The notes beneath the pieces are model-generated. The model worked only from the letters and a program-made list of their open reading frames with translations, ran no database searches and was not told the origin of the DNA. This document shows positions 1 through 64,000 of a stretch of 64,000 nucleotides of DNA, one piece after another. The position numbers were made by a program, and so were the translations under genes. Position 1 is the stretch's first letter. Every line of letters begins with the position of its first letter. The DNA comes from a bacterium (lineage in GTDB: Bacteria > Patescibacteriota > Andersenbacteria > UBA10190): NCBI GenBank assembly GCA_030698495.1, contig JAUYKA010000008.1, positions 78,895-142,894 on the forward strand. Direction: 5' to 3'.

Positions 1-1155
1 AATCAGATACAGCCCCAAGGAGGGGCTTATTAATAACATGGCTATCGTTATATACAGCGGTACGGCTGGTCGGCCGGCACCGGCGGCGATGTTGGCCAGC
101 AGCATATAAAAGGATAAGCCGCCCAGACCAATCATTAAGACAGTCAAAACAGGGGCTGCCGGTATGTAGGTGGAGGAAAAAAAGATGATAATGAGTGATT
201 TACTAGTGGCGGCAGCCAAAGCAACGCTGGGTACAATTAAGGCGATTAAATAGCGGATAGTATCGCTTATAAACGAAGCGGCTTTGTCGTGAGCAGCGCC
301 GGGTTTGGTTAGTTTGGCAACACTGGGTAATAAGATAAAACCAAGCGCCTGGAGCATGGTGAAGGAAATACGGGACAAGGTAACAGCGGCGTTGTAATAG
401 CCGGCGCTGGTGTCACTATGCAGGATCGCTTTTACCATGAATAAATCCAAACTGATCAGAATTTGCAGTCCGACTAAAATTAACACATAGACACCGGCAA
501 AAGACAGAAACTTTTTTACCGGCAGAAGTTTGTTTTTGTGACCGCCGATATTGCGAGTGGAATACCAGCCGACCACTCCCGCGGCGATGCCGCCCAGCAT
601 AAACCCGGCAAATGCCCCGTATACGTAGATGAAGTAGATTAAAGTCAGGGCGCTGACAAGTTTTACTATAGCGTAAAAAATTGTCAGTAAGGCTTGACGA
701 TTAAACAGGTGCATGCCGCTGAAAAATTGGTTGAATATCGGATAAAAAGCCTGGGAGAAGATGACAAACGCCACAAACATAAAATACGGCGTCAGTGAAG
801 AATCTTGCAAAAGCCAAGCGATAACGGAGCTGGCGAAGAAAACCAGCACAGTTATAAGAATGGCGGCATACGCTTGCAGTCGGAGTCCCTGACGCAGTAT
901 CGATTGGGCATGCATTTCGTCTTGGGCGGCGTAGCGCGATATAGCAACGGGAATACCAAGTGTCAGAAATAAGCTGAATATTGTTTGAACTGACAGGACA
1001 ACGCCATAAATACCGTAAGGTCCGGGGCCGAGGACGCGGCCAATCCAAAGATGGGTAACATAGCCCAAAATCAGCACGACCGCTTGAGCCGTCACAAGAG
1101 ATAGAGCGCCGCTGATGCGCGATTGCGGCTTTGTTGTTGTTGCGGCAGTGGCCAT
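1..1155 (-). CDS. Wzx-like polysaccharide biosynthesis flippase (MOP superfamily), 5' part in window, C-terminus runs off window start
   Basis: Manual translation of minus strand from ATG at 1155 is open to position 1 (about 385 aa, MATAATTTKPQSRISGALSLVTAQAVVLILGYVTHLWIGRVLGPGPYGIYGVV...), polytopic, typical Wzx/RfbX N-terminal pattern. Not in ORF track because it has no stop in window. Confidence 0.6.
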   Translation of the reverse strand, partial: MATAATTTKPQSRISGALSLVTAQAVVLILGYVTHLWIGRVLGPGPYGIYGVVLSVQTIFSLFLTLGIPVAISRYAAQDEMHAQSILRQGLRLQAYAAILITVLVFFASSVIAWLLQDSSLTPYFMFVAFVIFSQAFYPIFNQFFSGMHLFNRQALLTIFYAIVKLVSALTLIYFIYVYGAFAGFMLGGIAAGVVGWYSTRNIGGHKNKLLPVKKFLSFAGVYVLILVGLQILISLDLFMVKAILHSDTSAGYYNAAVTLSRISFTMLQALGFILLPSVAKLTKPGAAHDKAASFISDTIRYLIALIVPSVALAAATSKSLIIIFFSSTYIPAAPVLTVLMIGLGGLSFYMLLANIAAGAGRPAVPLYITIAMLLISPSLGLYLI

Positions 1156-1167
1156 ATTTCTAAGATA

Positions 1168-3492
1168 TTAAGGCGTACGCGCCTGGCCCAGAGCTATGAG
1201 ATCGATAGCGATAGCAGCCTGGTCGGAGTTGATAATATTAAAAGTAATAAACCCCTGATTATCTATGGGAGCATCAATGGAATTGATTAGGATAGTGGTA
1301 CTATCTGTCGGCAAAGTCAATGACCGGCCGGTGGGGGTATCAATGGACAGATGAGACGAGGCTGACTGGAGCTCTACCATTAACTCAAGGTTGGTATCTG
1401 AATAGCCGGTGTTTTCTTTGTCCCAAAGCGCTTGGACGTAGTCGCCGATATTGAAACGAAGCGGTATAACGGGCGCTTTTGTGGAACGAAACGTTAAGCC
1501 GTTTGATTTCTGTGGAGCAGATAATCGGGTGGCACGCAAGCTGGCGGGTAGATGTTCGTACGTGTCTTCATCGTCCCCGATATCGTTGGCAATGGTATTG
1601 GAACGCAAGAGCCAGGTTATGTCATCAGGTTTTAGGTTTGATGTAACCGGAGGGAGATTGGGTATGACCGAGTAAAGAACAGTGTCGTGAGCGGCCATAA
1701 CCGGGGTTAGTATGGGGTTGGCGGCGAAAGCGCTGTCGGATGTACCGGTGATACCTGTCAGCCAGTTGATATTTTGTTTGGCAAGAAGAGATTGAATGAC
1801 GGGAGAGCTGCCCAGGGAAAATATTTTTTCCATATCCAATTGGTTCAGATACAGCTGGTAGCGCAAAGAAGATTGCCCGGCTTCTTGCATTTGTCTTTGC
1901 AGGTCGGCAGCAACCCGGCTATACGTTGGGTGTCCAGCTAAAAGCAGCCATGAGGCGGTCCGGCGGTTATAATCATCGGGCAGTATGGCCCCTGGGGTTG
2001 TTTGGCGATGCAGGTAATCAATCAGGCTGGAAATCGCTGGTGTCAGGGTTGAGTTGGTGCGTACCGATAAAGACGGTGTGAATGCCAGGGTCGTTTGCCA
2101 AACGGAAGCGCCAATGATTATGACCGTAGCAACCAGAGCGGTGATGGAGCGCGGCCAATCGCGACGAGAGAAGTTTGACCATAGGCAATACAGGAAAAAA
2201 GCGCCGGTTATACTGAAAAAGAAAGCGGCGTAGAAGAGTGTGCGCACCGGCGGAATGTCGATGAAGAAACGCGGGGCTTGCGAGAGGAAAAGTAATATTA
2301 TGGTACCGGCGGCAAAAGCGATTATCGACAGTTGTTGTTTGGGATGCCGAATAAGAGAAAGCATTACTACCAATCCGGCCAGTCCGGCGCCAAGCCAAAC
2401 AGCGCCCATAATATCGGGGTAATCCGTGATAGCGGGTAGAAGGTTGGCCAGATGCGGGCTAGACGAGAAAAGGTGAGGTATTTTGGACAATAAACCCAGC
2501 CGCCAGCCAACCAGTAAGACAGTGGCGATTACAGTAGAGATAATGGTCCAGAATAGGCGGCCGACACGGTGTTTGATAACGAGATTGATCAAAAGGAGAA
2601 GTGCGGTCGGCAATAAAATAAACGCGCCCAGAAAAAGTGAGAACTGATGACTGACGGCAAGCGCGGCTATTAATAGAAGCGCGAGAATAATATCGGACCA
2701 GCGCCAGCAACGCAAAAGGCGCAGGCCGACGAATAAAAGGCCAAATATAAATACTTCACCAAAAACATTTTGGAAGTGGTAGCCTGGTGTGGCAATGTAG
2801 CGCAGAAAGCGGAAATTAGTCAGCAGCAAAAAGACGGTGGCGGTGGAAACAAAAATAGCCGGCGGGCGGGGAAAAACAGTAATAGCGCACGCAGATGCCA
2901 AGAGAGCGATGGCGAGAGCGACGGCAATTGACGTAAATCCGACGGCGGCTAAGGGCTGGGGCGCAACGCGTATGATTAAAGCCGTGAACGCGTGCAATCC
3001 GGGAGTATAAAAATCAATCGGATCCCGATGTAGCTGCTTAATCGATGAGGAATAATCGGGAAGATGATGATTGATTAGTATCTGTTGCCCCCAATAAATA
3101 GCTTTCTGGCTGTCTCCGGTGGGTAAGCCGGCGTAACGGTAGATAAAAAATAATCCGTAACTGAAATACAGCGCGAGAATAGCAGTGATTAGAAAGATTT
3201 GAAGGTATTTTTTTTGAGTCGGCCAGTGGCCGGTTCGGCGCCAGATTCGAGAAGAATGCCTGAAGACCACATAGAGTAAAATCAAGAATGATAAAATAAA
3301 ATACCAGATAGGGTCGAGGCCGGCAGCGACTGCGCCGAGAGTGCCGAGCACGCCTGCAACCAGGCTCCAAAGTAAAACATAGGCAGTTTTAATAATGATC
3401 AAATCACGATGATATATATGCCAAATTATGATTCCGGGCGAGATAAAAAAGTATATCGGCCATAAGGCGGAGATTAAATAAGTGAAGTCCAT
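1168..3492 (-). CDS. large polytopic membrane protein (about 560 aa TM region + about 200 aa C-terminal extracytoplasmic domain), putative GT-C-type glycosyltransferase
   Basis: 774 aa ORF; >12 hydrophobic helices; architecture resembles ArnT/PMT-like GT-C enzymes; embedded in glycosyltransferase cluster. No diagnostic motif confirmed. Confidence 0.35.
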   Translation of the reverse strand: MDFTYLISALWPIYFFISPGIIIWHIYHRDLIIIKTAYVLLWSLVAGVLGTLGAVAAGLDPIWYFILSFLILLYVVFRHSSRIWRRTGHWPTQKKYLQIFLITAILALYFSYGLFFIYRYAGLPTGDSQKAIYWGQQILINHHLPDYSSSIKQLHRDPIDFYTPGLHAFTALIIRVAPQPLAAVGFTSIAVALAIALLASACAITVFPRPPAIFVSTATVFLLLTNFRFLRYIATPGYHFQNVFGEVFIFGLLFVGLRLLRCWRWSDIILALLLIAALAVSHQFSLFLGAFILLPTALLLLINLVIKHRVGRLFWTIISTVIATVLLVGWRLGLLSKIPHLFSSSPHLANLLPAITDYPDIMGAVWLGAGLAGLVVMLSLIRHPKQQLSIIAFAAGTIILLFLSQAPRFFIDIPPVRTLFYAAFFFSITGAFFLYCLWSNFSRRDWPRSITALVATVIIIGASVWQTTLAFTPSLSVRTNSTLTPAISSLIDYLHRQTTPGAILPDDYNRRTASWLLLAGHPTYSRVAADLQRQMQEAGQSSLRYQLYLNQLDMEKIFSLGSSPVIQSLLAKQNINWLTGITGTSDSAFAANPILTPVMAAHDTVLYSVIPNLPPVTSNLKPDDITWLLRSNTIANDIGDDEDTYEHLPASLRATRLSAPQKSNGLTFRSTKAPVIPLRFNIGDYVQALWDKENTGYSDTNLELMVELQSASSHLSIDTPTGRSLTLPTDSTTILINSIDAPIDNQGFITFNIINSDQAAIAIDLIALGQARTP

Positions 3493-3501
3493 ATACTATG
3501 C

Positions 3502-4665
3502 TTATTCGGATTTTATATATTTGAGATATCGAGAAGCTAACTTGCTCCAAGTATACATCTTGGCGTAATTTCTCATTGTGTCTATTTCCGCAGCTGATAA
3601 GGGGCGGTTAATGAGCTCGATAATTTTAGTTGCATAGGGCGCGGGGGAGGCAGAGGACGCAAAGAAACGTGAGTGCAGTGATGGTGGAATCAGGTATGCT
3701 CTGATGCCGACATTAGCCGTAACAACCGCGCGGCCGCAGGCGATAGCCAGGGCGACGCGATAACTGCTCTTAGCCCGCTGGGTTATGGAATTATCAATGG
3801 GGTCAATTATAATAGATGTTCTGTTGAGGGCATCGGATAATAAAGAGGGATTAAAACGACCCAGCCAAGTTACGCGGTTGCCTAGATTCTTGGAAGAGAA
3901 CGATTTTTTGAGAGCGGAGGTATCTTCGCCGTCACCGGCAATAATCAGATTCGTGTCGGGAAATTTTTCGCAAACAAGTTTTAAAATTTCAGGTAATTTA
4001 TCGATACGATGTCCGGTACTGACGGAAAGGCTGCCCAGGTAAGCTAATGTTTGGTGTTGGGTGGGGGGCGCGAGCGGCGGTAAGGGATTAACGCCGGTTG
4101 GCAAAAAAACCACTTTATCGGCATGTCCGGAGAATTGGCGGTAATGATCGGCTAGAAAGGGCGTCGCGGCAAATATGACACGGCTCATTTTAATGGCTAA
4201 ACGCTGGGAAGCGTGAAGAACGGCGCGTTCGAGGAATGATGATAGTTTGTTGGAGGTCAGCTCAAAATCGTCAGCATCTAGATAGACACGACAGTGTCTC
4301 ATTGACGGCCATAAACGAGCTAAATATGTGCCAAGAGTGTTGGCGGGAAGCGGCTTGCTGATGATAATAACTCCAGGATTAAGGCGGCATATGATGTAGG
4401 CAGTGCGTAAGGAGGAAGCGGCATTATTGAACAGTAATTTCCAGCCGGATAGTCTGGTTTTCCCCGTGGGCAAACGACGAAACGGGACAACGCCGGCATA
4501 ATGGATATGAATTTTATCTGATGTTTTAATTGGCGGACGAGTGTGATCGCGAAGACCAATATAATGAACTTCGTACGGATCAGTGAGATAGTCGGCTAAA
4601 GGAAGGATACGGCCAACGGCAGTTGAGCCGGTTACATCCTGAGCGGCGACAATGACAAGACGCAT
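3502..4665 (-). CDS. glycosyltransferase family 4 (GT-B fold)
   Basis: 387 aa; GT4-type C-terminal motif region (IIAGDGEDTSALKK...). Product class confident, specificity unknown. Confidence 0.6.
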   Translation of the reverse strand: MRLVIVAAQDVTGSTAVGRILPLADYLTDPYEVHYIGLRDHTRPPIKTSDKIHIHYAGVVPFRRLPTGKTRLSGWKLLFNNAASSLRTAYIICRLNPGVIIISKPLPANTLGTYLARLWPSMRHCRVYLDADDFELTSNKLSSFLERAVLHASQRLAIKMSRVIFAATPFLADHYRQFSGHADKVVFLPTGVNPLPPLAPPTQHQTLAYLGSLSVSTGHRIDKLPEILKLVCEKFPDTNLIIAGDGEDTSALKKSFSSKNLGNRVTWLGRFNPSLLSDALNRTSIIIDPIDNSITQRAKSSYRVALAIACGRAVVTANVGIRAYLIPPSLHSRFFASSASPAPYATKIIELINRPLSAAEIDTMRNYAKMYTWSKLASRYLKYIKSE

Positions 4666-4675
4666 AGTTTAAGAT

Positions 4676-5416
4676 TTAAGATTGGTTAATTTTACGTTCT
4701 TGTTTTTTAATGCGCCTAATGAGTGGCCAAATACGAAAAGCAGATTTTATTAAAGTCCAAGTAGACAACTTGCTGCCGTCCTGCGATGTCCAACGAATTG
4801 GAACATTGGCAACTGAATATTGACGGCGGACGGCACGGTAAGCAATTTCGGTATCAAAAAGCCAGCGGGGTTCTTGTAGGCGGTGAAATAGATCAACAGC
4901 CACATGGCGGCGATATCCCTTGAAACCGCACATAGTGTCAACCTTACCCAAGTGAAATAGCCGCATATATGTCCGGTAAGACCAGCCGCTAAGGCGACGC
5001 AGGGCGGAGTGACGTTGGGTCACGGCGCCGGGCAGCCAGCGGTTACCAACAGCAATATCGTGCGAGGCAAGCGCATTTATCATTTTAGGAAGTTCACCGA
5101 TAGGAGTAGCTCCGTCGGCATCCATGAAAACGATATAATTGCCGCGGGAGGCCGAAACACCGGTTTTGACAGCAGCGCCTTTGCCCAGGTTCACTTTGTG
5201 GGACAAGACACGCATGGGTATGCCAGACTTTTTTAAGCGATCGGGAATAGTTTTGGTTTGATCGGTTGAGCCATCATCAACGATAATTATTTCGCGTATT
5301 TGGTTTTGGTGTCGTTCGTAGTAGTGAATTACATCGCGCAAGAATTTATTGAGGCGTTTTTCTTCGTTATAGGCCGGGATTATAAGAGATATTTTGGGCT
5401 CTTTTAGCATGCTCAA
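4676..5416 (-). CDS. glycosyltransferase family 2 (dolichyl/polyprenyl-phosphate sugar synthase-like)
   Basis: 246 aa; IIPAYNEE ... VDDGSTDQT ... DADG motifs (GT-A fold DxD). Confidence 0.75.
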   Translation of the reverse strand: MSMLKEPKISLIIPAYNEEKRLNKFLRDVIHYYERHQNQIREIIIVDDGSTDQTKTIPDRLKKSGIPMRVLSHKVNLGKGAAVKTGVSASRGNYIVFMDADGATPIGELPKMINALASHDIAVGNRWLPGAVTQRHSALRRLSGWSYRTYMRLFHLGKVDTMCGFKGYRRHVAVDLFHRLQEPRWLFDTEIAYRAVRRQYSVANVPIRWTSQDGSKLSTWTLIKSAFRIWPLIRRIKKQERKINQS

Positions 5417-5523
5417 AGAGTAGCAAGGACGGCGAGTTCAGTAAATACAGTGTATACAGTAGATACGGCTCAGCGTTGCCTGTTCTTGCGTGTAAATAAT
5501 TTGCCTGTCATTATGAATTTATT

Positions 5524-7311
5524 ATGTGGTTGACAATAATTATTTTAGCTGCCGGATCACTGGCGGCGGCAGGTGTTTTATTTAAGCAGGAACGGGTGAT
5601 TGTTTGGTTGGCATGTGCCGGCGTTTTAGCGGAAGGCCAATGGATGTTGTTATCGTTAATTAAACGGACATTAGCGCCCGGCATTAACGAAGAGTGGTTC
5701 TTTTTGGCTGGTGCTATAGTGCTTACTCTTGTTTGGGGCGCCGGATGGCGGAAATTTAAGTTACCCGTCTTCGGAGTGAATTGGTGGATGAAGGAAGGGG
5801 TGGTATTGTTATTGATCCTTATTACCGGTGCCGGGGCATGGCTAGTATGGTCGGTTAATGGCTGGGATGACGGCCAATGGGTGACACATGGATTTTTAAA
5901 TGGGGATACGACTACTTTCACGGCTCTGGTTCAGCGTTCTTTCGATGAGCCTGGATTAGTGAGCGCCAACCCATTTGCGGCCGGAGAAAATTTGGAATAC
6001 CCGACCGTTTTGCACGGAGCGGTAGCGGATTTCTTATTAAGTATTAAGGCGGAAGGTAAACTGCTTGCTTATCTGAAATGGTTTACCTACGGGCAGATTG
6101 CATTAACAATACCTTGTTTTTTCTTGTTGTTAGATATTTTTAACCCGGAACCGGCGGAAAAGTGGCAGCGCTGGTATAGCTTAGTAAGCAGGCGGGCGGT
6201 TCTTCTGTTGCAGGGAGGAGTAGTCTTGTATGTTATGGCTTTGTCGTGGGACGGATTTGTTTATCCGCAAAGTCATTTCTTTTTAACTGGTCTATACATA
6301 CTGACAGCCTCACTTTTGTTGTCGGCGGAACGACAATCCGGTAGAGCGCAGTTTCTGATGGTTGCAACGGGTAGCGTGACGGCGTTACTGCTATTACTGT
6401 CTAACGCGGTTATGGGCACGGCCGCTGCAGGTTTGGTAATTATATTTTACTTAACGCGCGCCATGGACAAAAAAAGAAGTGTGCCAGAAAGAGCGACGTG
6501 GTTGATTGCGACATTGATTTGGCCGCTGGTATTTATAACAGCTACACCCGGTAATGGTTCTTTCGGCGTACCAGGGTTTTCTTATACGGCAGCTGGCGAC
6601 ATGATAAGATTGGCGCCAATACTGTTTTTGTTATTTGCCGTAGTTTTAGAAAGAATTTCACGCAATACATTAATGAGTAGCTGGGTAATGGGATTATCAT
6701 CGATCGCGTTAATAACATTTGTTTTCTCGACCAGAGATATTGTAGTAGCTAATTCGGCCCGTTTTTTTTACCAGGCTATTTTAGTAGTTTTTCCTTTGTT
6801 AATTTATAGCGTCATTAGGATTTGGTATTGGCTGAAACGAGAGTTGATATTTTCAACACGCTCTGTGGTAGAGACGGTAAGCGGATGGGCTGGGGTAACC
6901 GTGCTGGGGGTTTTAATATTAATGCCGGCGGCGGCAAGCATAGTCAGTGCCCACGATAATCTTCAGCGTAAAGATCAGCAAATTATCAGTAGAGGTCAGG
7001 TTCAGGCAAGTGCATGGCTAAAGAGTCATACGGCAACAGAAGTGGTGTGGCTGGCGCAGCCGAATGAGCCATGGATTATTCCGGCAATGACGGGAAGATC
7101 AATGCTGCGTACCGATTTTTGGCTGTCACCGGAGGATAGTACATTTTCTAGTGTTAAAGCGGCTTTGGCTGGTGATTCTCGCGCGCGTAAAGAGATTTTA
7201 GAAAAAGTTGACTATGTCTGGCTAAACAGGGAGGAAGCAAACAGGTGGGGAGGGACGACGGGGGAAAAGGTCTTTGATGACGGTGATGTTATTATTTACA
7301 AAACCAGGTGA
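5524..7311 (+). CDS. polytopic membrane protein with C-terminal soluble domain, putative membrane glycosyltransferase/polymerase
   Basis: 595 aa, many TM helices, divergent from GT2 gene; no recognised motif. Confidence 0.3.
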   Translation: MWLTIIILAAGSLAAAGVLFKQERVIVWLACAGVLAEGQWMLLSLIKRTLAPGINEEWFFLAGAIVLTLVWGAGWRKFKLPVFGVNWWMKEGVVLLLILITGAGAWLVWSVNGWDDGQWVTHGFLNGDTTTFTALVQRSFDEPGLVSANPFAAGENLEYPTVLHGAVADFLLSIKAEGKLLAYLKWFTYGQIALTIPCFFLLLDIFNPEPAEKWQRWYSLVSRRAVLLLQGGVVLYVMALSWDGFVYPQSHFFLTGLYILTASLLLSAERQSGRAQFLMVATGSVTALLLLLSNAVMGTAAAGLVIIFYLTRAMDKKRSVPERATWLIATLIWPLVFITATPGNGSFGVPGFSYTAAGDMIRLAPILFLLFAVVLERISRNTLMSSWVMGLSSIALITFVFSTRDIVVANSARFFYQAILVVFPLLIYSVIRIWYWLKRELIFSTRSVVETVSGWAGVTVLGVLILMPAAASIVSAHDNLQRKDQQIISRGQVQASAWLKSHTATEVVWLAQPNEPWIIPAMTGRSMLRTDFWLSPEDSTFSSVKAALAGDSRARKEILEKVDYVWLNREEANRWGGTTGEKVFDDGDVIIYKTR

Positions 7312-7916
7312 AGCACTACTGGGACGATTGGGTTGTTGAGACTGACCTTTACGGCGAATTGGACTTGAGTGAGTGTGCTTTAATCAAACAAGCACACGGG
7401 AACAAAATTATTGTTCGTCAAGATATTGATTCCGGTTCAGTGGGTGACGGCATTATAACCACCGGGGAATCGGCGGCTATTTATACGGCCGATTGCTTGC
7501 CGTTGGTATTACTGACCAAACAAATGGCCTTGATTCTTCATGTGAGCCGAAAATCTTTAGTTTGTGGTCTTCTGGAAAAAGCGGCGGAAAAAATAGATGG
7601 TTTGCCCGAGACGGATGTCGCGGCATATATAGGCCCCCATATATGTCGGCGGCATTTTGAGTTCGCCTATCTGGGAGAGGAAGCGAAGAGGTTTACACTA
7701 AAATATCCGGATAGTGTTTATCGCCAAAAGGGTAGCTGGTATTTTAGCTTAAGACGGGCTGTTGGCGGTTACCTGACCGGATTAGGTGTAAGCCGGGTTA
7801 TCGAGGATGGTAGATGTACTTACGAAGAAACCGCGTTAGCTTCTTACAGGCGTTCCGGATGCCTTAAAGGTAAGTCAGTAAAACAGAATATTACAGTGGT
7901 TAAACGACGCTTTTGA
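7308..7916 (+). CDS. pgeF: PgeF/YfiH family (DUF152) peptidoglycan editing factor / purine nucleoside phosphorylase-like
   Basis: 202 aa; ADCLPLVLL, HVSRKSL, GPHICRRHFEF and C-terminal CTYEETALASYRR match YfiH family conserved blocks; ATGA-type overlap with upstream gene. Confidence 0.75.
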   Translation: MKHYWDDWVVETDLYGELDLSECALIKQAHGNKIIVRQDIDSGSVGDGIITTGESAAIYTADCLPLVLLTKQMALILHVSRKSLVCGLLEKAAEKIDGLPETDVAAYIGPHICRRHFEFAYLGEEAKRFTLKYPDSVYRQKGSWYFSLRRAVGGYLTGLGVSRVIEDGRCTYEETALASYRRSGCLKGKSVKQNITVVKRRF

Positions 7917-8976
7917 TAACCGAGAGGTAATCGTTAATTTTTTGTTGCCAATTAAATTTTCTTAAAGTGAGCTCCCGGATTTGCGGAAATTGATTAATGG
8001 AAGAGAAGTGCCTGGTTAACACCTGAATCCACTGGCTGGCATTGCTAGATTCAATCAGTAGACCGTTTACACCGGACGTAATGGCATCGGTCATGCCTTC
8101 AAGATTAGCGGCGAACACTGGCCGTCGGCAGAGCGCGGCTTCGGCAAGAACAAGGCCGAATCCTTCAACGTTGCTTGGTATTTTAATATTCGGGGCAACA
8201 AATACATCGGCGGTGTTGTAGAGGATGGCTAATTGTTCATTACTTACTCGACCAAGCAATATTACCCGATCGGTCAGTTTTCCATTAGCCGCGGCCTGGC
8301 GGATATTATGTTCTTCTGGTCCGGTACCGGCAATGACATAAAGGTAATTATGATCTAAGCGGGAAAGGACGTTAGCGATAAACCATGCTTGGCCTTTACG
8401 TTTTATTAGGCGGCCGACAGTTAAAATAATTTTTTTATGGGTTAAATCACGACCAAGGAAGTGGGTAAGTTGGCCGCGGGTGATTTGATCGTTATAATAA
8501 CGGTCGCTTATGCCTGGATTAATAACGGTAATGTTTTTATTCACACCGATGCCTGGTAGTAACGAAGCAGTGTATGAGCTTATGGCTATATATGCCGATA
8601 AACGACAAAAAAATAGGTGAAGATAGGCCTGATAGAGAGGGTTTGGATAGGTAATATCTAGACCATGCACGGTTACGATGACGGGTTTATGATAGATTTT
8701 TTTAACTAACCAGCCGGCAAGGGAAAGTAGGGGATCTCCCAGGTGAATAACATCGGCTTGTTTGGCGGTAGTAATTGCGCGAGGCAGACAAAGCAGGGGA
8801 AAGAGCAATCCCAGAAAACGACCGCCTTGGTGACTAATGATTTTGATATTTACTTCGGAAGATCTGGATATGTGATTAATCATCTCCCAGCTCAACCTTT
8901 CCATTCCCCCCGCATGAGGAGAGAAAGATCTGGTAATGAACAATATATGTGTTTTACCGCTTCGTTTTTTGTTCAC
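7900..8976 (-). CDS. glycosyltransferase family 4
   Basis: 358 aa; GT-B pattern incl. EGFGLVLAEAALCRRPV motif. Confidence 0.7.
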   Translation of the reverse strand: MNKKRSGKTHILFITRSFSPHAGGMERLSWEMINHISRSSEVNIKIISHQGGRFLGLLFPLLCLPRAITTAKQADVIHLGDPLLSLAGWLVKKIYHKPVIVTVHGLDITYPNPLYQAYLHLFFCRLSAYIAISSYTASLLPGIGVNKNITVINPGISDRYYNDQITRGQLTHFLGRDLTHKKIILTVGRLIKRKGQAWFIANVLSRLDHNYLYVIAGTGPEEHNIRQAAANGKLTDRVILLGRVSNEQLAILYNTADVFVAPNIKIPSNVEGFGLVLAEAALCRRPVFAANLEGMTDAITSGVNGLLIESSNASQWIQVLTRHFSSINQFPQIRELTLRKFNWQQKINDYLSVIKSVV

Positions 8977-10042
8977 GGTAAGCTTCCTTTCTGGTATGGT
9001 ATAGAATCTCTTCGAAAATCATCCGGTTACGGTGCAGCATGTCGGCTAATAGGGATTGGAAGATAAGTAAAAATCCGACGATGATTAATACGCTGGAAAG
9101 TTGAACAAGGGAGCGGTACGGATAAGTTTGCCCGGTATAAATAAAATGAATAAGAAGAAACAGTCCGCCTATAACGCCAATAAGAAAAATAATGAGGCCG
9201 GGCAGGCCGAAAAAATATTGGGGACGATAATCACGAGCGGCGCGAAAAATAATAGTAGCCGCTTTCATACCGTAACGCCAAAGATTAGAGGCTACGCGAG
9301 ATTGGCCGTGTTCTCTTTCTCCTTTTATAATTAGCGGGATTTCCATCATGGCCATGTTTTTAAAGGCGAGATCGATAAAAGTTTCCTGCGTGTATGTAAA
9401 ATGCCCAAAAAGAGTGAGCCTTAGGGCGGCTTCTCGTGAATAAGCCCGAAATCCGCAAGAAACGTCAGTAAGGTTTTTCTTGGTAATAAAATTGATAATC
9501 CTGGTCATCCAGCGGTTGCCCCAGATTTTTATTAACGGCATGTCGGGAGTTGTGCCGGGATCGGCAAATCTGGTCGCGGTTACCAGAGAGGCTTCGCCGT
9601 GTTGGATGGGAGCAATGAGTTTGGGAATATCTTGAGGGTTAAATTGACCGTCGGCGTCCATATTGACAATAATATCGGCACCGTGATAAAGCGCCTCTTT
9701 AAGTCCGGTTTGAAAGGCTGCGCCAACCCCTAAATTATGAGTATGGCGAATAACAAAAGTGCCGGCTTGTTCGGATAAAACGGCTGTCTGGTCGGTTGAT
9801 CCGTCATCGATAACAACTACGTCAATGTCTGATATTCCGCTTAATTTTAGGGGTATGTCGCTGACTACTTTGGCAATTGTTTTTGCCTCGTTTAAGGCGG
9901 GAATTACAACAACCAGTTTGCAGCACTTAGTCTGGTATTCATTCATGGTTTCGTTCATCAGAACACCAGGTTTGGCGTTAAGCGATCGGGGACTTTTAGA
10001 GTCATGAGAGGTGGTTTCGGGGAGATATGGCATTGGATTCAT
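8954..10042 (-). CDS. glycosyltransferase family 2 with C-terminal TM helices (GtrB/DPM-synthase-like)
   Basis: 362 aa; VVIPALNEAKTI ... IDDGSTDQT ... DADGQ; two C-terminal TM segments; the real start may be the internal Met (MNETMNEY). Confidence 0.7.
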   Translation of the reverse strand: MNPMPYLPETTSHDSKSPRSLNAKPGVLMNETMNEYQTKCCKLVVVIPALNEAKTIAKVVSDIPLKLSGISDIDVVVIDDGSTDQTAVLSEQAGTFVIRHTHNLGVGAAFQTGLKEALYHGADIIVNMDADGQFNPQDIPKLIAPIQHGEASLVTATRFADPGTTPDMPLIKIWGNRWMTRIINFITKKNLTDVSCGFRAYSREAALRLTLFGHFTYTQETFIDLAFKNMAMMEIPLIIKGEREHGQSRVASNLWRYGMKAATIIFRAARDYRPQYFFGLPGLIIFLIGVIGGLFLLIHFIYTGQTYPYRSLVQLSSVLIIVGFLLIFQSLLADMLHRNRMIFEEILYHTRKEAYREQKTKR

Positions 10043-10134
10043 GGTAATACAAAAAACGAATTGATACTATAGCGCGGTAAGAAGACTGATATATATTTGG
10101 GCATTCTGGTGAAGTTTGTTATTATGGGGAGAGT

Positions 10135-11574
10135 ATGAAGAAAATTATATTTATTGGATTGGCGGCAGTGATAATGCTGTTGGTGGGGGAAGTGAGGACA
10201 GCCGATGCTGCCGGTCTTAGTGATCGGGTAAATGAAGCTTATAGGAAGATCTATAGCGTTAATCCAACACCAGCGGAAAACATCTATTGGTTGGGGCGTG
10301 TTGTTAAAGGAGAGAAAAAGACGTTTGAGGCTTTAGTTGGGGCCATTGCTTACCAAAGAGCGTTAGGCAATAAGCCGGGTGTGGCGGTGACACTAAAAAC
10401 GGGTGGTAAAGTGAATGGGGTAAAAGATGATAAACAGACAATGACTGTACAGACGCTGCCTCTGTTTGTAAAAATATACGGAAACGATCCAACGAACACA
10501 GAGAAAGCCTGGTGGCGGAAGCGGATTTCCTGTGGTGAGATAACCAGCATGAAGGCACTGGAAAATTCCATGCTTTATCATAAGAGCAAGGGTGCCCGAA
10601 AAGGGTCGGACACAATTTGTGGTCAAAAAGGAAGCAGTGGTTTATCAAGCAGCGGGGTCACAAGCCGACAGGTGGCCGGCGTGTCCACGCACCCGATGGG
10701 TGATCAAGTAAGGATTGGTATTTTTAATACTAACGGGTCCGCGATAAAAGTTACGGCGGATAATAAGTTTCAAATCAGAGAAGGGGCGTCAAAAATTTTG
10801 GCGACGTTGGGAAAAGAGGATGATGTACAAGTGAGTTGGTCGGGCGGCAAGTATCATGTACGCGGCTCGGGAATCGAGCTTGATACGACTAATATAATCA
10901 GGTTGGTTCCGCTGAATCAGGGGATTATGCAAATTAAAAGCTATAATGATAAGTCCACTACGATAGCGGGCAAAAATTATAATCGGTTCCGCGGCATTAT
11001 CGAAATACGCAAATGCGATGGCTGCAATGAACTGTGGGCGATAAATGAATTACGAACGGAATATTACTTGCGTGGTTTGGCGGAGACTTCGGGCGACGGG
11101 CCGGAAGAATACATTAAAGCGCTTGGTGTAGCGGCTAGGACTTACGTTTTGTATCATAAAGTAGTGACAGGGGGAAGAAACACGGCGAAGGGGTATGATA
11201 TCGGTAGAACACCGGATGATCAAATTTATCGCGGTTATGAATATGAAATTATTACGCCGCGCATGGCCAGTATATTTAATCAGGTAAAAGGTATTATCGC
11301 GACTGATGGTGAAGGTGATACGCCGGTATCAACGGTGTATTTTTCTGATTCTGATGGGCGTACGCGCAGCGCAAAGGAAGCTTGGCAAACAAGTCGCTTT
11401 CCTCACTTACAGAAATCCGTTGAAGATCCGTATCATGTCGCTTCGAGTTGTAATGGACACTGCGTGGGTATGAGCGCGCAAGGAGCGTATGGTTTCGCGG
11501 GGAAGGCCGGTTGGACTTGGCAAAAAATCTTAAATTATTATTACAGCGGAATTAAGCTGGTAAAGGCGTACTAG
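10135..11574 (+). CDS. secreted SpoIID/LytB-domain protein (peptidoglycan lytic transglycosylase/amidase enhancer family)
   Basis: 479 aa; signal peptide (MKKIIFIGLAAVIMLLVGEVRTADA); LRTEYYLRGLAETSGDGPEEYIKALGVAARTYVLYH matches SpoIID core; SD-like GGGGAGAG upstream. Confidence 0.65.
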   Translation: MKKIIFIGLAAVIMLLVGEVRTADAAGLSDRVNEAYRKIYSVNPTPAENIYWLGRVVKGEKKTFEALVGAIAYQRALGNKPGVAVTLKTGGKVNGVKDDKQTMTVQTLPLFVKIYGNDPTNTEKAWWRKRISCGEITSMKALENSMLYHKSKGARKGSDTICGQKGSSGLSSSGVTSRQVAGVSTHPMGDQVRIGIFNTNGSAIKVTADNKFQIREGASKILATLGKEDDVQVSWSGGKYHVRGSGIELDTTNIIRLVPLNQGIMQIKSYNDKSTTIAGKNYNRFRGIIEIRKCDGCNELWAINELRTEYYLRGLAETSGDGPEEYIKALGVAARTYVLYHKVVTGGRNTAKGYDIGRTPDDQIYRGYEYEIITPRMASIFNQVKGIIATDGEGDTPVSTVYFSDSDGRTRSAKEAWQTSRFPHLQKSVEDPYHVASSCNGHCVGMSAQGAYGFAGKAGWTWQKILNYYYSGIKLVKAY

Positions 11575-11687
11575 AGCAAGGTAGGCAGGGTAAGATATAA
11601 GCAAGGTAAGTATTATGGGAAATGCCGATAGTGTTTTTGTGCTTTATGTGTTAATAGCTAAGGTTACTTATCGGGTATAATAAAGCA

Positions 11688-12818
11688 ATGAAAATATTGT
11701 TAATCGCGGAAAATTGGCCGCCAAGACAGGGCGGAATCGAGAGGTACTTGAGTAATCTGGCCACCTGTTTGGGGCAAGATAATGACGTGACGGTTATCGC
11801 GCCGCATAGTGTTGGCGAGGAAAGTAGTTCGGTAAAAGTAATTACGAAAAGATTTTTTTGGCCGATAATAAAGCCGGCTTGGCTGCCGCTATGCATTGGT
11901 GTTTATCGCCTGGCAAAGAAAGAAAGATTTGATGTGGTTTTATGCGGGAAGGCTTTGTTTGAGGGGCAAATAGCTCGCTACTTAAAACGATATTTTCAGA
12001 TACCGTTTGTAGTTTTTACTTATGGCATGGAAATTAAGACTTGGCAGAGTCAGAGGCGAAACAGAAGAAAGTTGATGACCGTATTGCGGGCTGTTGATAT
12101 AGCGGCCTATATAAATAATGAAACAAAAGATGATTTATCCAGTTTAGGAGTAGCGGATAGCAAATTAATGAAATTGACACCGGCAGTTGGTGAGGAGTTT
12201 TTGAGATCCGTGCCGGAAAACAAGGTTGTCGGGGTGTTGGAAAAAACCAATGTGGCCAAGCCGTATGTTTTATCCGTAGGCCGGTTGGTGAAGCGTAAGG
12301 GATTTGATCAATTGATTGAAGCGTTCGCACAAGTTGAACAAACAAGATATGGCGACTGGAGCTTGGTTGTTGTCGGGGACGGACCGGAAAAAACTGATCT
12401 TGCAAACATGGCGGAAAAAAATCTGATCGGTAAAAGAGTAATCTTTACCGGCGCGATTGATGATATGTATCTGCGTTTGTTGTACGGCCAGGCGGGTTTT
12501 TTCGCGCTGACGCCTAAAAATTTGCCGAACGACATCGAGGGATTCGGTATTGTTTATCTGGAAGCGGCGGCTTGCGGCTTAGCTGTATTGGCAACTAAAA
12601 CCGGCGGTGTCACGGAGGCAGTAGTTGACGGCGAAACGGGAATACTGGTTGGGCGGGATAATATTAAGGCAATAACTGTGGGGCTGGAGAGATTAATGTT
12701 GGACGCGCAGAAGAGAAGTTGTTTGGGTGAAAACGGGAAACGGCGGGTCGAAAATGATTTCCGCTGGAGTCAGAGAGCGAGTCAATTAGTCGAAGAGATA
12801 CAAAAACGTCTAGGTTAA
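11688..12818 (+). CDS. glycosyltransferase family 4
   Basis: 376 aa; EGFGIVYLEAAACGLAVLATKTGG motif. Confidence 0.7.
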   Translation: MKILLIAENWPPRQGGIERYLSNLATCLGQDNDVTVIAPHSVGEESSSVKVITKRFFWPIIKPAWLPLCIGVYRLAKKERFDVVLCGKALFEGQIARYLKRYFQIPFVVFTYGMEIKTWQSQRRNRRKLMTVLRAVDIAAYINNETKDDLSSLGVADSKLMKLTPAVGEEFLRSVPENKVVGVLEKTNVAKPYVLSVGRLVKRKGFDQLIEAFAQVEQTRYGDWSLVVVGDGPEKTDLANMAEKNLIGKRVIFTGAIDDMYLRLLYGQAGFFALTPKNLPNDIEGFGIVYLEAAACGLAVLATKTGGVTEAVVDGETGILVGRDNIKAITVGLERLMLDAQKRSCLGENGKRRVENDFRWSQRASQLVEEIQKRLG

Positions 12819-12822
12819 CGAT

Positions 12823-15453
12823 ATGAATTTGGCAAAAATACAAGCACTGTCATTAGGCACCAAGGCGGTAACAACAGCACTCGGCATTATCCAAAGCGTA
12901 ATAGTGGTGCGGATATTGTCGCCGGCAGAATACGGTTTAGTTGGCTTGGTTATGTCGGTTGGCGGAGTGATAGGAGTAACGCAGCATTTGGGAATTGTGG
13001 ACGGAGCAATTAGAGAAATCGCCGTGTTAAAAAATAAGCGGGAAGCGGCAGCGGTGTTTTGGGTGTCGCACCTTGTACGTCAAGCGGTAACGATTCCTTT
13101 ATCAATCGGATTGATATTGCTGGCGGGGTTTGTAGCTGGCTCTATTTATCATCGGCCGGAAATTGCTTTGCTGATCCAGATATATGCCGCCGTATTGATA
13201 CTGCAGGGTTTACAGGACGTGATGGGCGCGACGCTGACGGGGTTAAAGCGTTTTGTATCGTTATATGTAGTGCAAATTGTAACGGCTGCGATTAATGTCG
13301 CGGTATTCGGCTATGCCACGTGGCGTTTTGGAACGGTTGGTTTTTTCTGGGCGATAGTGATAACGACAACGATAATGATTATTTTACTGACAATCATAGT
13401 CGCACGCAGCTTGAGAGGAGAGTTACGCTGGCCAGGGATAGTGCAAATAAACAAATATTCGCGACGGGTAATGCGGGTCGGAGCATATATGTATTTGGCC
13501 AGAATATTCTTTGTTATTTGGCAGCGTTTGCCGTTGCTGCTTTTAGGGGGAGTCCTGACGGCTGACAGTTTAGGATATTTGAACGTATCACTGACATTCG
13601 GGTCGAAACTGACTATTATTGCGATGGCATTATCGGAAGTTAACTTGTCGTGGATGAGTTCACTGTACGCTCAGCGGCAAAACGAATTTAGGCGCGTAGT
13701 TACGCGAAATATGCACCGCGTATTGCTACTGATGATGTTGTTAACACTGGTGTTGTTATACTTTGCTCCGGAAATTCTACAGTATGTTATCGGGGCCGAG
13801 TATTTGCCGGCACGACAAATCATATTAATCGTCACGGCCGCTTTTTTCCTGTACGCGTTGACGGATATAGGCACCAGCAGTGTCTTTGTGTCGGCGGATG
13901 AACCGCGCCTGCGGGCGATTATTTATGGGGCCATGACGACCGTAACGGCGGTGACGGTGGGATGGATTTTATGGCAGCGACCAGACGCATTTTGGGCATC
14001 GGGCGGAGTTTTAGGTGGTGCGGTGGTTGCTTATCTGATAACTGTTATCTTCACAAAAAAACATTTTGGCATCGCTTTGGTAACGGGGCAGTTGGGATTA
14101 TTGCTGGCAGCGTTGGGTTTGAGCGTGGGGTGGCTGCTGACGGAGCCGTTATTATTAGTGCGAACAGCCGTGTTTATTTTACTAACAGCATATGTAATTT
14201 ATGAAGCTAACCGCAGTAATTTGTTGCCAGGTTTTTTGAAAGTAAACAGACGCCAACAAGACGAGACCGGTGTTAAAATTATTTGTTTTGCCGGGGCGGT
14301 ATATAATCAGTTTTCCTGGACTAACCGACAGCAAATTATGACACGTTTAGCGCAGAAGTACCCGGTTTTTTACGTGGAGCCCCGGGTGTGGGTTCTGCGA
14401 TATGTCATCAGAAACTGGCGAAAACCACTGGTAATACTTGGTTTTTTCCAGCGCGTACTGGCCTATAAAAAAATTAACGATAATTTCTACGTAAAGGCAC
14501 AGTGGAATTTGATTCCGGGATCCAGAGAATTACGCTGGGTGGGACAGTTAAACTATTGGCTTAATAAGTTTTCCGTACTAGCTAAAGCCAAGTGGCTTGG
14601 TTTTAGGTCCGGTAAGCAAGTGATGTGGATATATGATACGGAAGCGGCGGAGTATGTGTCGTCTTTTAAAAAGGCACTGGTAGTCTATGATTGCGTTGAT
14701 GACCACGCGGCGCAGGCGGGGCCGGATCGTAATGAAGCGCGCGTAAAAGAGGAGGAAGCAATGATTTTAAAGAGAGCTGATTTAGTAACGGTAACCTCCC
14801 AAAAATTATTTCAAGAAAAGCGACGGTATAACGCTAATACGCACTTGGTTCTAAACGCCGGGGATACAAAACTATACGCTCAAGCAGAGCAAGACAAGAA
14901 GAAGGTTCCGAGCCTGGAAAGAATAGCGCACCCGATTATCGGTTCGGTGGGAGCACTGGACTCCTATAAATTGGATTTGAACTTGATTCGCAGCGCGGCC
15001 GAATTGCGTCCCGAGTGGCAGTTCGTTTTTGTGGGTGAGCCGATTGTCGACGGGAACAGGGCGCCGATAGTCGAGTTGGCCAAGAGACCGAATGTTCATT
15101 TGCTGGGAGGCGTTGACAGAAAAGACGTGCCGCGGTATGTCTCTTATTTTGACGTATGCGCCATTCCTTATCAGTCCAGCAGCTATAATAACGCCAGTTT
15201 TCCGCTAAAGTTCTGGGAATTTATGGCAACGGGCAAGCCGGTGGTTGTAACTGGCCTGCCGGAGTTAAAAAGATATGCCGATTTAATTGATTACGCGATA
15301 AGTGCCAATGATTTTATTGAGCTGATTGCCAAGAGTTTGGATAGCGATAATAGTCTCGGCAGGCAACGCCTGCAACTGGCGGAGAAACATTCGTGGGAGG
15401 CACGAGTTGCCGAGCTCGACATGTTGTTGCAAGATGTTGTTAGTCGCAAATAA
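12823..15453 (+). CDS. fusion protein: N-terminal Wzx-like MOP flippase (about 470 aa, >=12 TM) + C-terminal GT4-like glycosyltransferase (about 400 aa)
   Basis: Single uninterrupted 876-aa ORF; N-part EYGLVGLVMSVGGVIGVTQHLGIVDGAIREIA (Wzx signature region); C-part ...VYDCVDDH..., PLKFWEFMATGKPVV (GT-B E-x7-E-like region). Confidence 0.6.
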   Translation: MNLAKIQALSLGTKAVTTALGIIQSVIVVRILSPAEYGLVGLVMSVGGVIGVTQHLGIVDGAIREIAVLKNKREAAAVFWVSHLVRQAVTIPLSIGLILLAGFVAGSIYHRPEIALLIQIYAAVLILQGLQDVMGATLTGLKRFVSLYVVQIVTAAINVAVFGYATWRFGTVGFFWAIVITTTIMIILLTIIVARSLRGELRWPGIVQINKYSRRVMRVGAYMYLARIFFVIWQRLPLLLLGGVLTADSLGYLNVSLTFGSKLTIIAMALSEVNLSWMSSLYAQRQNEFRRVVTRNMHRVLLLMMLLTLVLLYFAPEILQYVIGAEYLPARQIILIVTAAFFLYALTDIGTSSVFVSADEPRLRAIIYGAMTTVTAVTVGWILWQRPDAFWASGGVLGGAVVAYLITVIFTKKHFGIALVTGQLGLLLAALGLSVGWLLTEPLLLVRTAVFILLTAYVIYEANRSNLLPGFLKVNRRQQDETGVKIICFAGAVYNQFSWTNRQQIMTRLAQKYPVFYVEPRVWVLRYVIRNWRKPLVILGFFQRVLAYKKINDNFYVKAQWNLIPGSRELRWVGQLNYWLNKFSVLAKAKWLGFRSGKQVMWIYDTEAAEYVSSFKKALVVYDCVDDHAAQAGPDRNEARVKEEEAMILKRADLVTVTSQKLFQEKRRYNANTHLVLNAGDTKLYAQAEQDKKKVPSLERIAHPIIGSVGALDSYKLDLNLIRSAAELRPEWQFVFVGEPIVDGNRAPIVELAKRPNVHLLGGVDRKDVPRYVSYFDVCAIPYQSSSYNNASFPLKFWEFMATGKPVVVTGLPELKRYADLIDYAISANDFIELIAKSLDSDNSLGRQRLQLAEKHSWEARVAELDMLLQDVVSRK

Positions 15454-15471
15454 CGAGTAATATTTCGTCTT

Positions 15472-15813
15472 ATGGGAATTCAAGTGGAATATAATCCCGA
15501 TCTGGCTTTGCGCGATTATAGTGAATATACGGCGGGGCGCCGCCAACGGGAAGAGTGTGTGCCGATAAAATTAGCGCGCGGCAAGAAGTATATTTTTTTA
15601 AAAAGGGGGCAGAGAAATTATTATCTGGACGGCGAACAGCCTTTACTGATTACGAAGGGGAATCAAATTCTATCAAAACCGATCGCCAGTATAGTTATTT
15701 TGGAAGCGACACACTTTAAACTGAAGGGGGAAACTTATACGAAGGGGGTTTATGCGGTTAAGCAGGTGTTCAATGACGGGAAGATTCATTTTGACGGGTT
15801 CGCGAAGGTATGA
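15472..15813 (+). CDS. hypothetical protein (113 aa)
   Basis: ORF between two GT genes, 4-nt overlap with downstream gene start (operon-like); no recognisable domain. Confidence 0.4.
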   Translation: MGIQVEYNPDLALRDYSEYTAGRRQREECVPIKLARGKKYIFLKRGQRNYYLDGEQPLLITKGNQILSKPIASIVILEATHFKLKGETYTKGVYAVKQVFNDGKIHFDGFAKV

Positions 15814-16910
15814 AGATAAGTTTTGACGTATCAGATTTGGGTACAAACAGAGCGGACGGTACGACTCGATATACCACCGAGTTGGCGCGTCGCTTACCGC
15901 TACTAGGAGGTGAGGATGGGTGGGTTTATCACGCGGCCAGCAACTTTGAATTAGGAGGCGAGTTAAGCAGGGTGACCAAGTCGGTGACGCCTTGGCCAAA
16001 GTATTGGACGCAATTGCGCTTGCCATTTGATTTGTATAAATACAAGCCAGATGTTTTGTTTATGCCTATTCAACAGCTGCCGTATGTCCGTCCAAGAAGC
16101 ATGAAGACGGTGGCGGTAATCCATGATTTGGCGGTTCATAAATATCCGGAACAGTTTACTTATAAGAACTGGGCGCTGCTGCATGTTTTTAGCGCCTATG
16201 TCGCCCGAGAGGCGGATGAGATAATCGCGGTGTCGCAAACCACGGCGGATGATATTGCTAGTTATTACGGGAGGACTAAGAATGTGCACGTAATTTATCA
16301 CGGGGTTGATTATGATAAGTTTTATGTTCCGGATGAATATGCGTTGGAGCAATCAAGAAAGTTTTTATCCGCCAACGATGCCAGTTTTAATAATCCTTAC
16401 CTGCTCTACGTGGGACAGATGCAGCCAAGAAAGAATCTAGTGCGATTAGTAGAAGCGTTTGAACAACTAGTGGAAGACTTACCTGATTATAATTTAGTAA
16501 TTGCCGGCGGGCATGGGTGGCTGCAAAAACCCATTCTGGAACGGATAAAAAACAGCCAGGTCAGGGGTAGGATAATTTTGCCTGGTGCGGTTGACGATGA
16601 GATGCTGCGAGCTTTGTATTGGAATGCACGAGTGTTTGTTTTACCGAGTTTGTATGAAGGCTTCGGTTTGCCGGTGTTGGAAGCTTTCGCCAGCGGTTGT
16701 CCGGTGGTGACAGCAAATGTTTCATCATTGCCGGAAGTGGCGGGCGATGCGGCGGTGTTGGTGGAACCGAAAGATGTGGCATCAATAGCGGCCGGCATCA
16801 GACAAGCACTGGAGAATCGGGAGGAATTAATAAGAAAAGGAATAGTACAGGCAAAAAAATTCACGTGGGACAAATGCGCGCAGGAGACGGGCACAGTTAT
16901 TACTAAATAG
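15810..16910 (+). CDS. glycosyltransferase family 4
   Basis: 366 aa; EGFGLPVLEAFASGCPVV motif. Confidence 0.75.
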   Translation: MKISFDVSDLGTNRADGTTRYTTELARRLPLLGGEDGWVYHAASNFELGGELSRVTKSVTPWPKYWTQLRLPFDLYKYKPDVLFMPIQQLPYVRPRSMKTVAVIHDLAVHKYPEQFTYKNWALLHVFSAYVAREADEIIAVSQTTADDIASYYGRTKNVHVIYHGVDYDKFYVPDEYALEQSRKFLSANDASFNNPYLLYVGQMQPRKNLVRLVEAFEQLVEDLPDYNLVIAGGHGWLQKPILERIKNSQVRGRIILPGAVDDEMLRALYWNARVFVLPSLYEGFGLPVLEAFASGCPVVTANVSSLPEVAGDAAVLVEPKDVASIAAGIRQALENREELIRKGIVQAKKFTWDKCAQETGTVITK

Positions 16911-16986
16911 TTTTTAAAAGAAGCAAACCCGTTTGGTAGCGGGTATAAAGACGGTGAGAAAGAAATTAAGTAGCGGGATAGTCAGT

Positions 16987-17124
16987 TTAATACTTTATAT
17001 CTTTGTACTTGTCTTTTTTGTAAGTGGCGATGCGTTTGATGGCCAGCACTATAACGGTAATAACAAAGAAAATTAAAACGGCCGCTTCAAGGCCGATTAG
17101 CGCCGCCACAAGAAAGCCGGCCAT
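16987..17124 (-). CDS. small single-TM peptide (about 45 aa)
   Basis: Internal Met of 77-aa ORF lies 5 nt after YbjQ stop; MAGFLVAALIGLEAAVLIFFVITVIVLAIKRIATYKKDKYKDIKY is one TM helix + Lys-rich tail. Confidence 0.3.
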   Translation of the reverse strand: MAGFLVAALIGLEAAVLIFFVITVIVLAIKRIATYKKDKYKDIKY

Positions 17125-17128
17125 GGGT

Positions 17129-17461
17129 TTATTCCAAAATAACGGCCGTGCCAAAGGCCAGAATTTCCGACACGCCTTGACTAACAGCGGATGAAGTGAA
17201 GCGAACACCGACAATAGCATTGGCGCCCATTTGGACGGCTTCGGCGGTCATACGATCAAGTGCTTGTTGGCGAGACTCGCCGATCAGTTTAGTGTATTCA
17301 CTAACTTCTCCCCCGACAACGTTTTTGGCCAGAGCAATAATATCTCGTCCTACGTTGCGGGCGCGGGCGGTGGAGCCTTTAACCAAGCCTAGAGTTTGTT
17401 TAATGTTGCGGCCGGGGACGTCGTCCGTGGTAGTTATAATCATGATTATAGTGTATCGCAA
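17129..17461 (-). CDS. YbjQ/UPF0145 (DUF74) family protein
   Basis: 110 aa; ...GANAIVGVRF... and overall glycine/hydrophobic pattern typical of YbjQ heavy-metal-binding-like domain. Confidence 0.6.
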   Translation of the reverse strand: MRYTIIMIITTTDDVPGRNIKQTLGLVKGSTARARNVGRDIIALAKNVVGGEVSEYTKLIGESRQQALDRMTAEAVQMGANAIVGVRFTSSAVSQGVSEILAFGTAVILE

Positions 17462-17570
17462 AATTGTCTTGTTGACTAGATAATTTATAAAGTTATACGC
17501 TGTTTGGGTGTTGTTTGGGGTTGTTTTTTTGACAATTTACATGTGTTCCCCAGTTCAAGAAGGAGCTGAT

Positions 17571-18479
17571 ATGGGTACAACGGGAGTGAATACAGCAGAT
17601 AACACTGTTGATCAGTTGGTTTTTGAGTCAGGTTCAGTTGGGGACGTGGCCGTCCATAACCTATTAATGGGCGGTCCGGGAGGCATACCTTTGTATCAGG
17701 GCACTCTGCCGTTGACGCTGTATCTGAAGCAGTTGGCGTCGCTATATGCGGGACAGGAAGAATTCAATACTGGCCTGGTGCCGTGTGGGATGAATGTTCG
17801 GGCAACGTATCAACGTTACGGAATGACTGTTTTTCTGGTTGAAGTTGCCCCCAGTACCAGAACGCTCAAGTGGATAAGGGATGATTCCCCTGCGCCGTAC
17901 GGTAATGAAGCAACTTACTGTGATGCTTGTATTTCTTTGCCGTACCAATATTTCTTTGTGACGATTGATAATATGACGATTGATAACTCGCCGAGGCTGA
18001 CTAGCCATAACAGTGTTTACTTTGCTAATCAGCCTATCACCAGTTTGGATGAGCCGTTGGGGGAGTGTCATTTTCACAACTGTTCCGTGAACGCCTATAG
18101 TTTGCATTGTTGGATTTGCACTCAGTGGTTATCCGGAGATATGGGGCTAGGCAAAAACCCTGCACCTATGCAGTTGGTGGCTGCGTTCATTGAGTGGTTC
18201 TACGCTTCTGGCTTCAATCGCAGCTCTGATTTTCACGAAGGAACCAGTTTCTGGAGCCGGAACAGACAGGAGCTGGGCGATAAGCGTTTGGAGAATATTG
18301 CCGCCTGGAAAAGGGCGTCATCTAGAAATCCTGGGTTTGTGCTGCGGGTGAAGTGGCGTCCTAGCTTAACGGCAAGGGAAGTACTTGAGGAGCTGACCAG
18401 AATACCGGACCGCCGCCCGTCGGGATTACTTGATTTGGTTAATATTTACCGCGCAGCGACGTCTAGGCGGGGAGGATAG
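17571..18479 (+). CDS. uncharacterised Cys/His-rich protein; possible UBC-like (E2-like) fold; ends in ...RRGG
   Basis: Start chosen at ATG preceded by AAGGAG (track ORF starts 17508). Segment YFFVTIDN...SHNSVYFAN...ECHFHNCSVNAYSLHCWICTQWLS...PMQLVAAFIEWF resembles the UBC HPN-loop/catalytic-Cys/helix arrangement; first gene of operon with E1-like gene. Confidence 0.3.
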   Translation: MGTTGVNTADNTVDQLVFESGSVGDVAVHNLLMGGPGGIPLYQGTLPLTLYLKQLASLYAGQEEFNTGLVPCGMNVRATYQRYGMTVFLVEVAPSTRTLKWIRDDSPAPYGNEATYCDACISLPYQYFFVTIDNMTIDNSPRLTSHNSVYFANQPITSLDEPLGECHFHNCSVNAYSLHCWICTQWLSGDMGLGKNPAPMQLVAAFIEWFYASGFNRSSDFHEGTSFWSRNRQELGDKRLENIAAWKRASSRNPGFVLRVKWRPSLTAREVLEELTRIPDRRPSGLLDLVNIYRAATSRRGG

Positions 18480-18540
18480 GAACGTTGTTTATTCAGGTTA
18501 GTGGTTGTGTCATCCACTATTAACAGTTGGAGGTAAGCTG

Positions 18541-19353
18541 ATGTTTCAGGAAAGAAACGACGACTGGCTACAGGGGGTGTTGCCGGCGGAAGCGCCGCTC
18601 GTTGGCGTTGGTTTGGGTGGAATTTGCGAAGGTTGGTTGCCTAACGTATTGCTGTACATGCAGGCGGGTGTTTTGCCGCTAAAACGTGTCATCCTTGTTG
18701 ATGGCAAGAAGTTTTCTGCCCATAATCATGGCCGCCAGAACTTTCGGAATGAGGCTAATAAGGCCGAGGAGAGAAAAGTGATGTGGGGCGCTATGTACCC
18801 CACTCTGCCGATATATGCGGTTGGCCAGTTTGTGGATGAGCACAACATTGCGCAGTTTATTCCCGAGGGCACAGTGGTGTTGCTGTCTCCAGACAATCAT
18901 CCGACACGAGCATTGTTCGCCAGGCATGTCAGCACGCTGAATAACGCTCTGTTGATTTGCGGCGGTAACGATGGTATTAATAAGGAAGGAGGGGAGGATG
19001 GTACCCAGGGTTGGGCAGCGATTTACTGCCGAAGGGCAGGAATGAACGTAACTGCACCACTAACGACGTATCATCCGGAAATCGCGGAAGCGTCTGAAAA
19101 AATGCCGTCAGTAATGAGCTGTATGGAATTGGCGCAAGCCGGACAGCCACAGCTGCTGGCAACAAATCTGCACGTTGGACAAATAATGGCATATCTGTTG
19201 CATCGTTATCTGACCATGCCTTTAGGGCAAGCGTTGGAAGTGGTGGAGCAGAGATGCAATATTGCCACAGGGGAAGTCGTTCGGTTTGGTATCCGCGAGC
19301 GTTTCGCGGATACGGTGTTTTGTCTGGGTCACGAGAAAGGAGAACCATCATGA
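18541..19353 (+). CDS. E1-like ThiF/MoeB-family adenylyltransferase (non-canonical, no CxxC zinc motifs, no rhodanese)
   Basis: Start at ATG after GGAGG. GVGLGGICEGWLPNVLLYMQAGVLPLKRVILVDGKKFSAHNHGRQNF matches the E1 nucleotide-binding loop and the D-x8-N-x2-RQ adenylation motif; LSPDNHPTRALFARHVSTLNNALLICGG matches the downstream E1 block. Confidence 0.6.
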   Translation: MFQERNDDWLQGVLPAEAPLVGVGLGGICEGWLPNVLLYMQAGVLPLKRVILVDGKKFSAHNHGRQNFRNEANKAEERKVMWGAMYPTLPIYAVGQFVDEHNIAQFIPEGTVVLLSPDNHPTRALFARHVSTLNNALLICGGNDGINKEGGEDGTQGWAAIYCRRAGMNVTAPLTTYHPEIAEASEKMPSVMSCMELAQAGQPQLLATNLHVGQIMAYLLHRYLTMPLGQALEVVEQRCNIATGEVVRFGIRERFADTVFCLGHEKGEPS

Positions 19354-19688
19354 CCAAGACACTGGCAAGCGGTGCGGTGCTGTTGAGAACGCGGCGCATC
19401 GAACGTGTGCGCCCGGGCGAAGACCACACACTCGTCGTGAAGCACGGCGGATCGAGTGCCTGCCTGCGCTTCAACGAGGCGGTCTCCGTTACGGACCTGG
19501 CCAGCTACTGCACGGGACAGCTCGGCTGGTCAGTGGAGGGCATGGCCTTCGTGGTTGACGGTCAGCGCTACGAAGCGAGCCAGGCAGACGGGATCAGGGT
19601 GGATGCCAGTACCAACAAGGTTGAGTTGGGACATCCGGTGGTGCCGAGCAACCTCGAGTTCGTGCGCAAGGTCGGCGCCAAGGGGTAG
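19350..19688 (+). CDS. small protein (112 aa), GC3-rich foreign codon usage, C-terminal Gly; candidate beta-grasp/ubiquitin-like partner of the E1-like protein
   Basis: ATGA overlap with E1-like gene; about 63% GC versus about 50% surroundings; pattern ...FVVDGQRY...DGIRVDASTNKVELGHPVV loosely ThiS/MoaD-like; ends ...VGAKG. Confidence 0.35.
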   Translation: MTKTLASGAVLLRTRRIERVRPGEDHTLVVKHGGSSACLRFNEAVSVTDLASYCTGQLGWSVEGMAFVVDGQRYEASQADGIRVDASTNKVELGHPVVPSNLEFVRKVGAKG

Positions 19689-19735
19689 TAAGCTCTGCCC
19701 TGCCGTTCTTTACAGGCTTGCAAGGCAAGCAAATT

Positions 19736-19770
19736 AACCGTTGGACACCCGTTCCAACGGTTTTTCTTTT
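19736..19770 (+). terminator. rho-independent terminator of the 17.5-19.7 kb operon
   Basis: AACCGTTGGA-cacccgt-TCCAACGGTT stem-loop followed by TTTTTCTTTT. Confidence 0.7.
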
Positions 19771-19780
19771 GTATAAGATT

Positions 19781-19807
19781 TTGACATTATCTGCTTACGG
19801 GTACAAT
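19781..19807 (+). promoter_or_regulatory. sigma-70-like promoter (TTGACA ... TACAAT) upstream of GT2 gene
   Basis: TTGACA at 19781-19786, TACAAT at 19802-19807 (15-nt spacer, slightly short), ATG at 19818. Confidence 0.3.
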
Positions 19808-19817
19808 ATCCTTAACT

Positions 19818-20714
19818 ATGTCTCAAGTTAATATAGTTATTGTTAATTGGAATACGGGAGGGTTACTGGCTAAGTGCTTGCGGTCTTTGGTGGATTCGGG
19901 TGATAGGGATTTAATCAATAAGATCTTTGTGGCGGATAACGCTTCGTCCGATAATTCGCTGGCGCAGGCCAAGCGGGTATCCGGTGAAATGAATAATGTG
20001 GCATGGATGGAGTTATCGGGAAATCTTGGTTTTGCCAAGGCCAATAATTTGGCTCTGGCTAAATCCGGTTTTAATAATCATGTATTGCTTTTAAATCCCG
20101 ATACGCAGGTCGCCCCCGGAGCGATCAGGGCTTTACTAAAAACTTTTGACGAGGATAAGAAAGCGGGTGTTGTAGGCGCCCGATTACTCAATACTGACGG
20201 GTCGATACAGCCGTCGGTGCGTTTACTGCCGACCGGGAAAATTCTGGCGGGATTAATGCTGAAGTTAAACCGCTTGAGACCTAAGGCAAAAATGTGGCGG
20301 GAGTATTTGGCCGAGGATTTTGACTACCGCAAACAACAAGAAGTGGAGCAGGTAATGGGTGCGGTTTTTTTAATTAATAAAGAATTACTGCGTCAAATAG
20401 GGGGGCTGGACGAGTGTTTTTGGATTTGGTTTGAAGAAGTTGATTATTGTTTTAATGCCAGAAAGAGGGGCTGGAGAATTGTTTATCGCCCGGACGCGCC
20501 AGTAGTCCATTTTGGAGGAGCAAGTTTAAATCAGCTGGTAGGAATTAAAAAAAGCTGGTTGTGGGCAATCGCTTCCATTAAATACGCGTCAAAAAATTTA
20601 AGAGGATTTTCGGCCGTGCTGCTCATCTTGTTATTACCGATCAGTTTAGTTCTGTCGATTCCGGCCGGACTGCATCATCGGCAATTGCGCGCTAATACAA
20701 AGGAGAAGATATGA
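19818..20714 (+). CDS. glycosyltransferase family 2 (rhamnosyltransferase-like)
   Basis: 298 aa; IVIVNWNTG ... ADNASSD ... and NPD motif. Confidence 0.7.
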   Translation: MSQVNIVIVNWNTGGLLAKCLRSLVDSGDRDLINKIFVADNASSDNSLAQAKRVSGEMNNVAWMELSGNLGFAKANNLALAKSGFNNHVLLLNPDTQVAPGAIRALLKTFDEDKKAGVVGARLLNTDGSIQPSVRLLPTGKILAGLMLKLNRLRPKAKMWREYLAEDFDYRKQQEVEQVMGAVFLINKELLRQIGGLDECFWIWFEEVDYCFNARKRGWRIVYRPDAPVVHFGGASLNQLVGIKKSWLWAIASIKYASKNLRGFSAVLLILLLPISLVLSIPAGLHHRQLRANTKEKI

Positions 20715-22117
20715 ATAAGTTTTATGTTTGGTTTTTGGCGGCAGCGGGGGGTGGTTTGACGACGGCAATACTAATAAGTACAAACGCCGGTTTATTGGTG
20801 TTACTGGCGATTGTCGGCGCGTGGTGGATATGGCAATATCCGGAATATTCTTTTTGGACGCTGATTGTAGCGGCACCTCTTTTACCGATGCTTAAAGCGA
20901 CGCAAACACTGGGCGAACTCACGTTGTTAAAAGACATGATTATTTTAGTGTTGTTTGTGAAACTTTTTGGCTGGCCGCTATTAACAAAGCGGCTCGAGTG
21001 GCGGCGTAATATCTTAGTGGCGCCGATTACTTTACTGATTGTGTGGGTGGCGATAAATACTTTGCGGGCGAATTCGCTGACGTTAGGAATTTTGCGAGCG
21101 CGGGAAATAGTTCTCTATGTTCTATTGTATTTTGCCGTTTTATATTTACCGGCAAGCGAAGGGTTTTTAAAAAAGACATGGCAATGGTTTATAGCCTCGG
21201 CGGTTGTGGTGGTGTTGCTGGGGGTATATCAGTGGTTTTGGGCCGGCGACAGCGCTGTATTGCGATTTGATCCGGCGCGAAGTATTTGGATTCCTCGAAT
21301 GTCGGCGACTTTGGGGCATCCCAGTGTGTTGGGAGAGTATTTGATTGTCGTGTGGACTCTGCTATTGGCTAGCGTCTTAGTCTTTGGGAAAAAATTATCT
21401 TGGTGGGGGTCGGTTATAGCTATGTTGTTTCTACTACCGTTTATTTATTTAACGTACTCGCGGTCGGTTTGGCTGGGACTGGGAACGGCAATAGCGGTTA
21501 TCGCAGTCGTGTGGTTGGTAAAATATGTTCGGCAAAAGCGGGTGATAAGAAAAGGTTATATGTTGGCGGGGCTAACGGCGGTAATAATTTTGTCGGCGGT
21601 ATTTATGCGTTTCACTAGTGCGGGCGTATTTTTACGCACAGCGATTGATCCGACATACGGCAGTAATCAAGATCGAATTATGTTGGTAGCTAATATTATT
21701 GGCGATACCACAAACGGGCAGGCTATCTGGGGTAAGGGGCTGGGAAACGTGGTGACACAGCAGTATGAGGGGGCAGATGCGACAGCGGAGGATATTGCGG
21801 AGCTGGATTCGCGTACGGTGCAATTAGCGAAAGCTAGTACGTTGGTTGATAATCAATATCTTAAGACGTTCGCCGAGCTCGGGCTGATAGGTATATTGAT
21901 ATATTTATGGATTTATTATCGGATCGCGCGGAAGTGTTGGCGGGTCATTGTTGGAGGCGGCGCGAAGTCGCAATTAGTTATAGGCTGGTGGGGGTTGGGC
22001 TTTTTGGCGGCGTTTGTGACGCAGGCTTTGTTTATAGATATATGGGACGTTTGGCCGACCAACGCCATTTTTTGGGTAGCGGCTGCTATGGTGTCGCGCG
22101 AGGTATTGACAAAATAA
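20711..22117 (+). CDS. O-antigen ligase/polymerase-like (Wzy_C domain) polytopic membrane protein
   Basis: 468 aa; >=10 TM; YLTYSRSVWLGLGTAIAV block typical of Wzy_C/O-antigen ligase family; overlaps upstream GT2 stop. Confidence 0.55.
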   Translation: MNKFYVWFLAAAGGGLTTAILISTNAGLLVLLAIVGAWWIWQYPEYSFWTLIVAAPLLPMLKATQTLGELTLLKDMIILVLFVKLFGWPLLTKRLEWRRNILVAPITLLIVWVAINTLRANSLTLGILRAREIVLYVLLYFAVLYLPASEGFLKKTWQWFIASAVVVVLLGVYQWFWAGDSAVLRFDPARSIWIPRMSATLGHPSVLGEYLIVVWTLLLASVLVFGKKLSWWGSVIAMLFLLPFIYLTYSRSVWLGLGTAIAVIAVVWLVKYVRQKRVIRKGYMLAGLTAVIILSAVFMRFTSAGVFLRTAIDPTYGSNQDRIMLVANIIGDTTNGQAIWGKGLGNVVTQQYEGADATAEDIAELDSRTVQLAKASTLVDNQYLKTFAELGLIGILIYLWIYYRIARKCWRVIVGGGAKSQLVIGWWGLGFLAAFVTQALFIDIWDVWPTNAIFWVAAAMVSREVLTK

Positions 22118-22366
22118 AATATTTGTTTAGGATAGTAATGTTCTTTCAGAAGCAAATACCGGCCGCCGCAGCTGTTGTGGACGAACAGCGGAGAGAAGCG
22201 GTGTGCGGCTGTGACGCGTAGTTCTCCGACATGGGGCCCTTTTTGGGGCAAGCGCGTCACGGCAACCTCCAGTATTTCGTTGATTGAGTTCCGTTAATTT
22301 TTGTCTGTTTTTCAATTGTGACAGCCAGCTGGCAAACGGGATTCTCAACAATACCGGAGGTTTTTT

Positions 22367-23380
22367 TTAAAATCCTCGTCTTATTTTACGCCAGTAGTCG
22401 ATTGCCCATAGTTGACGGTAGCGCCAAGATAGGGGCAGATCATGGGCGTGCAGGTAATCGATAGCGCGTCCGCCGAAGCCTTTTTTAAAAACAGTAATGC
22501 CGGCGAAGGGGTGATGGGGTTTATCGTCCGGAGCGATGCCCCAGAAGTTGTATAGTTCAGCCCCTCTTTTTTGGGCTTCCAGAATAGAGTGCCACTGCAG
22601 AAGCTGGGCGCCAGGAATTTTGCTTACTTTTATGGAAGCACCGTGGTGATAAAAAACTTTGTTGCCGCATTGAATAAAAATACCGGCAGCTATGTCTTTG
22701 CCTTGATAGGAAGCAATGACGGCGTAGGCGGATTTGGTGCCGGAGAATTGTTGAAATTCTTCGCGGATTGAGTCAATGGAAAAGGGGACAAAGCCATGGC
22801 GTACGGTGGTGACTTGGTATAGCGGGGCAAAGTGATCGATGGCTGATTGATCTGTGATTACAAAGCAGGTTACGCCCATTTTTTCAGCTTTATTGATTGC
22901 TTGGCGACTGGTTTTGCGCATATTGGCCAGTAATGTTTCCGCTGGCAAATTGATATCCAATATCCAAGTAAGTTCACTGTGAATATGAAGCGGGGCAGGT
23001 TTGAAACCAAGTTGTTTTAATGTATCCCGGTTTGTTTGACTATTAATTAATAGCGGAGCCAGACGCAGGGCTAACACGCGGTCTTGGCGAGCGCGGGATT
23101 TAAGGTAAGAAATTATTGCGGGAAGATACTTTAAAGTTTGTTCTTCGGATAAAAATGCCGGTCCGTGGGGAATCAGGTAGTGGCGGCCGCGGCGGGCATT
23201 GACGATTATAATTTGGGCGAGGCCGATTAGCTGGTTATCGTTAAAGATGCCGAGGCGAATAATGTTTTCGCCGGATTTATTTTGGACTTCGCCCCACTGC
23301 CAAGTTTGGAGGAAGGTGTTTGGTGATAGAGTCAGGAGAAAGGAAGTCCATTGATTTCGGTCGGTGATTTCTTGGATCAT
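22367..23380 (-). CDS. FemAB-family peptidyl/aminoacyl transferase (peptidoglycan interpeptide bridge formation)
   Basis: Start moved to internal Met (MIQEITDRNQWTSFLLTLSPNTFLQTWQWGEVQ...) because the upstream 27 codons translate a GC-rich palindromic repeat; FemAB N-terminal W..F..Q..W motif pattern. Confidence 0.6.
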   Translation of the reverse strand: MIQEITDRNQWTSFLLTLSPNTFLQTWQWGEVQNKSGENIIRLGIFNDNQLIGLAQIIIVNARRGRHYLIPHGPAFLSEEQTLKYLPAIISYLKSRARQDRVLALRLAPLLINSQTNRDTLKQLGFKPAPLHIHSELTWILDINLPAETLLANMRKTSRQAINKAEKMGVTCFVITDQSAIDHFAPLYQVTTVRHGFVPFSIDSIREEFQQFSGTKSAYAVIASYQGKDIAAGIFIQCGNKVFYHHGASIKVSKIPGAQLLQWHSILEAQKRGAELYNFWGIAPDDKPHHPFAGITVFKKGFGGRAIDYLHAHDLPLSWRYRQLWAIDYWRKIRRGF

Positions 23381-23404
23381 AGAGTAACTTGTTTTTGATA
23401 ATCC

Positions 23405-23515
23405 GATCTCCCGCGGGTCCTGCCGCGCTCGAGCCCCCGCCCGACGGCTTCCCCCGCCCAAGGGCGGGGTGCAGGCGCTCGGCGGGGGACCCCCCAGCGC
23501 GTCACCCGCGGTGAA
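23405..23515. repeat. GC-rich palindromic intergenic element (family member 1)
   Basis: CCCCGCCC-aag-GGCGGGG hairpin, CCCGCGGG palindrome; shares the CCCCGCC...GGCGGGG / GCCCGCC...GGCGGGC hairpin type with copies at 26.7 kb and 59.3 kb. Confidence 0.5.
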
Positions 23516-23569
23516 AGCTTTATAGATATAAGTAAATATTGTGTCACAGTTCTTATAACCGGTTAATAA

Positions 23570-24790
23570 TTATTGGTTACTATTCATAAACTCAATTATC
23601 CCTGTCACTTCATCTTCCGAGAGAGAAGAGTAGGTGGGGAGGTTGATGGTTTTTTGCGCCAGTTTTTCGGCTTGGGGGCAGGCGCCTTGTGTGTAGAAGG
23701 GGGTTCGGTTGGAGCTACGGGGAGCTACGGGCGAGTTGTACCAGTCGCCGAGAAGAATTCTATTTTGTTTGGCTTGGCGCAGAATTTGGGTTGGGTTTTG
23801 AACCACAACGGGGAAGCGCAGCCAGCTTGGTTCGCCGGTAAATTTGATGACTGGTTTTTGTTTTAATTCTCTTAAGTAACGACTGGCAACCCTTTGTCTG
23901 GTCTCGGTATAGCGGTTTAGCTGGTTAAGTTGGTTTAACAGAAGCGGTGCCAGAGCGGGTGAGAATTGCCAGTTGGTTAGTCGTGGACGACCCCCAGTTT
24001 TTTCCTTGGGTGTAACGGCCTTGCTTAGAAGACGTAATTTTTGGGCGGTAACAAGTAAAATTTTGCCGACGCTGTACGTGAAATAGAAACGCTTTATGAA
24101 GGACATAATGATCGGGTGTTTTAGTTGCTGGATGTTCCACCAAAATGGCGGTAAGGGGAGTTTGTTTTGTTGGGTACGGATTTTTTGCATGACGGTTGAA
24201 TTGCGGACAGCAACAGCGCCGCCGAAAACACAGGACAGAGTTTTGTCGCGGCCGAAGCTGAAAATGGCGGCGTCGCCGAAAGTACCAAGTGGTTGGTTAT
24301 TGTGGCTGGCACCAAGGGAGTGAGCGCAGTCTTCAATAAGAAGAATATTATGAGCGGCGGTAATTTTTTTTAGTTCGTCTATGGGGCCGGGAATACCAAA
24401 GGTATGTTGGATAATAATGGCTTTAGTGTGTGGTGTTATTTTCCGTTCGACATCAGTTGGATCAAAATTGTAGGTGTCGGGATTAATGTCGGCAAAAACT
24501 GCCTTGGCACCGACCCAGGATACAGAGGCGGGAACGGTGACGCAGGTAAACGCTTGGATAATTATTTCGTCGCCGGCAGTAAACCCAAGGGCTTGGAACA
24601 GGGCGTACATAGCGCTGCGCCCGGAGCTGGTTAGAATTACCGCCTGATTATTCAGATATTGAGAAAGTCTATTTTCGGCTTGTTTGACTATGTTGTTATC
24701 CCGCCATTGCCACGGCGAAAACAAAGTACGCCAGGCAGTACTGATGTCGTCTGGTTCTGTGTTTGGTGAGAGAGAGGTGAGGACTGGCAT
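23570..24790 (-). CDS. DegT/DnrJ/EryC1/StrS-family PLP-dependent sugar aminotransferase
   Basis: Start at internal Met (MPVLTS...); LIEDCAHSLGA, FSFGRDKTLS (Lys-PLP region) typical of DegT family. Confidence 0.75.
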   Translation of the reverse strand: MPVLTSLSPNTEPDDISTAWRTLFSPWQWRDNNIVKQAENRLSQYLNNQAVILTSSGRSAMYALFQALGFTAGDEIIIQAFTCVTVPASVSWVGAKAVFADINPDTYNFDPTDVERKITPHTKAIIIQHTFGIPGPIDELKKITAAHNILLIEDCAHSLGASHNNQPLGTFGDAAIFSFGRDKTLSCVFGGAVAVRNSTVMQKIRTQQNKLPLPPFWWNIQQLKHPIIMSFIKRFYFTYSVGKILLVTAQKLRLLSKAVTPKEKTGGRPRLTNWQFSPALAPLLLNQLNQLNRYTETRQRVASRYLRELKQKPVIKFTGEPSWLRFPVVVQNPTQILRQAKQNRILLGDWYNSPVAPRSSNRTPFYTQGACPQAEKLAQKTINLPTYSSLSEDEVTGIIEFMNSNQ

Positions 24791-24966
24791 GTTAAATAAA
24801 ATTATTTGATGGAATGCAAAATGCAAACTGTAAACTGCAAAATGACAATGCAAAATTAAAAAATACTTGAGATGTTAATTTGATCGTAAAACATTATTAA
24901 TTTTAATCTGTTATTTTGCAGTTTGCAGTTTGCATTTTGAATTATTGGGGTTATGCAGGACTACGA

Positions 24967-26568
24967 TTAGTTAATAATCCCTCGCCTCACAATCTCTGGT
25001 ACTCGTCCTTCAATAAGTATCACTGTGTCGGGTTTAATGGTTTTTTTGACCGCTGTCAAAAGCTTTTTGGGAGAGGACATAAATGTAATTGTATTTTGTG
25101 ATTTAGCAGATTGGAATCCTTGTAATAAGTGTTTTTGATATGCTTTGCCGCTGATAAATATATCGGCACCGGATTGACCCAGCGCTTCGCCAAGATGCCG
25201 GTGAACAGCTGGAGCATCTACTCCTAATTCAATCAATGGCGTCATAATAACAATTTTGCTGGTTCCAGCGAATAATTTGAGATGATTGATAGCATTTATG
25301 ACTCCCACTTCGTTGGCAGAGTAGCTATCGTCTACGATTTGAACCGATTGCGATTTAGTAACAAGCTGCATGGTGCGCTCTACAGGGGTAAGTTGGGTCA
25401 GGGCGGAAAATATTTTGTCGGCGGGAACGCCAAGGACATAGGCAGTGGCGATTGCGGCCAGTACATTAGATAGTTGTCCTTGGCTTAAAAGAGAAATTGC
25501 TATCTGGGCACCAGCTGCATCTATATGAATCTGTGCTTGTAATGATGTCGGTAGGACTTTAATTTGATCGGCATAAATTTCGGCCGATCTTTCTTGGGAG
25601 TACCAAATAATCTTTTGGTTGGTTGTCTGGGCCTTGTTGGCGATGATTCTATCGTCGGCGTTGAGAATGGCGGTGCCGTTGGCGGGTAAATTATCAATTA
25701 ATTCCCATTTAGCAGCGGCTAGTTTTTCCTTGGTGCCGAATAATCCCAGGTGCTGGTTGCCGATGGCAGTAACTACGCCTATCTTCGGCTGGAGCAGGCG
25801 GCATAAGGCAGTGATTTCGCCGGCGCGGTAAGCGCCTGTTTCGGCGATATAGGTGCGGGAGTTGTCGTCGAGTCGATGAAGCATATCTTGCGCGACGGAT
25901 AGTTCGGAGTTGCGATGGTTGGCGGTGATAGTGTGATGGATGCCGGCTTGCGTTAAAATTTGATCGAGAAAATGTTTGGTGGATGTTTTACCGTAGCTGC
26001 CGGTTATGGCGATGACATTTAAACTTTTTAGACGGCGTCGCCGGGCGGTGGCTTGACTAATGATTTGACGTTTGCGCCAGTAAGTTAGGGCGTTGGTTAT
26101 CACGACAGATAACGGAGTCAAGAAAATGATGGCGATAATATACGTGCTCCACTGGAGAGCGGGAAGGATGTCAGAGATAAAGAAGAAAAAGTAATACGCC
26201 AAAGACAGGGCGGCCAGGGTTGTTATAAGGAGGAAACTTTTTATGGTGGGTTTGGGGCGATAAATGCCGCGATAGATGATGCGACCAGCGTGGTGGGCGA
26301 CAAGAAAAGCCATTTCGCTCCAGCCGAAGAGGTCGGCGGTGATGAGTTGGCCGGTTAAGGCAAGCAGCCAGCCAATATTGGAAAAAACGACTACACCGAG
26401 TAGTAAGCCGCGGTAGTTAAGCCACCATTCCTGGCTGCGGACGAGAGAAAATAGGCGATCCCAGCGGTATTCTTTGCGCTGCCATAGTTCGGCTTGGGAG
26501 GAGATGCTTAAAACGAGGAGGGGAAAGCCGATGACGGCGGCGATGATGTTTGGGGTGAGGAATGCCAT
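24967..26568 (-). CDS. murF: MurF-like Mur ligase with N-terminal 4-TM membrane domain in place of canonical domain 1
   Basis: 533 aa; residues 1-185 hydrophobic (4 predicted TM); P-loop ITGSYGKTSTKHF at about 190; C-terminal VDDSYSANEVG (MurF DDSYNANP-type) motif. Confidence 0.6.
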   Translation of the reverse strand: MAFLTPNIIAAVIGFPLLVLSISSQAELWQRKEYRWDRLFSLVRSQEWWLNYRGLLLGVVVFSNIGWLLALTGQLITADLFGWSEMAFLVAHHAGRIIYRGIYRPKPTIKSFLLITTLAALSLAYYFFFFISDILPALQWSTYIIAIIFLTPLSVVITNALTYWRKRQIISQATARRRRLKSLNVIAITGSYGKTSTKHFLDQILTQAGIHHTITANHRNSELSVAQDMLHRLDDNSRTYIAETGAYRAGEITALCRLLQPKIGVVTAIGNQHLGLFGTKEKLAAAKWELIDNLPANGTAILNADDRIIANKAQTTNQKIIWYSQERSAEIYADQIKVLPTSLQAQIHIDAAGAQIAISLLSQGQLSNVLAAIATAYVLGVPADKIFSALTQLTPVERTMQLVTKSQSVQIVDDSYSANEVGVINAINHLKLFAGTSKIVIMTPLIELGVDAPAVHRHLGEALGQSGADIFISGKAYQKHLLQGFQSAKSQNTITFMSSPKKLLTAVKKTIKPDTVILIEGRVPEIVRRGIIN

Positions 26569-26650
26569 AAAACTATATTATAACAGATTGGGCCGCAGTG
26601 TAGGGTAAATAATTTTGGTGCTGCTTAGGTTATTTGCTAACTTGTGTTTT

Positions 26651-26850
26651 CTCCGGCGAGTGTCACTTTTCGCGGCACCTACTCCCGGCGACACCAGCCG
26701 TCGCTCACGAGCTATGGCCGGCAAGGCATAGTGCCCGCTCCAGCGGCGGTCGCTACTCGACTAAAAGCCTGTCATCCCCGCCTTTTAGGCGGGGATGACA
26801 GGCTATTAGACGGTCGCCGGGAGCAGGTACCACGAGTGACACTCGCCGCG
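26651..26850. repeat. GC-rich nested palindromic element (family member 2, most complete copy)
   Basis: Nested inverted repeats: CCGGCGAGTGTCAC (26653-26666) / GTGACACTCGCCG (26836-26848); CTCCCGGCGAC / GTCGCCGGGAG; central 16-bp perfect hairpin GCCTGTCATCCCCGCC-tttta-GGCGGGGATGACAGGC. Confidence 0.6.
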
Positions 26851-26971
26851 GGAGCGCCAGTGATGTGGCAATATTTAAAAAAACCAAATACGCTTTTAGA
26901 CTTTCCTGATTTACACTGCTTGAAAGACAGAAGAAAACAATTGTTGCTGATTTTTCGAGATATTAGTTAGC

Positions 26972-27937
26972 TTGCCAACGAGAATGAAGTACACTATTCA
27001 TACAGACATGGATTCAAGACTGACAGTACAAGTTTTAGGATGGAATAGCGCCGGGGATTTGCCGGCGACTTGTGCGGCTTTGGAAAAAATTCCGGCTGAT
27101 GAGGTGATTATCCGTTATATTGATAATGCTTCCAGTGATGATTCGGTTGAAGTAGTGCAGCGATTGTTGCCTAACGCGGAGATTGTTGAGCTGGCGGAAA
27201 ATAAGGGTTTTTCTAGCGGGAATAATGAGGGTTTTATGAGATGTACAACGGATTTGGTTTTGGTTTTGAATCCGGATGTGGTGGTTGATTGGGAGGGCAT
27301 AAAGAAAGTAATGCGAGTGTTTGAAGATAATAAGGTGGCGGCGGCACAGGGGTTGCTATTGCGAGATGAGTCAGTGATTGACTCTGCGGGGATTGTTTTG
27401 TCACTCGCCATGAATGGGGTGGATCGAGGAGCGGGTGAGGTTAATCCGGGACAGTACAATGTTCGGTCGGAAGTTAAGGCGGTTACCGGCGCTTGCGGTT
27501 TATATCGAATGAAATCTTTGCGAGATGTGACGCATAAAGATGGCGAGATTTTTGATAACGATTTTTTTGCTTACAAGGAAGATGTTGATTTGGGCTGGCG
27601 GTTAAATCACGCGGGATGGAAGGTTGTTTATGAGCCGGTGGTTACCGGTGTGCATAAAAGAAAGCTAGGGCGTCAGGGCGCTATGGGGTGGGGAAGTGAC
27701 CCGGCAGAGTTTTACCGACGCTTGAGGTCTAAGCGCACGCGATATTCCTTGCGCAATTGGGTCTGGATGATTGTGAAAAATATTACCTTAAAAGAGGGTT
27801 TAAAACACGAGATTTTTATTGATGCGCGGCTATTATTATTTTTCTGCTTGTCGTTTTTATATCCGCCGCTAGTGACTGTTTGGCTAGAGATTATTTGGGG
27901 ATTAACGAAGATGGCAAAAAAGAGAAAGGCTGGTTAG
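26972..27937 (+). CDS. glycosyltransferase family 2
   Basis: 321 aa; ...RYIDNASSDDS..., LNPD, GT-A pattern; start may be internal Met at 27008. Confidence 0.65.
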   Translation: MPTRMKYTIHTDMDSRLTVQVLGWNSAGDLPATCAALEKIPADEVIIRYIDNASSDDSVEVVQRLLPNAEIVELAENKGFSSGNNEGFMRCTTDLVLVLNPDVVVDWEGIKKVMRVFEDNKVAAAQGLLLRDESVIDSAGIVLSLAMNGVDRGAGEVNPGQYNVRSEVKAVTGACGLYRMKSLRDVTHKDGEIFDNDFFAYKEDVDLGWRLNHAGWKVVYEPVVTGVHKRKLGRQGAMGWGSDPAEFYRRLRSKRTRYSLRNWVWMIVKNITLKEGLKHEIFIDARLLLFFCLSFLYPPLVTVWLEIIWGLTKMAKKRKAG

Positions 27938-28169
27938 TATGAATTTCAATTTTGTATGGTTAAGGTTGAATTTTCAATCTTCAATTTCCAATTTTCATAT
28001 AATAGCCAATGACCAATTACTAAATACACCCTAGAATTGAATGTGATTTACATGGTTGAAAATTGTTAAATTGTAATTTATATGGAAATTGGAAATTGTG
28101 CATTGGAAATTTGTCGCTATTGCGACATATAGTTATATATCCTAGTCTATAGCGTTAAGCGAGTAATTT

Positions 28170-28979
28170 ATGTCTAAGCTATCAATTATAATCGTTAATT
28201 ATAACACCGGCGCTCTGACACATTCCTGTGTGGAGTCTTTGTTGGCAGACAAGCTACCGGCGGGGACAGAAATTATTGTGGTTGATAATGCTTCGTCGGA
28301 TGAGAGTGTATCGTTTTTACGTTCGGATTTTCCGGAAATAAGAGTAATTGTAAATCATAAAAATAAGGGTTTGGCTTACGGGGTGAATCGCGGTATCGCG
28401 GCGGCCAACGGTAAATATTATTTGTTTTTGAATCCGGACATTATCGCTCTGCCAGGCGGAGTGGGGACGTTAGTCGATTTTATGGATAGGAATCAAAAAG
28501 TTGGCGTGGCGGGAGGAAAACTATTGTCGCCAAACGGCAAGCTGCAGTACTCGACTTTCCGTTTTTACACGCCGCGGACAATATTGTCGCGGCGCACCTG
28601 GCTGGGACAGACAAAGCGGGGACAAGAGATTGAGGATACCTTCCTGATGAAAGATTTTGATCACGAGAGCGTGCGCGATGTGCAGTGGTTGATGGGGTCT
28701 TGTTTGATGGTGAGAGCCGAAGCGGTACGCGCGGTCGGCGGCATGGATGAGCGCTTCTTTTTGTATTTCGAGGATGTGGATTGGTGCCGGCGTTTTTGGG
28801 AGACAGGCTGGCGGGTAACTTACGTGCCGCAGGCTAACTTTTCTCATTTCCATCAGCAGAGTAGTCGGCAAAATTCCTTGTTTGGCATTATTATTAATTG
28901 GTCGACCAGGGAGCATATCTGGTCGGCAATTAAATATTTTTGGAAATACCGGGGAAAAGAGATACCGGGCGTTGATTAG
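28170..28979 (+). CDS. glycosyltransferase family 2
   Basis: 269 aa; SIIIVNYNTG ... VDNASSDES ... NPD motif. Confidence 0.7.
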   Translation: MSKLSIIIVNYNTGALTHSCVESLLADKLPAGTEIIVVDNASSDESVSFLRSDFPEIRVIVNHKNKGLAYGVNRGIAAANGKYYLFLNPDIIALPGGVGTLVDFMDRNQKVGVAGGKLLSPNGKLQYSTFRFYTPRTILSRRTWLGQTKRGQEIEDTFLMKDFDHESVRDVQWLMGSCLMVRAEAVRAVGGMDERFFLYFEDVDWCRRFWETGWRVTYVPQANFSHFHQQSSRQNSLFGIIINWSTREHIWSAIKYFWKYRGKEIPGVD

Positions 28980-29145
28980 ATAAGATTGGCATTGTGAAAA
29001 GTAAAATTTGGTTAGAGATGTGATGTTTTGCTCAAATTCCAAAATCCAAATAACAAATTTCAAATAAAAACCCAAATGTCCAATTACAAATTTATATAAA
29101 TTATAGAATATATAAGGTGGTTTTAAATGAGTTATAATATCGGAC

Positions 29146-29844
29146 ATGGTGAATAGTGCATTACCAACGATAAGGATTGAAAACTTCGAAGGCCCTTTTG
29201 ATTTATTATTGGAGCTGGCGCGTGTTAAAAAAATAGATTTGGCGCGGGTGTCGCTGATGAACGTAACAAATGATTTTTTGGCATATATAGACAGTAATCG
29301 CATCAGTCCGGCACTGCAGGCGGATTGGTTGGTGGTGGCGGCAACGTTATTGTTATTAAAATTGAAACAAGTTCTGCCCGATTTAACTGAAGAGGAGGAA
29401 GAAGAAATTGCCGAGCTGTCCGACAGGTTAAAAATTTATCAACTGTATAGAACCCAGGCTGAATGGCAGAGGGAACGCTGGAATAAGCATTGTTTGTTGC
29501 CAGGGCCGGAAAAATTAAAATGGCTGCAGAACATGGAGTGGCCGGATATGAGTGCGAACCAACTACAGCAAATTTATATGGCTTTGGTCGCTCGGATAAA
29601 GTTGCCGCCCGAACCGGTAAGACATTTGCGCCGACGGGGACGGACACTGAATGAATGCCTGCGCCTGCTGGGAGAAAGACTGAAGCGATTAGGTAAATTT
29701 ACTTTTACGGAAGTGGTTGACCGACAGGGTCGCGACACGGCGGCAGTATCCTTATTGGCCATACTAGAGATGGCCAGAACCGAGCAGATTGACTTGAGTC
29801 AGGACGATTTGTTTGGTGAAATTATTATTGAAGCCAGGGGATGA
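29146..29844 (+). CDS. scpA: segregation and condensation protein A
   Basis: IENFEGPFDLLLELARVKKIDLARVSL N-terminal signature of ScpA. Confidence 0.75.
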   Translation: MVNSALPTIRIENFEGPFDLLLELARVKKIDLARVSLMNVTNDFLAYIDSNRISPALQADWLVVAATLLLLKLKQVLPDLTEEEEEEIAELSDRLKIYQLYRTQAEWQRERWNKHCLLPGPEKLKWLQNMEWPDMSANQLQQIYMALVARIKLPPEPVRHLRRRGRTLNECLRLLGERLKRLGKFTFTEVVDRQGRDTAAVSLLAILEMARTEQIDLSQDDLFGEIIIEARG

Positions 29845-30368
29845 GAGAAGAAGCGCAAAAAATTGAGGCGTTGCTTTTTTTGGCGGGGGAGGCGGTAGCC
29901 AAAAGCGAATTAGCGCGGCTGATAAGCTGTCCCACAGATGAGGTTAATAAATTCTTGACGGAAATTCAAGAAGAGCTCATAAAGACGGGGCTGGCTTTGA
30001 CGTTAACCGATACACATGCGCAGTTGACTACCAACCCCGCGGTGTCTGATTGGTTAAATCAGTATTTACACGATGAAGCGCAGGATATATCGGGGGCGGC
30101 GGCGGAAACACTGGCGATTATCGCTTACCGCGGTCCGATTACGCGCGTGGATATTGACGCCATAAGAGGCGTGGACAACCGCCGCATGATTAGGCAGCTT
30201 CTGGCGCGCGGATTAGTGAGACGATCGGGCTTGGCTGGGCAGGCGCCGAAATATGTGATAACGGAAGAATTCTTGCAGAGGCTGGGCGTAACCGCCACTA
30301 ATCAACTGCCGGATTACGATCGCCTGTCCAGCGAGGAGAAAATTGAAAAATTTTTAACTAAGGAATAA
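29841..30368 (+). CDS. scpB: segregation and condensation protein B
   Basis: EALLFLAGEAVAKSELARL ... two winged-helix repeats; ATGA overlap with scpA. Confidence 0.7.
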   Translation: MREEAQKIEALLFLAGEAVAKSELARLISCPTDEVNKFLTEIQEELIKTGLALTLTDTHAQLTTNPAVSDWLNQYLHDEAQDISGAAAETLAIIAYRGPITRVDIDAIRGVDNRRMIRQLLARGLVRRSGLAGQAPKYVITEEFLQRLGVTATNQLPDYDRLSSEEKIEKFLTKE

Positions 30369-30370
30369 AA

Positions 30371-31270
30371 GTGATGGGTATTTTTGAAGCGGCGTGGCTG
30401 GGTCTGGCGTGCTTGATGGTACAGGCGCCAGTAGCGGCGTGTCTGTCAGTAGACGCTCCGGCGGGACCAGCGACGGAGCAAATTAAAACCGGGGGACCGG
30501 AATTCACGGGCGAGGCGGTAGATGTGGTGTTGTCCGCGCAAGCGGCGTTGGTTTGGGATCTGACTTCCGGTGATATTTTATATCAAAAGAACGCTAATAC
30601 GCGTCGGCCGATTGCCAGTTTAAGTAAATTACTTTCGGCGCTTACTATTAGACGCAGTTTGTCTTTGGACGATGAAGTTGAAATAAGTCGGTCGGTTTTG
30701 GTGGCGCAGAGAATGGGGGCTAATATATCAGTGCCGGTGGGTGAGCACGTCAGGGTAGATGATTTGCTAGCCGCGAGTATGATTGCGTCAGCCAATGATA
30801 CTATAGTAGCCTTGGCGGACGCGGTTGCCGGTTCGGAAGACGATTTTGTCCAACAGGCCAACGTGTTGGCACCGCAGTTGGGGGCCAATAATACCAGGCT
30901 GGCGAATGCGACGGGTTTGACTGGCGGAGAACAATATTCAACCGCATTTGATGTGAGACGTCTTTTAACGTTGGCTTATAATGATCCTGTGTTGGGAGGA
31001 TATTTGGCTCGCGCCGGGGGGACACTAACAACAAGAGAAGGAACTCATCGGTCGTATGAATCGACCAATAAATTACTAAAGACGTATGTGCCTATTTTAG
31101 CGGCTAAAACCGGTTATACAGTTGAAGCGGGAGAAAACTTGGCCATTATTACTCAAGGAGGTTCCGACCAAAAAATAGGGGCGGTGATACTGGGAAGTGA
31201 GGATAGATTTCAAGACATGAAAGTCCTGGTAGAATGGATTTGGCGGAATTATTCTTGGGAGAAGTTATAG
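30371..31270 (+). CDS. serine-type D-Ala-D-Ala carboxypeptidase (PBP5/6-like, S11)
   Basis: Signal peptide; SLSKL (SxxK), SAN(D) and KTG motifs all present in order. Confidence 0.75.
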   Translation: MMGIFEAAWLGLACLMVQAPVAACLSVDAPAGPATEQIKTGGPEFTGEAVDVVLSAQAALVWDLTSGDILYQKNANTRRPIASLSKLLSALTIRRSLSLDDEVEISRSVLVAQRMGANISVPVGEHVRVDDLLAASMIASANDTIVALADAVAGSEDDFVQQANVLAPQLGANNTRLANATGLTGGEQYSTAFDVRRLLTLAYNDPVLGGYLARAGGTLTTREGTHRSYESTNKLLKTYVPILAAKTGYTVEAGENLAIITQGGSDQKIGAVILGSEDRFQDMKVLVEWIWRNYSWEKL

Positions 31271-31451
31271 CTTAATGACAAAGTTCAAATGTCAAATGAC
31301 AAATTAAATCCAAAAATTTAAACGTCAAAAGATTCGTTTTTTGATATTTGTAATTTGACATTTGGATTTTGAAATTATTTGTATTTAGCTTATGGATGGC
31401 TTGAATGGCATAGTAGGAGCTGGAGTATAATTATTCGGGTATTATATAATT

Positions 31452-32534
31452 ATGTTTCAAATTAGTTTTGCGGAACCGGAGCTGGTGATTAACGTAACGC
31501 GCGTGGTAGTTATAGCCACCTTGACTTTTATTGCCGCTTTCGCGTTAACCCCCCTGTTGACACATTTCTTATATAAATACCGGTTTGGTAAAAGTATCAG
31601 GCAATCCGCGGCCACGCCCATTTATTCAAAAATGCACGCGGCGAAGGCTGGCACGCCCGTTGGCGGCGGCATAATTATTTGGGGAACGGTACTGCTATTG
31701 GCTTTGCTATTCTGGCTACTGGATGCGCTGGGGATGCCCCACGCGGGCGCTCTTAATTTTTTAACAAGGCCGCAAACTCTGTTACCGATGGGGGCGTTGG
31801 TAGCATCGGCTTTAGTGGGGCTTATTGATGACTACTTAAACGTAAGGAAGATCGGTCGTGTCGCGGGCGGCGGTTTAAATATGAGTCAGCGATTATTGCT
31901 GTATACCATTGTGGCGTCGTTTGGAGCTTATTGGTTTTTCTTCAAACTTGATTGGAGCTTAATTCACGTGCCAGCGGTGGGCGATTTTGAAATCGGCTGG
32001 TGGTATGTGCCTTTGTTTATGCTGGTGATAGTGGCAACGGCTTTTTCCGTTAATGAATCTGATGGATTGGACGGGCTGGCCGGTGGTATATTAATGTTTT
32101 CTTTCGGAGCGTATACCGCGTTGGCATTTGCGATTGGGCGGATTGAACTGGCTATGTTCTGTGCGGCGATAGTGGGAGCTTTGCTGGCTTTTTTGTGGTT
32201 TAATGTGTATCCGGCTCGATTTTTTATGGGCGACACGGGAGCGATGAGTTTGGGAACCACGCTGGGAATAATAGCGATGCTGACCAACTCGGCGCTGGTT
32301 CTGCCGATTATAGCTTTTCCCCTGGTGTTGGAATCGGTTTCGGTAATTATTCAAGTGACGGCGAGAAAAGTATTTAAACGGAAGGTATTTTTATCGGCGC
32401 CGATTCATCATCATTTTGAAGCCAAGGGTTGGCCGGAAACCAAGGTAACTATGCGTTTTTGGATTGTAGCGGCAGTATCGGCCGGAGTTGGCCTGGTAAT
32501 CGCGCTTTTGGGGCAAGGGGTGGTAGGGAAATAG
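31452..32534 (+). CDS. mraY: phospho-N-acetylmuramoyl-pentapeptide transferase
   Basis: 360 aa polytopic; typical MraY blocks (NAVNLTDGLDGLA-like SVNESDGLDGLAGG, HHHFE). Confidence 0.85.
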   Translation: MFQISFAEPELVINVTRVVVIATLTFIAAFALTPLLTHFLYKYRFGKSIRQSAATPIYSKMHAAKAGTPVGGGIIIWGTVLLLALLFWLLDALGMPHAGALNFLTRPQTLLPMGALVASALVGLIDDYLNVRKIGRVAGGGLNMSQRLLLYTIVASFGAYWFFFKLDWSLIHVPAVGDFEIGWWYVPLFMLVIVATAFSVNESDGLDGLAGGILMFSFGAYTALAFAIGRIELAMFCAAIVGALLAFLWFNVYPARFFMGDTGAMSLGTTLGIIAMLTNSALVLPIIAFPLVLESVSVIIQVTARKVFKRKVFLSAPIHHHFEAKGWPETKVTMRFWIVAAVSAGVGLVIALLGQGVVGK

Positions 32535-32611
32535 ATGGTTTCGCAAGTTGAATCGATAAGTCAATCCGTTTTGACTTTTTGATATATTAAAACCTGGGAA
32601 AAGCTATATAA

Positions 32612-34024
32612 ATGCACCACAATGGAACAATGGAGCTGAAAAATAAGAGAATAACCGTGATGGGTATAGGCAGCCATGGCGGGGGCGTAGGAAATATCAA
32701 GTGGTTGCACCAGCAAGGAGCGATTTTGACTGTAACAGATTTACGTTTAGAGGGAGAGCTGCGAGAGTCACTGGAAGAAATCGGCCTGTTGCCTGATATC
32801 AACTGGGTTTTAGGAGAGCATCGGGAAGATGACTTTACGAACGCGGATATGGTTTTGCGAAACCCGGCTGTGCCGAAGAATTCTCCGTATCTTGAGATCG
32901 CGCGCAAGTCTCATGTGCCGGTAGAGATGGACAGTAGTTTGTTTTTGAAGTTGTCACCGACCGATAATATATTCGGTGTGACCGGCTCTAAGGGTAAATC
33001 AACAACTGTTCATGTTCTGGCTAGTCTAATGAGCTTAAAGTATGCCAAGGTGGCGGCGATAGGTATTGAGGGTTCGTCGCCTTTGGCGGCGCTAACGGGA
33101 TTAACAGCGCGAGATCTAGTAGTGTTTGAATTGTCGAGTTGGAGACTGGAAGGATTAGCCGAGTGGGAATTGAGCCCGGCAACGGCGATTGTAACGTCGC
33201 TATATCGGGATCACTTAAACACATACGACTCTTTTGACGAGTACGTTGAGACAAAAAAAGCTATTGTACGCCACCAGACAATAGACGATTTGGCAATGTT
33301 GAATTTTGATGATGGCCTGATCCGACGTTGGCCGGCAGATATTCCCAGCCGAATAGCCTGGTACAGCTTGGGGATGAATATCCCTGGCGATGGCATCGGG
33401 ATTCATCGCGGGATGGTAACTATTTTTCAAAATCGAGGTAATATTCCTTTGTTTCCAGTTGAAGCGATACCTTTTTCTAGTGATCATGAGATTCGTAATG
33501 CCTTGCCGGCAATTTATTTCTCTTTTTGCAGCGGGGTCAGAGTCAGTTCGATCCGACTACGGCTAGAAAACATTAAAACTTTGGCCCACCGCATGGAAAC
33601 AGTTAGGGTTATTAATAATGTTACTTATATTAACGATTCAGCGGCGACTATTCCGGACGCGACTATAGCCGCTATAAAGTCGTTGAGTGAGCGTCATCTT
33701 GTTTTGATTTTAGGAGGAAGCGACAAGCGGTTGAATTTTGATAATTTATGCGAGGTAATAAGGGAAGCCAGAATTAGAGGACTAGTTTTTTTACCCGGCA
33801 GTGCGACGGATAGGATGTTAAAGGAAGTTGCGTCGGCTTGGCGCCATCCGCCGGAAATTCACGAGGCTGGCAGTATGGCAGAGGCGGTGAAGACAGCCGT
33901 TAAAATAGTCAAGTCGGATGACGTAGTGTTGATGTCGCCGGCGGCGGCCAGTTTTGGTTTGTTTAAGAATGAATTTGACCGCGGACGGCAGTTTAAAGAA
34001 GCGGTGATGGAATTGTTGGCATAG
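32612..34024 (+). CDS. murD: UDP-N-acetylmuramoylalanine--D-glutamate ligase
   Basis: GVTGSKGKSTT P-loop, Mur ligase three-domain layout, position between mraY and ftsW. Confidence 0.8.
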   Translation: MHHNGTMELKNKRITVMGIGSHGGGVGNIKWLHQQGAILTVTDLRLEGELRESLEEIGLLPDINWVLGEHREDDFTNADMVLRNPAVPKNSPYLEIARKSHVPVEMDSSLFLKLSPTDNIFGVTGSKGKSTTVHVLASLMSLKYAKVAAIGIEGSSPLAALTGLTARDLVVFELSSWRLEGLAEWELSPATAIVTSLYRDHLNTYDSFDEYVETKKAIVRHQTIDDLAMLNFDDGLIRRWPADIPSRIAWYSLGMNIPGDGIGIHRGMVTIFQNRGNIPLFPVEAIPFSSDHEIRNALPAIYFSFCSGVRVSSIRLRLENIKTLAHRMETVRVINNVTYINDSAATIPDATIAAIKSLSERHLVLILGGSDKRLNFDNLCEVIREARIRGLVFLPGSATDRMLKEVASAWRHPPEIHEAGSMAEAVKTAVKIVKSDDVVLMSPAAASFGLFKNEFDRGRQFKEAVMELLA

Positions 34025-34229
34025 ATTGAGCTGTGGTTGTAAAGAATATTAACTCTTGATGATTTTTTTGTGTTTATATGAATAGAATAATTTTCAATTA
34101 TTAATTTCCAATTTTCAAACCTTTACGCCACCTGCTAAGAGTTACGCTGTTGTACGTAACATTTGGAAATTGGGTAATTGGGATTTAAATGGAAATTGGA
34201 AATTGATTAATTTGGTATAGAATGTCTTT

Positions 34230-35342
34230 ATGTCTCAAGACGCACCGCCACGCCGAGGAGTTGATCCAATTCTACTTTTATGTATTGTCGGGCTGACTTT
34301 ATTCGGCTTGATGATGGTGATGTCGGCGTCGTCAGTGCTGGGAGAAAAACTGTATGGGGATGCTTATTATTATTTTAAGCATCAGATAACATTCGGCGGG
34401 CTATTCGGTTTGGTGGCTTTTTTAATCGGTATCTTTGTGCCTTATCAACAGTGGCGCTGGGTGGCCTTGCCTGGTATGCTGGTGGCGCTGGCGTTGTTGG
34501 TGCTGGTCTTTTTCCCAGCGTTTAGCGTTTCTTCCGGCGGAGCATCGCGCTGGATTGCTCTTGGTCCCATTACCGTTCAGCCAACGGAAATTACCAAATT
34601 AGCTTTTATTTTATATCTGGCGGCATTACTGGAAACTAAAGGAGCCGATCTGCATAATTGGCGCAAAGGGATAGTGCCGTTTTTGGTAATAATGACGGTG
34701 GTAGCAATATTAATAGTTCTGCAGCCTGATATTGGTACCTTGTTCAGTATTATTATCGTGGCCGGAGCGATGATTTTCGCAGCTGGTATAAAGATGAGTC
34801 ATTTAATAGCATTGTTCGGATTGGGCGTGACGGTTTTTTTGGTATTGGTTAATACCGCCAGCTATCGTTTAAACAGAATCATCGTCTATTTGCATCCGGA
34901 GCTGGATCCCCAAGGGGTGGGGTATCAAATTAATCAGGCACTGATGGCTGTCAGTACCGGCGGGTGGTGGGGGCTGGGACTGGGGCGCAGTCGGCAGAAA
35001 TATCAATATTTGCCGGAGCCGGCCGGTGATTCAATATTTGCCGTTGCGGCGGAAGAGCTGGGACTGGTTAGAACGTCTTTGTTGTTGTTGGTGTTCGCTA
35101 TTATCGGCTATCGTGGTTTTTCGGCTGCGAGACGGGCGCCTGATATGTTCGGCAGACTGGTGGCAATTGGTATTACAACATGGATTATCAGTCAGGCTTT
35201 TATTAATATCGGATCAATTATGGCGGTAACGCCGTTGACGGGCATCCCTTTGCCATTTATCAGCTACGGCGGATCGGCGTTGGTAATGCTGCTGCTGGCA
35301 GCGGGGATATTGCTTAATATATCGCGATACGCGCAGGAATAA
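34230..35342 (+). CDS. ftsW: SEDS-family peptidoglycan glycosyltransferase FtsW/RodA
   Basis: 370 aa polytopic; FtsW/RodA conserved blocks; dcw synteny. Confidence 0.8.
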   Translation: MSQDAPPRRGVDPILLLCIVGLTLFGLMMVMSASSVLGEKLYGDAYYYFKHQITFGGLFGLVAFLIGIFVPYQQWRWVALPGMLVALALLVLVFFPAFSVSSGGASRWIALGPITVQPTEITKLAFILYLAALLETKGADLHNWRKGIVPFLVIMTVVAILIVLQPDIGTLFSIIIVAGAMIFAAGIKMSHLIALFGLGVTVFLVLVNTASYRLNRIIVYLHPELDPQGVGYQINQALMAVSTGGWWGLGLGRSRQKYQYLPEPAGDSIFAVAAEELGLVRTSLLLLVFAIIGYRGFSAARRAPDMFGRLVAIGITTWIISQAFINIGSIMAVTPLTGIPLPFISYGGSALVMLLLAAGILLNISRYAQE

Positions 35343-35356
35343 GGTAATATTCAAAC

Positions 35357-36529
35357 ATGAGAATAGTGCTTACAGGCGGGGGGACGGGCGGTCATATTAT
35401 TCCTTTTGAGCCGATTATTGAGGCGCTGCGGACGGAATTTTTGGAGCAGAGAAAAACGTGGCCAAAACACTTGGAGCCGCAAGTGTTATCGTTGACTTTT
35501 TTGGGGGTGGCAGATGCAGAAATAAGAGAGTTTTTTGCCAGTTATGACGTGCCGGTGAAAAATATTCCATCAGGAAAACTACGCCGGTATGCTTCGGTGT
35601 TGACGCTGTTTGACATTCTGGCGCGCTTGCCCGCAGGAATAGTTATGGCATTGTTGGCGGTCTGGCACATTATGCCGGATGCGGTTATAAGCAAGGGCGG
35701 TTTTGGCAGTGTGCCGGTTGTGCTGGCAGCTTGGTTTTTCCGTATTCCAATTCTACTGCACGAATCGGATAGCGTGCCGGGTTTGGCAAATCGGTTTTTA
35801 GCCAGTATATGCACCGTGGTGGCGGTGGGGTTCGAAGAGACAAAAAAATCGATGCCTCGCTTTAAAAATAAAATATTAGTAACAGGAACACCGGTGCGGG
35901 CAAGTTTTGGTTTGACTAATAAAGAGGCGGCGAAGCGTTCTTTTGGGCTGGCCGCGAATGAGCTGGTGGTTTTGGTGATGGGGGGAAGCCAGGGGGCACA
36001 ACAAATTAACGAGGTGCTACTGAAAGAGCTGCCGAAACTGGTTACGGAAGCGGGAATTATTCATGTTACCGGAGCCGATAACTTTGATACGGTAACGGCG
36101 GTGGCGCGTGATTTGTTGGCGGCTTCAAGCGGCGCGGCTAATTACAAAGCGTATCCTTATTTACGGGAAAAAATAAGTGAGGCCTTTGCGGCGTCGGATG
36201 TGATTGTAAGCAGGGCGGGAGCGACAACTATGGCAGAAATTGCGCGGGTACGAGCGCCAAGTCTACTGATTCCTTTGGCCTCGGCGGCAGGAAATCATCA
36301 ACGGAAAAACGCGCAGATATTCGAGCGGGCAGGAGCGGCGAGGGTGCTAGAGGCATCTAACTTAACGGCTAATTTGTTTGCTCACAGTTTGCGAGAGTTA
36401 ATGTATGATAAGCAGGTAAGACAAGTATTGATTACTAATTTGGCGGCATTTGACCGCCCGGATGCGGCGATGATGATAGGGAACACGATATTTAAGATGG
36501 CGAGTGGTTATGCGATTGATCAAAGGTGA
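35357..36529 (+). CDS. murG: UDP-GlcNAc:lipid I GlcNAc transferase MurG
   Basis: MRIVLTGGGTGGHIIP N-terminal G-loop; GT28 layout; dcw synteny. Confidence 0.8.
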   Translation: MRIVLTGGGTGGHIIPFEPIIEALRTEFLEQRKTWPKHLEPQVLSLTFLGVADAEIREFFASYDVPVKNIPSGKLRRYASVLTLFDILARLPAGIVMALLAVWHIMPDAVISKGGFGSVPVVLAAWFFRIPILLHESDSVPGLANRFLASICTVVAVGFEETKKSMPRFKNKILVTGTPVRASFGLTNKEAAKRSFGLAANELVVLVMGGSQGAQQINEVLLKELPKLVTEAGIIHVTGADNFDTVTAVARDLLAASSGAANYKAYPYLREKISEAFAASDVIVSRAGATTMAEIARVRAPSLLIPLASAAGNHQRKNAQIFERAGAARVLEASNLTANLFAHSLRELMYDKQVRQVLITNLAAFDRPDAAMMIGNTIFKMASGYAIDQR

Positions 36530-36577
36530 ATCGCATAATTATTCAGTCATTTTTTTAAATTTACTGGGCTTGGTTCC

Positions 36578-37888
36578 ATGAATGATAATGAGGAAATAAT
36601 CGACTGGCTGAAAAATTCGAAAACGGTGGTGATGCTGGGTATTGGCGGCGTGGGTATGAGGGCGCTGGCGGCGTGGCTTAAGGCGAATGGCAAGACGGTT
36701 ATCGGCGCTGATGTTGATTGGAACTTTATTAAAGACGATCAGCGGGTGGAAGCGTATAAGTTGTGGCCGGAGGACGAAATAGCAAGGCACTGGCAGAAAG
36801 CGGAACTGGTGATTTGTTCAGATGCCATACCGCAACAACATCCACTGCGAGCGGTAGCAGTCAAAGAAGAAAAGACGGTGCTGTCTTACGCGCAGGCGCT
36901 GGGAGCGATTAGTCGGCAATATTTCACGATTGCCATAGCGGGAACGCATGGCAAGTCATCAACAACGGCGCTGTTAGCGAATATTTTTATTGATGCCGGA
37001 TTAGACCCAACCGTAATAGTCGGAGCGAGCGTGCCGGGTTGGCCGCAAGGAAATGCCCGAATAGGTCAGGGGAAATATCTGATTGCGGAAGCAGATGAGT
37101 ATATGAATCATTTTTTGGAGCTGGCGCCAAGAATGATAGTGCTGACATCGATTGATTTTGATCATCCGGACTGGTTTAATTCGGTAGATGATGTGGCGGA
37201 CAGTATGAGAAAATTTACTGGCCTATTGCCAGGGGGCGGCAAGTTGATTATTGGCGGTGACGTATGGGATAAGTATGGTGATAAGCTGGGAAAGAGAGAG
37301 TTGGCGACGGTAGTTTCTTGGCCACAGGCACATCTTGATTTGCAATTAACAGGTGAGCACATGCAGCGTAATGCTTGGCTGGCGATTACCGCAGCGAAGG
37401 AATTCACCGTAGCGGAAGATAAGGCGCGGCGAGCGGTGGAAAAGTTTGCCGGATTGGGCCGGCGACTGGAAACTATCGGGTACTGGCAAGGAATGGAAAT
37501 AATAAGTGATTACGGACACCATCCGCGGGAGCTGGAGGCAACTTGGCAAGGATTTAACGAAGCTCATAGCTATAAAAAAGTCTTGGTTGTTTTCGAACCG
37601 CATACGGCTGAAAGACTGACATCTTTTTTTAATGATTTTGTGCGTGTGCTGGCCGATATGTCCGCCGGAGTTTTGATTACACCGGTTTATCAGGCAAGAG
37701 AAACAAGCGGGCAAGGCAAAACCAGCCGAGATTTATATGAGAAGTTGCGAGGGGTAAAAAAAGATGTGCGGCTGTTGAAAGACTGGGAGAAGCTGCCGGA
37801 TACACTAAAGCAGTTGGCTGGTGATTACGATATATTATTGGCTTTCACGGCAGGCAAACTGGATCAGAAATTGAGAAAGTTGAAATAG
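36578..37888 (+). CDS. murC: UDP-N-acetylmuramate--L-alanine ligase
   Basis: AIAGTHGKSSTT P-loop; follows murG. Confidence 0.8.
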   Translation: MNDNEEIIDWLKNSKTVVMLGIGGVGMRALAAWLKANGKTVIGADVDWNFIKDDQRVEAYKLWPEDEIARHWQKAELVICSDAIPQQHPLRAVAVKEEKTVLSYAQALGAISRQYFTIAIAGTHGKSSTTALLANIFIDAGLDPTVIVGASVPGWPQGNARIGQGKYLIAEADEYMNHFLELAPRMIVLTSIDFDHPDWFNSVDDVADSMRKFTGLLPGGGKLIIGGDVWDKYGDKLGKRELATVVSWPQAHLDLQLTGEHMQRNAWLAITAAKEFTVAEDKARRAVEKFAGLGRRLETIGYWQGMEIISDYGHHPRELEATWQGFNEAHSYKKVLVVFEPHTAERLTSFFNDFVRVLADMSAGVLITPVYQARETSGQGKTSRDLYEKLRGVKKDVRLLKDWEKLPDTLKQLAGDYDILLAFTAGKLDQKLRKLK

Positions 37889-38031
37889 GGTGATTATCTG
37901 GTTGTTTTCTGCCACCCGAAAACGCCGTAGGCTGGTTTCATTTTGTCTGATTTTATTAACATTTTTTACTACTGAACCCTGGACAGATTCGGTGTAAGGG
38001 AATAAATTGGTTTGTTGGCAAGTCATCATAG

Positions 38032-38060
38032 TTGACTTTTAGTCAATGATTTGTTATACT
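38032..38060 (+). promoter_or_regulatory. sigma-70-like promoter TTGACT-17-TATACT
   Basis: TTGACT 38032-38037, 17-nt spacer, TATACT 38055-38060, about 65 nt upstream of ATG 38128. Confidence 0.4.
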
Positions 38061-38127
38061 ATTAAAAGCCTTTACAAATAGCCTACTTATGTTATACATG
38101 TAGGTTACTAATAAACACCACCGTAAT

Positions 38128-39168
38128 ATGAATGAAACAATAAAGTTTAACGAAATAACCGCTTCTTTACTGGGAGTGCTGGACGCACGCTCTCAAGACA
38201 TATTAACGCGTCGTTATGGTTTGAACAGCGAGGAGAAAGAGACGCTGGAAAGCATTGGCCGCGAGTATGGCATTACCAGAGAAAGAGTGCGCCAACTGCA
38301 AACGCAGGCGAAAAAAGTGGTTATAGAGATGAAGGAAGCATATATGCCGGTTAGTGCTGTTTTTAATGAAGTATTCTCGCGCCACGGGGGTATTATGGTG
38401 GAATATTATGCCGTGAGTGTTCTTCGAGATTCAGCGCCTAGTGAAAAGCCCCGGTCAAATGTAGTATCGTTTTATTTGGACTTACTGCCTAATTTCGAGT
38501 ATGTCAGCCGTGATGCTGATTTTGTGCCTCATTGGCGGCATAATGCGTTGGTTAATGAGCGAGGAAGAGAAGCTGTGGCATGCGTTAAAGACATACTGCA
38601 AAAAGAGAAACATCCTATTGGCGAAGATGAATTGGTGCGAAAAGTCAGACAGGAAGGGTTATGGGAGGAAAGTGTCTTACCCCAAGATCATTTAATGGCG
38701 CAGTTATCGGCCAGCAAGCTTATTCGTAAAACTCCGTTTGGCGAGTGGGGTCTGGAAGATTGGCCGGAGACAAGTCCGCGCGGTGTCGGTGATAAGGCAT
38801 ACGCGGTATTGAGACGTCACGGAGAGCCGGAGCATTTTACCAGAATTTCAGAGATGATAAACGAAGCTAATTTTGATCACAAGCGCGCGAATGCCCAGAC
38901 GGTTCATAATGAATTGATTAAGGATGATCGCTTTGTCCTGGTCGGGCGCGGGTTATATGGTTTGAAAGAGTGGGGGTATGTTCCCGGTACCGTAGCCGAC
39001 GTGATCGAATCCTTACTTAAAGAAGCGGGAAAACCGTTGTCACGGGAAGAAGTTATTGACCGCGTACTGGCTCAACGACAGGTAAAAAAGAACACTATTG
39101 TGTTGGGTTTGCAAAACAGTGACAGATTTGTCCGAACCGACGACAGCCGATATACAGCGAAAGGATAG
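38128..39168 (+). CDS. DNA-binding protein: N-terminal sigma-70 region-4-like HTH + two HARE-HTH-like winged-helix domains
   Basis: LDARSQDILTRRYGLNSEEKETLESIGREYGITRERVRQLQ (sigma r4); two repeats of the pattern A..VL...G.P.HF..I...I.........TV...L..D.RFV..GRGLYGLKEW (residues about 215-270 and about 290-340). Confidence 0.5.
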   Translation: MNETIKFNEITASLLGVLDARSQDILTRRYGLNSEEKETLESIGREYGITRERVRQLQTQAKKVVIEMKEAYMPVSAVFNEVFSRHGGIMVEYYAVSVLRDSAPSEKPRSNVVSFYLDLLPNFEYVSRDADFVPHWRHNALVNERGREAVACVKDILQKEKHPIGEDELVRKVRQEGLWEESVLPQDHLMAQLSASKLIRKTPFGEWGLEDWPETSPRGVGDKAYAVLRRHGEPEHFTRISEMINEANFDHKRANAQTVHNELIKDDRFVLVGRGLYGLKEWGYVPGTVADVIESLLKEAGKPLSREEVIDRVLAQRQVKKNTIVLGLQNSDRFVRTDDSRYTAKG

Positions 39169-39224
39169 ACATTAGTAAATAGCAAGAGACGACCAACAGA
39201 CTGCAGACTAACGGCTGCAGTCTG

Positions 39225-40517
39225 TTGTATAATACCGACATGATATTCCTTTGGACCGCATTGGCACAATTGGGCGGTGTTATTGTCGCCTGGGGATGGC
39301 TGCTATTTTTGTTTTTGGCTTTATGGGTAGCCTGGGAGACTTATTTGTTTATCAAGCACGTTGATTATACTAATGCAATTAAGTGGACCTTTCTGGAAAT
39401 AACGGTGCCGGAGGATACACCGCAGACACCGAAGGCGATGGAGAATGCTTTTGATGTGTGGGGCGGTATTCATAAAGATCCGGATTTGATTGAAAAATAT
39501 TTTGAGGGATATTTTCTGGCTTGGTATTCCTGCGAGATTCAGTGCAAGCGAGATCAAGTACGTTATATTCTGGTGGTACCGACAGTGCACGCCAAATTTT
39601 TTGAAGGAGTAGTTTACGGACAATACTCGGCGGCACATGTTACGGAAGTAGAAGATTACACGCAGGAATATTCTTTTCGCGATTTGGAAAAAAAATATGA
39701 TTTATATGGCACGGAGATTGTGCTGGTTAAAGACGATTACTATCCGATTCGAACTTACCGCGAATACGAAGACACTTTTGCGGAAGATGATAAGTACGTT
39801 GATCCGCATCAGGCCCTAATTGAGGCGTACACGAATATTGGTGAAGGAGAGCAGTTTTGGGTACAAGTGCTGGTTAAGCCGGTGGCGGGGGATGACATAC
39901 AGAAGTGGGCGGATAAGGGGCAGGATAAAATTGCGGAAATTTCCGGGCAAAAGAAAGAAGTGCCGGAAGGAATTTGGGCGCAATTAAGTGGTTTACTGAC
40001 TAAGCTGCCGGGAGAGATCCTGGGGGCGTTCGTTAACGGTCCGACAACCCCGGAGGATAAGAAGAAAGAAGCGCTGGAACTGCGTTTTCATAATCCGGCG
40101 CAAGACGCGGAAATGAAGGGGATACTGCTAAAGGTATCGCATTCGGCATATAAGACTAAGCTCCGGTTGATTTACATTGCGCCAGTGGGAAAGCTGGATA
40201 AACCCAGTATTTCTAAAGCAATCGGCGTGTTTAAACAGTTTAATACTTTTCATCTTAATTCTTTAAAGCCGGATCCGGCGACGAAAACTAACGGGCCGAA
40301 TTATGTGCTGAAACAATCGCGCCGACACTTCCGTAAAAAATCGGTGCTGCTGAACTATCAATGGCGAGATTTTTGGGGAGATGAGAGCGGACAAATGTTG
40401 GTGGCGGAAGAGTTGGCGACGTTGTATCATTTGCCGGTTAAGTACCTAAAGTCGCCGGTCGTACGTCATTCTCCTTCCGGCTTAGGCAGCCCGCCGGATA
40501 ATTTACCTTACGTCTAA
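39225..40517 (+). CDS. membrane protein (2 N-terminal TM helices + large soluble domain), partner of downstream TraD/VirD4-like ATPase
   Basis: 430 aa; MIFLWTALAQLGGVIVAWGWLLFLFLALWVAW TM hairpin; 10-nt gap to ATPase gene. Confidence 0.4.
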   Translation: MYNTDMIFLWTALAQLGGVIVAWGWLLFLFLALWVAWETYLFIKHVDYTNAIKWTFLEITVPEDTPQTPKAMENAFDVWGGIHKDPDLIEKYFEGYFLAWYSCEIQCKRDQVRYILVVPTVHAKFFEGVVYGQYSAAHVTEVEDYTQEYSFRDLEKKYDLYGTEIVLVKDDYYPIRTYREYEDTFAEDDKYVDPHQALIEAYTNIGEGEQFWVQVLVKPVAGDDIQKWADKGQDKIAEISGQKKEVPEGIWAQLSGLLTKLPGEILGAFVNGPTTPEDKKKEALELRFHNPAQDAEMKGILLKVSHSAYKTKLRLIYIAPVGKLDKPSISKAIGVFKQFNTFHLNSLKPDPATKTNGPNYVLKQSRRHFRKKSVLLNYQWRDFWGDESGQMLVAEELATLYHLPVKYLKSPVVRHSPSGLGSPPDNLPYV

Positions 40518-40527
40518 CGGTTCTTTT

Positions 40528-42267
40528 ATGCCCGAAGACAGTGAAAATGAAATAAACATTTTAGGCCAGACTAATTTTCGCGGTCAGCACCGGCAGTTTG
40601 GCATTTATCCCGATGATAGGCGCCGACATGTTTACGTGGTTGGGAAAACGGGAGTGGGCAAGTCCACCCTGTTGGAAAACATGATTGCGCAGGACATTAT
40701 TCATAACAAGGGGGTTTGTCTGGTTGATCCGCACGGGGATACGGTGGAACGTCTGCTTAACGCGGTGCCGCCGAGCCGGATTAACGACGTGGTGTATTTT
40801 GATCCGTCCGATGTGGATTGGCCGGTGGCATTTAATGTACTGGAGGCAGTAGATCCGGCTTATAAATATCTGGTGGCGTCGGGGCTAGTCAGCTCGTTGA
40901 AGAAAATGTGGGCGGATTCCTGGGGGCCGCGGCTGGAGTATATTTTGCGCAATACGATTTTAGCGTTACTGGATTATCCTTCCAGCACAATTTTGGGTAT
41001 TCTGCGCATGCTTTCCGATAAGACTTACCGCAAAAAAGTGGTTGATAAAATTTCCGATCCGGTAGTGAAGAGTTTTTGGACAAATGAATTCGCCAATTAT
41101 AACGAGCGCTTCCGCACGGAAGCTATTTCGCCTATTCAGAACAAAGTGGGTCAGTTGTTAAGCTCGGCGATTATCAGAAATATCGTGGCGCAACCCAAGA
41201 GCACTATTGATATGAAGGATATCATGGACAATGGCAAGATTTTACTGGTCAATATGTCAAAAGGAAAAATCGGTGAGGATAATTCCGGTTTGCTGGGAGC
41301 AATGATTATTAATCGGATTCAGCTGGCGGCCATGGACAGAGCCAGCATCCCCGAAGAAGAAAGGCGAGACTTTTACCTGTACGTGGATGAGTTCCAAAAC
41401 TTTGCCACGGAGTCTTTCGCGGATATTTTATCGGAAGCCAGAAAATACCGGCTGAATTTGACGGTGGCGCATCAATATATCGCGCAGATGGAAGAAGAAG
41501 TGACTGATGCCGTTTTCGGCAACGTCGGGACGATTGTCGCCTTTCGTGTAGGCGCGGCCGATGCTGAGTATTTAGAACAAGAATTCGCGCCAGTGTTTAC
41601 CCAAACCGATTTGGTTAACCTGGATAAATATAACGCTTATTTAAAATTAATGATAAACGGCATTAGCAGTAAGCCTTTTAGTATGCAGGCACTGCCGCCG
41701 GTGATGGAAAACTTCGGCAAAGGAGAAGTGGTAAGAATGGTGTCGCGCGAGCGTTTTGGCCATAAAAGGGAGATCGTGGAGGATAAGATCAGGCGCTGGA
41801 GCGGTATAGTACTGGGTGAGGCCGGAGAAGAACAAAGTGCACCGCAATATTCACCGCGATCATACAGCGGCGGCGAAAGAAGACCGGGACGCGGCCGACA
41901 AACGTCGACAGAAAGGCATGAGGCTAGGCAAGCGCCAGCGCAAATTAACAAGGAACAGTTGGCAGATGTGGTGCTGCCTATTTCGGCTAAACCAATTACG
42001 GATTTGGCGGCGGTGTTATCGCAGGGGCCGAACACAAGCAGTTCGACGCGAAGAGGCAGCGCGCGCGGTTTTGAAGTGATATGTCGCCGATGCGGCAAGA
42101 AGACCGAGGTGCCTTTTGATCCTGATCCGGCCAAGCCGGTTTATTGTAAGGAATGTTTCCAAATCGTAAGGCAAGAAAAAGCGGGGGAACGAGAGCGGAA
42201 AGTAAATACGGTTGACGCCAGGGTATCTAAACGATTTAGCGGTCCGCAACCGCCGGCATTGCCATGA
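40528..42267 (+). CDS. TraD/TraG/VirD4-like (type IV coupling-protein-like) P-loop ATPase with disordered basic linker and C-terminal CxxC...CxxC zinc ribbon
   Basis: VVGKTGVGKSTLLENMIAQDI ... LVDPHGD (Walker A + TrwB-like block); FYLYVDEFQNFAT (Walker B); RKYRLNLTVAHQYIAQM (TraG-D_C-like); C-term CRRCGKKTEVPFDPDPAKPVYCKEC. Confidence 0.55.
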   Translation: MPEDSENEINILGQTNFRGQHRQFGIYPDDRRRHVYVVGKTGVGKSTLLENMIAQDIIHNKGVCLVDPHGDTVERLLNAVPPSRINDVVYFDPSDVDWPVAFNVLEAVDPAYKYLVASGLVSSLKKMWADSWGPRLEYILRNTILALLDYPSSTILGILRMLSDKTYRKKVVDKISDPVVKSFWTNEFANYNERFRTEAISPIQNKVGQLLSSAIIRNIVAQPKSTIDMKDIMDNGKILLVNMSKGKIGEDNSGLLGAMIINRIQLAAMDRASIPEEERRDFYLYVDEFQNFATESFADILSEARKYRLNLTVAHQYIAQMEEEVTDAVFGNVGTIVAFRVGAADAEYLEQEFAPVFTQTDLVNLDKYNAYLKLMINGISSKPFSMQALPPVMENFGKGEVVRMVSRERFGHKREIVEDKIRRWSGIVLGEAGEEQSAPQYSPRSYSGGERRPGRGRQTSTERHEARQAPAQINKEQLADVVLPISAKPITDLAAVLSQGPNTSSSTRRGSARGFEVICRRCGKKTEVPFDPDPAKPVYCKECFQIVRQEKAGERERKVNTVDARVSKRFSGPQPPALP

Positions 42268-42338
42268 TTTTGGTATTGTGTATGTAGTATACTGTATTTG
42301 GTTTTTGGCAATACGCACGTTGTGTTATAATTATTTGA

Positions 42339-43025
42339 ATGAGGACAAGTAATCCTAACGAAAAATTGGTAGTTGATAAGCCGTTTGATTTTGCGGAGGA
42401 CGCTAATTGGCGAATTTTTCGTATAATGGCGGAGTTCATCGAGGGGTTTGAGTTCTTGGCGCCGTTACGCAAGGAAGTGACTTTTTTTGGATCAGCAAGG
42501 CTCAAAGAAGATTCGTATTGGTACAAACAAGCGCAACGGCTTGGTTATTTATTGGGTAAGAATGGTTTTACGGTAGTTACCGGTGGGGGGCCGGGGATAA
42601 TGGAAGCGGGTAACCGGGGCGCTTACGAAGCGGACGGACAGTCTATTGGGCTAGATATTGAACTGCCGACAGAACAAAGGCGCAATCCTTACATACGCAA
42701 AGGAATAGGTTTCCATTATTTCTTTACCAGAAAAGTAATGCTGTCGGCTTCAGCGCAAGCTTATGTGTTTTTTCCGGGAGGATTCGGTACGTTGGATGAG
42801 TTTTTCGAAATGGTGACGCTGCAGCAGACAAAGAAGATGGAGAACGTGCCAATTGTTTGCGTGGGACATGATTTTTGGGAGGGGTTAGATGACTGGGTGA
42901 AGAAAAATTTGGTTGAGAAATATAAAACGATTAATAGTGATGACAGCTCAATATATACGGTGGTAGATTCGGCAGAAGAAGCATTTGCTATTATCAAAGA
43001 CACAAAGGAGCGGAAGTATTTCTGA
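42339..43025 (+). CDS. LOG-family (TIGR00730) Rossmann-fold nucleotide-binding protein / cytokinin riboside 5'-monophosphate phosphoribohydrolase-like
   Basis: VTGGGPGIMEAGNRGA and PGGFGTLDE motifs. Confidence 0.8.
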   Translation: MRTSNPNEKLVVDKPFDFAEDANWRIFRIMAEFIEGFEFLAPLRKEVTFFGSARLKEDSYWYKQAQRLGYLLGKNGFTVVTGGGPGIMEAGNRGAYEADGQSIGLDIELPTEQRRNPYIRKGIGFHYFFTRKVMLSASAQAYVFFPGGFGTLDEFFEMVTLQQTKKMENVPIVCVGHDFWEGLDDWVKKNLVEKYKTINSDDSSIYTVVDSAEEAFAIIKDTKERKYF

Positions 43026-43121
43026 TCAGCGAGATAAGATATATAAGCCAGATAAGTCAATAAGCTGATAAGTTCTTATCTTGCTGATTTAGCTTATCTT
43101 GCTTATCTTACTGATATACAT

Positions 43122-44993
43122 ATGAGTGCAAGAATATCTAGCAACGACCTACGAACAAAATATCTGGATTTTTTTGCTAGTAAAGGGCATAAGGTAATTG
43201 CCTCGGCGCCGCTAGTGCCGGAAAATGATCCGACGACTTTGTTCACCGGTTCGGGTATGCAGCCGATGGTGCCGTATTTATTGGGACAAAGACACCCTTT
43301 GGGTAATCGGATAGTTGACGTGCAAAAATGTTTTCGGGCGGTTGATATCGATGAAATTGGCGATAATCGCCATACTTCTTTTTTCGAAATGTTAGGCAAT
43401 TGGTCTCTGGGTGATTATTTCAAAAAAGAACAAATTCCTTGGGTGCTGGAATTTTTAACGGAGGTATTGGGTTTAAATGCCAATCAGTTATACGTCACAG
43501 TTTTTCGCGGACGAGAAGATTTGAATATTCCCCGGGATGAGGTCAGTGCCGATATTTGGCGCGATGTTTTTCAGAAGAAGAGAATAGACGCTAAGGTGGT
43601 AGATTGGCCGGAAAAAGACGGGTTGCAAGGAGGGCGTATATTTTATTATGACGAAACAAAGAATTGGTGGAGCCGGTCGGGCGCACCAGCTGATATGCCG
43701 GTTAATGAGCTGGGCGGACCGGATAGCGAAATTTTTTGGGATTTTGGCGAAAATTTAGGTTTGCACGAAAAGTCGCCGTGGAAAGATAAGCCGTGTCATG
43801 TTAATTGTGATTGCGGTCGGTTTTTGGAGATTGGCAACAGTGTGTTTATGGAGTTTATTAAAACGGATAAAGGGTTCGCCGGCTTACCGCAAAAGAATAT
43901 AGATTTTGGCGGCGGTCTGGAAAGAGTGGCGGCGGCGTTAAATGATAATCCTGATATTTTTAAAATTGATTTGTTTGCCGATATCATTGCCTATGTTCAG
44001 GAGAAGAGTGGAGAAATATACGGACAAGATATTGAGTTGACAAATGCTTTTCGGGTAATTGCCGATCATGCGCGCGCAGTGACATTTTTAATTGCCGACG
44101 GGGCGGTGCCGGCTAATAAAGATCAGGGTTATTTTACACGCCGCTTGATCAGGCGAGCGGTTAGGTTTGGTTATACCCTTGGTTTGGAGGATCGTTTTCT
44201 GGCTGATATTGCCCGGATTATTAGCCGACAATACGAGAACGTATATCCGGCCATAGAGAAAAATATTGATGTTATTGCCGCCGAGATTACAAACGAAGAA
44301 AATAAATTTCGCAAAACATTAAAGTCAGGGCTGGAAAAGATCGAACAGTATTTGCAAAATACGGATAATATTAACGGGAAGCAGGCGTTTGAAATGTATG
44401 CCACTTTCGGGTTTCCGATAGAGATGTTGGTGGAAGAAGCGGTGGAGCGAGGATGCCAGGTTGATATTGACGGGTTTAAAAAAGAACTGAACAAACACAG
44501 GGATTTATCACGGACGGCCAGCGCGGGTAAATTCAAGGGCGGCTTGGCTGATCATGGCGAGATGACAGTAAAATATCATACGGCAACACATTTATTGCAC
44601 CAATCTTTGCGAACGGTACTCGGAGATCAGGTTGAGCAAAGAGGAAGCAATATCACGGCCGAGCGTTTGCGTTTTGATTTTTCTTATCCTAATAAGTTGA
44701 ACAACGATCAGTTGGCCGGGGTAGAGACTTTGGTAAACGAGAAAATTCAAGACGATTTGCCCGTTCAAAAAGAGGAGGTGACGGTAGCGGAAGCAAAAGA
44801 AGCGGGGGCGATCGGGTTGTTCGCGGCTAAATACGGAGAGAAGGTGAGTGTTTATTCAATCGGAGATTTTTCCCGGGAAATTTGTGGGGGACCGCACGTA
44901 GAGCGCACGGGGATGTTGGGACGTTTTAAGGTTATAAAGGAAGAGTCTGCCGGGGCGGGGGTACGACGGATAAAGGCAGTGCTAAAAAACTAA
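43122..44993 (+). CDS. alaS: alanine--tRNA ligase, short form (catalytic + editing domains, no C-Ala domain)
   Basis: N-terminus DLRTKYLDFFASKGHKVIASAPLVPENDPTTLFTGSGMQ; editing HTATHLLHQSLR and CGGPHVERTGMLG motifs; ends right after editing domain at 623 aa. Confidence 0.85.
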   Translation: MSARISSNDLRTKYLDFFASKGHKVIASAPLVPENDPTTLFTGSGMQPMVPYLLGQRHPLGNRIVDVQKCFRAVDIDEIGDNRHTSFFEMLGNWSLGDYFKKEQIPWVLEFLTEVLGLNANQLYVTVFRGREDLNIPRDEVSADIWRDVFQKKRIDAKVVDWPEKDGLQGGRIFYYDETKNWWSRSGAPADMPVNELGGPDSEIFWDFGENLGLHEKSPWKDKPCHVNCDCGRFLEIGNSVFMEFIKTDKGFAGLPQKNIDFGGGLERVAAALNDNPDIFKIDLFADIIAYVQEKSGEIYGQDIELTNAFRVIADHARAVTFLIADGAVPANKDQGYFTRRLIRRAVRFGYTLGLEDRFLADIARIISRQYENVYPAIEKNIDVIAAEITNEENKFRKTLKSGLEKIEQYLQNTDNINGKQAFEMYATFGFPIEMLVEEAVERGCQVDIDGFKKELNKHRDLSRTASAGKFKGGLADHGEMTVKYHTATHLLHQSLRTVLGDQVEQRGSNITAERLRFDFSYPNKLNNDQLAGVETLVNEKIQDDLPVQKEEVTVAEAKEAGAIGLFAAKYGEKVSVYSIGDFSREICGGPHVERTGMLGRFKVIKEESAGAGVRRIKAVLKN

Positions 44994-45129
44994 AAACGTA
45001 AAGCGTAAAACTCAAAACAACAACGAAAAAGTAAAAATATTCAGTGGCCGATATATGGAGTTTTTAGTGGTTATTTTAGTTTGAAGTTTTTCGTTTTAAG
45101 TTTAAGTGATTTGTCTATATACTTAGGTT

Positions 45130-46479
45130 ATGCGAGATATACGACCACAGGGGCCGCGACGGCGGCCAAACAGAATGATACCGCCCCCAGCGGGCGAAGC
45201 TATGTTTGCGGTGCCAAAGGCTAAATTGCCGGGCGCGAGAGTACCGATCGCCAATGTGCAGGTGCCCAAGCCGTCTATTAGTCGTCCGTCGATACCGGGC
45301 GGCGGCGGACCGGGCCAACTGCGCTCCAGTGGAAAGATAAGGTTGGGCCAGAGAGAGAAAACGGTGGTGGCCGTAATTGTCGGTTTGGCTATTATAGCCA
45401 GCTTGATTGGTGTTATTATTTTTTTGCCAACAGCCAGAATAGAGCTGTCGCTAAAAACGGCGCCGCTTTTAGTTGACGAGAAGATGATAATTAAGGCGCA
45501 GGCTGATAGTCAGTCTAACGAGGTTCCCGGAACGGCTTTTTTTAGAGAAGTAACGGTTGACGGTTCGAGCCCGGTGCAAAGTACGGAAGTAATAGGAAGT
45601 AAAGCGGCCGGGGAAGTATATTTAGTAAACAGAAGTTTCGACGAACAGAAGATTAAGGAGAACAGCAGGCTGGTAACCAAGGACGATCAATTATTTTACA
45701 TGAAGCAGGCAGTGACTATTCCGGCCGCTACCAGCGGCGGTCTGGCGCGCGTGCCGGTAACAGTAGAGGCGGCAGAGGCCGGGGAGGCGGGCAATATCGA
45801 AGCGCAGCGGTTGGATTTCGCGGCTCTGCCGGAGGCGGCACAAGCGCTGGTTTATGCCGAGGCAGATAAGCCGCTGGATGGCGGGAGAGGTGACGAGGTT
45901 AAAGTTATTAAAGATGCCGACCTGGAAGCGGCTAAGAAAACCGCGGGACAGCAAGCACGGGATCAGGTGGAGCAGGAAATCCGCGATCAACTACCCAAAG
46001 GATGGACAATAATGGAAGAAAGCTGGACAGTGGATCTGGAATCTTTTGATACGGAAGCAAAAACCGATAGCCGACAGGAGACCGTGTCATATCAGGCAAG
46101 AGCGGCGGTACATGTGTTTGGTTATGAAGGGGCCAAGTTAGAGAATAAATTAAAGGATGCCTTGACAGCACGCTTGGATGAACAATATATGCTGTTCCCG
46201 GGGCCAATTTCTTACACGAAAAGCGTAGAGAACATTGACTGGGAAGTTGGTGAGGCTGATATATCAGCACGCGTGACGCACACTACCGTCCCCAAAATAT
46301 CACTGGATGTTTTGCGGGAAAAGCTAGCCGGCCGATCAAAAAGTGAAACGAAACAATACCTAGAGGGATTAACGGGGGTGCAGTCGGCGCAGATTGATTT
46401 GTGGCCGTTTTGGGTGAATGTCGTGCCGAGAATAGCCAATCGAATCAATATCGATTTACAGCCAGATAGGCAACCGTAG
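45130..46479 (+). CDS. hypothetical bitopic membrane protein with Pro/Arg/Gly-rich N-terminal tail and large extracytoplasmic domain
   Basis: 449 aa; single TM (VVAVIVGLAIIASLIGVIIFL) after basic/Pro-rich segment; no recognised domain. Confidence 0.4.
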   Translation: MRDIRPQGPRRRPNRMIPPPAGEAMFAVPKAKLPGARVPIANVQVPKPSISRPSIPGGGGPGQLRSSGKIRLGQREKTVVAVIVGLAIIASLIGVIIFLPTARIELSLKTAPLLVDEKMIIKAQADSQSNEVPGTAFFREVTVDGSSPVQSTEVIGSKAAGEVYLVNRSFDEQKIKENSRLVTKDDQLFYMKQAVTIPAATSGGLARVPVTVEAAEAGEAGNIEAQRLDFAALPEAAQALVYAEADKPLDGGRGDEVKVIKDADLEAAKKTAGQQARDQVEQEIRDQLPKGWTIMEESWTVDLESFDTEAKTDSRQETVSYQARAAVHVFGYEGAKLENKLKDALTARLDEQYMLFPGPISYTKSVENIDWEVGEADISARVTHTTVPKISLDVLREKLAGRSKSETKQYLEGLTGVQSAQIDLWPFWVNVVPRIANRINIDLQPDRQP

Positions 46480-46490
46480 GGCGAAATTAA

Positions 46491-46551
46491 CTCCCGTGCC
46501 CAGCCGTCGCTAAAGCTATGGCCGGCACGGCGCGCACTAAGGCTGTTGGCC
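46491..46551. repeat. GC-rich palindromic element (family member 3, short copy)
   Basis: CTCCCGTGCCCAGCCGTCGCTAAAGCTATGGCCGGCACGG aligns to 26682-26726 (CTCCCGGCGACACCAGCCGTCGCTCACGAGCTATGGCCGGCAAGG). Confidence 0.55.
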
Positions 46552-46738
46552 TAAAAATTTGGGCAATTCGCATTCTTAAAAGAGGAGGTGAAACGAGGGA
46601 GGGATTGACAGGAAACGGGGGGTATATTATACATAAATAAGCGTGCATGGCTAGATCTCGGGAATGCAGATGCTCGGTTTTTTTAGGTATATCCCGTTCT
46701 ATCGCGCAGGCGCGCGGTTTATTTTTTATCTAGTATTT

Positions 46739-46957
46739 TTGTCAAAACAAGATTACGTGGAGATAGAGGGGGAAGTGTTGGAGAATCTTCCTAATACCCA
46801 GTTTAGGGTTAAGTTGGATTCGGGACAGGAAATAATTGCCCATTTAAGCGGGAAAATGCGGGTGCATCGGATTAGAGTTTTGCCCGGAGATAGGGTAAAA
46901 GTGGCGATGTCTCCTTATGATTTAAGCAAAGGCCGCATTGTTCTAAGAATGGAATAA
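46739..46957 (+). CDS. infA: translation initiation factor IF-1
   Basis: [69 protein letters not shown] is near-identical in pattern to bacterial IF-1; proposed TTG start at 46739 (the track ORF from 46664 adds 25 non-homologous residues). Confidence 0.8.
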
Positions 46958-46972
46958 TCTAATAAAACAGTA

Positions 46973-47086
46973 ATGAAGGTAAGAGCATCCGTTAAAAAAA
47001 TATGTGCTAAGTGCAAAGTTATTCGCCGTAAGGGGCGGGTGAGGGTTATTTGTGAAAACCCAAAACATAAACAGCGGCAAGGATAG
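46973..47086 (+). CDS. rpmJ: 50S ribosomal protein L36
   Basis: [37 protein letters not shown] (37 aa) - classic L36; below ORF-track length cutoff. Confidence 0.85.
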
Positions 47087-47133
47087 AAGATCAATTTTCA
47101 ATTATCAATTTCCAATTTCCAAACATTAAGAAT

Positions 47134-47526
47134 ATGCCAATACGTATCAGCGGAATAAATTTACCAGATCAAAAGAGAGTGGTGATAGGCTTGACCAGTG
47201 TTTATGGTATTGGACGGCCTTTAAGCGCCAGGATTTTAAAGTTGTTGGGAATTGACGAGAATACAAAAACTAAGGAGTTAACAGCTGGCGAAGAACAAAA
47301 ATTGCGTGAGTATATTGAGCGCAATGTAAAGGTGGAAGGCGAATTAAGGCGCGAAGTGAGTATGAATATCCGTCGTTTAAAGGATGTGGGCAGCTACCGA
47401 GGCAGCCGACATATCAAAAAATTACCGGTGCACGGGCAACGCACAAAAAGTAATTCACGTACTGTCCGAGGGAATGTGCGGCGTACAGCGGGCAGCGGAC
47501 GAAAATCAGCTAGCGAGAAAACATAA
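47134..47526 (+). CDS. rpsM: 30S ribosomal protein S13
   Basis: RISGINLPDQKRVVIGLTSVYGIGRPLSARILKLLGID - S13 N-terminus. Confidence 0.9.
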   Translation: MPIRISGINLPDQKRVVIGLTSVYGIGRPLSARILKLLGIDENTKTKELTAGEEQKLREYIERNVKVEGELRREVSMNIRRLKDVGSYRGSRHIKKLPVHGQRTKSNSRTVRGNVRRTAGSGRKSASEKT

Positions 47527-47529
47527 TCT

Positions 47530-47925
47530 ATGACAGCGGAAAAAACAACAACGAAGAAAAAAAGTAAAAAAATTCGCAAGGTGCGCGAAGGGAGAGTTTA
47601 TATTCGCTCAACTTATAACAATACCCAAATAAGCGTTACGGACGCGGCGGGGAATGTATTGGTTTGGAGCAGTGCCGGCCGAGCCGGTTTTAACGGCGCT
47701 AGAAAATCAACTCCTTACGCGGCACAGAGAGTTATCGCTGATGCGATGGAGCGTTTAAAGCCGTTTGGTATGGAAGAAGCAAGGATTTACGTCAAGGGGA
47801 TTGGCAGTGCACGCGAGTCGGCAGTAAGGGCACTGGCGGCAGCGGGTTTATCGATTACATCAATTCGCGACATGACGCCGATTCCGCACAATGGCGTGCG
47901 GGCACCGAAGCGGCGGCGAGTCTAA
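47530..47925 (+). CDS. rpsK: 30S ribosomal protein S11
   Basis: GRVYIRSTYNNTQISVTDAAGNVLVWSSAGRAGFNGARKSTPYAAQ - S11. Confidence 0.9.
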   Translation: MTAEKTTTKKKSKKIRKVREGRVYIRSTYNNTQISVTDAAGNVLVWSSAGRAGFNGARKSTPYAAQRVIADAMERLKPFGMEEARIYVKGIGSARESAVRALAAAGLSITSIRDMTPIPHNGVRAPKRRRV

Positions 47926-47974
47926 CGCAGCCGGATAAGTTCAATAAGGAAGATAAGTTCATAAGTTTTAAGAT

Positions 47975-48529
47975 ATGGTGGAGACAACTACAACTCAAGC
48001 TAAACAGGGATCCCGTGGTGGCATGCGCCCGCCACAGAGACGGCGGCCGCATAGCCGATATGGGCAGCAAATGGAAGAGAAGCAGAATCTAAAGAAGATT
48101 TACGGCATCAGGGAACAACAGTTGAAAAAATATTTTGTGACGGCTCACCAATCAACGGTTGAAACCGGCCCTGGCTTAATTGAAATTTTGGAAAAGCGTC
48201 TGGATAACGCGGTATATCGTGCGGGATGGTCTCCAACCAGGGCTGCGGCCAGACAGTTAGTCAGTCATCGGCTAGTGACGGTTAACGGCCGTCCGGTTGA
48301 TGTGCCTTCTTTACAGGTTAAGGTTGGGGACGTAATCAGCATTAAAGAAAGCAAGAGAAAAAAAGCAATTTTTACAAATTTTACGAAAAGCCTGCAGAAC
48401 GTGGCCGCGCCAAGCTGGATTTTATTGGACCCGGAAAACTTTTCTTTTAAAGTAACCGGATTGCCGGGGGCGGATGAAGCGGGGCTGGGGGTGGACATAA
48501 GAGCAATCGTCGAGTATTTCGCCCGTTAA
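47975..48529 (+). CDS. rpsD: 30S ribosomal protein S4
   Basis: S4 N-terminal basic region + S4 RNA-binding domain (LDNAVYRAGWSPTRAAARQLVSHRLVTVNGRPVDVPS). Confidence 0.85.
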   Translation: MVETTTTQAKQGSRGGMRPPQRRRPHSRYGQQMEEKQNLKKIYGIREQQLKKYFVTAHQSTVETGPGLIEILEKRLDNAVYRAGWSPTRAAARQLVSHRLVTVNGRPVDVPSLQVKVGDVISIKESKRKKAIFTNFTKSLQNVAAPSWILLDPENFSFKVTGLPGADEAGLGVDIRAIVEYFAR

Positions 48530-48569
48530 TCCCGCCTAAATATAAAATTTATTTATTAATAACCTTGCC

Positions 48570-49535
48570 ATGGAACCAATTTACTTACCAGAAAACGTAG
48601 ACATCAGCGACGAATCTGATAACAGCGCGATATTTTCAATTTATCCTTATTACCCGGGATACGGTCCGACGGTGGGCAACGCTTTGCGCCGGGTATTACT
48701 TTCTTCATTGCCGGGTGCTGCGATAACTCACATGAAAATCGATGGGGTTGATCATGAGTTTTCAGCTCTGCCTGGAGTGAAAGAAGATTTGGTGAGCTTG
48801 ATGTTAAACCTGAAAAAGGTAAGGGTAGCGTCGGTGAGTGATCAACCGGTAGAGATTGTGCTGGAAGCTAAAGGCGAGGGCAAAGTTAAGGCAGGAGATT
48901 TCAAAACACCTCCGGAGGTAAGCATCGGCAATCCTGATCTGGTAATCGCGAATTTGACAGACAGCAAGGCTGAATTCACTTTACGTTGTACTGTGCAACA
49001 AGGGCGCGGGTATATACCGACGGAAACAAGAGAACGCGAGCAGCGGCCGATCGGTACAATTGCTTTGGACGCTATATATACGCCCGTGGAAAGAGTAAGT
49101 TATAAGATAGAAAATATCCGTGTAGGACAGGCGACGGATTACCACAAGTTAGCGTTAACTATTAAGACAGACGGTACAATAACGCCCCGGGAAGCTTTAC
49201 AGCAGGCGGCGTCAATTTTAACCGACCACTTCAAAGAATTGACAGGAGACTTTAGCGCTAATCTTACCGCGGACAGGCCGGAGGAAATACCAGAGGTTTC
49301 GGTAGAGCCGGAGCCGACAGAGCCGGAGAACACATTAAGCTTACTCCAGTTGCCTTCGCGTGTGCATAATGCACTGGAAAGAGTGGGAATTACTACCGTA
49401 GAACAAGTGGTGGAGCTTAGTGATGAACAAATTCAGGATATTCCCGGCTTAGGACAAAAAGCGGTGGAAGATATTAAGAAAAACAGAGCTAAATATATGA
49501 CTGAACACTTAAATCAATCAGCCGATGAAGCATAA
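48570..49535 (+). CDS. rpoA: DNA-directed RNA polymerase subunit alpha
   Basis: GYGPTVGNALRRVLLSSLPGAAIT; C-terminal domain LLQLPSRVHNALERVGITTVEQVV. Confidence 0.9.
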   Translation: MEPIYLPENVDISDESDNSAIFSIYPYYPGYGPTVGNALRRVLLSSLPGAAITHMKIDGVDHEFSALPGVKEDLVSLMLNLKKVRVASVSDQPVEIVLEAKGEGKVKAGDFKTPPEVSIGNPDLVIANLTDSKAEFTLRCTVQQGRGYIPTETREREQRPIGTIALDAIYTPVERVSYKIENIRVGQATDYHKLALTIKTDGTITPREALQQAASILTDHFKELTGDFSANLTADRPEEIPEVSVEPEPTEPENTLSLLQLPSRVHNALERVGITTVEQVVELSDEQIQDIPGLGQKAVEDIKKNRAKYMTEHLNQSADEA

Positions 49536-49881
49536 GAAGGCCAACCGAATATTGGGCCGGACAGCGCAACAAAGAAAGGCGCTACTCTCGAACATGACTA
49601 GTTCGTTGTTAGAACGCGGTCATATTGTCACGACCCGGGCGCGAGCCAAACAGTTACAGCGATTCTTTGATCCGCTGGTCACTCGCGCGAAACAGGAGAT
49701 GACATTGTCTAATCGCCGTTATTTGTTGTCAAAGCTGATGAAGGCCGGTGACATAAATAAATTAATTGAAGCGGCAGAGGCTAATAAAAGCAGGCCCGGC
49801 GGTTATTTGCGGTTGACAAAGCTGCCGACCAAGCGACAAGATCAGGCTACGACCGTTAAGGTGGAAATTATTACCAAGTAA
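49525..49881 (+). CDS. rplQ: 50S ribosomal protein L17
   Basis: LGRTAQQRKALLSNMTSSLLERGHIVTTRARAKQL - L17; follows rpoA. Confidence 0.85.
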   Translation: MKHKKANRILGRTAQQRKALLSNMTSSLLERGHIVTTRARAKQLQRFFDPLVTRAKQEMTLSNRRYLLSKLMKAGDINKLIEAAEANKSRPGGYLRLTKLPTKRQDQATTVKVEIITK

Positions 49882-49889
49882 GAATTTTT

Positions 49890-50321
49890 ATGTCAAAAGA
49901 AAGAGATAAAATACACAGGGAAGAACAGGTGGGCGAATGGCATTGGCTGGATGCCCAGGGAAAAATACTGGGCAGATTAGCGGGTGAAGCGGCGGTCTTA
50001 CTGGGTGGTAAGCATAGAACGGACTGGGCTGCCAATAAAGTGGCGCCGGTTTACGTAGTGGTAACAAACACAGATCGGGTGGTGGTAACGGGTAATAAGG
50101 AGAAAGATAAGATTTATTATCGACATACGGGTTACCCGGGCGGTTTGCGAGAGCGTTCGCTGGCAGTCCAAAGGCAGAGAGATTCGCGTAAAATCGTATT
50201 AGCGGCCGTAAGCGGAATGCTGCCGAAAAACAACTTACGTAAATTGCGCTTACAGCATTTAAAGCTATATAAAGGCAGCGAGCATCCGCATGAGGCGCAA
50301 ATTAAATCTAATTCTAAATAA
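49890..50321 (+). CDS. rplM: 50S ribosomal protein L13
   Basis: EWHWLDAQGKILGRLAGEAAVLLGGKHR... L13 pattern. Confidence 0.85.
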   Translation: MSKERDKIHREEQVGEWHWLDAQGKILGRLAGEAAVLLGGKHRTDWAANKVAPVYVVVTNTDRVVVTGNKEKDKIYYRHTGYPGGLRERSLAVQRQRDSRKIVLAAVSGMLPKNNLRKLRLQHLKLYKGSEHPHEAQIKSNSK

Positions 50322-50327
50322 AAGACT

Positions 50328-50735
50328 ATGGTAGAAGATCAAGCAGAGAAGAAAGGTACGTACGGACTTGGCCGTCGAAAAACGGCAATCGCACAGGTGA
50401 TGTTGACCGATGACGTGACAGTAAGGATTGTTAATAATAAGCCGGTGGATGACTACTTTCCAACCATCGCGATGAAGAAACAGGTATTGTCGGCACTGGA
50501 GACCACGTCAAAGGCGGAAAAATCAGGATTCAAAGCGAAGATCAGGGGTGGAGGTAAGCAGGCGCAGGCGGTAGCTTTGAATTTAGCGATTGCCCGGGCG
50601 ATTGTGAAAGATGACGAGTCTTTGCGCAAACAGTTGAAAGATACGGGCAGTTTAACTCGCGATCCGCGGGTTAAGGAAAGAAAGAAGTTTGGTTTGAAAA
50701 GAGCGCGCCGAGCACCGCAGTTCTCCAAGCGATAA
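50328..50735 (+). CDS. rpsI: 30S ribosomal protein S9
   Basis: GLGRRKTAIAQV ... C-terminal GLKRARRAPQFSKR. Confidence 0.9.
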   Translation: MVEDQAEKKGTYGLGRRKTAIAQVMLTDDVTVRIVNNKPVDDYFPTIAMKKQVLSALETTSKAEKSGFKAKIRGGGKQAQAVALNLAIARAIVKDDESLRKQLKDTGSLTRDPRVKERKKFGLKRARRAPQFSKR

Positions 50736-50860
50736 GTGTCAGAAAATTTCTAATTTCTAATAACTAATTACTAATAAAATTTTAAATGTTTAACGCCAAA
50801 TTTTAAGCATTGGGCATTTTATTAGACATTAGTAATTAGGATTTAGTAATTACAGCCAAT

Positions 50861-52195
50861 CTATTGTTGTATTACTAAATCTGATTGATACAATCCGGTT
50901 TTGTTAGTAGTTTTCTTAAGGTAATAGATCATTTCTCCGTCAGTGCCGACAGCGGTTTGGGCGTTGCCGTTATTGGTGGTGGTAATTTGCTCGGAGATCG
51001 GGTGGTCACGCACATCGATTTCACTGATGATGATTTCGTCGTCTATTTGATAAATAAGGTGGCGACTGCCGGCAAACCATTGAATAGCGGTGATAGGGCG
51101 AGACAGTCTGGTAATAAATTGCAGGATCTGTTTTGGTAGGAAGCTGATTTCGTCAGTGGTGCTAAAAACATTTATGGTGTATGGATCGGTGGCAATAAAG
51201 AGAATGGCGCCGTCCGGAGACCAGCCGGCATAAGCGCTGGATGAACTGATTAATACCGGCTGATTAGATTCATTAAGATACCACACGCCGGTGTCTTTGG
51301 TTGTATAGGCAATGTTGCCTGATGGAGTAATAAGCAGTTTGACTATTTTCTTGTCGGGAGAAGGGATATTAATATTTTGCGGGCCTCCGGATAAGTTGAA
51401 GACATTGATGATATTATCCTCGCTAACGGTGTATATGTACTTATTGCTGGTAGCGAATATGTTTACTTGTTTAGCAATTATTTGCAAGGCGCCGGTAGAA
51501 GCGTTATAGGCTTTTAGACTGCCTGCGACATCAGTGAATAACAAGCGATTTGGCACAACCGGATCCCAGATGGCATCGGCGGCGCCGTTGAGGGTACTTA
51601 ATAATATAGGCGAAGAAGCGCCAAAATTATTAACCAACCAGTAGTTATTCTTGTTATGGAGAAGCAGCGAAGCGCTGTTGGGAGACCACAGGACGGTTTG
51701 GGGTATGGTTGTTAGCGCTTGGCTATCCACGATAGGGTGACTATCTTGATCGATAACGGAAAGATGAAGATTGCTTGATATATAGGCAATAAGTTTGCGG
51801 TTGGGAGACAGCGAAAAAAGAACCGCGTCTTGAGCCAAGGGATGGCTGTCTATATTGGCCGGGAATAAAACGATGTCGGACAAGTCGGCGGCCATACCCG
51901 GTTTTATGGCAATATTTTTACTCCAGGAGCGATATTCCCGCAGAGCTAGCGAAATATTAACATTGCCGGCAATCAGGTTGGGGAGAGTTTTAGGTGTCTT
52001 ACCGGCTGGTTTGTCATTAATATATATAGAGGCACGGCTTGGCTTGCTTTTAACTAGAGCGACCCCGATAGGCAGGGGGTCAATATTTTTTAAAGTGGCG
52101 CGATAACCGATAGCGTAAAGAACCACTAGAGGGGTTAGAGCGATGAAAATTACCAAGGTTATGAAAAGTAGGGCGCGCCGGTATATTTTTTGCAT
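50861..52195 (-). CDS. N-terminally membrane-anchored beta-propeller-like (TolB/PD40-like repeat) protein
   Basis: 444 aa; N-terminal TM (ALLFITLVIFIALTPLVVLYAIGY); repeated short beta-strand-rich segments with Asp/Gly turns; no catalytic motif seen. Confidence 0.4.
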   Translation of the reverse strand: MQKIYRRALLFITLVIFIALTPLVVLYAIGYRATLKNIDPLPIGVALVKSKPSRASIYINDKPAGKTPKTLPNLIAGNVNISLALREYRSWSKNIAIKPGMAADLSDIVLFPANIDSHPLAQDAVLFSLSPNRKLIAYISSNLHLSVIDQDSHPIVDSQALTTIPQTVLWSPNSASLLLHNKNNYWLVNNFGASSPILLSTLNGAADAIWDPVVPNRLLFTDVAGSLKAYNASTGALQIIAKQVNIFATSNKYIYTVSEDNIINVFNLSGGPQNINIPSPDKKIVKLLITPSGNIAYTTKDTGVWYLNESNQPVLISSSSAYAGWSPDGAILFIATDPYTINVFSTTDEISFLPKQILQFITRLSRPITAIQWFAGSRHLIYQIDDEIIISEIDVRDHPISEQITTTNNGNAQTAVGTDGEMIYYLKKTTNKTGLYQSDLVIQQ

Positions 52196-52245
52196 AGGGG
52201 GACTATGCCTTATTGTAGCATTTTTGTAAATGAGAGGGATGCGAT

Positions 52246-52357
52246 CGAGGATGGCTGCCTATTTGGTTTTGACGCCAAATTTCTCATGCTTATTTTTACG
52301 TTAAGGTATTCCGCCGGCACGGCAATGGCGTCAAAACCAAATAGGCAGCCATCCTCG
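52246..52357. repeat. 31-bp perfect inverted repeat flanking a 50-nt spacer (GC-rich palindromic element family member 4)
   Basis: CGAGGATGGCTGCCTATTTGGTTTTGACGCC (52246-52276) is the exact reverse complement of 52327-52357; spacer contains GCCGGCACGGC also present in copy 3. Confidence 0.7.
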
Positions 52358-52443
52358 GACTATGTTAATTTTACCCTTTGCATTTACGAAAATCTGGGGT
52401 GAAGAGAACGGGGGTGACTTGATTTTGGGGGTTGGTTGACGGT

Positions 52444-53706
52444 ATGCTTAAATTCATGTCGCAATTTGTCATCCAAGGCGGGCGGAAGCTATCCGGGGTT
52501 ATTCCAGTTTACGGGTCAAAGAACGCGGCGCTGCCTTTGCTGGCGGCCAGTCTTTTAACGGAAGAGGAAGTGATTTTGCATAATATTCCGGAGATATTGG
52601 ATGTTAAGAAGATGTTGGAAATTATGCAGGCGATGGGAGTGAGTGTGATTAGTGAAGGAAACGAGTGCCGGATAAAAGCGGAGAAGATTAACGAGAAGCA
52701 GGTACCGCGGGATAGGGTGGGACACCTGCGCGGTTCCGTATTGTTACTGGGTGCTTTATTGGTCCGATGTAAGCGGGTGGATCTGCCGATGCCGGGAGGA
52801 GACGTTATCGGTGCGCGACCGATTGAAGCACATTTGGATGGCCTGGCGCAGTTGGGTGCTAAAATAGACGTCAACGACAGCGGCGTGAGCGTGGACGGAT
52901 CGGACATGAAAGCCGGCGAAGTGGTGCTAAAAGAGTTTTCCGTTACGGCGACGGAAAATATTTTGTTGGCCGCGTCGCGTTTGCCGGGAAAAACAACTAT
53001 TTATATTGCGGCGGCCGAACCGCACGTGGCGGCGTTGGCGGAGCTGCTGAATCAGATGGGGGTGAAAGTTTCAGGAGCTGGAACGCATACTATTATCGTC
53101 GAGGGTAAAGAAGAATTAAGCGGAGCAGAGTTTACAAATATTCAGGATATGTTGGAAGCCGGTTCGTTTATTTTATTGGCGGCGGCGACGGGTTCAGCTG
53201 TTACCGTGCAAAACGTGCCGCTGTTTGATTTGCGCCTTTTTTTAAAGAAGCTGGCGGATATTGGGGTGGATTTTCAGATTGACGATCATAACGTAATGAT
53301 TAAGCCGTCTCGCTTGAAAGCTTTTAAGATACAGACTCTGCCGTATCCGGGCATGCCTACCGACCTACAGGCAATGTTCGCGGTAGTGGCAACGCAGGCA
53401 CATGGAGCCAGTTTGATTCACGACCCTATGTACGAAGGGCGGTTTAAATATATTGATGAGCTGATTAAAATGGGGGCCAACGCCACGATGTGTGATCCGC
53501 ATCGCGTTATAATCGAAGGGCCGACGCGATTGCGCGGACGCCATATAAAAAGTCTGGATATTCGTTCCGGCGTTACTTTGATTTTGGCCGGTCTGGCGGC
53601 GGATGGCGAAACAGTGATCGACGGTGCGGAAATTATTGACCGAGGATACGTAAATTTAGAAGAAAGGTTAAAGGATATCGGCGCGGATATTATTAGACGA
53701 GGATAA
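52444..53706 (+). CDS. murA: UDP-N-acetylglucosamine 1-carboxyvinyltransferase
   Basis: MLKFMSQFVIQGGRKLSGVIPVYGSKNAALPLLAASLLT matches MurA N-terminus; EPT-family length; ATG at 52444 preferred over upstream TTG. Confidence 0.85.
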   Translation: MLKFMSQFVIQGGRKLSGVIPVYGSKNAALPLLAASLLTEEEVILHNIPEILDVKKMLEIMQAMGVSVISEGNECRIKAEKINEKQVPRDRVGHLRGSVLLLGALLVRCKRVDLPMPGGDVIGARPIEAHLDGLAQLGAKIDVNDSGVSVDGSDMKAGEVVLKEFSVTATENILLAASRLPGKTTIYIAAAEPHVAALAELLNQMGVKVSGAGTHTIIVEGKEELSGAEFTNIQDMLEAGSFILLAAATGSAVTVQNVPLFDLRLFLKKLADIGVDFQIDDHNVMIKPSRLKAFKIQTLPYPGMPTDLQAMFAVVATQAHGASLIHDPMYEGRFKYIDELIKMGANATMCDPHRVIIEGPTRLRGRHIKSLDIRSGVTLILAGLAADGETVIDGAEIIDRGYVNLEERLKDIGADIIRRG

Positions 53707-53710
53707 CTAT

Positions 53711-54721
53711 ATGAGAGTGACTAGAAGAATAGCAATTGATTTAGGTACCACTAATACTTTAATGTATGTGCCTAAACAGGGGATTGTATTAAACGAACCG
53801 TCAGTAGTGGCGGTTTCAACGGACGAAAAAGCGGTGCTGGCGGTGGGTAATGAGGCTAAGGATATGATCGGACGCACGCCGGAATCAATTGTAGCGCATC
53901 GACCACTGCGCGACGGCGTGATTGCCGATTATCGGGTAACACAGGCGATGCTGCGTTATTTGATTCAGAAAACAGGTGCGTCGATTCGTTTCTTGCGGCC
54001 AGAGGTATTAATTTCCGTGCCGGCCGGTATTACCAGTACGGAGCGGCGAGCGGTGGTTGACGCTACTTTGTCGGCCGGAGCCAGATCGGTTTTCTTAATT
54101 AAAGAACCTATCGCCGCGGCGATAGGGGCGGGCATACCAATTGGGGAGAGCGCAGGACATATGATAGTGGATATCGGCGGCGGGACAACGGAAGCAGCCG
54201 TGATTTCTTTGGGTGGTATTGTCACCGCTCATTCCGCCAGAGTAGGAGGTAATCGATTTGATGAAGCGATTACCGATCATATCAGAAAACGCTACGGGGT
54301 AGTAATTGGCGAGCAAACGGCGGAAAAAGTTAAGATCAGTATCGGGTCGGCCATACAGCAGGAAGCACAGGAACGGTTAACTATTCGTGGTCGCGATATG
54401 GCTTCTGGCTTGCCTAAGGAAACAGTTATTTCTTCCCAGGAAGTAACCGAGGCCCTTAGGGAATCGCTGGATGAAGTGTTGCTGGTGATTAAGCACGTGC
54501 TGCAAAATACGCCGCCGGAGTTAGCGGCGGATGTTATTGATACCGGGATCGTAATTAGTGGTGGAGGAGCGTTAATGAAGAATATCGACCAGCTGATTTC
54601 CCGGGCGATTCAAGTGCCTACGTATATAGCGGACGATCCGCTGGTGTGCGTGGTGAAAGGAGCAGGCGCGGCACTGGAAAATTTGGAGCGGTATAAAAGG
54701 AGTGTTTTGTTGAGTAGGTAG
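53711..54721 (+). CDS. mreB: rod shape-determining protein MreB
   Basis: IAIDLGTTNTLMYV ... VDIGGGTTE ... actin-fold phosphate motifs. Confidence 0.9.
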   Translation: MRVTRRIAIDLGTTNTLMYVPKQGIVLNEPSVVAVSTDEKAVLAVGNEAKDMIGRTPESIVAHRPLRDGVIADYRVTQAMLRYLIQKTGASIRFLRPEVLISVPAGITSTERRAVVDATLSAGARSVFLIKEPIAAAIGAGIPIGESAGHMIVDIGGGTTEAAVISLGGIVTAHSARVGGNRFDEAITDHIRKRYGVVIGEQTAEKVKISIGSAIQQEAQERLTIRGRDMASGLPKETVISSQEVTEALRESLDEVLLVIKHVLQNTPPELAADVIDTGIVISGGGALMKNIDQLISRAIQVPTYIADDPLVCVVKGAGAALENLERYKRSVLLSR

Positions 54722-54923
54722 ACAAATATATACGTTTTTTGAGATTTAAAGGTAAAACGTAAAACGAAAAAGGCAAAACAACATCATAAAAACTAAAAAC
54801 ATAACGACAAAAATTCGTTGTTATTTTTTGCTTTTTCTTGTTGTTGTAAGTTTTACGTTTTAAGTTTTACGTTTTTGATTATTCTACTTGCTACGTGCTG
54901 CTAGTGTCAGTTATCATGCCTAG

Positions 54924-56063
54924 ATGTCTGAAATTGAGCAGCTGAAAGTGGCTTTAGTGCATGACGAGCTTACCCGCCGGGGCGGGGCGGAGATTGTACT
55001 CGAAGAGTTAGCGATGATTTTTCCGCAGGCTGATATTTATGCGCTATACGCCGGGCGGCCGATGATGAGTATTAATGGCCGCAAGAGGAGCGTGCATACT
55101 TCTTTTCTGCAGCACTGGCCGTTGTGGTGGCGCCGTCATCCTAAAAGAGTATTACCGCTTTTGCCGTACGCGGCCGAGCAATTGGATTTATCCGGATACG
55201 ATGTTGTTATAAGTTCGGCCAGCGGGTTTGTTAAAGGAATTATTACCAGGGCGGATATTCCACATGTATGCTACTGCCACACGCCGACAAGATATTTATG
55301 GGAAGACGCGGGAGCCGCCACAAGGCGGGCGCCGGTTTGGCAGAGATGGCCGGGCAGGATACTGCAACATTATTTACGTCTGGCCGATTTTGCCGCGGCC
55401 CAGCGGGTGGATTATTTTATCGCCAATTCCCGCTGGACTAAGCAGAGGATAAATACTTATTATCGGCGCGAGGCCAAGGTAATTTATCCGCCGATAGATA
55501 CGTCATTTTTCACGCCGGCATACGAGAGTGTATCCGGGCGCCGGAAAAAATATTTCTTATGCGTCGGCCGACTGACACCGAGTAAGAATTTTGATCAGGC
55601 AATTGCCGTTGGTGAGAAATTACGCTTGCCCCTGGTTATTGCCGGAAGCGGTTACGACGAGAGGCGTTTACGAAAATTGGCGGGACCATACACAACTTTT
55701 GCCGGACGGGTTGATAGAGAAGAGTTACGCGACTTATATCGTAACGCGCGGGCATTATTACAGCCAGGCGCGGAAGATTTTGGTATGGCGGCGGCCGAGG
55801 CAGCCGCTTGCGGTACACCGGTTGTTGCCTATGGTGTGGGCGGTATTAGGGAAATTGCCGGAAAGCAAACGGCACAATTGTATGCGCAACCAACGGTGGA
55901 AGCACTGGCCGAAGCGATACGTAAATTTATCGTGCGAGAAAATAAATTTCGGCCGGAGCTTTGTCAGCAGGAGGTTCTAAAGTTTGGCTACAGCCGTTTC
56001 AAGCAAGAAGTAACGCATTTTGTAAAAAATGTTATTGCTAATGGTGTTGGCAAGACGGTATAA
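54924..56063 (+). CDS. glycosyltransferase family 4
   Basis: 379 aa; EDFGMAAAEAAACGTPVVAYGVGG motif. Confidence 0.7.
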   Translation: MSEIEQLKVALVHDELTRRGGAEIVLEELAMIFPQADIYALYAGRPMMSINGRKRSVHTSFLQHWPLWWRRHPKRVLPLLPYAAEQLDLSGYDVVISSASGFVKGIITRADIPHVCYCHTPTRYLWEDAGAATRRAPVWQRWPGRILQHYLRLADFAAAQRVDYFIANSRWTKQRINTYYRREAKVIYPPIDTSFFTPAYESVSGRRKKYFLCVGRLTPSKNFDQAIAVGEKLRLPLVIAGSGYDERRLRKLAGPYTTFAGRVDREELRDLYRNARALLQPGAEDFGMAAAEAAACGTPVVAYGVGGIREIAGKQTAQLYAQPTVEALAEAIRKFIVRENKFRPELCQQEVLKFGYSRFKQEVTHFVKNVIANGVGKTV

Positions 56064-56071
56064 TATAAATA

Positions 56072-56407
56072 GTGAAATATTCTCTGCAAGCGGAAAATTT
56101 AACAGTGACAGAAGCGGACAGGCTGTTATTAGAGAAAAAGATTGGCCGTCTTAAGAAACTGCTGCAGCCACCTTATATGGCGGATATTAGGTTTTGGCAT
56201 GACACTCACCATATCAAGGGTGAGGTTGTTAACTGTGTGATGAACGTTAAAGAAGGGAAGAGAGTATTTCATAGCGAGCGCGTCGGCGACAGTATGCAGA
56301 AGGCATTGGACGAATGTTTGCAGGCGATTAAGAGCGAGATTGCAAAAAATCACGGGAAGGGCAAGAGGCGTCGGTTTTGGTGGAGTAAGTTGGCGAAAGA
56401 AACGTAA
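56072..56407 (+). CDS. hpf: ribosome hibernation promoting factor / RaiA (S30AE family)
   Basis: 111 aa; MKYSLQAENLTVTEADRLLLEKKIGRLKKLL ... HSERVGDSMQKALDECLQAIKSEIAK matches HPF beta-alpha-beta-beta-beta-alpha pattern. Confidence 0.65.
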   Translation: MKYSLQAENLTVTEADRLLLEKKIGRLKKLLQPPYMADIRFWHDTHHIKGEVVNCVMNVKEGKRVFHSERVGDSMQKALDECLQAIKSEIAKNHGKGKRRRFWWSKLAKET

Positions 56408-56570
56408 AACTGAAAGCGAAAAACTTAAAATAACAACTTAAAACTCAAAACAGTTGTCAAGCTGGCGGTGGGAATTTTTTGTTTTATACTGTTGTTTTTC
56501 GTTTTGCGCTTTACGCTTTAAGTTTTCTGTGCTTTTGACAAGCGCCTATTTAGAAGTAAGGTGTAGTATA

Positions 56571-59207
56571 ATGGCTTGGTTAAATTTTATTAATCAACGA
56601 AGCCGCCATGAAAAGGCGGTGGATAAATATAAGCCGGTAGTAGAGAGGATAAACGCTTTGGAGCCGGAATTACAATCTCTGTCGGACAGTGAGTTGAAAG
56701 CGCGCGCGCAAAAATATAAGGGTAAGGATGTTGAAGCAATAAAAAAGGATAAGGATCAGGTTTTTGCTATTGTGCGCGAGGCGGCCAAGCGAAGTTTAAA
56801 AATGCGGCATTTCGACGTGCAGTTGATGGGCGGATTGGCGTTACTCGATCAGGCGATAGCGGAGATGAAAACGGGAGAAGGAAAAACTTTGGTGGCAACC
56901 CTGCCCTTGAGCCTGCACGCCTTAACGGGCAAGGGGGCACATCTGGTGACGGTAAATGATTATTTGAGCAAGCGCGATGCCGAGTGGATGCGGCCGGTTT
57001 ACGAGTTTCTGGGATTAACCGTGGGAGTAATCAGTCCGGGACAGCTGCCGGCGGAAAAACGAGAGGCTTACGCGGCGGATATTACTTACGGTACCAACAA
57101 TGAGTTCGGGTTTGATTATTTACGCGATAATATGGCGGTGCAGGCGGAAAATATGGTGCAAAGGCCGCTCTGGTACGGAATTGTGGATGAGGTGGACAGT
57201 ATTTTGATTGATGAGGCGAGAACACCGCTGATTATTTCGGCGCCGGACATGGAGTCGACGAGAATGTACCAGCAATTCGCTTCTTTAGTCCCGCAGCTAA
57301 AGGAAAATGAAGACTATAATATTGACGAGAAGAGACGGGCGGCGACCTTAACAGATGAGGGCGTGACAAAAGTTGAAGGGTTGTTGGGAGTTGATAATAT
57401 TTACGCGGAGAACGGCATCAGGCAGGTACATCATCTGGAGCAGGCCTTGCGGGCACAGACTTTGTATCACCGCGACAAAGATTATGTGGTGCGCGAGGGG
57501 CAAGTAATAATTGTGGACGAGTTTACCGGACGATTGATGGAGGGCCGGCGCTATTCGGAAGGACTTCATCAGGCCATAGAAGCCAAGGAAAAAGTGAAGG
57601 TGAAGCAGGAGAGCCGGACACTGGCGACAATCACTTTCCAGAATTTTTTCCGTCTTTATCCGTATTTGGCGGGCATGACCGGGACGGCAGTAACATCGGC
57701 CGAGGAGTTTGAAAAAGTTTACAACTTGGATGTGCTGGTGGCGCCGACAAATAAACCGCTGGTGAGAAAAGATTTACCCGACAGAATTTATGTTAACGAA
57801 CAAGCGAAGTTCATGGCTGTTATGAACGAGATAAAACAGCGCAATCAGAAGGGACAGCCAGTGCTGGTGGGCACTATTGCTATTGAAAAGTCGGAATATT
57901 TATCAGCGCTGCTACAGCGGGAGGGAATCAGGCACGAGGTTTTAAATGCCAAACATCATCAGCGCGAAGCAGAAATTATCGCCCAGGCAGGGCAAAAAGG
58001 CGCGGTGACAATTTCTACAAATATGGCCGGACGCGGGACGGATATTAAATTGGGCGAGGGTGTGGTTGATTTAGGCGGGTTATTGGTCATAGGCACGGAG
58101 CGGCATGAAGCACGCCGTATTGACAATCAGTTGCGCGGGCGATCGGGACGGCAAGGCGATCCGGGCGAGACACGGTTTTTTGTCAGTCTGGAAGACGATG
58201 TGATGAGAGTTTTCGGCGGGGACAGGTTAAAGAAAATTATGCAGACGCTGAAGCTGCCGCCGGAAGAAGCAATTGAGAGCCGGATGGTCAATCGGGCACT
58301 GGAAGGAGCGCAGGAGCGGGTGGAAGGTTATTACTTTGATATGCGCAAACAGGTTTTGTCTTACGACGATGTGCTTAACCGCCAGCGCAACGCCATTTAT
58401 ACTTTGCGGCGAGGAGTGATGCTGGAGGGAAAATGGAAAGAAGCAAATAAAGAGGCGGAAGGATTGGCGGAGCATATCGAGTCTTTGCTGGACGAGCAGG
58501 CGCGCCAGCTGGTTTTGATTCACACGGGCGAGGGCGGGCCAGACAGCTGGGATATAGAGGAGATTGCCGAGGCAATGCATTCGCTGACAGGGATTGATAT
58601 CGCGGCGGCGCGGTTGGATTACGAAAAGATTCTAGCGGAACAAAAAATGGGTCCGGAGGAGGCGCGCGAGGCGTTGGTTGATAGGGCGGCGGAACAGCTG
58701 CGGCAAAGGCTTTCGGCGCGAAAGGAAGAATTGGGTAGCGCCACGCTGGAGCAATTGGAGCGGGCAGCAACGATTCGTTCGATTGATATTCACTGGATGG
58801 ATCATTTGGATACAATGGATTACTTGCGTACAGGGATAGGCTTGCGCGGGTACGGCCAGCGCGATCCGCTGGTGGAATACCAGAAGGAAAGCTTTCAGTT
58901 GTTTCGGAATTTGCTGGCGACAATTAAATCCTCAATAGTGGAAGTGGTGTTTAAGGCAGAAGCGGTGAAGCAGGAGGCGGAGCATGGCGTGGCGCGGCAT
59001 GACGAGACTTCGGTTTTGTCAGCGGCGCAATCATCGCCTACGCCAAGCGCCGGCGGTCAGCTGGCAGCAGCCGCGCAGGCAGCCGGTTCGCAGACACTAA
59101 AGAATCCATATAAGGGAGTGGGGAGAAACGACCCATGTCCGTGCGGAGCGACTAAACCGGATGGCACCCCCAAGAAGTTTAAACAATGCCACGGTAGGAA
59201 TACATAG
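56571..59207 (+). CDS. secA: preprotein translocase ATPase SecA (with C-terminal zinc-binding tail)
   Basis: Start at internal ATG 56571 (MAWLNFIN... aligns with SecA N-terminus); MRHFDVQLMGG, AEMKTGEGKTL (Walker A); C-terminal CPCGATKPDGTPKKFKQCHG. Confidence 0.9.
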   Translation: MAWLNFINQRSRHEKAVDKYKPVVERINALEPELQSLSDSELKARAQKYKGKDVEAIKKDKDQVFAIVREAAKRSLKMRHFDVQLMGGLALLDQAIAEMKTGEGKTLVATLPLSLHALTGKGAHLVTVNDYLSKRDAEWMRPVYEFLGLTVGVISPGQLPAEKREAYAADITYGTNNEFGFDYLRDNMAVQAENMVQRPLWYGIVDEVDSILIDEARTPLIISAPDMESTRMYQQFASLVPQLKENEDYNIDEKRRAATLTDEGVTKVEGLLGVDNIYAENGIRQVHHLEQALRAQTLYHRDKDYVVREGQVIIVDEFTGRLMEGRRYSEGLHQAIEAKEKVKVKQESRTLATITFQNFFRLYPYLAGMTGTAVTSAEEFEKVYNLDVLVAPTNKPLVRKDLPDRIYVNEQAKFMAVMNEIKQRNQKGQPVLVGTIAIEKSEYLSALLQREGIRHEVLNAKHHQREAEIIAQAGQKGAVTISTNMAGRGTDIKLGEGVVDLGGLLVIGTERHEARRIDNQLRGRSGRQGDPGETRFFVSLEDDVMRVFGGDRLKKIMQTLKLPPEEAIESRMVNRALEGAQERVEGYYFDMRKQVLSYDDVLNRQRNAIYTLRRGVMLEGKWKEANKEAEGLAEHIESLLDEQARQLVLIHTGEGGPDSWDIEEIAEAMHSLTGIDIAAARLDYEKILAEQKMGPEEAREALVDRAAEQLRQRLSARKEELGSATLEQLERAATIRSIDIHWMDHLDTMDYLRTGIGLRGYGQRDPLVEYQKESFQLFRNLLATIKSSIVEVVFKAEAVKQEAEHGVARHDETSVLSAAQSSPTPSAGGQLAAAAQAAGSQTLKNPYKGVGRNDPCPCGATKPDGTPKKFKQCHGRNT

Positions 59208-59264
59208 GGCTTAACTTATACATAGCTTACTGAATTAATCTCCGCCGGGTGAACCCTACTTAGC

Positions 59265-59408
59265 CTTACCACTCCTTCCTTCTGGCGGCACACTTGCCCG
59301 CCCCAGCGGCGGGCTGCGCTCGACTTATGGCCTTGCCACTTTGCCCATAAGGCAAAGACCAGGCTGGCAAGGCCATGAGACGGCCGCCAGAAGGAAGGAG
59401 TGGTAAGG
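59265..59408. repeat. 26-bp perfect inverted repeat enclosing 93 nt with nested palindromes (GC-rich palindromic element family member 5)
   Basis: CCTTACCACTCCTTCCTTCTGGCGGC (59265-59289... checked base by base) is the reverse complement of GCCGCCAGAAGGAAGGAGTGGTAAGG (59383-59408); interior GCCCGCCCCAGCGGCGGGCTGCGCTCGAC is homologous (24/29) to 26746-26774. Confidence 0.7.
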
Positions 59409-59539
59409 CTAGGCGCCTGCGGGCGCCACCCGCCGCGATTGTTGGCATAATATGGGTATAATTTATGTAATTAATTAGCGCGGAGCGACCAGGTGATATA
59501 ATGTAAACGTCATGATTTCTTAAATTTTTGCCTATTTTT

Positions 59540-59593
59540 AATATAAATAAAAAAGACCAGTTACCTATACGCCTTTCGACTTGGTAACTGGTT
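59540..59593 (-). terminator. orphan minus-strand rho-independent terminator
   Basis: 10-bp stem ACCAGTTACC / GGTAACTGGT (59556-59565 / 59583-59592) with 17-nt loop; on minus strand followed by TCTTTTTTATTTAT; no minus-strand CDS upstream of it. Confidence 0.55.
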
Positions 59594-59866
59594 GGGCTCA
59601 AGGTCAAGCTTCTGCGGGCGATTATTCGTCCGGAGAAGTGGTTACTTAAGCCCGGGAGCGTCTGGAAGGCCTGATCTCCCCACCGAGCTGGCCTTTGTGT
59701 GTTAGCACACAACCTCCAGGCTGGGACTTTCCCATCACTCGGCCTGTGTGAATATTTATAGATAAAATACAATTAGTCAAGTATATTGCCTAATAAACAT
59801 GGTGGTTAGTTGGGTGTTATACTTTAGCTACTGGGTTCTAATTTTTTTGACCGATTTTAAAAAGAT

Positions 59867-60280
59867 ATGCGTATAGGAATTATTGGCAGCATGAATTTTA
59901 GCGAGAAGATGATTGAAGTGGCCCGCGATTTAGAAAAACTTGGGCACGAGGTAGTGCTGTCAAATTTTGTTAATGATTTTCCCGGAAAGAGCGATGGGGA
60001 GAAAGAAGACATAAAGCTGCAACAAAAGTTTGAGGAAAATGCGATGCGGCGGGATTGGGAGAAAATGAAGGGCACTGATGCGTTGCTGGTAATTAATTTT
60101 GAGAGACACGGAATAGCCAACTACATTGGCGGCAATACTCTTTTTGAGTTGGCAGCAGGATATTTTGGTAGCAAGAAGATTTTTTTTTACAATCCAATTC
60201 CGGATATTAAGTTTTATAAGACGGAGCTGGAGGCGATAGAGCCTGTTGTTATAAATGGTGATTTGAGTAAGATAGTGTAA
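59867..60280 (+). CDS. nucleoside 2-deoxyribosyltransferase-like small Rossmann protein (tentative)
   Basis: 137 aa; MRIGIIGSM ... ALLVINFERHG...YIGGNTLFELAAGYFGSKKIFF resembles PF05014-type pattern; low certainty. Confidence 0.35.
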   Translation: MRIGIIGSMNFSEKMIEVARDLEKLGHEVVLSNFVNDFPGKSDGEKEDIKLQQKFEENAMRRDWEKMKGTDALLVINFERHGIANYIGGNTLFELAAGYFGSKKIFFYNPIPDIKFYKTELEAIEPVVINGDLSKIV

Positions 60281-60291
60281 AAGCATGACGT

Positions 60292-60750
60292 ATGAAGTCT
60301 AATAAAGCTAAATACGCGCCGAGGGATGTTTGGGAACAGATTTTGGAGTGGGCGGTTATTCCGACTTTTGATTTGGTGATTGAGTACGGCGAAAAAGGAA
60401 TTGTTATGGTTAAGAGAAAAATTGCGCCTTATAAAAATCAGTGGGCGCTGCCGGGTTTGCGTATGATGAAGGGTGAGGAAATAAACGATACTTTGGTCAG
60501 AATTGCCAGCCAGGAAGTCGGGTTAAAAATTAATCCAAGGAAAAGGATGTTTTTAGGTCAATATGTAGGAAAGTTTAAAACGGAAAAGCAGAGGCAAGAT
60601 TTGTCTACGGGGTATATGGTTAGAATAGAGGAAAGTCAGCAGATAAAAATCAACTCGGAACATTTTTCGGCTTATAAAATAGTTAAGTCAGCCCCGTCTC
60701 CAATGGGAGCGATGTATAAGTTTTATATAAAAGAGAGTAAGCCTAAATGA
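60292..60750 (+). CDS. NUDIX-family hydrolase (degenerate Nudix box)
   Basis: WALPGLRMMKGEEINDTLVRIASQEVGLKI approximates G-x5-E-x7-REUxEExGU. Confidence 0.5.
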   Translation: MKSNKAKYAPRDVWEQILEWAVIPTFDLVIEYGEKGIVMVKRKIAPYKNQWALPGLRMMKGEEINDTLVRIASQEVGLKINPRKRMFLGQYVGKFKTEKQRQDLSTGYMVRIEESQQIKINSEHFSAYKIVKSAPSPMGAMYKFYIKESKPK

Positions 60751-60956
60751 TTAAGCTGGGAAAATACAGACACTATAAAGGCAAGGAGTATGAGGTGATT
60801 GGGGTGGCTAAGCACAGTGAGACGTTGGAGGAGTTGGTAGTTTATCGGGCGCTTTATGGGGAGCACCAGATATGGGCACGACCGGTTGTGATGTTTTTGG
60901 AGGAAGTTGAGGTTTATGGTAAGAAGGTTCCTAGGTTTGAGTTTGTTGGTGAATAG
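60747..60956 (+). CDS. DUF1653-family small protein
   Basis: YRHYKGKEYEVIGVAKHSETLEELVVYRALYGEHQIWARPVVMFLEEV...RF matches DUF1653 consensus; ATGA overlap with upstream gene. Confidence 0.65.
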   Translation: MIKLGKYRHYKGKEYEVIGVAKHSETLEELVVYRALYGEHQIWARPVVMFLEEVEVYGKKVPRFEFVGE

Positions 60957-60970
60957 TTTTATATACATAT

Positions 60971-61234
60971 ATGGATAGTCTGGAACAAAGAATACGAGTA
61001 GTGGAAGAAAGAAACCAAAGGGTTGAAGCGGATAAGGCGTGGGAGACTAGCTGGGTGCGCCGGGGATTGTTGATCATATTCACCTACTTGGCGATAGGAG
61101 TGTATATGTGGGCAATTAACATAGCCAGACCATGGCTTAATGCTATTGTGCCGGCAGTGGCATTTATGATTTCGACTCTAACGATGCCGTTTTTCAAGAA
61201 GCTATGGTTAATGGCTAGAGATAGAAAAATGTGA
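60971..61234 (+). CDS. small two-TM membrane protein, hypothetical
   Basis: 87 aa; two hydrophobic helices after a charged N-terminal helix. Confidence 0.35.
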   Translation: MDSLEQRIRVVEERNQRVEADKAWETSWVRRGLLIIFTYLAIGVYMWAINIARPWLNAIVPAVAFMISTLTMPFFKKLWLMARDRKM

Positions 61235-61293
61235 GCGGAAGGGAATTTTTTGCTTTTTACGGGTAGGCCGTTATAGTAGAATAATTATAAGGT

Positions 61294-62649
61294 ATGACAC
61301 GAAATAAGAGAAACATTTTGTTTATCGGTTTTCTGGCGGTTTTGACCGGTTTGGCTGTGTGGATTGACATACCTAGTCATCCGAATTTGCGCATCGGCAG
61401 TTTTTATCGTGATTTGGATATTAAGCTAGGACTGGATTTGCTGGGTGGGACTCATTTGGTCTATCGCGCTGATGTGAAGGGGGTAGCGGATAGCGACGTG
61501 GCAGACGCGATGGCAGGGGTGCGGGATGTGATTGAGCATAGGGTAAACGCTTTTGGGGTGGCGGAGCCGGTGGTGCAAACAAACAAGGTGGGTAATGAAG
61601 AGAGGGTGATTGTGGAGTTAGCCGGAGTACATGATCCACAGGAGGCAATAAAACAGATTGGCGAGACGCCGCAATTGGACTTTCGACGGGAGGTAGCGCC
61701 CGACGAGGCGGCGCAACAATATAATATTGATAGCCAAGATGCGGAGAACGCCGGCCCTATTTTTGAGCGCACGCAGCTAACGGGGAAAAATTTAAAGCGG
61801 GCAACGGTGTCTTTTGGGTCGGTGAACGGGACACCGGAGGTCAATCTGGAGTTTGACGGCGAGGGCGCAGACTTATTCGCGCAATTAACCAAGGATAATT
61901 TGCAGAAAAGAATAGCGATTTATCTGGATGGATCGCCAATCAGCGCGCCGGTAGTGCAGTCGGAAATTACTAACGGTAAAGCGGTGATATCCGGCGGTTT
62001 TACTATAGATGAAGCGAAGCAGTTGGCGCAGGGTCTTAACGCCGGCGCCTTGCCGGTGCCGATTGAGTTAATCGGTCAGCAAATAATCGGGCCGACATTG
62101 GGGCAGCGATCTATTGAGCAAAGCGTGGTCGCCGGAGTGTTAGGCTTTATGGCAGTGGTGGTTTGGATGCTTGTTTTTTACCGTCTGCCTGGCCTGGTGG
62201 CTTCGCTAGCTTTGATTGTTTACATGTCCATATTTATGGCGATTATCAAGTTGACGGGAGTGACATTGACTCTGGCCGGAGTGGCCGGGTTTATTCTGTC
62301 TATCGGCATGGCAGTTGATGCCAATGTGCTGATATATGAGCGTTTCCGGGAAAACTTGCGCCAGGGCAAGAATATTATTTACGCAGTTGACAACGGTTTT
62401 GCCGAAGCGTGGAATTCAATCAGGGCGTCGAATATTTCCAGCCTTATTACGGCTCTGATTTTATATGTGTTCGGCACGTCAATCATCAGAGGGTTCGCGG
62501 TGACGTTTAGTATCGGAATTGTATTGTCCATGTTTACGGCTATCACGGTGACCAGTCCGATGCTGGAGACGATATTGCGCGTGAAGTACTTTTGGAAGCC
62601 CTTTTGGTTATCGGCTAAGTCACCGGGTATTAGCGGACCTAAGATATGA
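61294..62649 (+). CDS. secD: protein translocase subunit SecD
   Basis: LGLDLLGGTHLVY ... periplasmic domain ... C-terminal 6-TM SecD pattern. Confidence 0.85.
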   Translation: MTRNKRNILFIGFLAVLTGLAVWIDIPSHPNLRIGSFYRDLDIKLGLDLLGGTHLVYRADVKGVADSDVADAMAGVRDVIEHRVNAFGVAEPVVQTNKVGNEERVIVELAGVHDPQEAIKQIGETPQLDFRREVAPDEAAQQYNIDSQDAENAGPIFERTQLTGKNLKRATVSFGSVNGTPEVNLEFDGEGADLFAQLTKDNLQKRIAIYLDGSPISAPVVQSEITNGKAVISGGFTIDEAKQLAQGLNAGALPVPIELIGQQIIGPTLGQRSIEQSVVAGVLGFMAVVVWMLVFYRLPGLVASLALIVYMSIFMAIIKLTGVTLTLAGVAGFILSIGMAVDANVLIYERFRENLRQGKNIIYAVDNGFAEAWNSIRASNISSLITALILYVFGTSIIRGFAVTFSIGIVLSMFTAITVTSPMLETILRVKYFWKPFWLSAKSPGISGPKI

Positions 62650-63515
62650 TTACTAAACCTAAATTATGGTTGATGGTTGGTATAGCGACAATCGCGGCCA
62701 GTATTTTAGTCATTGTTATTCTAAGGCTTGATTGGGGGATTGATTTTACGGGAGGGTCTTTATTGGAAGTAACGGCGACAGCGGAAAACTTACCGGCAAT
62801 TCGGACGGAGCTGACCAGCTTGCTTCATGGCGAAGTGAATGTGCAGTCGACACAAAGCGGGTCGGTCATTGTCAGAACGAAAGTTTTAGATAACCAACAG
62901 CATGTAGATATTATCAATGCCCTGCAGGAGAAACAACTGATTGGCGAGGAGTTACGCTTTGAGTCTATCGGTCCGACAATGGGTTCGGAATTACGCCGCA
63001 AGGCCGGGTGGGCGATTGGGTTGGCTGTAATAGCCATGATTGCTTATTTGGCTTATGAATTCCGTCAAGCGGCTGGATTGATAAGTTCATGGAAGTTCGG
63101 AGTGGCGGCGGTGTATGCGCTGGTGCATGATTTACTAGCGGTAACAGCTCTGTTTGCTATTTTAGGACATTGGCTTGGGGTGACGGTGGATGTGTTGTTC
63201 GTGACCGCCATGCTGGCAATATTGGGTTATTCGGTAAACGACACGATTATTTTATTTAATCGCCTGAAGAGCGAGTGGTTGGCAACTAGAAGCGCGGGGT
63301 TAGTGACTGTTATGGATGGCGCGGCTAAAGCGACATTGATGCGTTCTTTAAATACGTCGCTGACAACACTACTGGTGCTGGTGACTTTACTGTTCTTTGG
63401 TGGTGAGACTATTCGTTGGTTTATTGTGGCGCTGGCGGCGGGTACGATTGTAGGGACTTACTCATCGATTTTTGTGGCATCGCCGATTTTGTATTTTTTA
63501 GCGAAGGCCAGATAG
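62646..63515 (+). CDS. secF: protein translocase subunit SecF
   Basis: IDFTGGSLLEV ... GPTMGSELRRKA ... ATGA overlap with secD. Confidence 0.85.
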   Translation: MITKPKLWLMVGIATIAASILVIVILRLDWGIDFTGGSLLEVTATAENLPAIRTELTSLLHGEVNVQSTQSGSVIVRTKVLDNQQHVDIINALQEKQLIGEELRFESIGPTMGSELRRKAGWAIGLAVIAMIAYLAYEFRQAAGLISSWKFGVAAVYALVHDLLAVTALFAILGHWLGVTVDVLFVTAMLAILGYSVNDTIILFNRLKSEWLATRSAGLVTVMDGAAKATLMRSLNTSLTTLLVLVTLLFFGGETIRWFIVALAAGTIVGTYSSIFVASPILYFLAKAR

Positions 63516-63522
63516 AAATATA

Positions 63523-64000
63523 TGGCGCAGCAAAAGGAGCAAACAAATAAGCCTTGGCTTATGGCGTCGAGGTGGCTTCTGGCAGAGGGGCAGCAGCCGC
63601 CTCTAGTGGCGGTCGGATCCAGCCGAGAGGTGTTGGATCAATTAGTTGAGGAGCTGGTCTTGCTTAATGCCTGCTCGGCTGTCACGGAGAGTTATGCTGG
63701 CGGTTTGGCGTGCCGTCAATGCGCGGACTGCGGGCGCGCACTGCGGGGGAATAGTGTTGATGTATTGCGTCTGGAAACAACTAAAAAATCAATCGGGATC
63801 GCGACGGTTCGAGAAGTGTTGCGCCAGGCAAGACAAAAATCATGGGCGAAGAGACGAATGATCGTTGTGCCTAGGGCACATCGCTTGACGGCACCGGCGG
63901 CTAATTCTTTACTTAAATTACTGGAAGAGCCGGCGGAGCAGACAAGAATTATTTTAACCACCAGATGGCCGCGGCGATTACTGTCGACTATTAAGTCACG
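63523..64000 (+). CDS. holB: DNA polymerase III delta-prime subunit (clamp loader), 5' part, runs off window end
   Basis: ANSLLKLLEEPAEQTRIILTT resembles the delta-prime ANALLKTLEEPP box; CxxC-containing N-terminal segment (CRQCADCGRAL). Confidence 0.5.

Follow-up and report, generated by a model that had tools for sequence, protein, structure and literature searches.

Heptanucleotide arrays and AT-rich hairpins between genes of a Candidatus Andersenbacteria-like genome

What are the AT-rich inverted tracts that lie between genes in this stretch of DNA, and could they separate one transcription unit from the next? The window, meaning the whole stretch analysed here, comprises 64,000 nt of contig JAUYKA010000008.1 (assembly GCA_030698495.1, positions 78,895–142,894, forward strand). 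The host genome is a Patescibacteria MAG, Candidatus Andersenbacteria-like, from a candidate-phyla-radiation (CPR) bacterium.

Heptamer arrays in the gene spacers

A sequence-only reading of the window had listed ten AT-rich inverted-repeat tracts, all of which were present where it had placed them. Two further members were found, an array at 29036–29092 and a hairpin at 39194–39228, and all of the arrays found in the window were non-coding. The statement that most spacers carry such tracts did not hold window-wide: arrays occupied 12 of the 25 spacers that measure at least 40 nt and separate co-directional or convergent genes, and the first 24 kb had none. Contigs of GCA_034372665.1 and two Logan assemblies were 100% identical to the window where they overlapped it (jointly 39.7–56.9 kb), which excludes an assembly artefact. 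Pfam confirmed the neighbouring genes as GT2, MurD, AlaRS, S9, MreB and HPF. The elements are given below with no strand assigned unless indicated; fold z compares the minimum free energy (MFE) with 200 dinucleotide shuffles per element.

24811–24947, hairpin of TGCAAA(A/C)-type heptamers (TRF period 7); arms 24813–24862 and 24894–24943, loop 31 nt, inverted pair I1, 84% complementary; MFE −40.1, z −7.3, matched by 0/200 shuffles; between a Mur-ligase gene (− strand, stop 24967) and a DegT-like gene (− strand, start 24790), both by Pfam
27941–28113, class-1 hairpin of TTTTCAA/TTTCCAA units (TRF); arms 27969–28002 and 28078–28111, loop 75 nt, pair I6, 85% complementary; z −2.9; after a GT2 gene (stop 27937) and before a second GT2 gene (start 28170)
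29036–29092, + strand, single A-rich heptamer array of CCAAATA/CAAATTT-type units; spacer lag-7 identity 0.43, TRF periods 14 and 26; no inverted partner and no hairpin (z +0.8); flanked by a GT2 gene and scpA
31273–31377, hairpin of TGACAAA/TGTCAAA heptamers (TRF); arms 31273–31316 (AT-skew +0.41) and 31337–31377 (−0.35), pair I7; z −5.5, 0/200 shuffles; begins 2 nt past the stop of a D-Ala-D-Ala carboxypeptidase gene, with mraY (start 31452) downstream
34086–34216, class-1 hairpin, pair I16; z −5.0; between murD (stop 34024) and ftsW (start 34230)
39194–39228, short hairpin of heptamer units (CAGACTG CAGACTA ... CAGTCTG), GC-richer and perfectly paired over a 13-bp stem; lag-7 identity of the spacer 0.49, z −4.2; fold z −4.1; after a sigma-factor gene
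43024–43107, sole hairpin of 9-nt period, GATAAGNNN / CTTATCTTG (TRF period 9; lag 9 the best lag, identity 0.55); arms 43024–43056 and 43075–43107; z −3.8; overlaps the stop codon of a LOG-family gene and ends 14 nt from the alaS ATG
44985–45107, class-2 hairpin of CGTAAAA/CTAAAAA units (TRF); arms 44987–45030 (AT-skew +0.75) and 45061–45103 (−0.59), pair I14, 71% complementary; z −1.8; its first repeat unit contains the alaS stop codon
47088–47130, + strand, class-1 single arm (TRF); z +0.2; in the rpmJ/rpsM spacer of a ribosomal-protein operon, with no −10 box upstream of rpsM
50741–50853, AT-balanced heptamer palindrome of CTAATTA/TAATTAG units (TRF); arms 50745–50793 and 50803–50851, pairs I2 and I11; z −5.5, 0/200 shuffles; central between the convergent stops of rpsI (50735) and a PEGA-domain gene (50861), 9 nt to each
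54744–54880, class-2 hairpin; arms 54748–54811 and 54814–54874, pair I10; z −3.8; between mreB (stop 54721) and a GT4 gene (start 54924)
56400–56530, class-2 hairpin (TRF, arm alignment); arms 56400–56450 and 56475–56525; z −1.4; between hpf, whose stop codon (56405–56407) lies within a repeat unit, and secA (true start 56571, Pfam)

The repeat units had been described as 6–9-mers, and a uniform period had been overlooked: the units are heptamers (7 nt), with a sole exception of 9 nt. TRF reported period 7 at 24813, 24915, 27969, 28083, 31274, 31340, 34163, 44985, 45074, 47091, 50745, 50828, 54748, 54850 and 56400, and period 9 solely at 43024/43075. A lag-k identity scan (sliding 35-nt window, identity at least 72%) recovered nine segments at lag 7 and one at lag 9, and none in the analysed stretch at lags 4, 5, 6, 8, 10, 11 or 12.

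Pairing, folding and sharing of arms

The inverted layout was borne out by an unbiased inverted-repeat search (pairs I1, I2, I6, I7, I10, I14 and I16) together with arm alignment. The nine hairpins aligned had arms of 33–64 nt and loops of 2–75 nt, their length being highly variable, and summed to 336 Watson–Crick positions, 75 mismatches and 18 gaps (arms ~80% complementary). Every spacer with two arms held an inverted pair (9/9, binomial p = 0.004), and three arrays were single arms. In a separate count by partner orientation, the window arrays comprised eight inverted, no direct and four single, and the other CPR loci had five inverted and one direct, an overall ratio of 13 to 1; single arms made up 49 of the 55 arrays in relatives. 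The tract at 47088–47130 had been called a half-site, and indeed only a single arm was seen there, with no partner and no hairpin.

Folding of the spacers was supported in part. Seven of the nine hairpins were more stable than their shuffled controls (matched by 0–2 of 200), whereas the stability of the 45.0k and 56.4k hairpins was not significant against 200 shuffles. In the strongly skewed hairpins an A-rich arm preceded a T-rich arm in six of six cases (p = 0.03), and relatives showed the A-to-T order four times and the reverse once. Replication-strand bias cannot account for this polarity, as it reads identically on both strands. The arm alignments spoke against a conserved RNA role: mismatches showed no wobble bias (46 transversions vs. 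19 G–U-compatible changes in the sense reading and 10 in the antisense), and for class 2 RNAalifold gave an unfavourable covariation term (+4.44).

The dispersed sub-families proposed earlier are real, although uneven. The motif TTTCCAATTT occurred five times compared with 0.48 expected, and a 29-mer recurred in the same orientation at 27969, 34089 and 47093 with no more than two mismatches (two in the 28.0k hairpin, one in the 34.1k hairpin and one in 47088–47130), where none was expected. Class 2 had three members inside 12 kb, yet these were only ~68% identical overall. Arms of classes 1 and 2 matched the arms of other loci as well as they matched their own partners.

Position between genes and possible function

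In five of the nine hairpins an arm begins no more than 10 nt from the upstream stop codon or overlaps it, and the hairpin ends 13–74 nt before the next start codon; the typical order is stop codon, hairpin and a −10 box adjoining that start codon. Of 34 spacer-preceded genes, 11 have a TATAAT-like box that ends 6–8 nt before the ATG (background ~0.4 per position), among them the genes 3′ of the 31.3k, 34.1k, 45.0k and 54.8k hairpins. Arrays were absent from all six divergent (promoter-only) window spacers and present in 12/25 of the others (hypergeometric p = 0.037). Several hairpins end merely 13–26 nt upstream of essential genes (ftsW, alaS), so that a strong terminator there would require a promoter inside the arm. 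The 34.1k right arm contains a −35-like TTGGAA located 16 nt 5′ of a TAGAAT box, which ends 6 nt before the ATG (promoter-like site 34196–34223). A second promoter-like site, TTGCTA-N18-TATCAT (54888–54917), lies 3′ of the 54.8k hairpin and also ends 6 nt before an ATG.

Comparison with intrinsic (Rho-independent) terminators gave a mixed picture. Like bidirectional terminators of this kind, the hairpins lie past stop codons and show an A-tract, stem and T-tract symmetry on both strands. Three array-free relatives carry textbook GC-stem and T-run terminators directly past rpsI, the position held in the window by the palindrome 50741–50853. Intrinsic terminators have short GC-rich stems, whereas the window stems are 30–60 bp, ~75% AT and ~80% paired, and a discrete U-run past the stem is absent in eight of nine. 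No consensus GC-stem and T-run terminator was found in any array-bearing spacer of the window. A terminator-like core was detected at one of the 18 strand-sites of the nine hairpins vs. 0.67 in shuffles; the only canonical-like core is at the centre of the 54.8k hairpin, where an 8-bp stem is followed by a T6 run (54801–54824). The frequency of canonical terminators was alike in array-rich (24/160) and array-free (50/346) loci.

Our preferred, still tentative, interpretation is that the tracts are STRR-type heptanucleotide arrays that arose through slippage, duplication in inverted orientation and copying over short distances, and that their probable function is weak termination in both directions or insulation. 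Replication slippage would favour 7-nt units, whole arrays would be duplicated in inverted orientation inside one spacer, and arms would be copied among neighbouring spacers to give classes 1 and 2, with arrays growing until they reach a stop codon at one end and the next promoter at the other end. Most arrays in this genome come as two inverted arms, first an A-rich (NNNAAAA)n and then a T-rich (TTTTNNN)n, and owing to this arm order each strand would give an imperfect hairpin of 100–170 nt, AT-rich overall and rich in U along its 3′ arm. Such hairpins would separate neighbouring transcription units by weak, cumulative, bidirectional factor-independent termination, or would shield the 3′ ends of RNA. 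Transcription of many genes downstream, which are apparently leaderless, would start from the −10 box adjoining the start codon, so that the spacer would run from stop codon through hairpin and promoter to ATG. Arrays with one arm, for example that between rpmJ and rpsM, would be non-terminating relatives within operons. The earlier suggestion of terminators or insulators gains circumstantial support from the stop-to-promoter position, the consistent A-then-T polarity and the relatives' terminators past rpsI; the missing wobble bias and covariation, the scarcity of terminator cores (1/18) and the equally filled divergent spacers of relatives speak against it.

It is possible, if rather unlikely, that the arrays are instead a neutral or selfish by-product of slippage in AT-rich non-coding DNA, template-switch inversion and gene-conversion homogenisation, spreading until halted by coding or promoter sequence and leaving hairpins with no selected role. 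Array density is patchy among relatives, being high in the window and in relatives L001 and L096 and nil in L045–47 and in most of 80 metagenome loci, and array placement is not conserved between the window and the syntenic L001 (~4 of 14 spacers shared vs. 3.5 expected). Across 85 CPR loci every spacer orientation is occupied (divergent 8%, convergent 10%, co-directional 10%). The wide variation in arm and loop length, the absence of wobble or compensatory signal and the overlap of stop codons, as though all free space had been filled, are also consistent with a by-product, as is the general excess of heptameric SSRs in bacteria, which has been put down to polymerase slippage (PMC4679880, PMC4692102). 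Set against this, though not decisively, are the A-then-T polarity in the window and its relatives, which has no neutral explanation, the excess of inverted over direct partners, the array-free divergent spacers of the window and the hairpin occupying the relatives' terminator position.

We consider it improbable that the arrays are sites for a single-stranded RNA- or DNA-binding protein with a 7-nt footprint, for example a cold-shock-domain protein bound once per heptamer. Once on the U-rich arm, such a protein would melt the hairpin and adjust read-through or the translation of the gene that follows. The strict 7-nt period calls for a cause, and the T-rich arms are similar to heptamers, also rich in T, that in the account given in PMC4679880 B. 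subtilis CspB binds with one protein per heptamer. Single-arm arrays immediately 5′ of start codons (47088–47130; 7494–7534 in L001) would suit a role in 5′ leaders, and work in Nostoc points to an influence of heptamer repeats on expression that involves an unidentified partner (bioRxiv 10.1101/2022.06.06.494920). However, unit sequences vary by locus and by genome, so any binder would have to be almost sequence-blind, and no candidate protein was found in the window.

Even less probable are MITE or REP/REPIN-like elements mobilised by a transposase whose gene lies in another part of the genome. REP/BIME, REPIN and MITE palindromes, for which terminator or mRNA-stabilising roles have been proposed, are likewise dispersed, intergenic, divided into sub-families and found mainly in co-directional or convergent spacers (PMC3333891, PMC3116915). 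The sequence-only reading had mentioned miniature mobile repeats, and the terminal inverted arms with variable cores, the shared 29-mer, the clustering of class 2 and two whole elements of L096 that are near-identical, loop included, fit that description. In contrast to such elements, those of the window have no consistent target-site duplication, the 64 kb contain no transposase or RAYT gene (Pfam included), and its copies do not form discrete units: arms alone are shared in the window, never whole elements, class 2 has diverged, and four hairpins match nothing except their own partner arm. The arms are internally 7-nt periodic, and a tandem 7-nt substructure is not known as a feature of MITEs, which counts against this origin.

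Least probable is a DNA-level promoter role, in which the T-rich arm would be an UP-element-like or bent AT tract, sometimes with a −35 hexamer, for a leaderless promoter and the A-rich arm would serve antisense or neighbouring transcription likewise: TTGGAA or TTGCAT stands at −35 distance from −10 boxes in the right arms at 34.1k and 24.8k, the 54.8k right arm lies just 5′ of its −35-like hexamer and −10 boxes are concentrated ahead of start codons, but the convergent spacer 50741–50853 holds a full palindrome with no downstream promoter, the divergent promoter spacers of the window have no arrays, and a 7-nt phase is out of step with the helical repeat required for planar bending.

Comparison with known heptanucleotide repeats

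Intergenic heptamers have been described in other bacteria. Among cyanobacteria they include the STRR heptanucleotides, with the Calothrix PCC 7601 repeats as presented in PMC4692102, and the (TTCAAAA)n/(TTTTGAA)n repeats of Nostoc 7120 (bioRxiv 10.1101/2022.06.06.494920). The STRR, Nostoc and Microcystis repeats resemble the window arrays in their 7-nt units, in tandem arrays of ~3–8 copies, in their intergenic position close to start codons or promoters, at times as inverted pairs, and in having several units per genome, NNNAAAA-like ones included. The hosts differ (a large cyanobacterial genome vs. a probably small Patescibacteria genome), and STRR families consist of a few genome-wide units, whereas in the window the unit changes from spacer to spacer and most arrays are paired into long hairpins. 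The TAACTGA direct repeats of marine Beggiatoaceae, some Cyanobacteria and Bacteroidetes, for which cold-shock-domain binding and an action on 5′ leaders have been proposed (PMC4679880), are similarly overwhelmingly intergenic heptamers, often ending beside a start codon or overlapping the end of the upstream ORF, with stop codons within the units and a patchy phylogenetic distribution. That system uses one unit genome-wide, with 169 direct sets vs. one indirect, unlike the many units and mainly inverted pairs seen here. The GGGAATC and GGGGA(C/T)T heptameric SSRs of Xanthomonas and Nostoc (PMC4692102) share the intergenic heptamer excess, some inverted pairs in convergent spacers and a length and sequence that vary highly among close relatives; they are G-rich and were studied for G-quadruplex formation, whereas the AT-rich window units are incapable of forming one.

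The window arrays are a further example of these already known, unexplained intergenic heptanucleotide repeats, a connection that had been overlooked, and in this CPR bacterium the heptamer hairpins may have the role of an insulator or of a stop to transcription.

Heptamer arrays and their inverted pairing

A low-complexity, AT-rich tract was present wherever the sequence-only reading had placed one. The units had been described there as 6-9-mers; Tandem Repeats Finder and a lag scan gave instead one period of 7 nt. Tandem Repeats Finder identified 15 arrays of period 7, with 3.6–7.6 copies, between 24.8 and 56.5 kb, and the single exception was an array pair of period 9 at 43.0 kb (43024–43109). 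In the sliding lag-k identity scan, nine segments had lag 7 and one had lag 9, and lags 4–6, 8, and 10–12 gave no segment. Most units fit NNNAAAA or its complement (TGCAAAA, TGACAAA, CGTAAAA, CTTAAAA, TTGGAAA), and at least seven unit types, most of them NNNAAAA-like, occurred within 32 kb, this view being limited to 64 kb of the genome.

Cyanobacteria have been known since 1990 to carry heptamer repeats between genes, and Beggiatoaceae and Xanthomonas were added later. In the literature, heptameric SSRs are described as over-represented in the intergenic DNA of bacteria, and the published examples are the STRR of Calothrix and Nostoc, the GGGAATC repeats of Xanthomonas, the TAACTGA repeats of Beggiatoaceae, and (TTCAAAA)n in Nostoc; such repeats form occasional inverted pairs, are patchily distributed, and are of unsettled function, with polymerase slippage and cold-shock-protein binding among the proposals (PMC4692102; PMC4679880; bioRxiv 10.1101/2022.06.06.494920). 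Like STRR-type repeats, the window arrays consisted of head-to-tail heptamers in at least three copies and were non-coding. After correction of over-extended ORF starts, 100% of the arrays lay in spacers, overlapping coding sequence at most by a stop codon or the last few codons. The longest-ORF starts (TTG) at 24853 (DegT-like) and 56454 (secA) traversed heptamer arrays, the true starts being ATG at 24790 and 56571, respectively; automated annotation of such genomes will tend to over-extend genes into arrays. The restriction of STRR-type repeats to few units genome-wide may not be strict, because Microcystis is reported to carry 'a range of repeating heptamers' (PMC4679880).

CRISPR was ruled out since the 7-nt units are contiguous and without spacers, and coding repeats were ruled out since the period is not divisible by three and every reading frame contains stop codons. 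Rfam gave 0 matches in the window at the gathering threshold and, at E up to 1, generic miRNA-precursor hairpin models only, far below threshold; no tRNAs were found in the window. The tracts are securely identified as STRR-type heptanucleotide arrays, arranged here as inverted pairs. The literature searched contained no description of heptamer repeats from Patescibacteria.

The arrays formed two facing inverted copies in nine spacers, named here by position in kb (24.8k, 28.0k, 31.3k, 34.1k, 43.0k, 45.0k, 50.7k, 54.8k, and 56.4k). All nine hairpins were defined by arm alignment, and seven of them were also recovered by an unbiased inverted-repeat search. Arms were 33–64 nt long and loops 2–75 nt, and summed over the nine hairpins the arms paired with 336 Watson-Crick positions, 75 mismatches, and 18 gaps. 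The proposed folding into long hairpins held for seven, which were more stable than essentially all 200 dinucleotide shuffles (z −2.9 to −7.3), and did not hold to this degree for 45.0k (z −1.8) and 56.4k (z −1.4). In an automated search for a partner array within 250 nt, the window gave eight inverted, no direct, and four single cases; in other CPR loci the partners were inverted in five cases and direct in one. Three single arms stood without a hairpin (29036–29092, 47088–47130, and a weak tract at 42.27k). One further element was recorded:
39194–39228, a short, GC-richer hairpin of CAGACTG units

Six hairpins had strongly skewed arms, and in each of them the polarity ran from A-rich to T-rich; the remaining three were AT-balanced. 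In relatives the polarity was A-to-T in four cases and T-to-A in one. As this polarity is the same on both strands, RNA of either strand would have a U-rich 3' arm.

The AlaRS of the window is 100% identical to an NCBI protein of a Candidatus Andersenbacteria MAG (Patescibacteria group, Parcubacteria group). The window has ~47% GC and a strong positive GC skew, and its + strand holds nearly all genes. The region from 39.7 to 56.9 kb, hairpins included, is 100% identical to contigs of GCA_034372665.1, SRR13727534, and SRR26726065 (the latter two being independent Logan assemblies), which excludes assembly artefacts as the source of the tracts. With 100% identity over the overlap, no copy-number polymorphism or other strain variation could be read from these three assemblies. 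The public assemblies of this genome consist of short contigs (2.9–10.9 kb), as breaks at repeats might produce.

Three long, very stable hairpins of a second class, unrelated to the arrays, were also observed, with a further element at 46490–46535:
26660–26845, second-class hairpin, GC 0.63, z −12.0
59250–59420, second-class hairpin, GC 0.62, z −10.9
52236–52367, second-class hairpin, GC 0.48, 32-bp perfect arms, z −10.4
The elements at 26.7k and 59.3k have GCCCGCYCCAGCGGCGG in common, and those at 26.7k and 46.5k have AGCTATGGCCGGCA in common. Second-class hairpins overlap the 'ORFs' 26644–26970 and 59266–59772, both without a Pfam match, which may not be genes. Rfam returned a sub-threshold generic hairpin match only for these hairpins.

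Spacer position and the terminator question

Flanking genes were assigned by Pfam and comprised a Mur ligase and DegT, two GT2 genes, ScpA/B, a D-Ala-D-Ala carboxypeptidase, MraY, MurD, FtsW, MurG, MurC, a sigma factor, a TraG-like ATPase, LOG, AlaRS, the infA-rpmJ-rpsM...rpsI cluster, MurA, MreB, GT4, HPF, and SecA. The dcw cluster is adjoined by a block whose synteny is kept in four of four relatives, with a sigma-70 region-4 and HARE-HTH protein at 38128–39168, followed at 39225–42267 by a DUF8128 protein and a TraG/VirD4-like coupling ATPase with a treble-clef zinc finger. Window positions 1–24000 hold a mixed-strand glycosyltransferase/polysaccharide-synthesis island (GT1, GT2, GT4, Wzy_C, Polysacc_synt, FemAB), with a patch of 0.58 GC at 19354–19817; no heptamer arrays were found in 1–24000.

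An upstream stop codon precedes each of the nine hairpins, at distances from overlap up to 61 nt. In five of the nine, the left arm overlaps the stop codon or starts at most 10 nt from it, and the stop codons of alaS and hpf form part of repeat units. From the end of the right arm to the next start codon there are 13–74 nt. The 50.7k palindrome is centred within the convergent rpsI/PEGA pair, 9 nt from either stop codon. A TATAAT-like hexamer (at least 5/6 matches) ends 6–8 nt before the start in 11 of 34 spacer-preceded genes, against a background of ~0.4 per position:
TATAAT-like −10 boxes before starts 11688, 26568 (−), 29146, 31452, 34230, 42339, 45130, 54924, 56072, and 59772 (−)
A Shine-Dalgarno motif was not visible upstream of most genes, and together with the position of the −10 box this suggests leaderless transcripts; judged from sequence, leaderless mRNAs are probably in wide use by the organism. 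A typical spacer thus runs from the stop codon through the A-arm, the loop, and the T-arm to a −10 box, in some cases with a −35 hexamer, and ends at the ATG. At 34.1k and 24.8k, the −35-like hexamer comes from the arm itself.

Several of these observations favor a terminator or insulator role, one of the functions raised in the sequence-only reading. The hairpins take up the interval from stop codon to promoter, where an intrinsic terminator is expected; a stop codon precedes every one of them and a −10 box follows several. The A-to-T polarity is that of a bidirectional terminator. Arrays were found in 0 of 6 divergent window spacers compared with 12 of 25 others (p = 0.037), and no consensus terminator was found in the array-bearing window spacers. 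Canonical terminators do occur elsewhere in the window (19736–19762 on the + strand and 17079–17095 on the − strand). Directly after rpsI, all three array-free relatives carry a textbook terminator with a GC stem and a T-run, and the window has the 50.7k palindrome there. The centre of the 54.8k hairpin contains an 8-bp stem followed by T6.

Other observations count against this role. The arms, at 10–36% GC and 33–64 nt, are not short GC-rich stem-loops, and in eight of the nine hairpins no discrete U-run stands directly 3' of the stem, the 3' arms themselves being U-rich. With a relaxed terminator core (stem ≥6 bp, ≥2 GC pairs, and ≥6 T in 8), one of 18 strand-sites was positive, 54801–54824 in 54.8k, versus a shuffle mean of 0.67. 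The arm mismatches comprised 46 transversions, 19 sense G-U, and 10 antisense G-U; they are without sense-strand wobble bias and so give no RNA-strand signal. For class 2 (45.0k, 54.8k, and 56.4k), the covariation term of RNAalifold was unfavourable, with three sequences only. The AlaRS of the nearest relatives is ~65% identical, a distance at which there are no orthologous hairpins for covariation comparison. Divergent spacers were not depleted of arrays across 85 CPR loci, with crude gene calls from longest ORFs. Most arrays of the relatives are single arms, and essential genes begin 13–26 nt past several hairpins.

Copying between spacers and distribution among relatives

For the four unique hairpins (24.8k, 31.3k, 43.0k, and 50.7k), the best match of an arm was its own partner, as expected for local inverted duplication. 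Arms of class 1 (28.0k, 34.1k, and the single arm at 47.1k) and class 2 matched arms at other loci at least as well as their own partners. The 29-mer AATTTTCAATTATCAATTTCCAATTTTCA was present at three loci in a single orientation with at most two mismatches (expected 0), which indicates that arm sequence was copied between spacers. Loops were unrelated, class 2 elements were ~68% identical overall, and near-identical whole-element copies were not found within the window, the arms alone being shared. In a distant Patescibacteria relative, L096, two A-rich/T-rich heptamer hairpin elements of ~130 nt each (16497–16625 and 18864–18995) were nearly identical, loop included, each reaching from a stop codon as far as the following ATG start; this is evidence that whole elements can be copied. 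Mobile repeats had also been proposed for the window. We found no consistent target-site duplication (candidates of 0–4 nt, all different, at elements with fuzzy ends), and a Pfam scan of the window proteins found no transposase or RAYT.

The window has 0.14 lag-7 arrays per kb. In the syntenic relative L001 the density was 0.35 per kb, from seven lag-7 arrays in 20 kb, part hairpins and part single arms, with units (CTACTTG, CTACAAC) quite unlike those of the window. A lag scan of three other syntenic relatives (L045–47) found zero arrays. Of 14 spacers syntenic between the window and L001, ~4 bore arrays in both versus 3.5 expected, no more than chance. Across a further 80 loci of Patescibacteria, arrays were rare overall, with 26 segments in 1.05 Mb, and were concentrated in an array-rich minority (L096, L049, L057, L061, L080, and L121) with mostly NNNAAAA-like units. 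As in STRR-type repeats, occurrence was patchy and lineage-specific, with rapid turnover between relatives. Array-rich loci did not carry fewer canonical terminators (15.0%) than array-free loci (14.5%), a further observation against a terminator role.

A scan of viral contigs with a class-1 16-mer gave 59 single matches, probably mostly chance. Three unrelated IMG/VR contigs classed as viral (L179, L182, and L135; 42–70% GC) contained dense heptamer arrays, e.g., AATTGAC, TAGTGGA, and GGATTGC, as well as inverted array pairs. Dense arrays in such contigs indicate that the heptamer phenomenon is widespread outside CPR.

Readings of the arrays and their significance

We tentatively favor the reading that the paired arrays in the window genome are weak bidirectional terminators/insulators or 3'-end hairpins between leaderless transcription units, at a little under an even chance. 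It is less probable that the arrays are purely neutral or selfish; patchy occurrence and array positions not conserved with L001 would suit such repeats, and the arm polarity in the window would not be expected of them. Slippage and inverted duplication, together with local copying and rapid turnover, would have given rise to the arrays. The protein-binding, MITE-like, and promoter-architecture readings jointly take what likelihood is left, the second with copied elements in L096 and neither transposase nor consistent target-site duplication in the window, the third with a −35-like hexamer drawn from the arm at two of nine hairpins.

If the hairpins do terminate transcription, as in the terminator/insulator reading, an AT-rich periodic class would be added to the bacterial terminator types; terminator predictors miss the array sites. 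More speculatively, and with a low probability, the 7-nt register itself may be functional, as a genome-wide cis-code read by an abundant single-strand-binding protein with a 7-nt footprint, e.g., one with a cold-shock domain. By coating the U-rich arm, the protein would open the hairpins, and dozens of terminator-promoter junctions would be switched from insulation to read-through or back. Were this true, it would mean global, condition-dependent operon remodelling in a minimal-genome CPR bacterium with few classical regulators.

The high array density in a probably small, gene-dense Patescibacteria genome offers a compact study system, in which the arrays are mostly paired as hairpins, occupy the stop-to-promoter interval, and lie beside apparently leaderless genes. 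Why the period is 7 nt, and whether the repeats are junk or punctuation between genes, are long-standing questions that can be addressed here.

Follow-up and report, generated by a model that had tools for sequence, protein, structure and literature searches.

A nested GC-rich palindromic element between the Mur ligase and GT2 genes of Candidatus Andersenbacteria: a probable composite repeat

The spacer between a murF-like gene and a GT2 gene in this bacterium holds a 204-bp set of nested inverted repeats, element A (26651–26854; all coordinates refer to the + strand of the window, the whole 64-kb stretch of DNA that was analysed). We conclude that A is probably a non-coding, composite, selfish palindromic repeat of the REP/BIME or MITE kind. 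In the best-supported reading, its modules are selfish or neutral DNA that spreads within and between genomes and is prone to nesting. The window is core chromosome with the mur/dcw cluster, ribosomal protein genes, rpoA, secA, secDF, alaS, and mreB, and it contains neither a tRNA (ARAGORN) nor an Rfam family at the gathering threshold.

Architecture and locus of element A

Element A is flanked by the Mur ligase and GT2 genes, in agreement with the preliminary description, and the two genes form a divergent pair. The flanks and the parts of A are as follows.

24967–26568, − strand: Mur ligase (murF-like) gene, flank of A
26644–26970, + strand: mechanical 108-aa ORF spanning A, from the ORF list, judged spurious
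26651–26666, + strand: left end of A, CTCC head and outer 5' arm CTCCGGCGAGTGTCAC (sequence, CTCC-pattern count)
26670–26681, + strand: 5' arm of the linker stem, TCGCGGCACCTA, partner at 26824–26835 (pairing, fold)
26682–26692, + strand: inner 11-bp arm CTCCCGGCGAC, opening the core common to element B (CTTCTGGCGGC in B; A/B alignment)
26695–26729, + strand: module 1, a 35-nt insert relative to B (clean indel in the A/B alignment; metagenome matches)
26733–26749, + strand: module 2, small hairpin GCCCGCTCCAGCGGCGG, counterpart in B at 59296–59314 (A/B comparison)
26751–26761, + strand: conserved junction CGCTACTCGAC, TGCGCTCGAC in B (A/B alignment)
26761–26809, + strand: central long hairpin with a perfect 16-bp stem, homologue in B at 59324–59379 with compensatory changes
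26813–26823, + strand: inner 3' arm GTCGCCGGGAG (pairing)
26824–26854, + strand: linker 3' arm and outer 3' arm, the right end of A (CAGGTACCACGA GTGACACTCGCCGCGGGAG; pairing)
26972–27937, + strand: GT2 gene, flank of A

The outer arms (26654–26667 and 26835–26848) are complementary at 14 of 14 positions and, when extended, reach CTCCGGCGAGTGTCAC (26651–26666) and GTGACACTCGCCGCGGGAG (26836–26854). A 23-nt pair with 87% complementarity (26670–26692 and 26813–26835) encloses the middle pair, which is formed by CTCCCGGCGAC (26682–26692) and GTCGCCGGGAG (26813–26823). The central hairpin consists of GCCTGTCATCCCCGCC (26767–26782), a TTTTA loop, and GGCGGGGATGACAGGC (26788–26803), with 16 perfect base pairs and a stem that can be extended to 26 nt at 92%. 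The base of this long hairpin is formed by the junction 26751–26761 with AGACGG (26808–26813). Between the inner arm and module 2, the hairpin motif of module 1, CCAGCCGTCGCT-loop-AGCTATGGCCGGCA-N-G, occupies ~32 nt (26694–26725). The three nested pairs and the perfect 16-bp hairpin of the preliminary description were all recovered in place. The GC content of A is 0.62–0.66, compared with 0.25–0.36 in most intergenic DNA of the window.

We folded the region 26645–26860 and compared it with 200 dinucleotide shuffles, none of which folded as well in any case. The RNA fold reaches −138.3 kcal/mol on the + strand (z −12.1) and −150 kcal/mol on the − strand (z −13.0), and the DNA fold reaches −77.5 kcal/mol (z −10.9). 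About 200 nt had been expected to fold into a long multi-bulged rod; the strong structure and the long outer rod hold, but the rod leads into a predicted multi-branch junction with 3–4 side hairpins instead of continuing as a simple bulged rod.

In L121, L122, and L123, three relatives that lack A at this locus, the genes are likewise arranged GT2 <- -> Mur ligase -> DegT -> FemAB. The GT2/Mur spacer is 403 nt long in the window versus 40–52 nt, AT-rich, in the relatives; the Mur/DegT spacer is 176 nt with an AT-rich palindrome versus 10–40 nt; and the DegT/FemAB spacer is 108 nt and holds element D, whereas the two genes overlap in the relatives. Covariance models of the element did not match the relatives' loci. 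The short, element-free spacers in three syntenic relatives show that A is an insertion specific to this Candidatus Andersenbacteria lineage and not a conserved regulator of the adjacent genes. A protein of a Candidatus Andersenbacteria MAG (CPR/Patescibacteria) matches the Mur ligase at 100% identity, and the next homologue reaches just 47%. Two independent assemblies of the same organism (L001 and L002) also contain the sequence of A, so that A is not an assembly artefact of the window. The genomes of CPR/Patescibacteria are small and compact, with spacers of 5–50 nt in the relatives that we examined; the hairpin-inflated spacers of the window show that even genomes of this kind can accumulate selfish or structural repeats.

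We also considered that A acts as a functional structured RNA, either a 5' leader or cis-regulator of the murF-like gene on the − strand or a free-standing small RNA, with its stems under selection. The very stable fold, slightly better on the − strand, fits this idea, as do the three mismatches of the linker/23-nt stem, which are C-A or A-C on the + strand and hence all become G-U pairs on the − strand. Transcription from a weak promoter-like site at 26978–26950 on the − strand would run through A toward the murF-like gene, but such a match is at chance level (1 found versus 0.7 expected). The G-U pairs of modules 1 and 2 favour the + strand and those of the outer/linker stem the − strand, and this split over both strands argues against selection on one transcript. 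A TATAAT box lies right before the murF-like ATG, as in the relatives, and by this reading of the sequence A would be upstream of the promoter; from our reading of the −10-like boxes beside the start codons, A seems to lie behind both divergent promoters. A 40-bp near-perfect duplex would be expected to be cut by RNase III and would be atypical of a regulator, which counts against a functional RNA as well. The Rfam search of 26550–26950 returned chance miRNA-type hairpin matches alone (E > 0.01), and copy B is situated in another context, after secA. Together with the absence of A from the three relatives, these observations make a functional RNA quite improbable, and the small regulatory RNA suggested in the preliminary description is not upheld.

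The 108-aa ORF at 26644–26970 is very probably spurious, as had been supposed. Searches against 5.8 billion proteins yielded no homologue and not even its own exact sequence, Pfam gave no match, and the ORF is not called as a gene in L001 or L002, the former of which carries a 49-nt deletion that disrupts the frame. The ORF starts with GTG, with no ribosome-binding site ahead of it in our reading of the sequence; its arginine and proline contents are about twice the gene average; two thirds of it lies within palindromic arms; and the region is missing from the relatives. What speaks for a genuine small protein is the 108-codon open frame itself and a codon-usage score of 0.001, higher than 99% of wrong-frame windows under a null that is lowered by stop penalties and hence generous to the ORF. 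We regard a genuine protein as extremely unlikely; one false ORF call can be removed from the annotation.

Several assemblies of the same organism, from other samples, have deletions or breaks at the elements. L001 (2620–3030) is without 26770–26818, 49 nt of A between GGC repeats, and L124 (3243–3623) is without 59286–59394, the whole 109-nt core of element B between GG repeats. The contig of L125 ends exactly at the junction of the latter deletion, and the contig of L002 ends just ahead of element D. L002 also has T for A26805, which restores a pair in the central hairpin of A. The deletions, flanked by 2–3 nt repeats, could be real hairpin-stimulated events or assembly or sequencing artefacts caused by the hairpins, and the contig breaks at these sites in assemblies of this organism are explained by the hairpin elements.

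Elements B, C, D, and F in the same window

We found 4–5 related elements in the 64-kb window, all of them intergenic and distributed alike over divergent, tandem, and convergent spacers. Those besides A are as follows.

23408–23511, + strand: element D, DegT/FemAB spacer, CTCC-headed GC-rich nested hairpin, GC up to 0.78
46491–46534, + strand: element C, upstream of infA, CTCC head and module 1 with loop AA
52246–52357, + strand: element F, perfect 32-bp arms and a 48-nt loop with the 3' part of module 1
59240–59437, + strand: element B, downstream of secA, CTCC head (A/B alignment)

The core of A (26680–26825) aligns with the core of B (59277–59395) at 74% identity. This common core is roughly 120–145 nt in size and is bounded by related 11-bp arms, CTCCCGGCGAC/GTCGCCGGGAG in A and CTTCTGGCGGC/GCCGCCAGAAG in B. 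The consensus fold of the two cores has 37 pairs, 10 of which are changed on both sides and 0 are broken, which shows that the pairing is kept through compensatory changes between A and B. Such a pattern also favours a functional RNA, of which it would equally be expected, and to that extent it counts against a mobile repeat. The covariance model of the A/B core (R1) matches only A and B in the window, with 175 and 140 bits. A and B differ by a clean indel of 35 nt at module 1 (26695–26729), and this module recurs at 46500 in C and partly at 52313 in F. The place of A in a GC-rich element family of the window, as proposed earlier, is borne out by the homologous A/B core and by these further copies of module 1, and judging from the sequences this family is a mosaic of repeat modules.

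The remaining parts differ from element to element. Neither the outer nor the linker arms of A recur in the window, and the 29-bp perfect arms of B (59261–59289 and 59383–59411), accompanied by a side hairpin at 59412–59427, are entirely unlike the outer arms of A. Element C is closed by CCGTGCC/GGCACGG and consists mostly of module 1. The AT-rich loop of F, which is situated between a PEGA/WD40-like gene and an EPSP-synthase-family (MurA-like) gene, ends in the module 1 fragment GCCGGCACGGC (52313–52323). For element D, the ends and the CGCTCGAG junction are the sole grounds for placing it in the family. At their left ends, A, B, C, and D each have CTCC followed by a GC-rich stem; the pattern CTCC[CG][CG][CGT][CG] occurs at nine sites on the + strand of the window, and five of these are left ends of GC-rich elements.

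A stricter version of the A/B core pattern had 0 matches in IMG/VR and 0 in metagenomes. That only two A/B cores occur in 64 kb, with no match to the core pattern in the metagenome and viral collections, speaks against a mobile repeat, and so do the outer arms unique to A, since the arms of classical MITEs and REPINs are repeated.

Two further structured segments were observed in the window. A GC-rich double hairpin (GCTGTT...AACAGC; GTGACGCG...CGCGTCAC) lies at 22150–22275 in the convergent Wzy-like/FemAB spacer; on the − strand it has a CTCC head, at 22193, and it is uncertain whether it belongs to the family. Past B, an extended −10-like box, TGATATAAT (~59494–59502), is followed by a well-folding segment at 59500–59780 (fold z ~ −4 on the + strand in a sliding window), which has no Rfam match and may be an unannotated RNA or the long leader of the gene at 59867. 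A 168-aa ORF at 59266–59772 on the − strand has no Pfam match and looks spurious.

Module 1 in metagenome contigs

We scanned metagenome contigs for module 1 with the exact pattern CAGCCGTCGCT N2-6 AGCTATGGCCGGCA and found it in 50 unrelated contigs with GC contents of 0.33–0.70, which came from groundwater, soil, peat, and other samples. Module 1 is ~32 nt long and forms an imperfect stem of 12 positions with a variable apical loop (AA, CTGCGG, CGAA, ACA, CTTCG, and others) that often prolongs the stem (GCUC...GAGC). The metagenome copies begin with (C)TCC. At positions left free by the pattern, a C precedes CAGCC in 47 of 47 copies, a T precedes that C in 34 of 47, and a G follows two bases past GGCA in 44 of 47; the covariation counts on this alignment are uninformative, the copies having been picked by an exact pattern. 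Copies from one sample tend to have similar loops and flanks, as expected of lineage-specific, multi-copy subfamilies. Exact conservation of ~25 nt of module 1 across very different GC contents is not what selfish REP-type repeats usually show, and it might point to a conserved function.

Among 52 metagenome copies, 41 are intergenic, and their neighbours are mostly unrelated housekeeping genes. The orientation is inconsistent (7:4 in tandem spacers), and both strands of module 1 fold about equally well. An apparent bias toward the downstream gene (21:9) was rejected as an artefact of counting divergent and convergent spacers. A DDE transposase domain was found in only 3 of 130 scanned neighbour ORFs, counted irrespective of their position relative to module 1, and RAYT is absent among the top 25 Pfam families of these 130 neighbours. 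Direct repeats of at least 7 nt around the copies are in slight excess (17% versus 8% in the control).

Module 1 is in no catalogue that we searched. Rfam gave no match over module 1 in 12 metagenome loci, the module was not found in the plasmid, phage, or IMG/VR collections, and a literature search returned nothing relevant on its sequence or on repeats in CPR genomes. The search of genome contigs with GTCGAGN{4,9}CCGCCGCTGGNGCGG, a pattern too short and GC-rich, gave chance matches in high-GC genomes alone among the matches listed.

Three contigs show particular arrangements. In L127 (~2340–2440, − strand), module 1 and a short tail are situated between 16-nt direct repeats AAAGAAAGAGGCGGTA, and in L162 (~1100–1170), between direct repeats of 10–11 nt, CTGGTTTACT (with the following C). 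Both look like target duplications of variable length or local tandem duplications. In L129, inverted repeats of 123 nt (98% complementary; 3382–3504 and 10311–10433) enclose 6.8 kb, and each begins with module 1 at the outer end, next to which comes a terminator-like hairpin. Immediately upstream (3176–3319) are two tRNA-like repeats of 72 nt in tandem, without an ARAGORN tRNA call.

Read as its reverse complement, module 1 looks like an acceptor strand joined to a D-arm (GCCGGCC-AUAGCUC...GAGCG), and a genuine tRNA-Arg gave an antisense match to model R2 at 13 bits (E = 0.27). A tRNA origin of module 1 was nevertheless set aside: ARAGORN calls no tRNA at the motif, the motif has no regular tRNA neighbourhood, and the resemblance is unproven.

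Proposed mode of spread and comparison with known repeats

By analogy with known systems, we infer that A and its modules are mobile. A is an insertion in what was a short spacer with divergent promoters, between the GT2 and murF-like genes, and is built inward from the A-specific outer arms through the 11-bp inner pair to the core common to B, with the 35-nt module 1 dropped into the core and followed by the small conserved hairpin and the long terminal hairpin. The modules may spread as single-stranded DNA folded into a hairpin and acted on by an enzyme supplied in trans from another locus, possibly an HUH/Y1-type transposase as in the REP/RAYT and IS200/IS605 systems (PMC3116915, PMC3733652), for which the CTCC head would be the likely mark for recognition or cleavage. 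A tendency to land in or beside other hairpins would generate the nested, mosaic look. Any effect on the host would be a by-product of the hairpin or cruciform, such as a block to read-through between the promoters or, at other copies, a stabilised transcript end.

No transposase, RAYT, integrase, or reverse transcriptase is encoded among the ~55 ORFs of the window, no direct repeats indicating a target-site duplication flank A, B, C, or D, and no empty-site allele of the elements was found. The "mobile-element end" of the preliminary description does not hold as the terminus of a larger element, since the 64 kb contain neither cargo nor transposase; a miniature, non-autonomous repeat is the best form of this reading.

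REP/BIME sequences and REPINs are repetitive extragenic palindromes mobilised by RAYT Y1 transposases (PMC3116915, PMC3733652). A REP unit is 20–40 bp with a single stem of ~8–13 bp, a small loop, a high copy number, and an intergenic location, and the REP superfamilies carry a GTAG or CGTC tetranucleotide (variants TGTC and CCTC) at one end of the palindrome (PMC3733652). The elements here resemble REP/BIME in being GC-rich, imperfect, intergenic palindromes with a short unpaired head tetranucleotide at one stem end, and in their lineage-specific subfamilies, in which loop and stem differ and pairing is kept. Like BIMEs, they form mosaics with other motifs and occur in inverted arrangements that give long hairpins and are prone to deletion. 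Module 1 (~32 nt) fits the size of a REP unit, but the whole of A (204 bp, nested) does not. The heads of A–D are CTCC and the CGTC of module 1 is inside the stem instead of at the head, which places A outside the GTAG and CGTC superfamilies. Moreover, A has unique outer arms and no doublet of identical units; only its inner 11-bp arms and core recur, in B, unlike a REPIN, in which two inverted copies of one REP form a doublet that is repeated throughout the genome. The REPIN/RAYT system also has a RAYT gene in the genome with the repeats on its flanks. Whereas REP families are normally species-specific, module 1 is near-exact across very different genomes.

The MITE-type repeats, which include Correia/NEMIS, ERIC, RUP, and the modular BOX elements, share with the elements here a length of 100–200 bp, non-coding sequence, terminal inverted repeats, strong predicted hairpins, and intergenic insertion, and the modular build is that of BOX. 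In contrast to MITEs, no target-site duplication is present, and no insertion sequence was found whose ends would match those of a parent element; of the ends that a MITE family would share, the CTCC head and the inner arms (CTCCCGGCGAC versus CTTCTGGCGGC) are related, but the outer arms are not. Rickettsia palindromic elements and yeast mitochondrial GC clusters are GC-rich palindromes that proliferate in small, AT-rich, reduced genomes, a similar setting; there is no sequence relationship, and the elements here are found between genes only, never inside them. The subterminal hairpins of IS200/IS605 and the PATEs are likewise imperfect hairpins with conserved mismatches and an adjoining short conserved tag, are handled as single-stranded DNA, and produce no target-site duplication. 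However, no TnpA/TnpB lies near the elements here, and no pair of left and right ends surrounds a cargo.

Beyond A itself, we tentatively raise the possibility that module 1, written (C)TCCAGCCGTCGCT-loop-AGCTATGGCCGGCA-N-G, and the CTCC-headed hairpins of the window constitute an uncatalogued, cross-phylum superfamily of tagged palindromes, or else a conserved ssDNA or RNA hairpin bound by a widespread protein. The former would join the GTAG and CGTC REPs as a third type, and in either version composite rods such as A would arise by nested insertion of units, even in a streamlined CPR genome. If module 1 is a transposase substrate, it points to a new mobilisation system whose host range is very broad; as a functional motif, it would imply a partner protein.

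A might instead be mainly a transcription barrier retained by the host, that is, a bidirectional terminator, an insulator, or a stabiliser of 3' ends. UUUUAG follows the central 16-bp hairpin on the − strand, and on both strands in the L002 allele; copies B, C, and D are downstream of genes; and REPs have been reported to influence termination and mRNA stability (PMC3733652). However, a terminator scan of 26450–27100 gave no match, so that the usual signature of an intrinsic terminator, a GC-rich hairpin with a U tract, was not detected in A, and a U tract is likewise missing from the long hairpin of B. The genes on either side of A are divergent and require no terminator between them, and the same junctions in the relatives are without such an element. 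We consider a barrier unlikely as the principal role of A, slightly less so than a functional RNA; it is a possible side effect of a palindromic repeat, not a true alternative origin.

Other structured elements were considered and discarded. The + strand is superficially similar in shape to a retron msr-msd, but the downstream gene is GT2 and the window has no reverse transcriptase. Group II intron domain V, HDV-like and hammerhead ribozymes, attC sites, DGR hairpins, and CRISPR/TIGR arrays each lack their defining partner gene or core motif here.

The window also contains a second class of long inverted repeats, which are AT-rich (24813–24943, 27969–28111, 31273–31377, 34100–34207, 50745–50852, and 54754–54875). 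Their arms are 18–50 nt long, 78–89% complementary, and composed of 7–8 nt near-repeats (TGCAAAA, TTTCCAAT), and the repeats at 27969 and 34100 have TTTCCAATTTTCA in common. This class fills many spacers that are 5–50 nt in the relatives. In addition, a block at 17129–19737 is missing from the relatives' syntenic glycosyltransferase cluster. It comprises a YbjQ-family gene on the − strand and three ORFs without Pfam matches (17508–18479, 18505–19353, and 19456–19737), the last of which is unusually GC-rich (0.63–0.68 at 19344–19686), and the block may be an acquired segment.

Follow-up and report, generated by a model that had tools for sequence, protein, structure and literature searches.

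Analysis of a 64-kb window, the whole stretch of DNA studied here, from a Candidatus Andersenbacteria bacterium (Patescibacteria/CPR) showed that two adjacent genes of the + strand, gene A (39225-40517) and gene B (40528-42267), are the two halves of one protein related to conjugative coupling proteins. We favour, at a probability of about 0.5, the reading in which they form a conjugation-derived, membrane-tethered, chromosomal translocase of the VirD4/TrwB lineage that would handle nucleic acid at the cytoplasmic membrane and would not act in conjugative transfer. An ORF check confirmed both genes and the 10-nt gap between them, and with these the two-gene observation of the initial annotation, the interpretation of which was supported in part.

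A gene split between two domains

Comparison of 63 related loci, each from a different genome, showed that in 62 of them DUF8128 lies immediately before the ATPase, as separate genes in 29 and as one fused protein of 800-1190 aa in 33. Because of this distribution, we conclude that the window carries a split gene. The adjacency is far beyond chance, and the initial annotation had made its reading depend on such conservation of the pair in relatives. Its suggestion that the coupling protein had been split was borne out by these fusions and by two further single-chain proteins that unite the two halves: SEML1_0293 of Candidatus Southlakia epibionticum ML1 (Saccharibacteria) and P0379, which is metagenomic. 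The match to PHROG 5156 likewise spans both gene A and gene B. In the fusions only 5-10 residues, and no TM segment, lie between DUF8128 and the P-loop domain, which speaks for a cytoplasmic topology.

The DUF8128 protein

Gene A encodes a DUF8128 (PF26449) protein of 430 aa, the start codon of which is ambiguous (TTG at 39225, ATG at 39240 or TTG at 39261). In precomputed Pfam annotation, PF26449 is assigned to gene A as called by NCBI and to about 110 of the 120 homologues listed, and the DUF8128 profile built in this analysis matched 2,177 cluster representatives. The protein consists of an N-terminal membrane anchor and a soluble domain of about 380 residues. The initial annotation had described a 2-TM hairpin plus a large soluble domain; the protein is more than the missing TM anchor of a VirD4, as its DUF8128 domain is absent from canonical T4CPs. 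In hydropathy analysis the hydrophobic stretch of gene A covered residues 6-44; since this stretch is usually 19-33 residues long among 61 diverse members of the family, the conserved feature of the N-terminus is most likely one membrane helix and not a hairpin. Hydropathy, alignment and AF2 placed this single transmembrane helix at about residues 19-43 (39279-39353, + strand; ...VIVAWGWLLFLFLALWVAWETYLFI), in a region where WGWL...LW.AW is conserved in the alignment, and the AF2 model of gene A (pLDDT 80.5) has one helix at residues 4-51.

The C-terminus of DUF8128 carries a conserved motif, EELATLYHLP ... NLPY (40375-40514, + strand), with invariant or near-invariant columns at E395, E396, A398, T399, H402, P404, P424 and P428. 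This motif abuts the ATPase in fused orthologues, and its counterparts in Bacillus phage G gp156 and a Shouchella plasmid protein align with it. A Foldseek search of the PDB with the AF2 model of DUF8128 returned TrwK/VirB4 at all of ranks 1-11 (E 4e-5 to 2e-3, TM 0.33-0.37), and in BFVD the model also matched the N-terminal part of phage G gp155, which is VirB4-like (6.9e-6). The modelled fold thus appears to resemble the VirB4 N-terminal domain, and the order of N-terminal domain and ATPase is the same in VirB4/TrwK, but sequence profiles showed no link: hhalign detected no similarity between DUF8128 and VirB4/TrwK (probability <1%), and Pfam gave no CagE_TrbE_VirB match. Membership of the VirB4/TrbE/CagE family by sequence was rejected (TIGR00929, 20.7 bits; cutoff 643), as was a VirB4 type for the ATPase, the hhalign alignment of which to TrwK covers only the P-loop, at a probability of 5.5%. 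In the split ATPase, the N-terminal half comes from gene A and comprises the membrane anchor and a cytoplasmic domain that is VirB4-NTD-like in the model.

The ATPase

Gene B encodes a P-loop ATPase of 579 aa of the TrwB/VirD4 type, identified by Pfam, NCBIfam, hhalign and Foldseek. The absence of a TM segment was confirmed, no hydrophobic segment being found in gene B (maximum KD19 1.39), and the four Pfam profiles by which the initial annotation had proposed to check its TrwB/VirD4 assignment all matched above the gathering score (TrwB_AAD_bind 2.6e-9, DUF87 5.5e-8, T4SS-DNA_transf 3.1e-7 and TraG-D_C 2.1e-6). DUF87 is a generic domain common to VirB4 and T4CP-like proteins. The Walker A motif GKTGVGKS (residues 39-46, 40642-40665, + strand) is conserved in homologues, with G39, K40, T41, G42, V43, G44 and K45 invariant among 38 of them, as is the Walker B motif YLYVDE (residues 283-288, 41374-41391, + strand; YLYVDEF at about 283-289), in which L284, D287 and E288 are invariant. 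Downstream of Walker B, RKYRLNLTVAHQ is located at residue 305, and an RK..AHQ block is invariant across gene B homologues. As these motifs are invariant, and thus the catalytic motifs intact, gene B is predicted to be an active enzyme.

The ATPase core is followed by a disordered, mildly basic low-complexity linker (residues 426-515, 41803-42072, + strand), delimited by AF2 pLDDT and composition. A basic low-complexity tail of about 120 residues had been described; its low complexity held, but it comprises about 90 disordered residues (pLDDT <50 over 424-490) and is only mildly basic (12 K/R vs 9 D/E, pI about 10). Across the ATPase family the tail varies in length, from 60 to 360 aa. The CxxC-x17-CxxC zinc ribbon had been correctly recognised: this treble-clef ribbon (residues 519-543, 42082-42156, + strand) matches zf_Tbcl_2 (PF23477; 1.7e-13, 50.5 bits, cutoff 27) and TIGR04272 (7.9e-14, 51.1 bits, cutoff 36), and C519, C522, C540 and C543 are invariant. 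The ribbon was found in 24 of the 27 split ATPases that are complete and in none of the 37 that are fused, so that in this set it is confined to the split forms of the family. The AF2 model of gene B is poor (pLDDT 58) and has helices at 110-221, between core strands, in a region of low confidence (pLDDT 42-77). From its sequence, gene B is best described as a coupling-protein-like ATPase, the C-terminal half of the split protein.

Relation to known systems

Comparison of the ATPase family profile with R388 TrwB by hhalign gave a probability of 94.9% (E 4.6e-8) over 265 columns comprising the NBD and the all-alpha region; the alignment covers TrwB 118-393 and spans the AAD region, where the AF2 model is of low confidence. 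TrwB, DotL and Cag-beta were the best solved relatives of the ATPase (top Foldseek matches), and gene B aligns with TrwB (R388 TrwB, PDB 1e9r/1gl7) in the P-loop NBD and in the region of the putative helical insertion. However, TrwB/VirD4 proteins have an N-terminal 2-TM domain in the same polypeptide, which gene B lacks, and TrwB has no DUF8128, whereas the anchor here is one helix on a separate DUF8128 protein. The module also differs from them in having no relaxase or mating-pair genes nearby, in the C-terminal zinc ribbon of gene B, and in being chromosomal, highly conserved and near-universal in the phylum. As to T4CP membership, the P-loop domain is closest to T4CPs, but neither a 2-TM domain in the same polypeptide nor linkage to a relaxase or mating-pair-formation genes was found.

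The same two-domain architecture is present in WP_248290882.1 (883 aa), encoded on the Shouchella clausii ENTPro plasmid NZ_CP012476, to residues 40-316 of which the DUF8128 profile aligned with a probability of 98.8% (E 5.6e-17), and the ATPase of which is 28% identical to that of gene B. Unlike genes A and B, this protein is a single polypeptide with an acidic tail, no TM helix and no zinc ribbon. It adjoins a Replic_Relax relaxase, TcpC, TcpE and a VirB4-like ATPase, which the module here does not, and is presumably a working conjugative T4CP; the presence of a DUF8128-ATPase beside these genes therefore argues for descent from conjugative T4CPs. Homologues also occur on plasmids and in Bacillus phages (phage G gp156, CP-51 and JL). 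Phage G gp156 (PHROG 5156) is a fused DUF8128-like and ATPase protein, with an ATPase 31% identical to that of gene B (1e-42) and an N-terminus that matched DUF8128 in hhalign (90%) and in Foldseek (9e-17, BFVD). Besides being phage-encoded, it differs from the module in adjoining the VirB4-like ATPase gp155 and in having neither a sigma/HARE partner nor a zinc ribbon. By these profile comparisons, DUF8128 is the N-terminal domain of the coupling-type ATPase in a Gram-positive conjugation cluster and of phage G gp156.

SEML1_0293 is the positional orthologue of the module, with TrwB_AAD_bind at 402-719 after about 400 residues, and it adjoins the sigma-r4/HARE-HTH gene SEML1_0294, as in the window; it is fused (921 aa), whereas the window pair is split. 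In Table S1, both Southlakia genes have a '1' in what we take to be the columns flagging enrichment in Patescibacteria.

The initial annotation had set against its own reading a best full-length match to FtsK/SpoIIIE or HerA, which was not what we found. FtsK/SpoIIIE membership was rejected, as FtsK_SpoIIIE matched only residues 33-54, the P-loop (E 0.017), with no gamma domain and no 4TM match; HerA membership was rejected as well, NF040819 matching the P-loop only (E 0.046), with no NurA nearby. The ATPase core (residues 12-374) aligned with Mad8 of MADS (PADLOC PDLC04140, 4.2e-18), and the DndH C-domain was among the Foldseek matches of the ATPase. The context here is, in contrast to that of Mad8, core and housekeeping, and membership of a MADS system was rejected, no other PADLOC MADS component being found among the neighbours.

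Genomic context and conservation

The content of the window is housekeeping (scpAB, mraY, murD, ftsW, murG, murC, alaS, ribosomal proteins, rpoA, secA and secDF), and the module follows scpA-scpB-dacX-mraY-murD-ftsW-murG-murC, with scpAB about 9 kb upstream. Base composition is uniform throughout the window, and no integrase, relaxase, repeat or tRNA landmarks were found in it. The statement that no relaxase or VirB-type genes are nearby was confirmed: no homologues of relaxase, VirB4, VirB6, VirB8, VirB11 or TcpC/E were found in the window by Pfam on all large ORFs or by tblastn with R388 and Gram-positive T4SS proteins as queries, and no T4SS gene was found within 8 kb of the module in any of the 63 loci. 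The isolation claimed for the module holds locally but not genome-wide, since VirB4 is encoded elsewhere in most Andersenbacteria genomes (PMC12102498 Table S1). Across Patescibacteria, VirB4 occurs in 80% of genomes and few relaxases are encoded (109, in 103 genomes); the T4SS genes of Southlakia are essential.

Directly upstream of gene A is a gene (38128-39168, + strand) whose product, of 346 aa, combines sigma-70 region 4 (residues 14-61; Pfam Sigma70_r4, 2.2e-12) with a HARE-HTH winged helix (residues 223-282; 5.7e-14); a promoter-like site, TTGACT-17-TATACT, precedes this gene at 38032-38060. In 51 of the 63 loci a gene of this kind immediately precedes the module in the same orientation. 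Between it and gene A is an intergenic element (39199-39242, + strand), read from the sequence, in which a perfect 10-bp inverted repeat, CAGACTGCAG-N8-CTGCAGTCTG (39199-39226), is followed by the extended -10-like TGTATAAT and then by the ATG at 39240. The repeat could be a weak terminator or an operator, and TGTATAAT could act as a promoter, in which case the transcript of gene A would be almost leaderless. In Southlakia, the sigma/HARE orthologue SEML1_0294 is essential in Tn-seq and the fused ATPase SEML1_0293 is non-essential; the HTH protein must therefore also do something else, probably in transcription, and its synteny with the module may be only regulatory or historical.

The context of the module is housekeeping in all 63 loci. 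It has murG, mur ligase or PBP genes as neighbours in 30-37 of them, in two different arrangements, dprA and topA upstream in Saccharimonadia loci, and ruvX upstream in Gracilibacteria/Peribacteria loci. Adjacency of dprA and topA is common among bacteria generally, and their proximity is therefore weak evidence. Over all 63 loci the ATPase is 46-80% identical to that of gene B, above MurG or MurC in the same loci; between Andersenbacteria and Saccharibacteria the identity is 49-60% for the ATPase and 27-38% for MurG. The ATPase is under strong purifying selection. T4CP homologues are present in 2,918 of 3,035 Patescibacteria genomes (about 96%), and only 148 of 5,713 of these homologues are near virB4 (PMC12102498). 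Because its identity exceeds that of MurG, its context is housekeeping in all loci and its homologues are near-universal in this phylum of ultra-small bacteria, we conclude that the module is a core, vertically inherited chromosomal gene. A search of IMG/VR with DUF8128 patterns gave no relatives.

Discussion

In the mechanism that we propose, the single N-terminal helix of DUF8128 would hold its VirB4-NTD-like scaffold domain on the cytoplasmic side of the membrane, and the ATPase, presumably hexameric and ATP-driven, would be the motor, with the disordered basic tail and zinc ribbon as an arm that binds nucleic acid or an adaptor. The substrate would be DNA, possibly RNA, handled at the cytoplasmic membrane, and the upstream HTH protein may be a partner in substrate recognition or loading. 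As a channel cannot be built from six single helices, some further component would have to provide the membrane conduit. The family would descend from coupling ATPases of monoderm conjugative elements. In Patescibacteria it would have settled in the chromosome as a core gene passed on vertically, apart from relaxase and mating-pair genes, and would have been kept in an operon-like unit with the essential sigma-region-4/HARE-HTH DNA-binding protein. The ancestral single gene would have been split between its domains in lineages of the Andersenbacteria, Paceibacteria and ABY1 type. The DNA-related context (sigma-r4/HARE-HTH, dprA/topA, ruvX and scpAB near the module) was counted for this role, and the rarity of relaxases in the phylum against a conjugative one. 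Against it stand the dispensability of the fused Southlakia orthologue, while its HTH neighbour is essential, and the VirB4 genes elsewhere in most Andersenbacteria genomes, with which a classical coupling role in trans is possible.

Such a role, in which the module would be the ordinary coupling protein of a monoderm-type T4SS encoded elsewhere, docking on VirB4/VirB6 and passing effectors or DNA to a channel aimed at the host, is a serious but less probable alternative. Its closest characterised relatives are T4CPs, the same architecture occurs in a bona fide Gram-positive conjugation cluster, T4CP genes often lie away from virB4, which most Andersenbacteria have, and the VirB4-NTD-like domain could mediate docking beside VirB4. 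However, the T4SS genes of Southlakia are essential and its T4CP homologue is not, T4CP homologues are more prevalent than VirB4, and the ATPase is conserved beyond housekeeping enzymes, which is unusual for an accessory T4CP. Moreover, the conserved partner is the sigma/HARE-HTH protein and not a T4SS component, none of which was found within 8 kb.

It is rather unlikely that the module is a DNA pump for cell division or chromosome segregation, acting alongside FtsK in the budding-type division of epibionts and clearing or positioning DNA at the division site. Its position after scpA-...-murC, the usual site of ftsQAZ, its cell-wall gene neighbours and its place within the FtsK-HerA superfamily of DNA pumps agree with this idea, but the FtsK of Southlakia (SEML1_0096) is complete and essential whereas its module can be dispensed with, no FtsK gamma-like or 4-TM domain accompanies the P-loop match, and the dcw neighbours may reflect an inherited order of genes.

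We disfavour an anti-phage defence ATPase akin to Mad8 or to HerA-type systems: mad8 was the best-scoring single PADLOC profile for the ATPase core, and there were weak matches to HerA defence models besides the DndH match, but other MADS, Dnd and HerA-partner genes are absent, gene A and the flanks had no PADLOC match except that of the upstream sigma region 4 to MzaA, and the module recurs near-universally, in synteny and among housekeeping genes, whereas defence islands are patchy. Least credible is that the module is left over from an integrated conjugative element or prophage and has no cellular role, an idea that the phage and plasmid homologues and the PHROG 5156 match to both genes might suggest, but that disagrees with the lack of element landmarks, the uniform composition of the window, the same chromosomal position across classes, the purifying selection on the ATPase and the negative IMG/VR search.

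The occurrence of VirD4 homologues far from virB4 in most Patescibacteria, the dispensability of the Southlakia orthologue and the essentiality of its sigma/HARE neighbour were already in the literature. The split/fusion relation, the VirB4-NTD-like fold of the DUF8128 model, the profile matches of DUF8128 to the N-termini of the Gram-positive conjugation ATPase and phage G gp156, the conserved sigma/HARE neighbour and the limitation of the ribbon to split forms are new in this analysis.

To our knowledge, Patescibacteria have ComEC, ComFC and DprA, and no ComFA motor has been annotated among them. A more specific form of the translocase reading, which we consider speculative, is that the DUF8128-ATPase, loaded by the essential sigma-r4/HARE-HTH protein, is the cytoplasmic motor of a nucleic-acid import route specific to Patescibacteria, the cargo of which could be transforming DNA, or host-derived RNA or DNA as a nucleotide supply. 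If this were true, a conjugative coupling protein would have been turned round into an uptake engine, and the zinc ribbon would have arisen in the split lineages, re-tethering the motor to its anchor or gripping the polymer.

Organization and motifs of the gene pair

Genes A (39225-40517, + strand) and B (40528-42267, + strand) are ORFs of 430 and 579 aa that lie in the same direction and are separated by 10 nt. The motifs that the initial annotation had quoted for gene B were all found in the sequence: a Walker A motif (GKTGVGKS, residues 39-46), a Walker B motif (YLYVDEF, residues ~283-289), RKYRLNLTVAHQ at residue 305 and CxxC-x17-CxxC at residues 519-543. Gene B scored above the Pfam gathering thresholds for TrwB_AAD_bind, DUF87, T4SS-DNA_transf and TraG-D_C, the four families by which its likeness to T4CPs was to be judged, as well as for the treble-clef finger zf_Tbcl_2, and it also matched NCBIfam TIGR04272. 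The catalytic motifs were invariant across 38 homologues of this ATPase, and no hydrophobic segment was present in gene B. A deposited protein from a Candidatus Andersenbacteria MAG (P0121) is 100% identical to gene B, which places the organism within the Patescibacteria/CPR.

Gene A had no match in our local copies of Pfam and NCBIfam; PF26449 (DUF8128) is annotated on its NCBI gene call and on its homologues. Its N-terminus is a hydrophobic stretch that formed one long helix in the AF2 model, and hydropathy of 61 diverse DUF8128 family members showed one such N-terminal stretch, usually of 19-33 residues, in 50 of them. A single anchor helix is thus better supported than the 2-TM hairpin proposed earlier for this protein.

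A perfect 10-bp inverted repeat, CAGACTGCAG-N8-CTGCAGTCTG, is located between the upstream HTH gene and gene A (39199-39242), followed directly by TGTATAAT and then by an ATG at 39240. This sequence suggests a putative hairpin or operator together with an extended -10 promoter, from which a nearly leaderless gene A mRNA may be made. The arrangement leaves the true start of gene A uncertain.

Split and fused forms of the module

By pattern scanning of one genome per GTDB species, we obtained 63 loci that encode a DUF8128 homologue; they belong to Andersenbacteria, Portnoybacteria, Kerfeldbacteria, Azambacteria, Saccharibacteria/Saccharimonadia, Berkelbacteria, Peribacteria and Gracilibacteria. 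Profile searches on all ORFs of these loci placed an ATPase domain immediately 3' of DUF8128 in 62 of the 63, so that the pair is conserved in related genomes. The exception, L021, is an orphan second DUF8128 copy (874-2088, 404 aa) with no ATPase downstream, in the same genome as locus L020. The two domains are encoded by separate ORFs, as in the window, in 29 loci (an Andersenbacteria-like group and relatives) and by a single ORF of 800-1190 aa in 33 loci, with an inter-domain gap of only 5-10 residues. Two further fusions are the metagenomic protein P0379 (956 aa), whose C-terminal half shares 63% identity with gene B, and SEML1_0293 of Candidatus Southlakia epibionticum ML1 (921 aa, TrwB_AAD_bind at 402-719). 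In the PHROG 5156 profile (824 positions), the first half matches gene A and the second half gene B. These fused counterparts bear out the impression of a split coupling protein: together, genes A and B encode one T4CP-lineage ATPase, to which gene A contributes the N-terminal DUF8128 domain, and the gene was split in the lineage of the window. No TM segment separates the two domains in the fusions, so the soluble domain of DUF8128 must lie in the cytoplasm together with the ATPase.

A zinc ribbon was found in 24 of 27 complete split ATPases versus none of 37 fused ones, an association that probably reflects one or very few evolutionary events and is for that reason a correlation rather than a statistic. 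Two loci carry ribbon sequences outside the ATPase ORF. In L025 (10383-11825) the ribbon segment is encoded by an ORF of its own that follows the ATPase and overlaps it, perhaps owing to a frameshift or to another split, and in L030 (5556-5966) a stand-alone 137-aa ORF with the motif lies upstream of the fused gene. Four loci from Berkelbacteria and relatives contain two tandem fused paralogues: L040 (4883-11087), L046, L047 (3193-8746) and L054 (4656-11036). The first paralogue is ~830-840 aa long and almost tailless, and the second has 860-1040 aa and a long tail; that of L046 is cut by the contig end. The sigma/HARE-HTH gene is missing from all four.

Relationship of gene B to coupling proteins

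Comparison of the ATPase family profile with R388 TrwB by hhalign gave a probability of 94.9% (E 4.6e-8, 265 columns), over a TrwB span that begins just past the membrane domain and runs through the nucleotide-binding and helical regions, whereas only the P-loop of R388 TrwK/VirB4 could be aligned. Together with the Pfam T4CP families, this upholds the TraD/VirD4-like assignment of gene B. TrwB also ranked first in the PDB sequence search, followed by DotL. The leading Foldseek hits were DotL, TrwB and Cag-beta, with the DndH C-domain and HerA behind them; given the low quality of the AF2 model for the ATPase (pLDDT 58), we take this ranking as support for the sequence result only. FtsK/SpoIIIE and HerA matched gene B over the P-loop and not along its full length, and identity with either was rejected.

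The DUF8128 domain and its plasmid and phage relatives

The DUF8128 model was good (AF2, pLDDT 80.5, pTM 0.76). TrwK/VirB4 chains took all PDB ranks from 1 to 11 (E 4e-5 to 2e-3); for generic double-ferredoxin folds the value was ~0.1 or worse. Among viral models, the domain matched several Bacillus phage proteins, including phage G gp156 (9e-17), as well as the N-terminal region of gp155, which is VirB4-like (6.9e-6), and, weakly, a 'type IV transporter component' (1.4e-2). No link to VirB4 at the sequence level was found by hhalign of two profiles against TrwK or by the PDB sequence search, and a Pfam scan of the 61 members gave nothing consistent; the likeness to the VirB4 N-terminal domain is therefore regarded as structural and moderate. 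The initial annotation was imprecise on the upstream protein: its large soluble domain stands, as a DUF8128 domain of VirB4-like fold, and its hairpin is less likely than a single helix.

By sequence, DUF8128 is linked to a coupling-type ATPase encoded within a conjugation cluster, a Shouchella clausii plasmid protein of 883 aa. The DUF8128 profile matched its residues 40-316 (probability 98.8%, E 5.6e-17), its ATPase half is similar to gene B, and the adjacent genes encode a Replic_Relax relaxase, TcpC, TcpE and a VirB4-like ATPase. Another fused relative is phage G gp156 (825 aa). At the locus of this jumbo phage (L064, 1196-5338), gp155, a VirB4-like ATPase (P-loop_TraG, AAA_10), is directly upstream of gp156, and related proteins occur in Bacillus phages CP-51, Shanette and JL. 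A haloarchaeal plasmid homologue gave a marginal DUF8128 match (probability 49%). The best plasmid match, from Sulfitobacter (40% identity), was set aside as uninformative, being an isolated ATPase-only gene beside transposases. Because the plasmid and phage relatives share this architecture, we recognize a distinct coupling-ATPase subtype in which DUF8128 precedes a T4CP-type motor. The subtype occurs in monoderm mobile elements, and Patescibacteria have adopted it. Our literature search on DUF8128 returned no paper.

Genomic neighbourhood

A sigma-70-region-4 plus HARE-HTH gene (38128-39168, + strand) lies directly upstream of the module. It holds this position on the same strand in 51 of the 63 loci and is absent only from Gracilibacteria/Peribacteria/Berkelbacteria-type and tandem-paralogue loci; this multi-winged-helix protein adjoins the module across classes. 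Identity between the window and Saccharibacteria was 49-60% for the ATPase, 27-38% for MurG and 33-40% for the HTH protein at the same loci.

Elsewhere in the window are housekeeping genes: glycosyltransferases, scpA, scpB, a D-Ala-D-Ala carboxypeptidase, mraY, murD, ftsW, murG, murC, a LOG-family gene, alaS, ribosomal proteins, rpoA, murA, mreB, secA and secDF. The wider neighbourhood of the module is always of this kind, often related to DNA or the cell envelope, with murC and murG upstream in Andersenbacteria and ruvX directly upstream in Gracilibacteria/Peribacteria; in Saccharimonadia, der-pth-dprA-topA precedes the module, and murG and a PBP follow it. No homologue of VirB4, VirB6, VirB8, VirB11, relaxase, TcpC or TcpE was detected in the window by tblastn, and no T4SS or relaxase homologue in any related locus by BLAST, in agreement with the earlier view that the module stands outside any conjugation cluster. 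The module belongs to the chromosomal core genes of the phylum and lies outside any local cluster for conjugation or secretion.

The gene that directly follows the ATPase, in the window and likewise in 18 Andersenbacteria-type loci, is of the LOG/SLOG family (42339-43025; Lysine_decarbox, LDcluster4) and may encode a nucleotide-processing enzyme; the DprA upstream of the module in Saccharimonadia also matches LDcluster4. A 449-aa ORF downstream of alaS (45130-46479), conserved in ~15 related loci, has a basic, proline-rich N-terminal region followed by a TM-like segment and no confident Pfam match, only a faint one to Baseplate_J. Large ORFs of 774, 595, 323 and 282 aa without any Pfam match are located in the glycosyltransferase-rich region (1168-3492 (-), 5524-7311 (+), 17508-19353 (+)). 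GC skew was strongly and evenly positive, in every 2-kb bin of 1-64000 (0.13-0.36, mean ~0.23) with no switch point, and nearly all genes from ~27 kb onward are on the + strand.

Possible functions of the module

TrwB and VirD4 are hexameric, DNA-stimulated ATPases. By analogy with their biochemistry, the module would be a membrane-tethered hexameric translocase; its channel must come from another component, because one helix per subunit cannot form a conduit. We favour, with a probability of about one half, a role in nucleic-acid handling that has become independent of conjugation; the HTH protein would then be a DNA-recognising partner. Our reasons are that the module is extremely conserved, that it is near-universal, more so than VirB4, that relaxases are rare, that the HTH gene is a constant neighbour and that the context is one of DNA metabolism. 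In a 2025 survey covering 3,035 Patescibacteria genomes, VirD4-type homologues numbered 5,713 and occurred in 2,918 genomes (~96%), with only 148 of them near virB4; VirB4 was present in 2,417 genomes and relaxases in 103. The authors of this survey reported that the Southlakia VirD4 homologue is not essential and considered exaptation possible (PMC12102498).

The main alternative, which we hold to be the less likely, is that the module is a T4SS coupling protein encoded in trans. It agrees with the conjugative ancestry of the module and with VirB4 elsewhere in related genomes, since VirB4 is present in most Andersenbacteria, including the genomes of the related loci L007 and L022 (PMC12102498, Table S1). 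However, the conservation pattern and a mismatch in essentiality argue against it: by Tn-seq, SEML1_0293 was non-essential at all time points, its read counts dropping ~4-fold while neighbouring genes stayed flat, whereas the Southlakia T4SS, described as having no recognisable coupling protein, is essential (PMC10633639). The adjoining sigma/HARE-HTH gene, SEML1_0294, was essential, and carries a '1' in Table S1 columns that we take to be flags of enrichment in Patescibacteria (PMC10633639). At SEML1_0141-0142, a second Southlakia T4CP-like protein (1019 aa, with a TraM-recognition domain and the P-loop at 381-800) was essential, as was the small gene that precedes it (PMC10633639, Tables S1/S2); the protein may be a paralogue with ~380 residues before its ATPase domain.

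A function in division or segregation would fit the dcw and scpAB neighbourhood and is improbable, as a complete and essential FtsK exists (SEML1_0096 in Southlakia; PMC10633639) whereas the module is dispensable. Defence is very unlikely: mad8 and HerA profiles match the ATPase core, but partner genes are lacking, the context is core housekeeping and the distribution of the module does not fit. A prophage or mobile-element remnant is close to negligible, given this distribution, a uniform composition and no tRNA, integrase or relaxase landmarks in the window; an IMG/VR pattern scan for relatives returned nothing.

ComEC is non-essential in Southlakia yet required for transformation, and the conserved com genes were given as ComEC, ComFC and DprA (PMC10633639). 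A 2026 preprint reports host RNA as the food of a Patescibacteria epibiont and leaves the route of its uptake open.

Previous work had noted this gene family as an orphan T4CP and left it unexplained. What is added here is the DUF8128 partner domain with its VirB4-like fold, the split and fused forms with the ribbon confined to the former, the synteny with an essential sigma/HARE-HTH DNA-binding neighbour, and the coupling-ATPase relatives on Gram-positive plasmids and in Bacillus phages. The proposed roles are directly testable in Southlakia, which is genetically manipulable and in which the orthologue is non-essential; it belongs to a group, the Patescibacteria, that accounts for much of bacterial diversity and lives off molecules of host cells.

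Follow-up and report, generated by a model that had tools for sequence, protein, structure and literature searches.

A 112-bp unit with perfect 32-nt inverted repeats between a PEGA-domain gene and murA in an Andersenbacteria genome, tentatively read as a MITE-like insertion

Introduction

How a long and perfect inverted repeat came to lie between two divergent cell-envelope loci, and whether it does anything for the genes on either side, is the question raised by a 112-bp unit located upstream of murA in a 64-kb stretch of bacterial DNA (hereafter the window, that is, the whole stretch that was analyzed). The membrane protein encoded on the other side of the unit was named by one source as a protein of Candidatus Andersenbacteria (CPR/Patescibacteria). 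Here, we describe the anatomy of the unit, its presence in independent sequence data, the corresponding loci of related organisms and the promoter candidates and folds around it, and weigh the different explanations of its origin against these observations.

Results and discussion

Position and anatomy of the inverted repeat

The unit is flanked on the left by a gene for a PEGA-domain and beta-propeller membrane protein (50,861–52,195, minus strand, 444 aa; named PEGA domain-containing protein and called the PEGA gene below) and on the right by murA, which encodes UDP-GlcNAc enolpyruvyl transferase (52,444–53,706, plus strand; EPSP_synthase, 1.9e-79). The start codon of murA is either the ATG at 52,444 (Logan gene call, 420 aa) or that at 52,456 (NCBI gene call, 416 aa); the 5' region shared by the two genes measures 248–260 bp, and a gap of 98 nt separates the unit from the murA start. 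A preliminary description of this DNA, made from the sequence alone, had placed the repeat upstream of murA between gene ends that were 'convergent or divergent', and had given it 31-bp arms and a 50-nt spacer. The coordinates bear out the location upstream of murA and show the two genes to be divergent, not convergent (PEGA gene, minus strand; murA, plus strand). The perfect repeat was also found where it had been reported, but its arms measure 32 nt and its spacer 48 nt.

On the plus strand to the right of the unit lie murA, mreB, a GT4 glycosyltransferase gene, a gene for a ribosome hibernation factor and secA, and the rest of the window holds a dcw-type cell-wall cluster, many glycosyltransferase genes and a ribosomal-protein operon. 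Pfam scans of the main ORFs of the window revealed neither a transposase nor a site-specific (tyrosine or serine) recombinase, and the window contains no tRNA and no match to Rfam at gathering thresholds. The unit itself has no coding capacity: a 70-aa ORF across it had no Pfam match, and no gene is called there on the NCBI or Logan contigs. Mirror-image ORFs of 17–18 aa (MAAYLVLTP...) starting in each arm were also considered and rejected, as they are forced by the symmetry and have no spaced ribosome-binding site. Elsewhere in the window, a VirD4/TraG-like coupling ATPase with a treble-clef zinc finger (40,528–42,267, within the region 39,225–42,267) is adjoined by a 430-aa protein without a Pfam domain, and a 449-aa protein (45,130–46,479), likewise without a Pfam domain, is encoded between alaS and infA.

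The two arms of the repeat occupy positions 52,246–52,277 (left; CGAGGATGGCTGCCTATTTGGTTTTGACGCCA) and 52,326–52,357 (right); both are 32 nt long and 100% complementary to each other. The 48-nt core between them (52,278–52,325) is AT-rich in its left two thirds and carries at its right end a small GC hairpin, GCCG-GCAC-GGC (52,313–52,323), which is present in both RNA and DNA folds. GC content is 53% in the arms and 42% in the spacer, against 47% in the window. Even when up to three mismatches were allowed, the arm sequence occurred in the window at these two sites alone, and none of 100 shuffles produced a match.

Outside the perfect repeat lies a second, imperfect one, whose left arm (52,220–52,238, overlapping the −35 box of the PEGA gene) pairs with a right arm at 52,374–52,393 (CCCTTTGCATTTACGAAAAT) at 17 of 20 positions, with one gap (3 mismatches in 20). 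When the left flank was aligned locally with the reverse-complemented right flank, this outer symmetry scored 23 compared with 11.8 ± 1.9 in shuffled sequences, only one of 500 of which reached the observed score; it includes a 13-nt block (92%) and is paired in the DNA fold. The gaps between outer and inner arms are unequal, with 7–8 nt on the left and 16 nt on the right. The contrast between inner arms that match at 32 of 32 positions and the decayed outer symmetry suggests, on sequence grounds, two ages along the palindrome, which in turn suggests either a young unit placed in older palindromic DNA or an inner part that has been homogenized. In both cases, arms without a single mismatch imply that the event is recent or that homogenization continues.

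The junctions of the unit with the surrounding DNA (..GCGAT/CGAGG...CCTCG/GACTA..) show no direct repeat of at least 3 bp abutting its ends, and the sole remaining possible target-site duplication is a 2-bp palindromic CG within the inverted repeat. An 8-nt direct repeat, GGACTATG, does occur at 52,200–52,207 and 52,357–52,364, but its left copy does not abut the end of the unit. A long target duplication of the flanks was rejected, since their direct similarity lacked significance, with 56 of 500 shuffles scoring at least as high.

Presence in independent assemblies and reads

The element is not an assembly artefact. A 6.7-kb contig of the NCBI assembly GCA_034372665.1 spans it with identical sequence and with the spacer in the same orientation. 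In two Logan runs (SRR13727534 and SRR26726065), the contigs on the PEGA side end 30 nt into the left arm, and those on the murA side (L026 and L027) start with the last 30 nt of the right arm. Logan assemblies use k = 31, and such symmetric contig breaks are the expected behavior of a de Bruijn graph at a true inverted repeat of at least k, which means that the element is real in the reads. None of these contigs differs from the window (100% identity), and they thus represent independent reads of one population rather than independent lineages. It should be noted that perfect palindromes of 44–55 nt, apparently artefactual, do occur at contig ends in public metagenome-assembled genomes (L012, L013 and L019), so that a chimeric palindrome created during assembly or library construction had to be considered. 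We regard it as barely conceivable here, because the element is internal and has intact conserved genes on either side, the second assembly is identical and the k-mer graphs of two further read sets break symmetrically.

The palindromes at contig ends were themselves recorded as a side result: L012 (49–158), L013 (19–137) and L019 (74–191), from unrelated public assemblies, carry perfect palindromes with 44–55 nt per arm at no more than 200 nt from the contig ends. They look like assembly artefacts and can serve as a negative control for inverted-repeat findings. A search for strain variants by way of identical MurA and MreB proteins returned the same population only. Separately, the metagenome-assembled genome GCA_034376345.1 (L011) differs from positions 1–7,776 of the window by five substitutions in 7.8 kb, which indicates at least two close strains. 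The repeat also has a practical consequence, as a perfect 32-bp inverted repeat breaks k = 31 assemblies here in every sample examined and leaves fragmented genomes of this organism.

Orthologous loci and searches for relatives

Synteny between murA-mreB-GT4 on one side and PEGA-rpsI-rplM on the other is kept at seven Andersenbacteria loci. The intergenic region upstream of the PEGA gene at these loci is 61, 61, 61, 87, 118, 126 and 199 bp long compared with 260 bp here, with murA confirmed as the neighbor for the relatives with spacers of 61–126 bp, the 199-bp locus not being among them. The longest perfect inverted repeat at the seven loci is only 4–10 nt, in comparison with 32 nt in the window. 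Short spacers without a comparable repeat identify the 112-bp element as lineage-specific extra DNA. The nearest PEGA homolog outside the population is 43% identical, so that these are only distant orthologous loci whose intergenic DNA cannot be aligned with that of the window. Comparison with orthologous murA upstream regions had been put forward together with the preliminary description as a way of checking it, with a lack of conservation in related genomes as one half of what would speak against it; nothing similar was seen at the seven loci, and, judging from these sequences, the element is not conserved upstream of murA.

Relatives of the element were also sought more widely. No k-mer of the element of at least 13 nt recurs in the 64-kb window, and no other copy of an arm or of the spacer is present there; the proteins encoded at the window ends led to short contigs only. 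The 23-mer of the arm had no exact match in GTDB species genomes or JGI metagenomes, nor had the 18-mer in IMG/VR. With an outer 20-mer of the arm, a single chance match was obtained in JGI metagenomes, on a contig that is eukaryote-like, ends in a G4T4 repeat and lacks an inverted repeat. A pattern of the 11+11 terminal nucleotides gave nine unrelated matches in GTDB genomes, three of which were contig-end palindromes, and a blastn search of plasmids and phages in distant mode found nothing. Taken over GTDB, JGI, IMG/VR, plasmids and phages, neither a cognate autonomous insertion sequence (IS) nor any relative with the same ends was found; the collection scans used exact words of 18–23 nt, with which diverged relatives could be missed. 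The literature offered nothing usable on MITEs in CPR bacteria or on the lower size limit of invertons.

Promoter candidates around the element

The PEGA gene is preceded by a probable promoter, TTTACA-17-CATAGT (52,202–52,230, minus strand), which ends 6 nt before the ATG and lies outside the 112-bp element; 15 bp separate its −35 box from the left arm, which lies further upstream. In the window and at four other loci (L004, L005, L023 and L008), a CATAGT-like box precedes the PEGA start codon by 6–8 nt, and the longer pattern TTTAC(A/T)-17-CATAGT is common to the window and L008, where it reads TTTACT-17-CATAGT. The PEGA promoter is thus probably proximal and would give a leaderless or near-leaderless mRNA. 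As a side observation, the maintenance of a CATAGT-like −10 box across distant Andersenbacteria suggests that leaderless mRNAs occur in this group.

In the direction of murA, the sole sigma-70-like site is TTGACG-16-TATTTT (52,269–52,296, plus strand), a consensus match only, with its −35 box in the left arm and its −10 box in the spacer. Three sigma-70-like sites were counted in 600 bp compared with 1.0 expected, which is not significant alone. The −35-like box is present in identical form in both arms. Since the murA-ward site starts inside the element, a transcript from it would carry one arm only. Both neighboring genes point away from the element and no terminator-like site was detected at it or after either arm, so that it does not qualify as an intrinsic terminator.

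Folding and the possibility of an RNA

When folded as RNA, either strand of the element forms one long hairpin (−70.3 and −69.8 kcal/mol; z = −9.6 and −10.3), and the whole intergenic region folded with DNA parameters gave −50.1 kcal/mol (z = −7.6). The expectation of a very stable hairpin in single-stranded DNA or RNA is thereby supported by both kinds of fold. A further step, namely that the hairpin is transcribed and regulates murA, was implied by the preliminary description and is not favored by our data, with the PEGA promoter outside the element and the murA-ward site inside it.

On the basis of fold stability, a transcribed hairpin (a small RNA, an RNase III substrate or a structure in the murA 5' untranslated region) deserved consideration, the more so as a G-rich Shine-Dalgarno-like stretch at murA and the 98-nt gap would allow a longer leader. 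However, the two genes diverge, and the probable PEGA promoter is conserved and close to its gene; on neither strand is the whole arm pair preceded by a sigma-70-like site, the only murA-ward site would yield a single arm and neither arm is followed by a terminator-like site. Moreover, no family of Rfam 15 matched the element at its gathering threshold. At E ≤ 10 solely eukaryotic miRNA-precursor models were returned, far below threshold, and these matches are generic because such models fit any long hairpin. The element thus belongs to no known RNA family, and there is no conservation or covariation at the seven orthologous loci. We consider a transcribed hairpin RNA quite unlikely.

A cis-acting role at the DNA level appears unlikely too, if a little less so. 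Two identical 32-bp protein-binding sites, or a cruciform or insulator extruded by the negative supercoiling that arises from divergent transcription, might tune murA and the PEGA gene from a position exactly between the divergent promoters of two cell-envelope loci; the AT-rich left part of the spacer would favor melting, the hairpin of the single-stranded DNA is very stable and the sequence is invariant in three data sets. These data sets, however, come from one population, so that invariance tells nothing about selection, and the seven orthologous loci manage with 61–199 bp and no comparable inverted repeat. Physical considerations also speak against it: a 48-bp center strongly disfavors cruciform extrusion, and with 80 bp (∼7.6 helical turns) between them, the arm centers do not have the phasing that simple looping requires. 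In addition, operators are, to our knowledge, essentially never perfect at 32 of 32 positions.

Origin of the unit

The explanation that we prefer, although we hold it tentatively and at somewhat below an even chance, takes the 112-bp unit for an orphan foldback insertion of the MITE type, which has its effect as DNA if it has any at all. Its source would be a transposon with terminal inverted repeats, of which it is a relic or an internally deleted derivative, and it would have landed in this lineage in the gap that separates two back-to-back core promoters, that of the PEGA/beta-propeller gene and that of the murA-mreB operon. Such an insertion would space the two promoters ∼110 bp further apart, would probably be mostly neutral and may donate an inward promoter of the transposase type (TTGACG in the arm, TATTTT in the core) toward murA.

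Several observations point to this origin. The anatomy is that of a MITE, with terminal inverted repeats (32 nt, 100%) bounding a small, non-coding unit, and the unit is extra DNA relative to the seven syntenic loci. The putative PEGA promoter has been spared, as its CATAGT box and TTTACA −35 box lie at least 15 bp outside the left arm; the non-uniform age of the palindrome is suggestive of a young unit in older DNA; and the candidate TTGACG-16-TATTTT promoter spans the junction of arm and core, as transposase promoters do in many IS ends. That Rfam holds no family for it beyond the generic miRNA-hairpin models fits as well. The reading is weakened by the single copy, by the missing target-site duplication of at least 3 bp and by the lack of a transposase in the window; the IS or relatives with the same ends that would be expected of a MITE were not found in the collections scanned with 18–23-nt exact words.

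Among known systems, the Correia elements of Neisseria (nemis/CREE) and the pneumococcal RUP are similar to the unit: they are ∼100–150 bp long, non-coding and intergenic beside promoters, carry long terminal inverted repeats (∼26 bp there), can donate promoter boxes and form a long hairpin if transcribed. They differ in that they are present in tens to hundreds of copies, generate a TA duplication and form recognizable families, whereas only one copy was seen here, with no duplication of at least 3 bp and with no relatives in the searched collections.

The same weaknesses are strengths of a different origin, local inverted duplication. Here, replication would have switched templates, by quasi-palindrome correction or by fold-back priming, and copied 32 nt of the native intergenic DNA in inverted form. 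In a variant of this proposal, the inner part of an older imperfect palindrome was made perfect. In either form, the result would be a neutral structural by-product without function. We give the two forms jointly a real but clearly smaller likelihood. Only one copy across everything that was searched, no target-site duplication, no transposase and an element composition (arms 53%, spacer 42% GC) like the 47% of the window all agree with it, as does the nesting of a perfect inner repeat in an imperfect outer one, because partial correction of a palindrome produces such a nested structure. On the other hand, removal of 32 nt would still leave a spacer of 228 bp compared with 61–126 bp in the distant relatives with confirmed murA neighbor, neither arm is demonstrably native and a distance of 48 nt from donor to copy is long by the standard of classical quasi-palindrome events. 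Known products of this kind resemble the unit in being perfect inverted copies near their template, in single copy, without duplication and nested in an imperfect palindrome. They are usually described for shorter arms and loops, and no ancestral state is available at this locus.

If the unit is a MITE-like relic, it is one modest indication that palindromic mobile DNA still enters streamlined CPR genomes, and it would show that DNA of this sort can settle between the promoters of essential cell-wall genes and perhaps rewire them. It is an object of an ordinary kind, a palindromic insertion, in an unusual host, and we found no evidence of a conserved function. Only one reading, of low probability, would make it important, namely a mini-inverton: by flipping the 48-bp core, a site-specific recombinase would point the TTGACG/TATTTT promoter either at murA-mreB or at the PEGA gene. 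One promoter redirected between murA-mreB and the PEGA/beta-propeller gene would then amount to phase variation of an episymbiont envelope.

This proposal is very unlikely in our view, although the locus has some of the expected features. Perfect inverted repeats flank a promoter-like −10 box and carry the same −35-like box in both arms, the cell-envelope neighbors are usual targets of phase variation and recombination between the arms would maintain their identity. In addition, k = 31 assemblies cannot resolve the orientation of the core, so that flipping would go unseen in them; the junctions of a flipped core would read TTTTGACGCCA and then TTGCCGTGCC. Against it, both assemblies that span the element share one orientation, the promoter match is at chance level and no recombinase is found among the annotated genes of the 64 kb (Pfam, main ORFs of the window), although one could lie elsewhere in the genome. 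The arm centers, 80 bp apart, are at or below the shortest working distances of well-studied recombinases, which is ∼82 bp for Cre-lox. Of published inverton sets, it is said only that most members are shorter than 300 bases. Well-known invertons (fimS, hin and the Bacteroides capsule promoters) likewise have inverted repeats bracketing a promoter-like box near envelope genes, but the 48-bp core is far smaller than in these classical switches, no recombinase is nearby and the second orientation was not seen. For a minimal inverton with 80 bp between arm centers in an ultra-small CPR bacterium, served by a recombinase encoded elsewhere, we see a very slight chance.

Other structured repeats in the window

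The preliminary description had also pointed to an internal block, GCCGGCACGGC, common to the inverted repeat and an element at 46.5 kb. The match itself is present (46,521–46,531), but kinship between the two did not hold up, as the similarity is at chance level: the block is one of nine 11-mers of the element that recur in the window (blastn-short E = 2.3). It falls within a 30-nt module, CAGCCGTCGCT.A.AGCTATGGCCGGCA.GGC, which the 46.5-kb stretch (46,500–46,531) shares with a different element of the window (26,694–26,727; 90% identical, E ∼0.01).

The latter belongs to a pair of homologous GC-rich structured elements of ∼210 nt, e26 (26,646–26,860) and e59 (59,235–59,445), situated in non-coding gaps. 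They are 72% identical and have a GC content of 64% compared with 47% in the window. Of 52 predicted base pairs, 14 are maintained by changes in both partners and not one is broken, and folding gave z-scores of −12.7 and −11.6. Among the conserved blocks are TCTCCG.CG.GTG, GCCCGC.CCAGCGGCGG, CTCGACT and GAGACGG.CGCC, and e59 holds a perfect inverted repeat of 29 nt. No Rfam match was found for the pair, nor any relative in IMG/VR or in eleven fetched loci; a covariance model built on the two, searched against the window and the eleven loci at E ≤ 10, recovered its own two members (and their reverse strands) only. The same model was used to examine a relationship between the 52.2-kb repeat and the 46.5-kb element, and this was rejected, as no match at 52.2 kb appeared at E ≤ 10. 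The 46.5-kb element was not matched by the model either, although, given the common module, it may be a fragment of the e26/e59 family.

The e26/e59 elements resemble the 52.2-kb inverted repeat in being intergenic and self-complementary, but differ in their 64% GC, length of ∼210 nt and multi-stem fold. They probably represent an undescribed family of structured RNAs or mobile elements, and are probably more intriguing than the 52.2-kb repeat. ORFs of 108 aa and 168 aa (26,644–26,970 and 59,266–59,772) overlap these GC-rich elements; the 108-aa ORF over e26 has no Pfam match, and both are probably not genes. In the same part of the window as e59, a candidate small RNA gene of ∼190 nt was noticed on the minus strand (59,540–59,750). 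It had no Rfam match at E ≤ 10; its predicted fold has an energy of −85 kcal/mol (z = −4.9) and it ends in a clear stem-loop followed by a T-run.

Finally, the window contains a series of intergenic hairpins formed by tandem repeats, mostly of period 7 (for example, AATGCAA ×6 facing TTTGCAG ×4), which are AT-rich and 71–89% complementary. They are located at 24,813–24,943, 27,969–28,111, 31,273–31,377, 34,100–34,207, 43,024–43,109 (period 9), 44,985–45,107, 50,745–50,852 and 54,748–54,875, and two further tandem arrays, at 47,090–47,122 and 56,400–56,451, have no listed inverted partner. These hairpins share with the 52.2-kb inverted repeat their intergenic location and strong self-complementarity, but are of low complexity, AT-rich and imperfect. 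Most of them are situated at or just beyond the 3' ends of genes, and similar tandem-repeat motifs are present in the murA-PEGA spacer of two relatives (L021 and L022). They are probably the usual terminator or spacer hairpins of this lineage.
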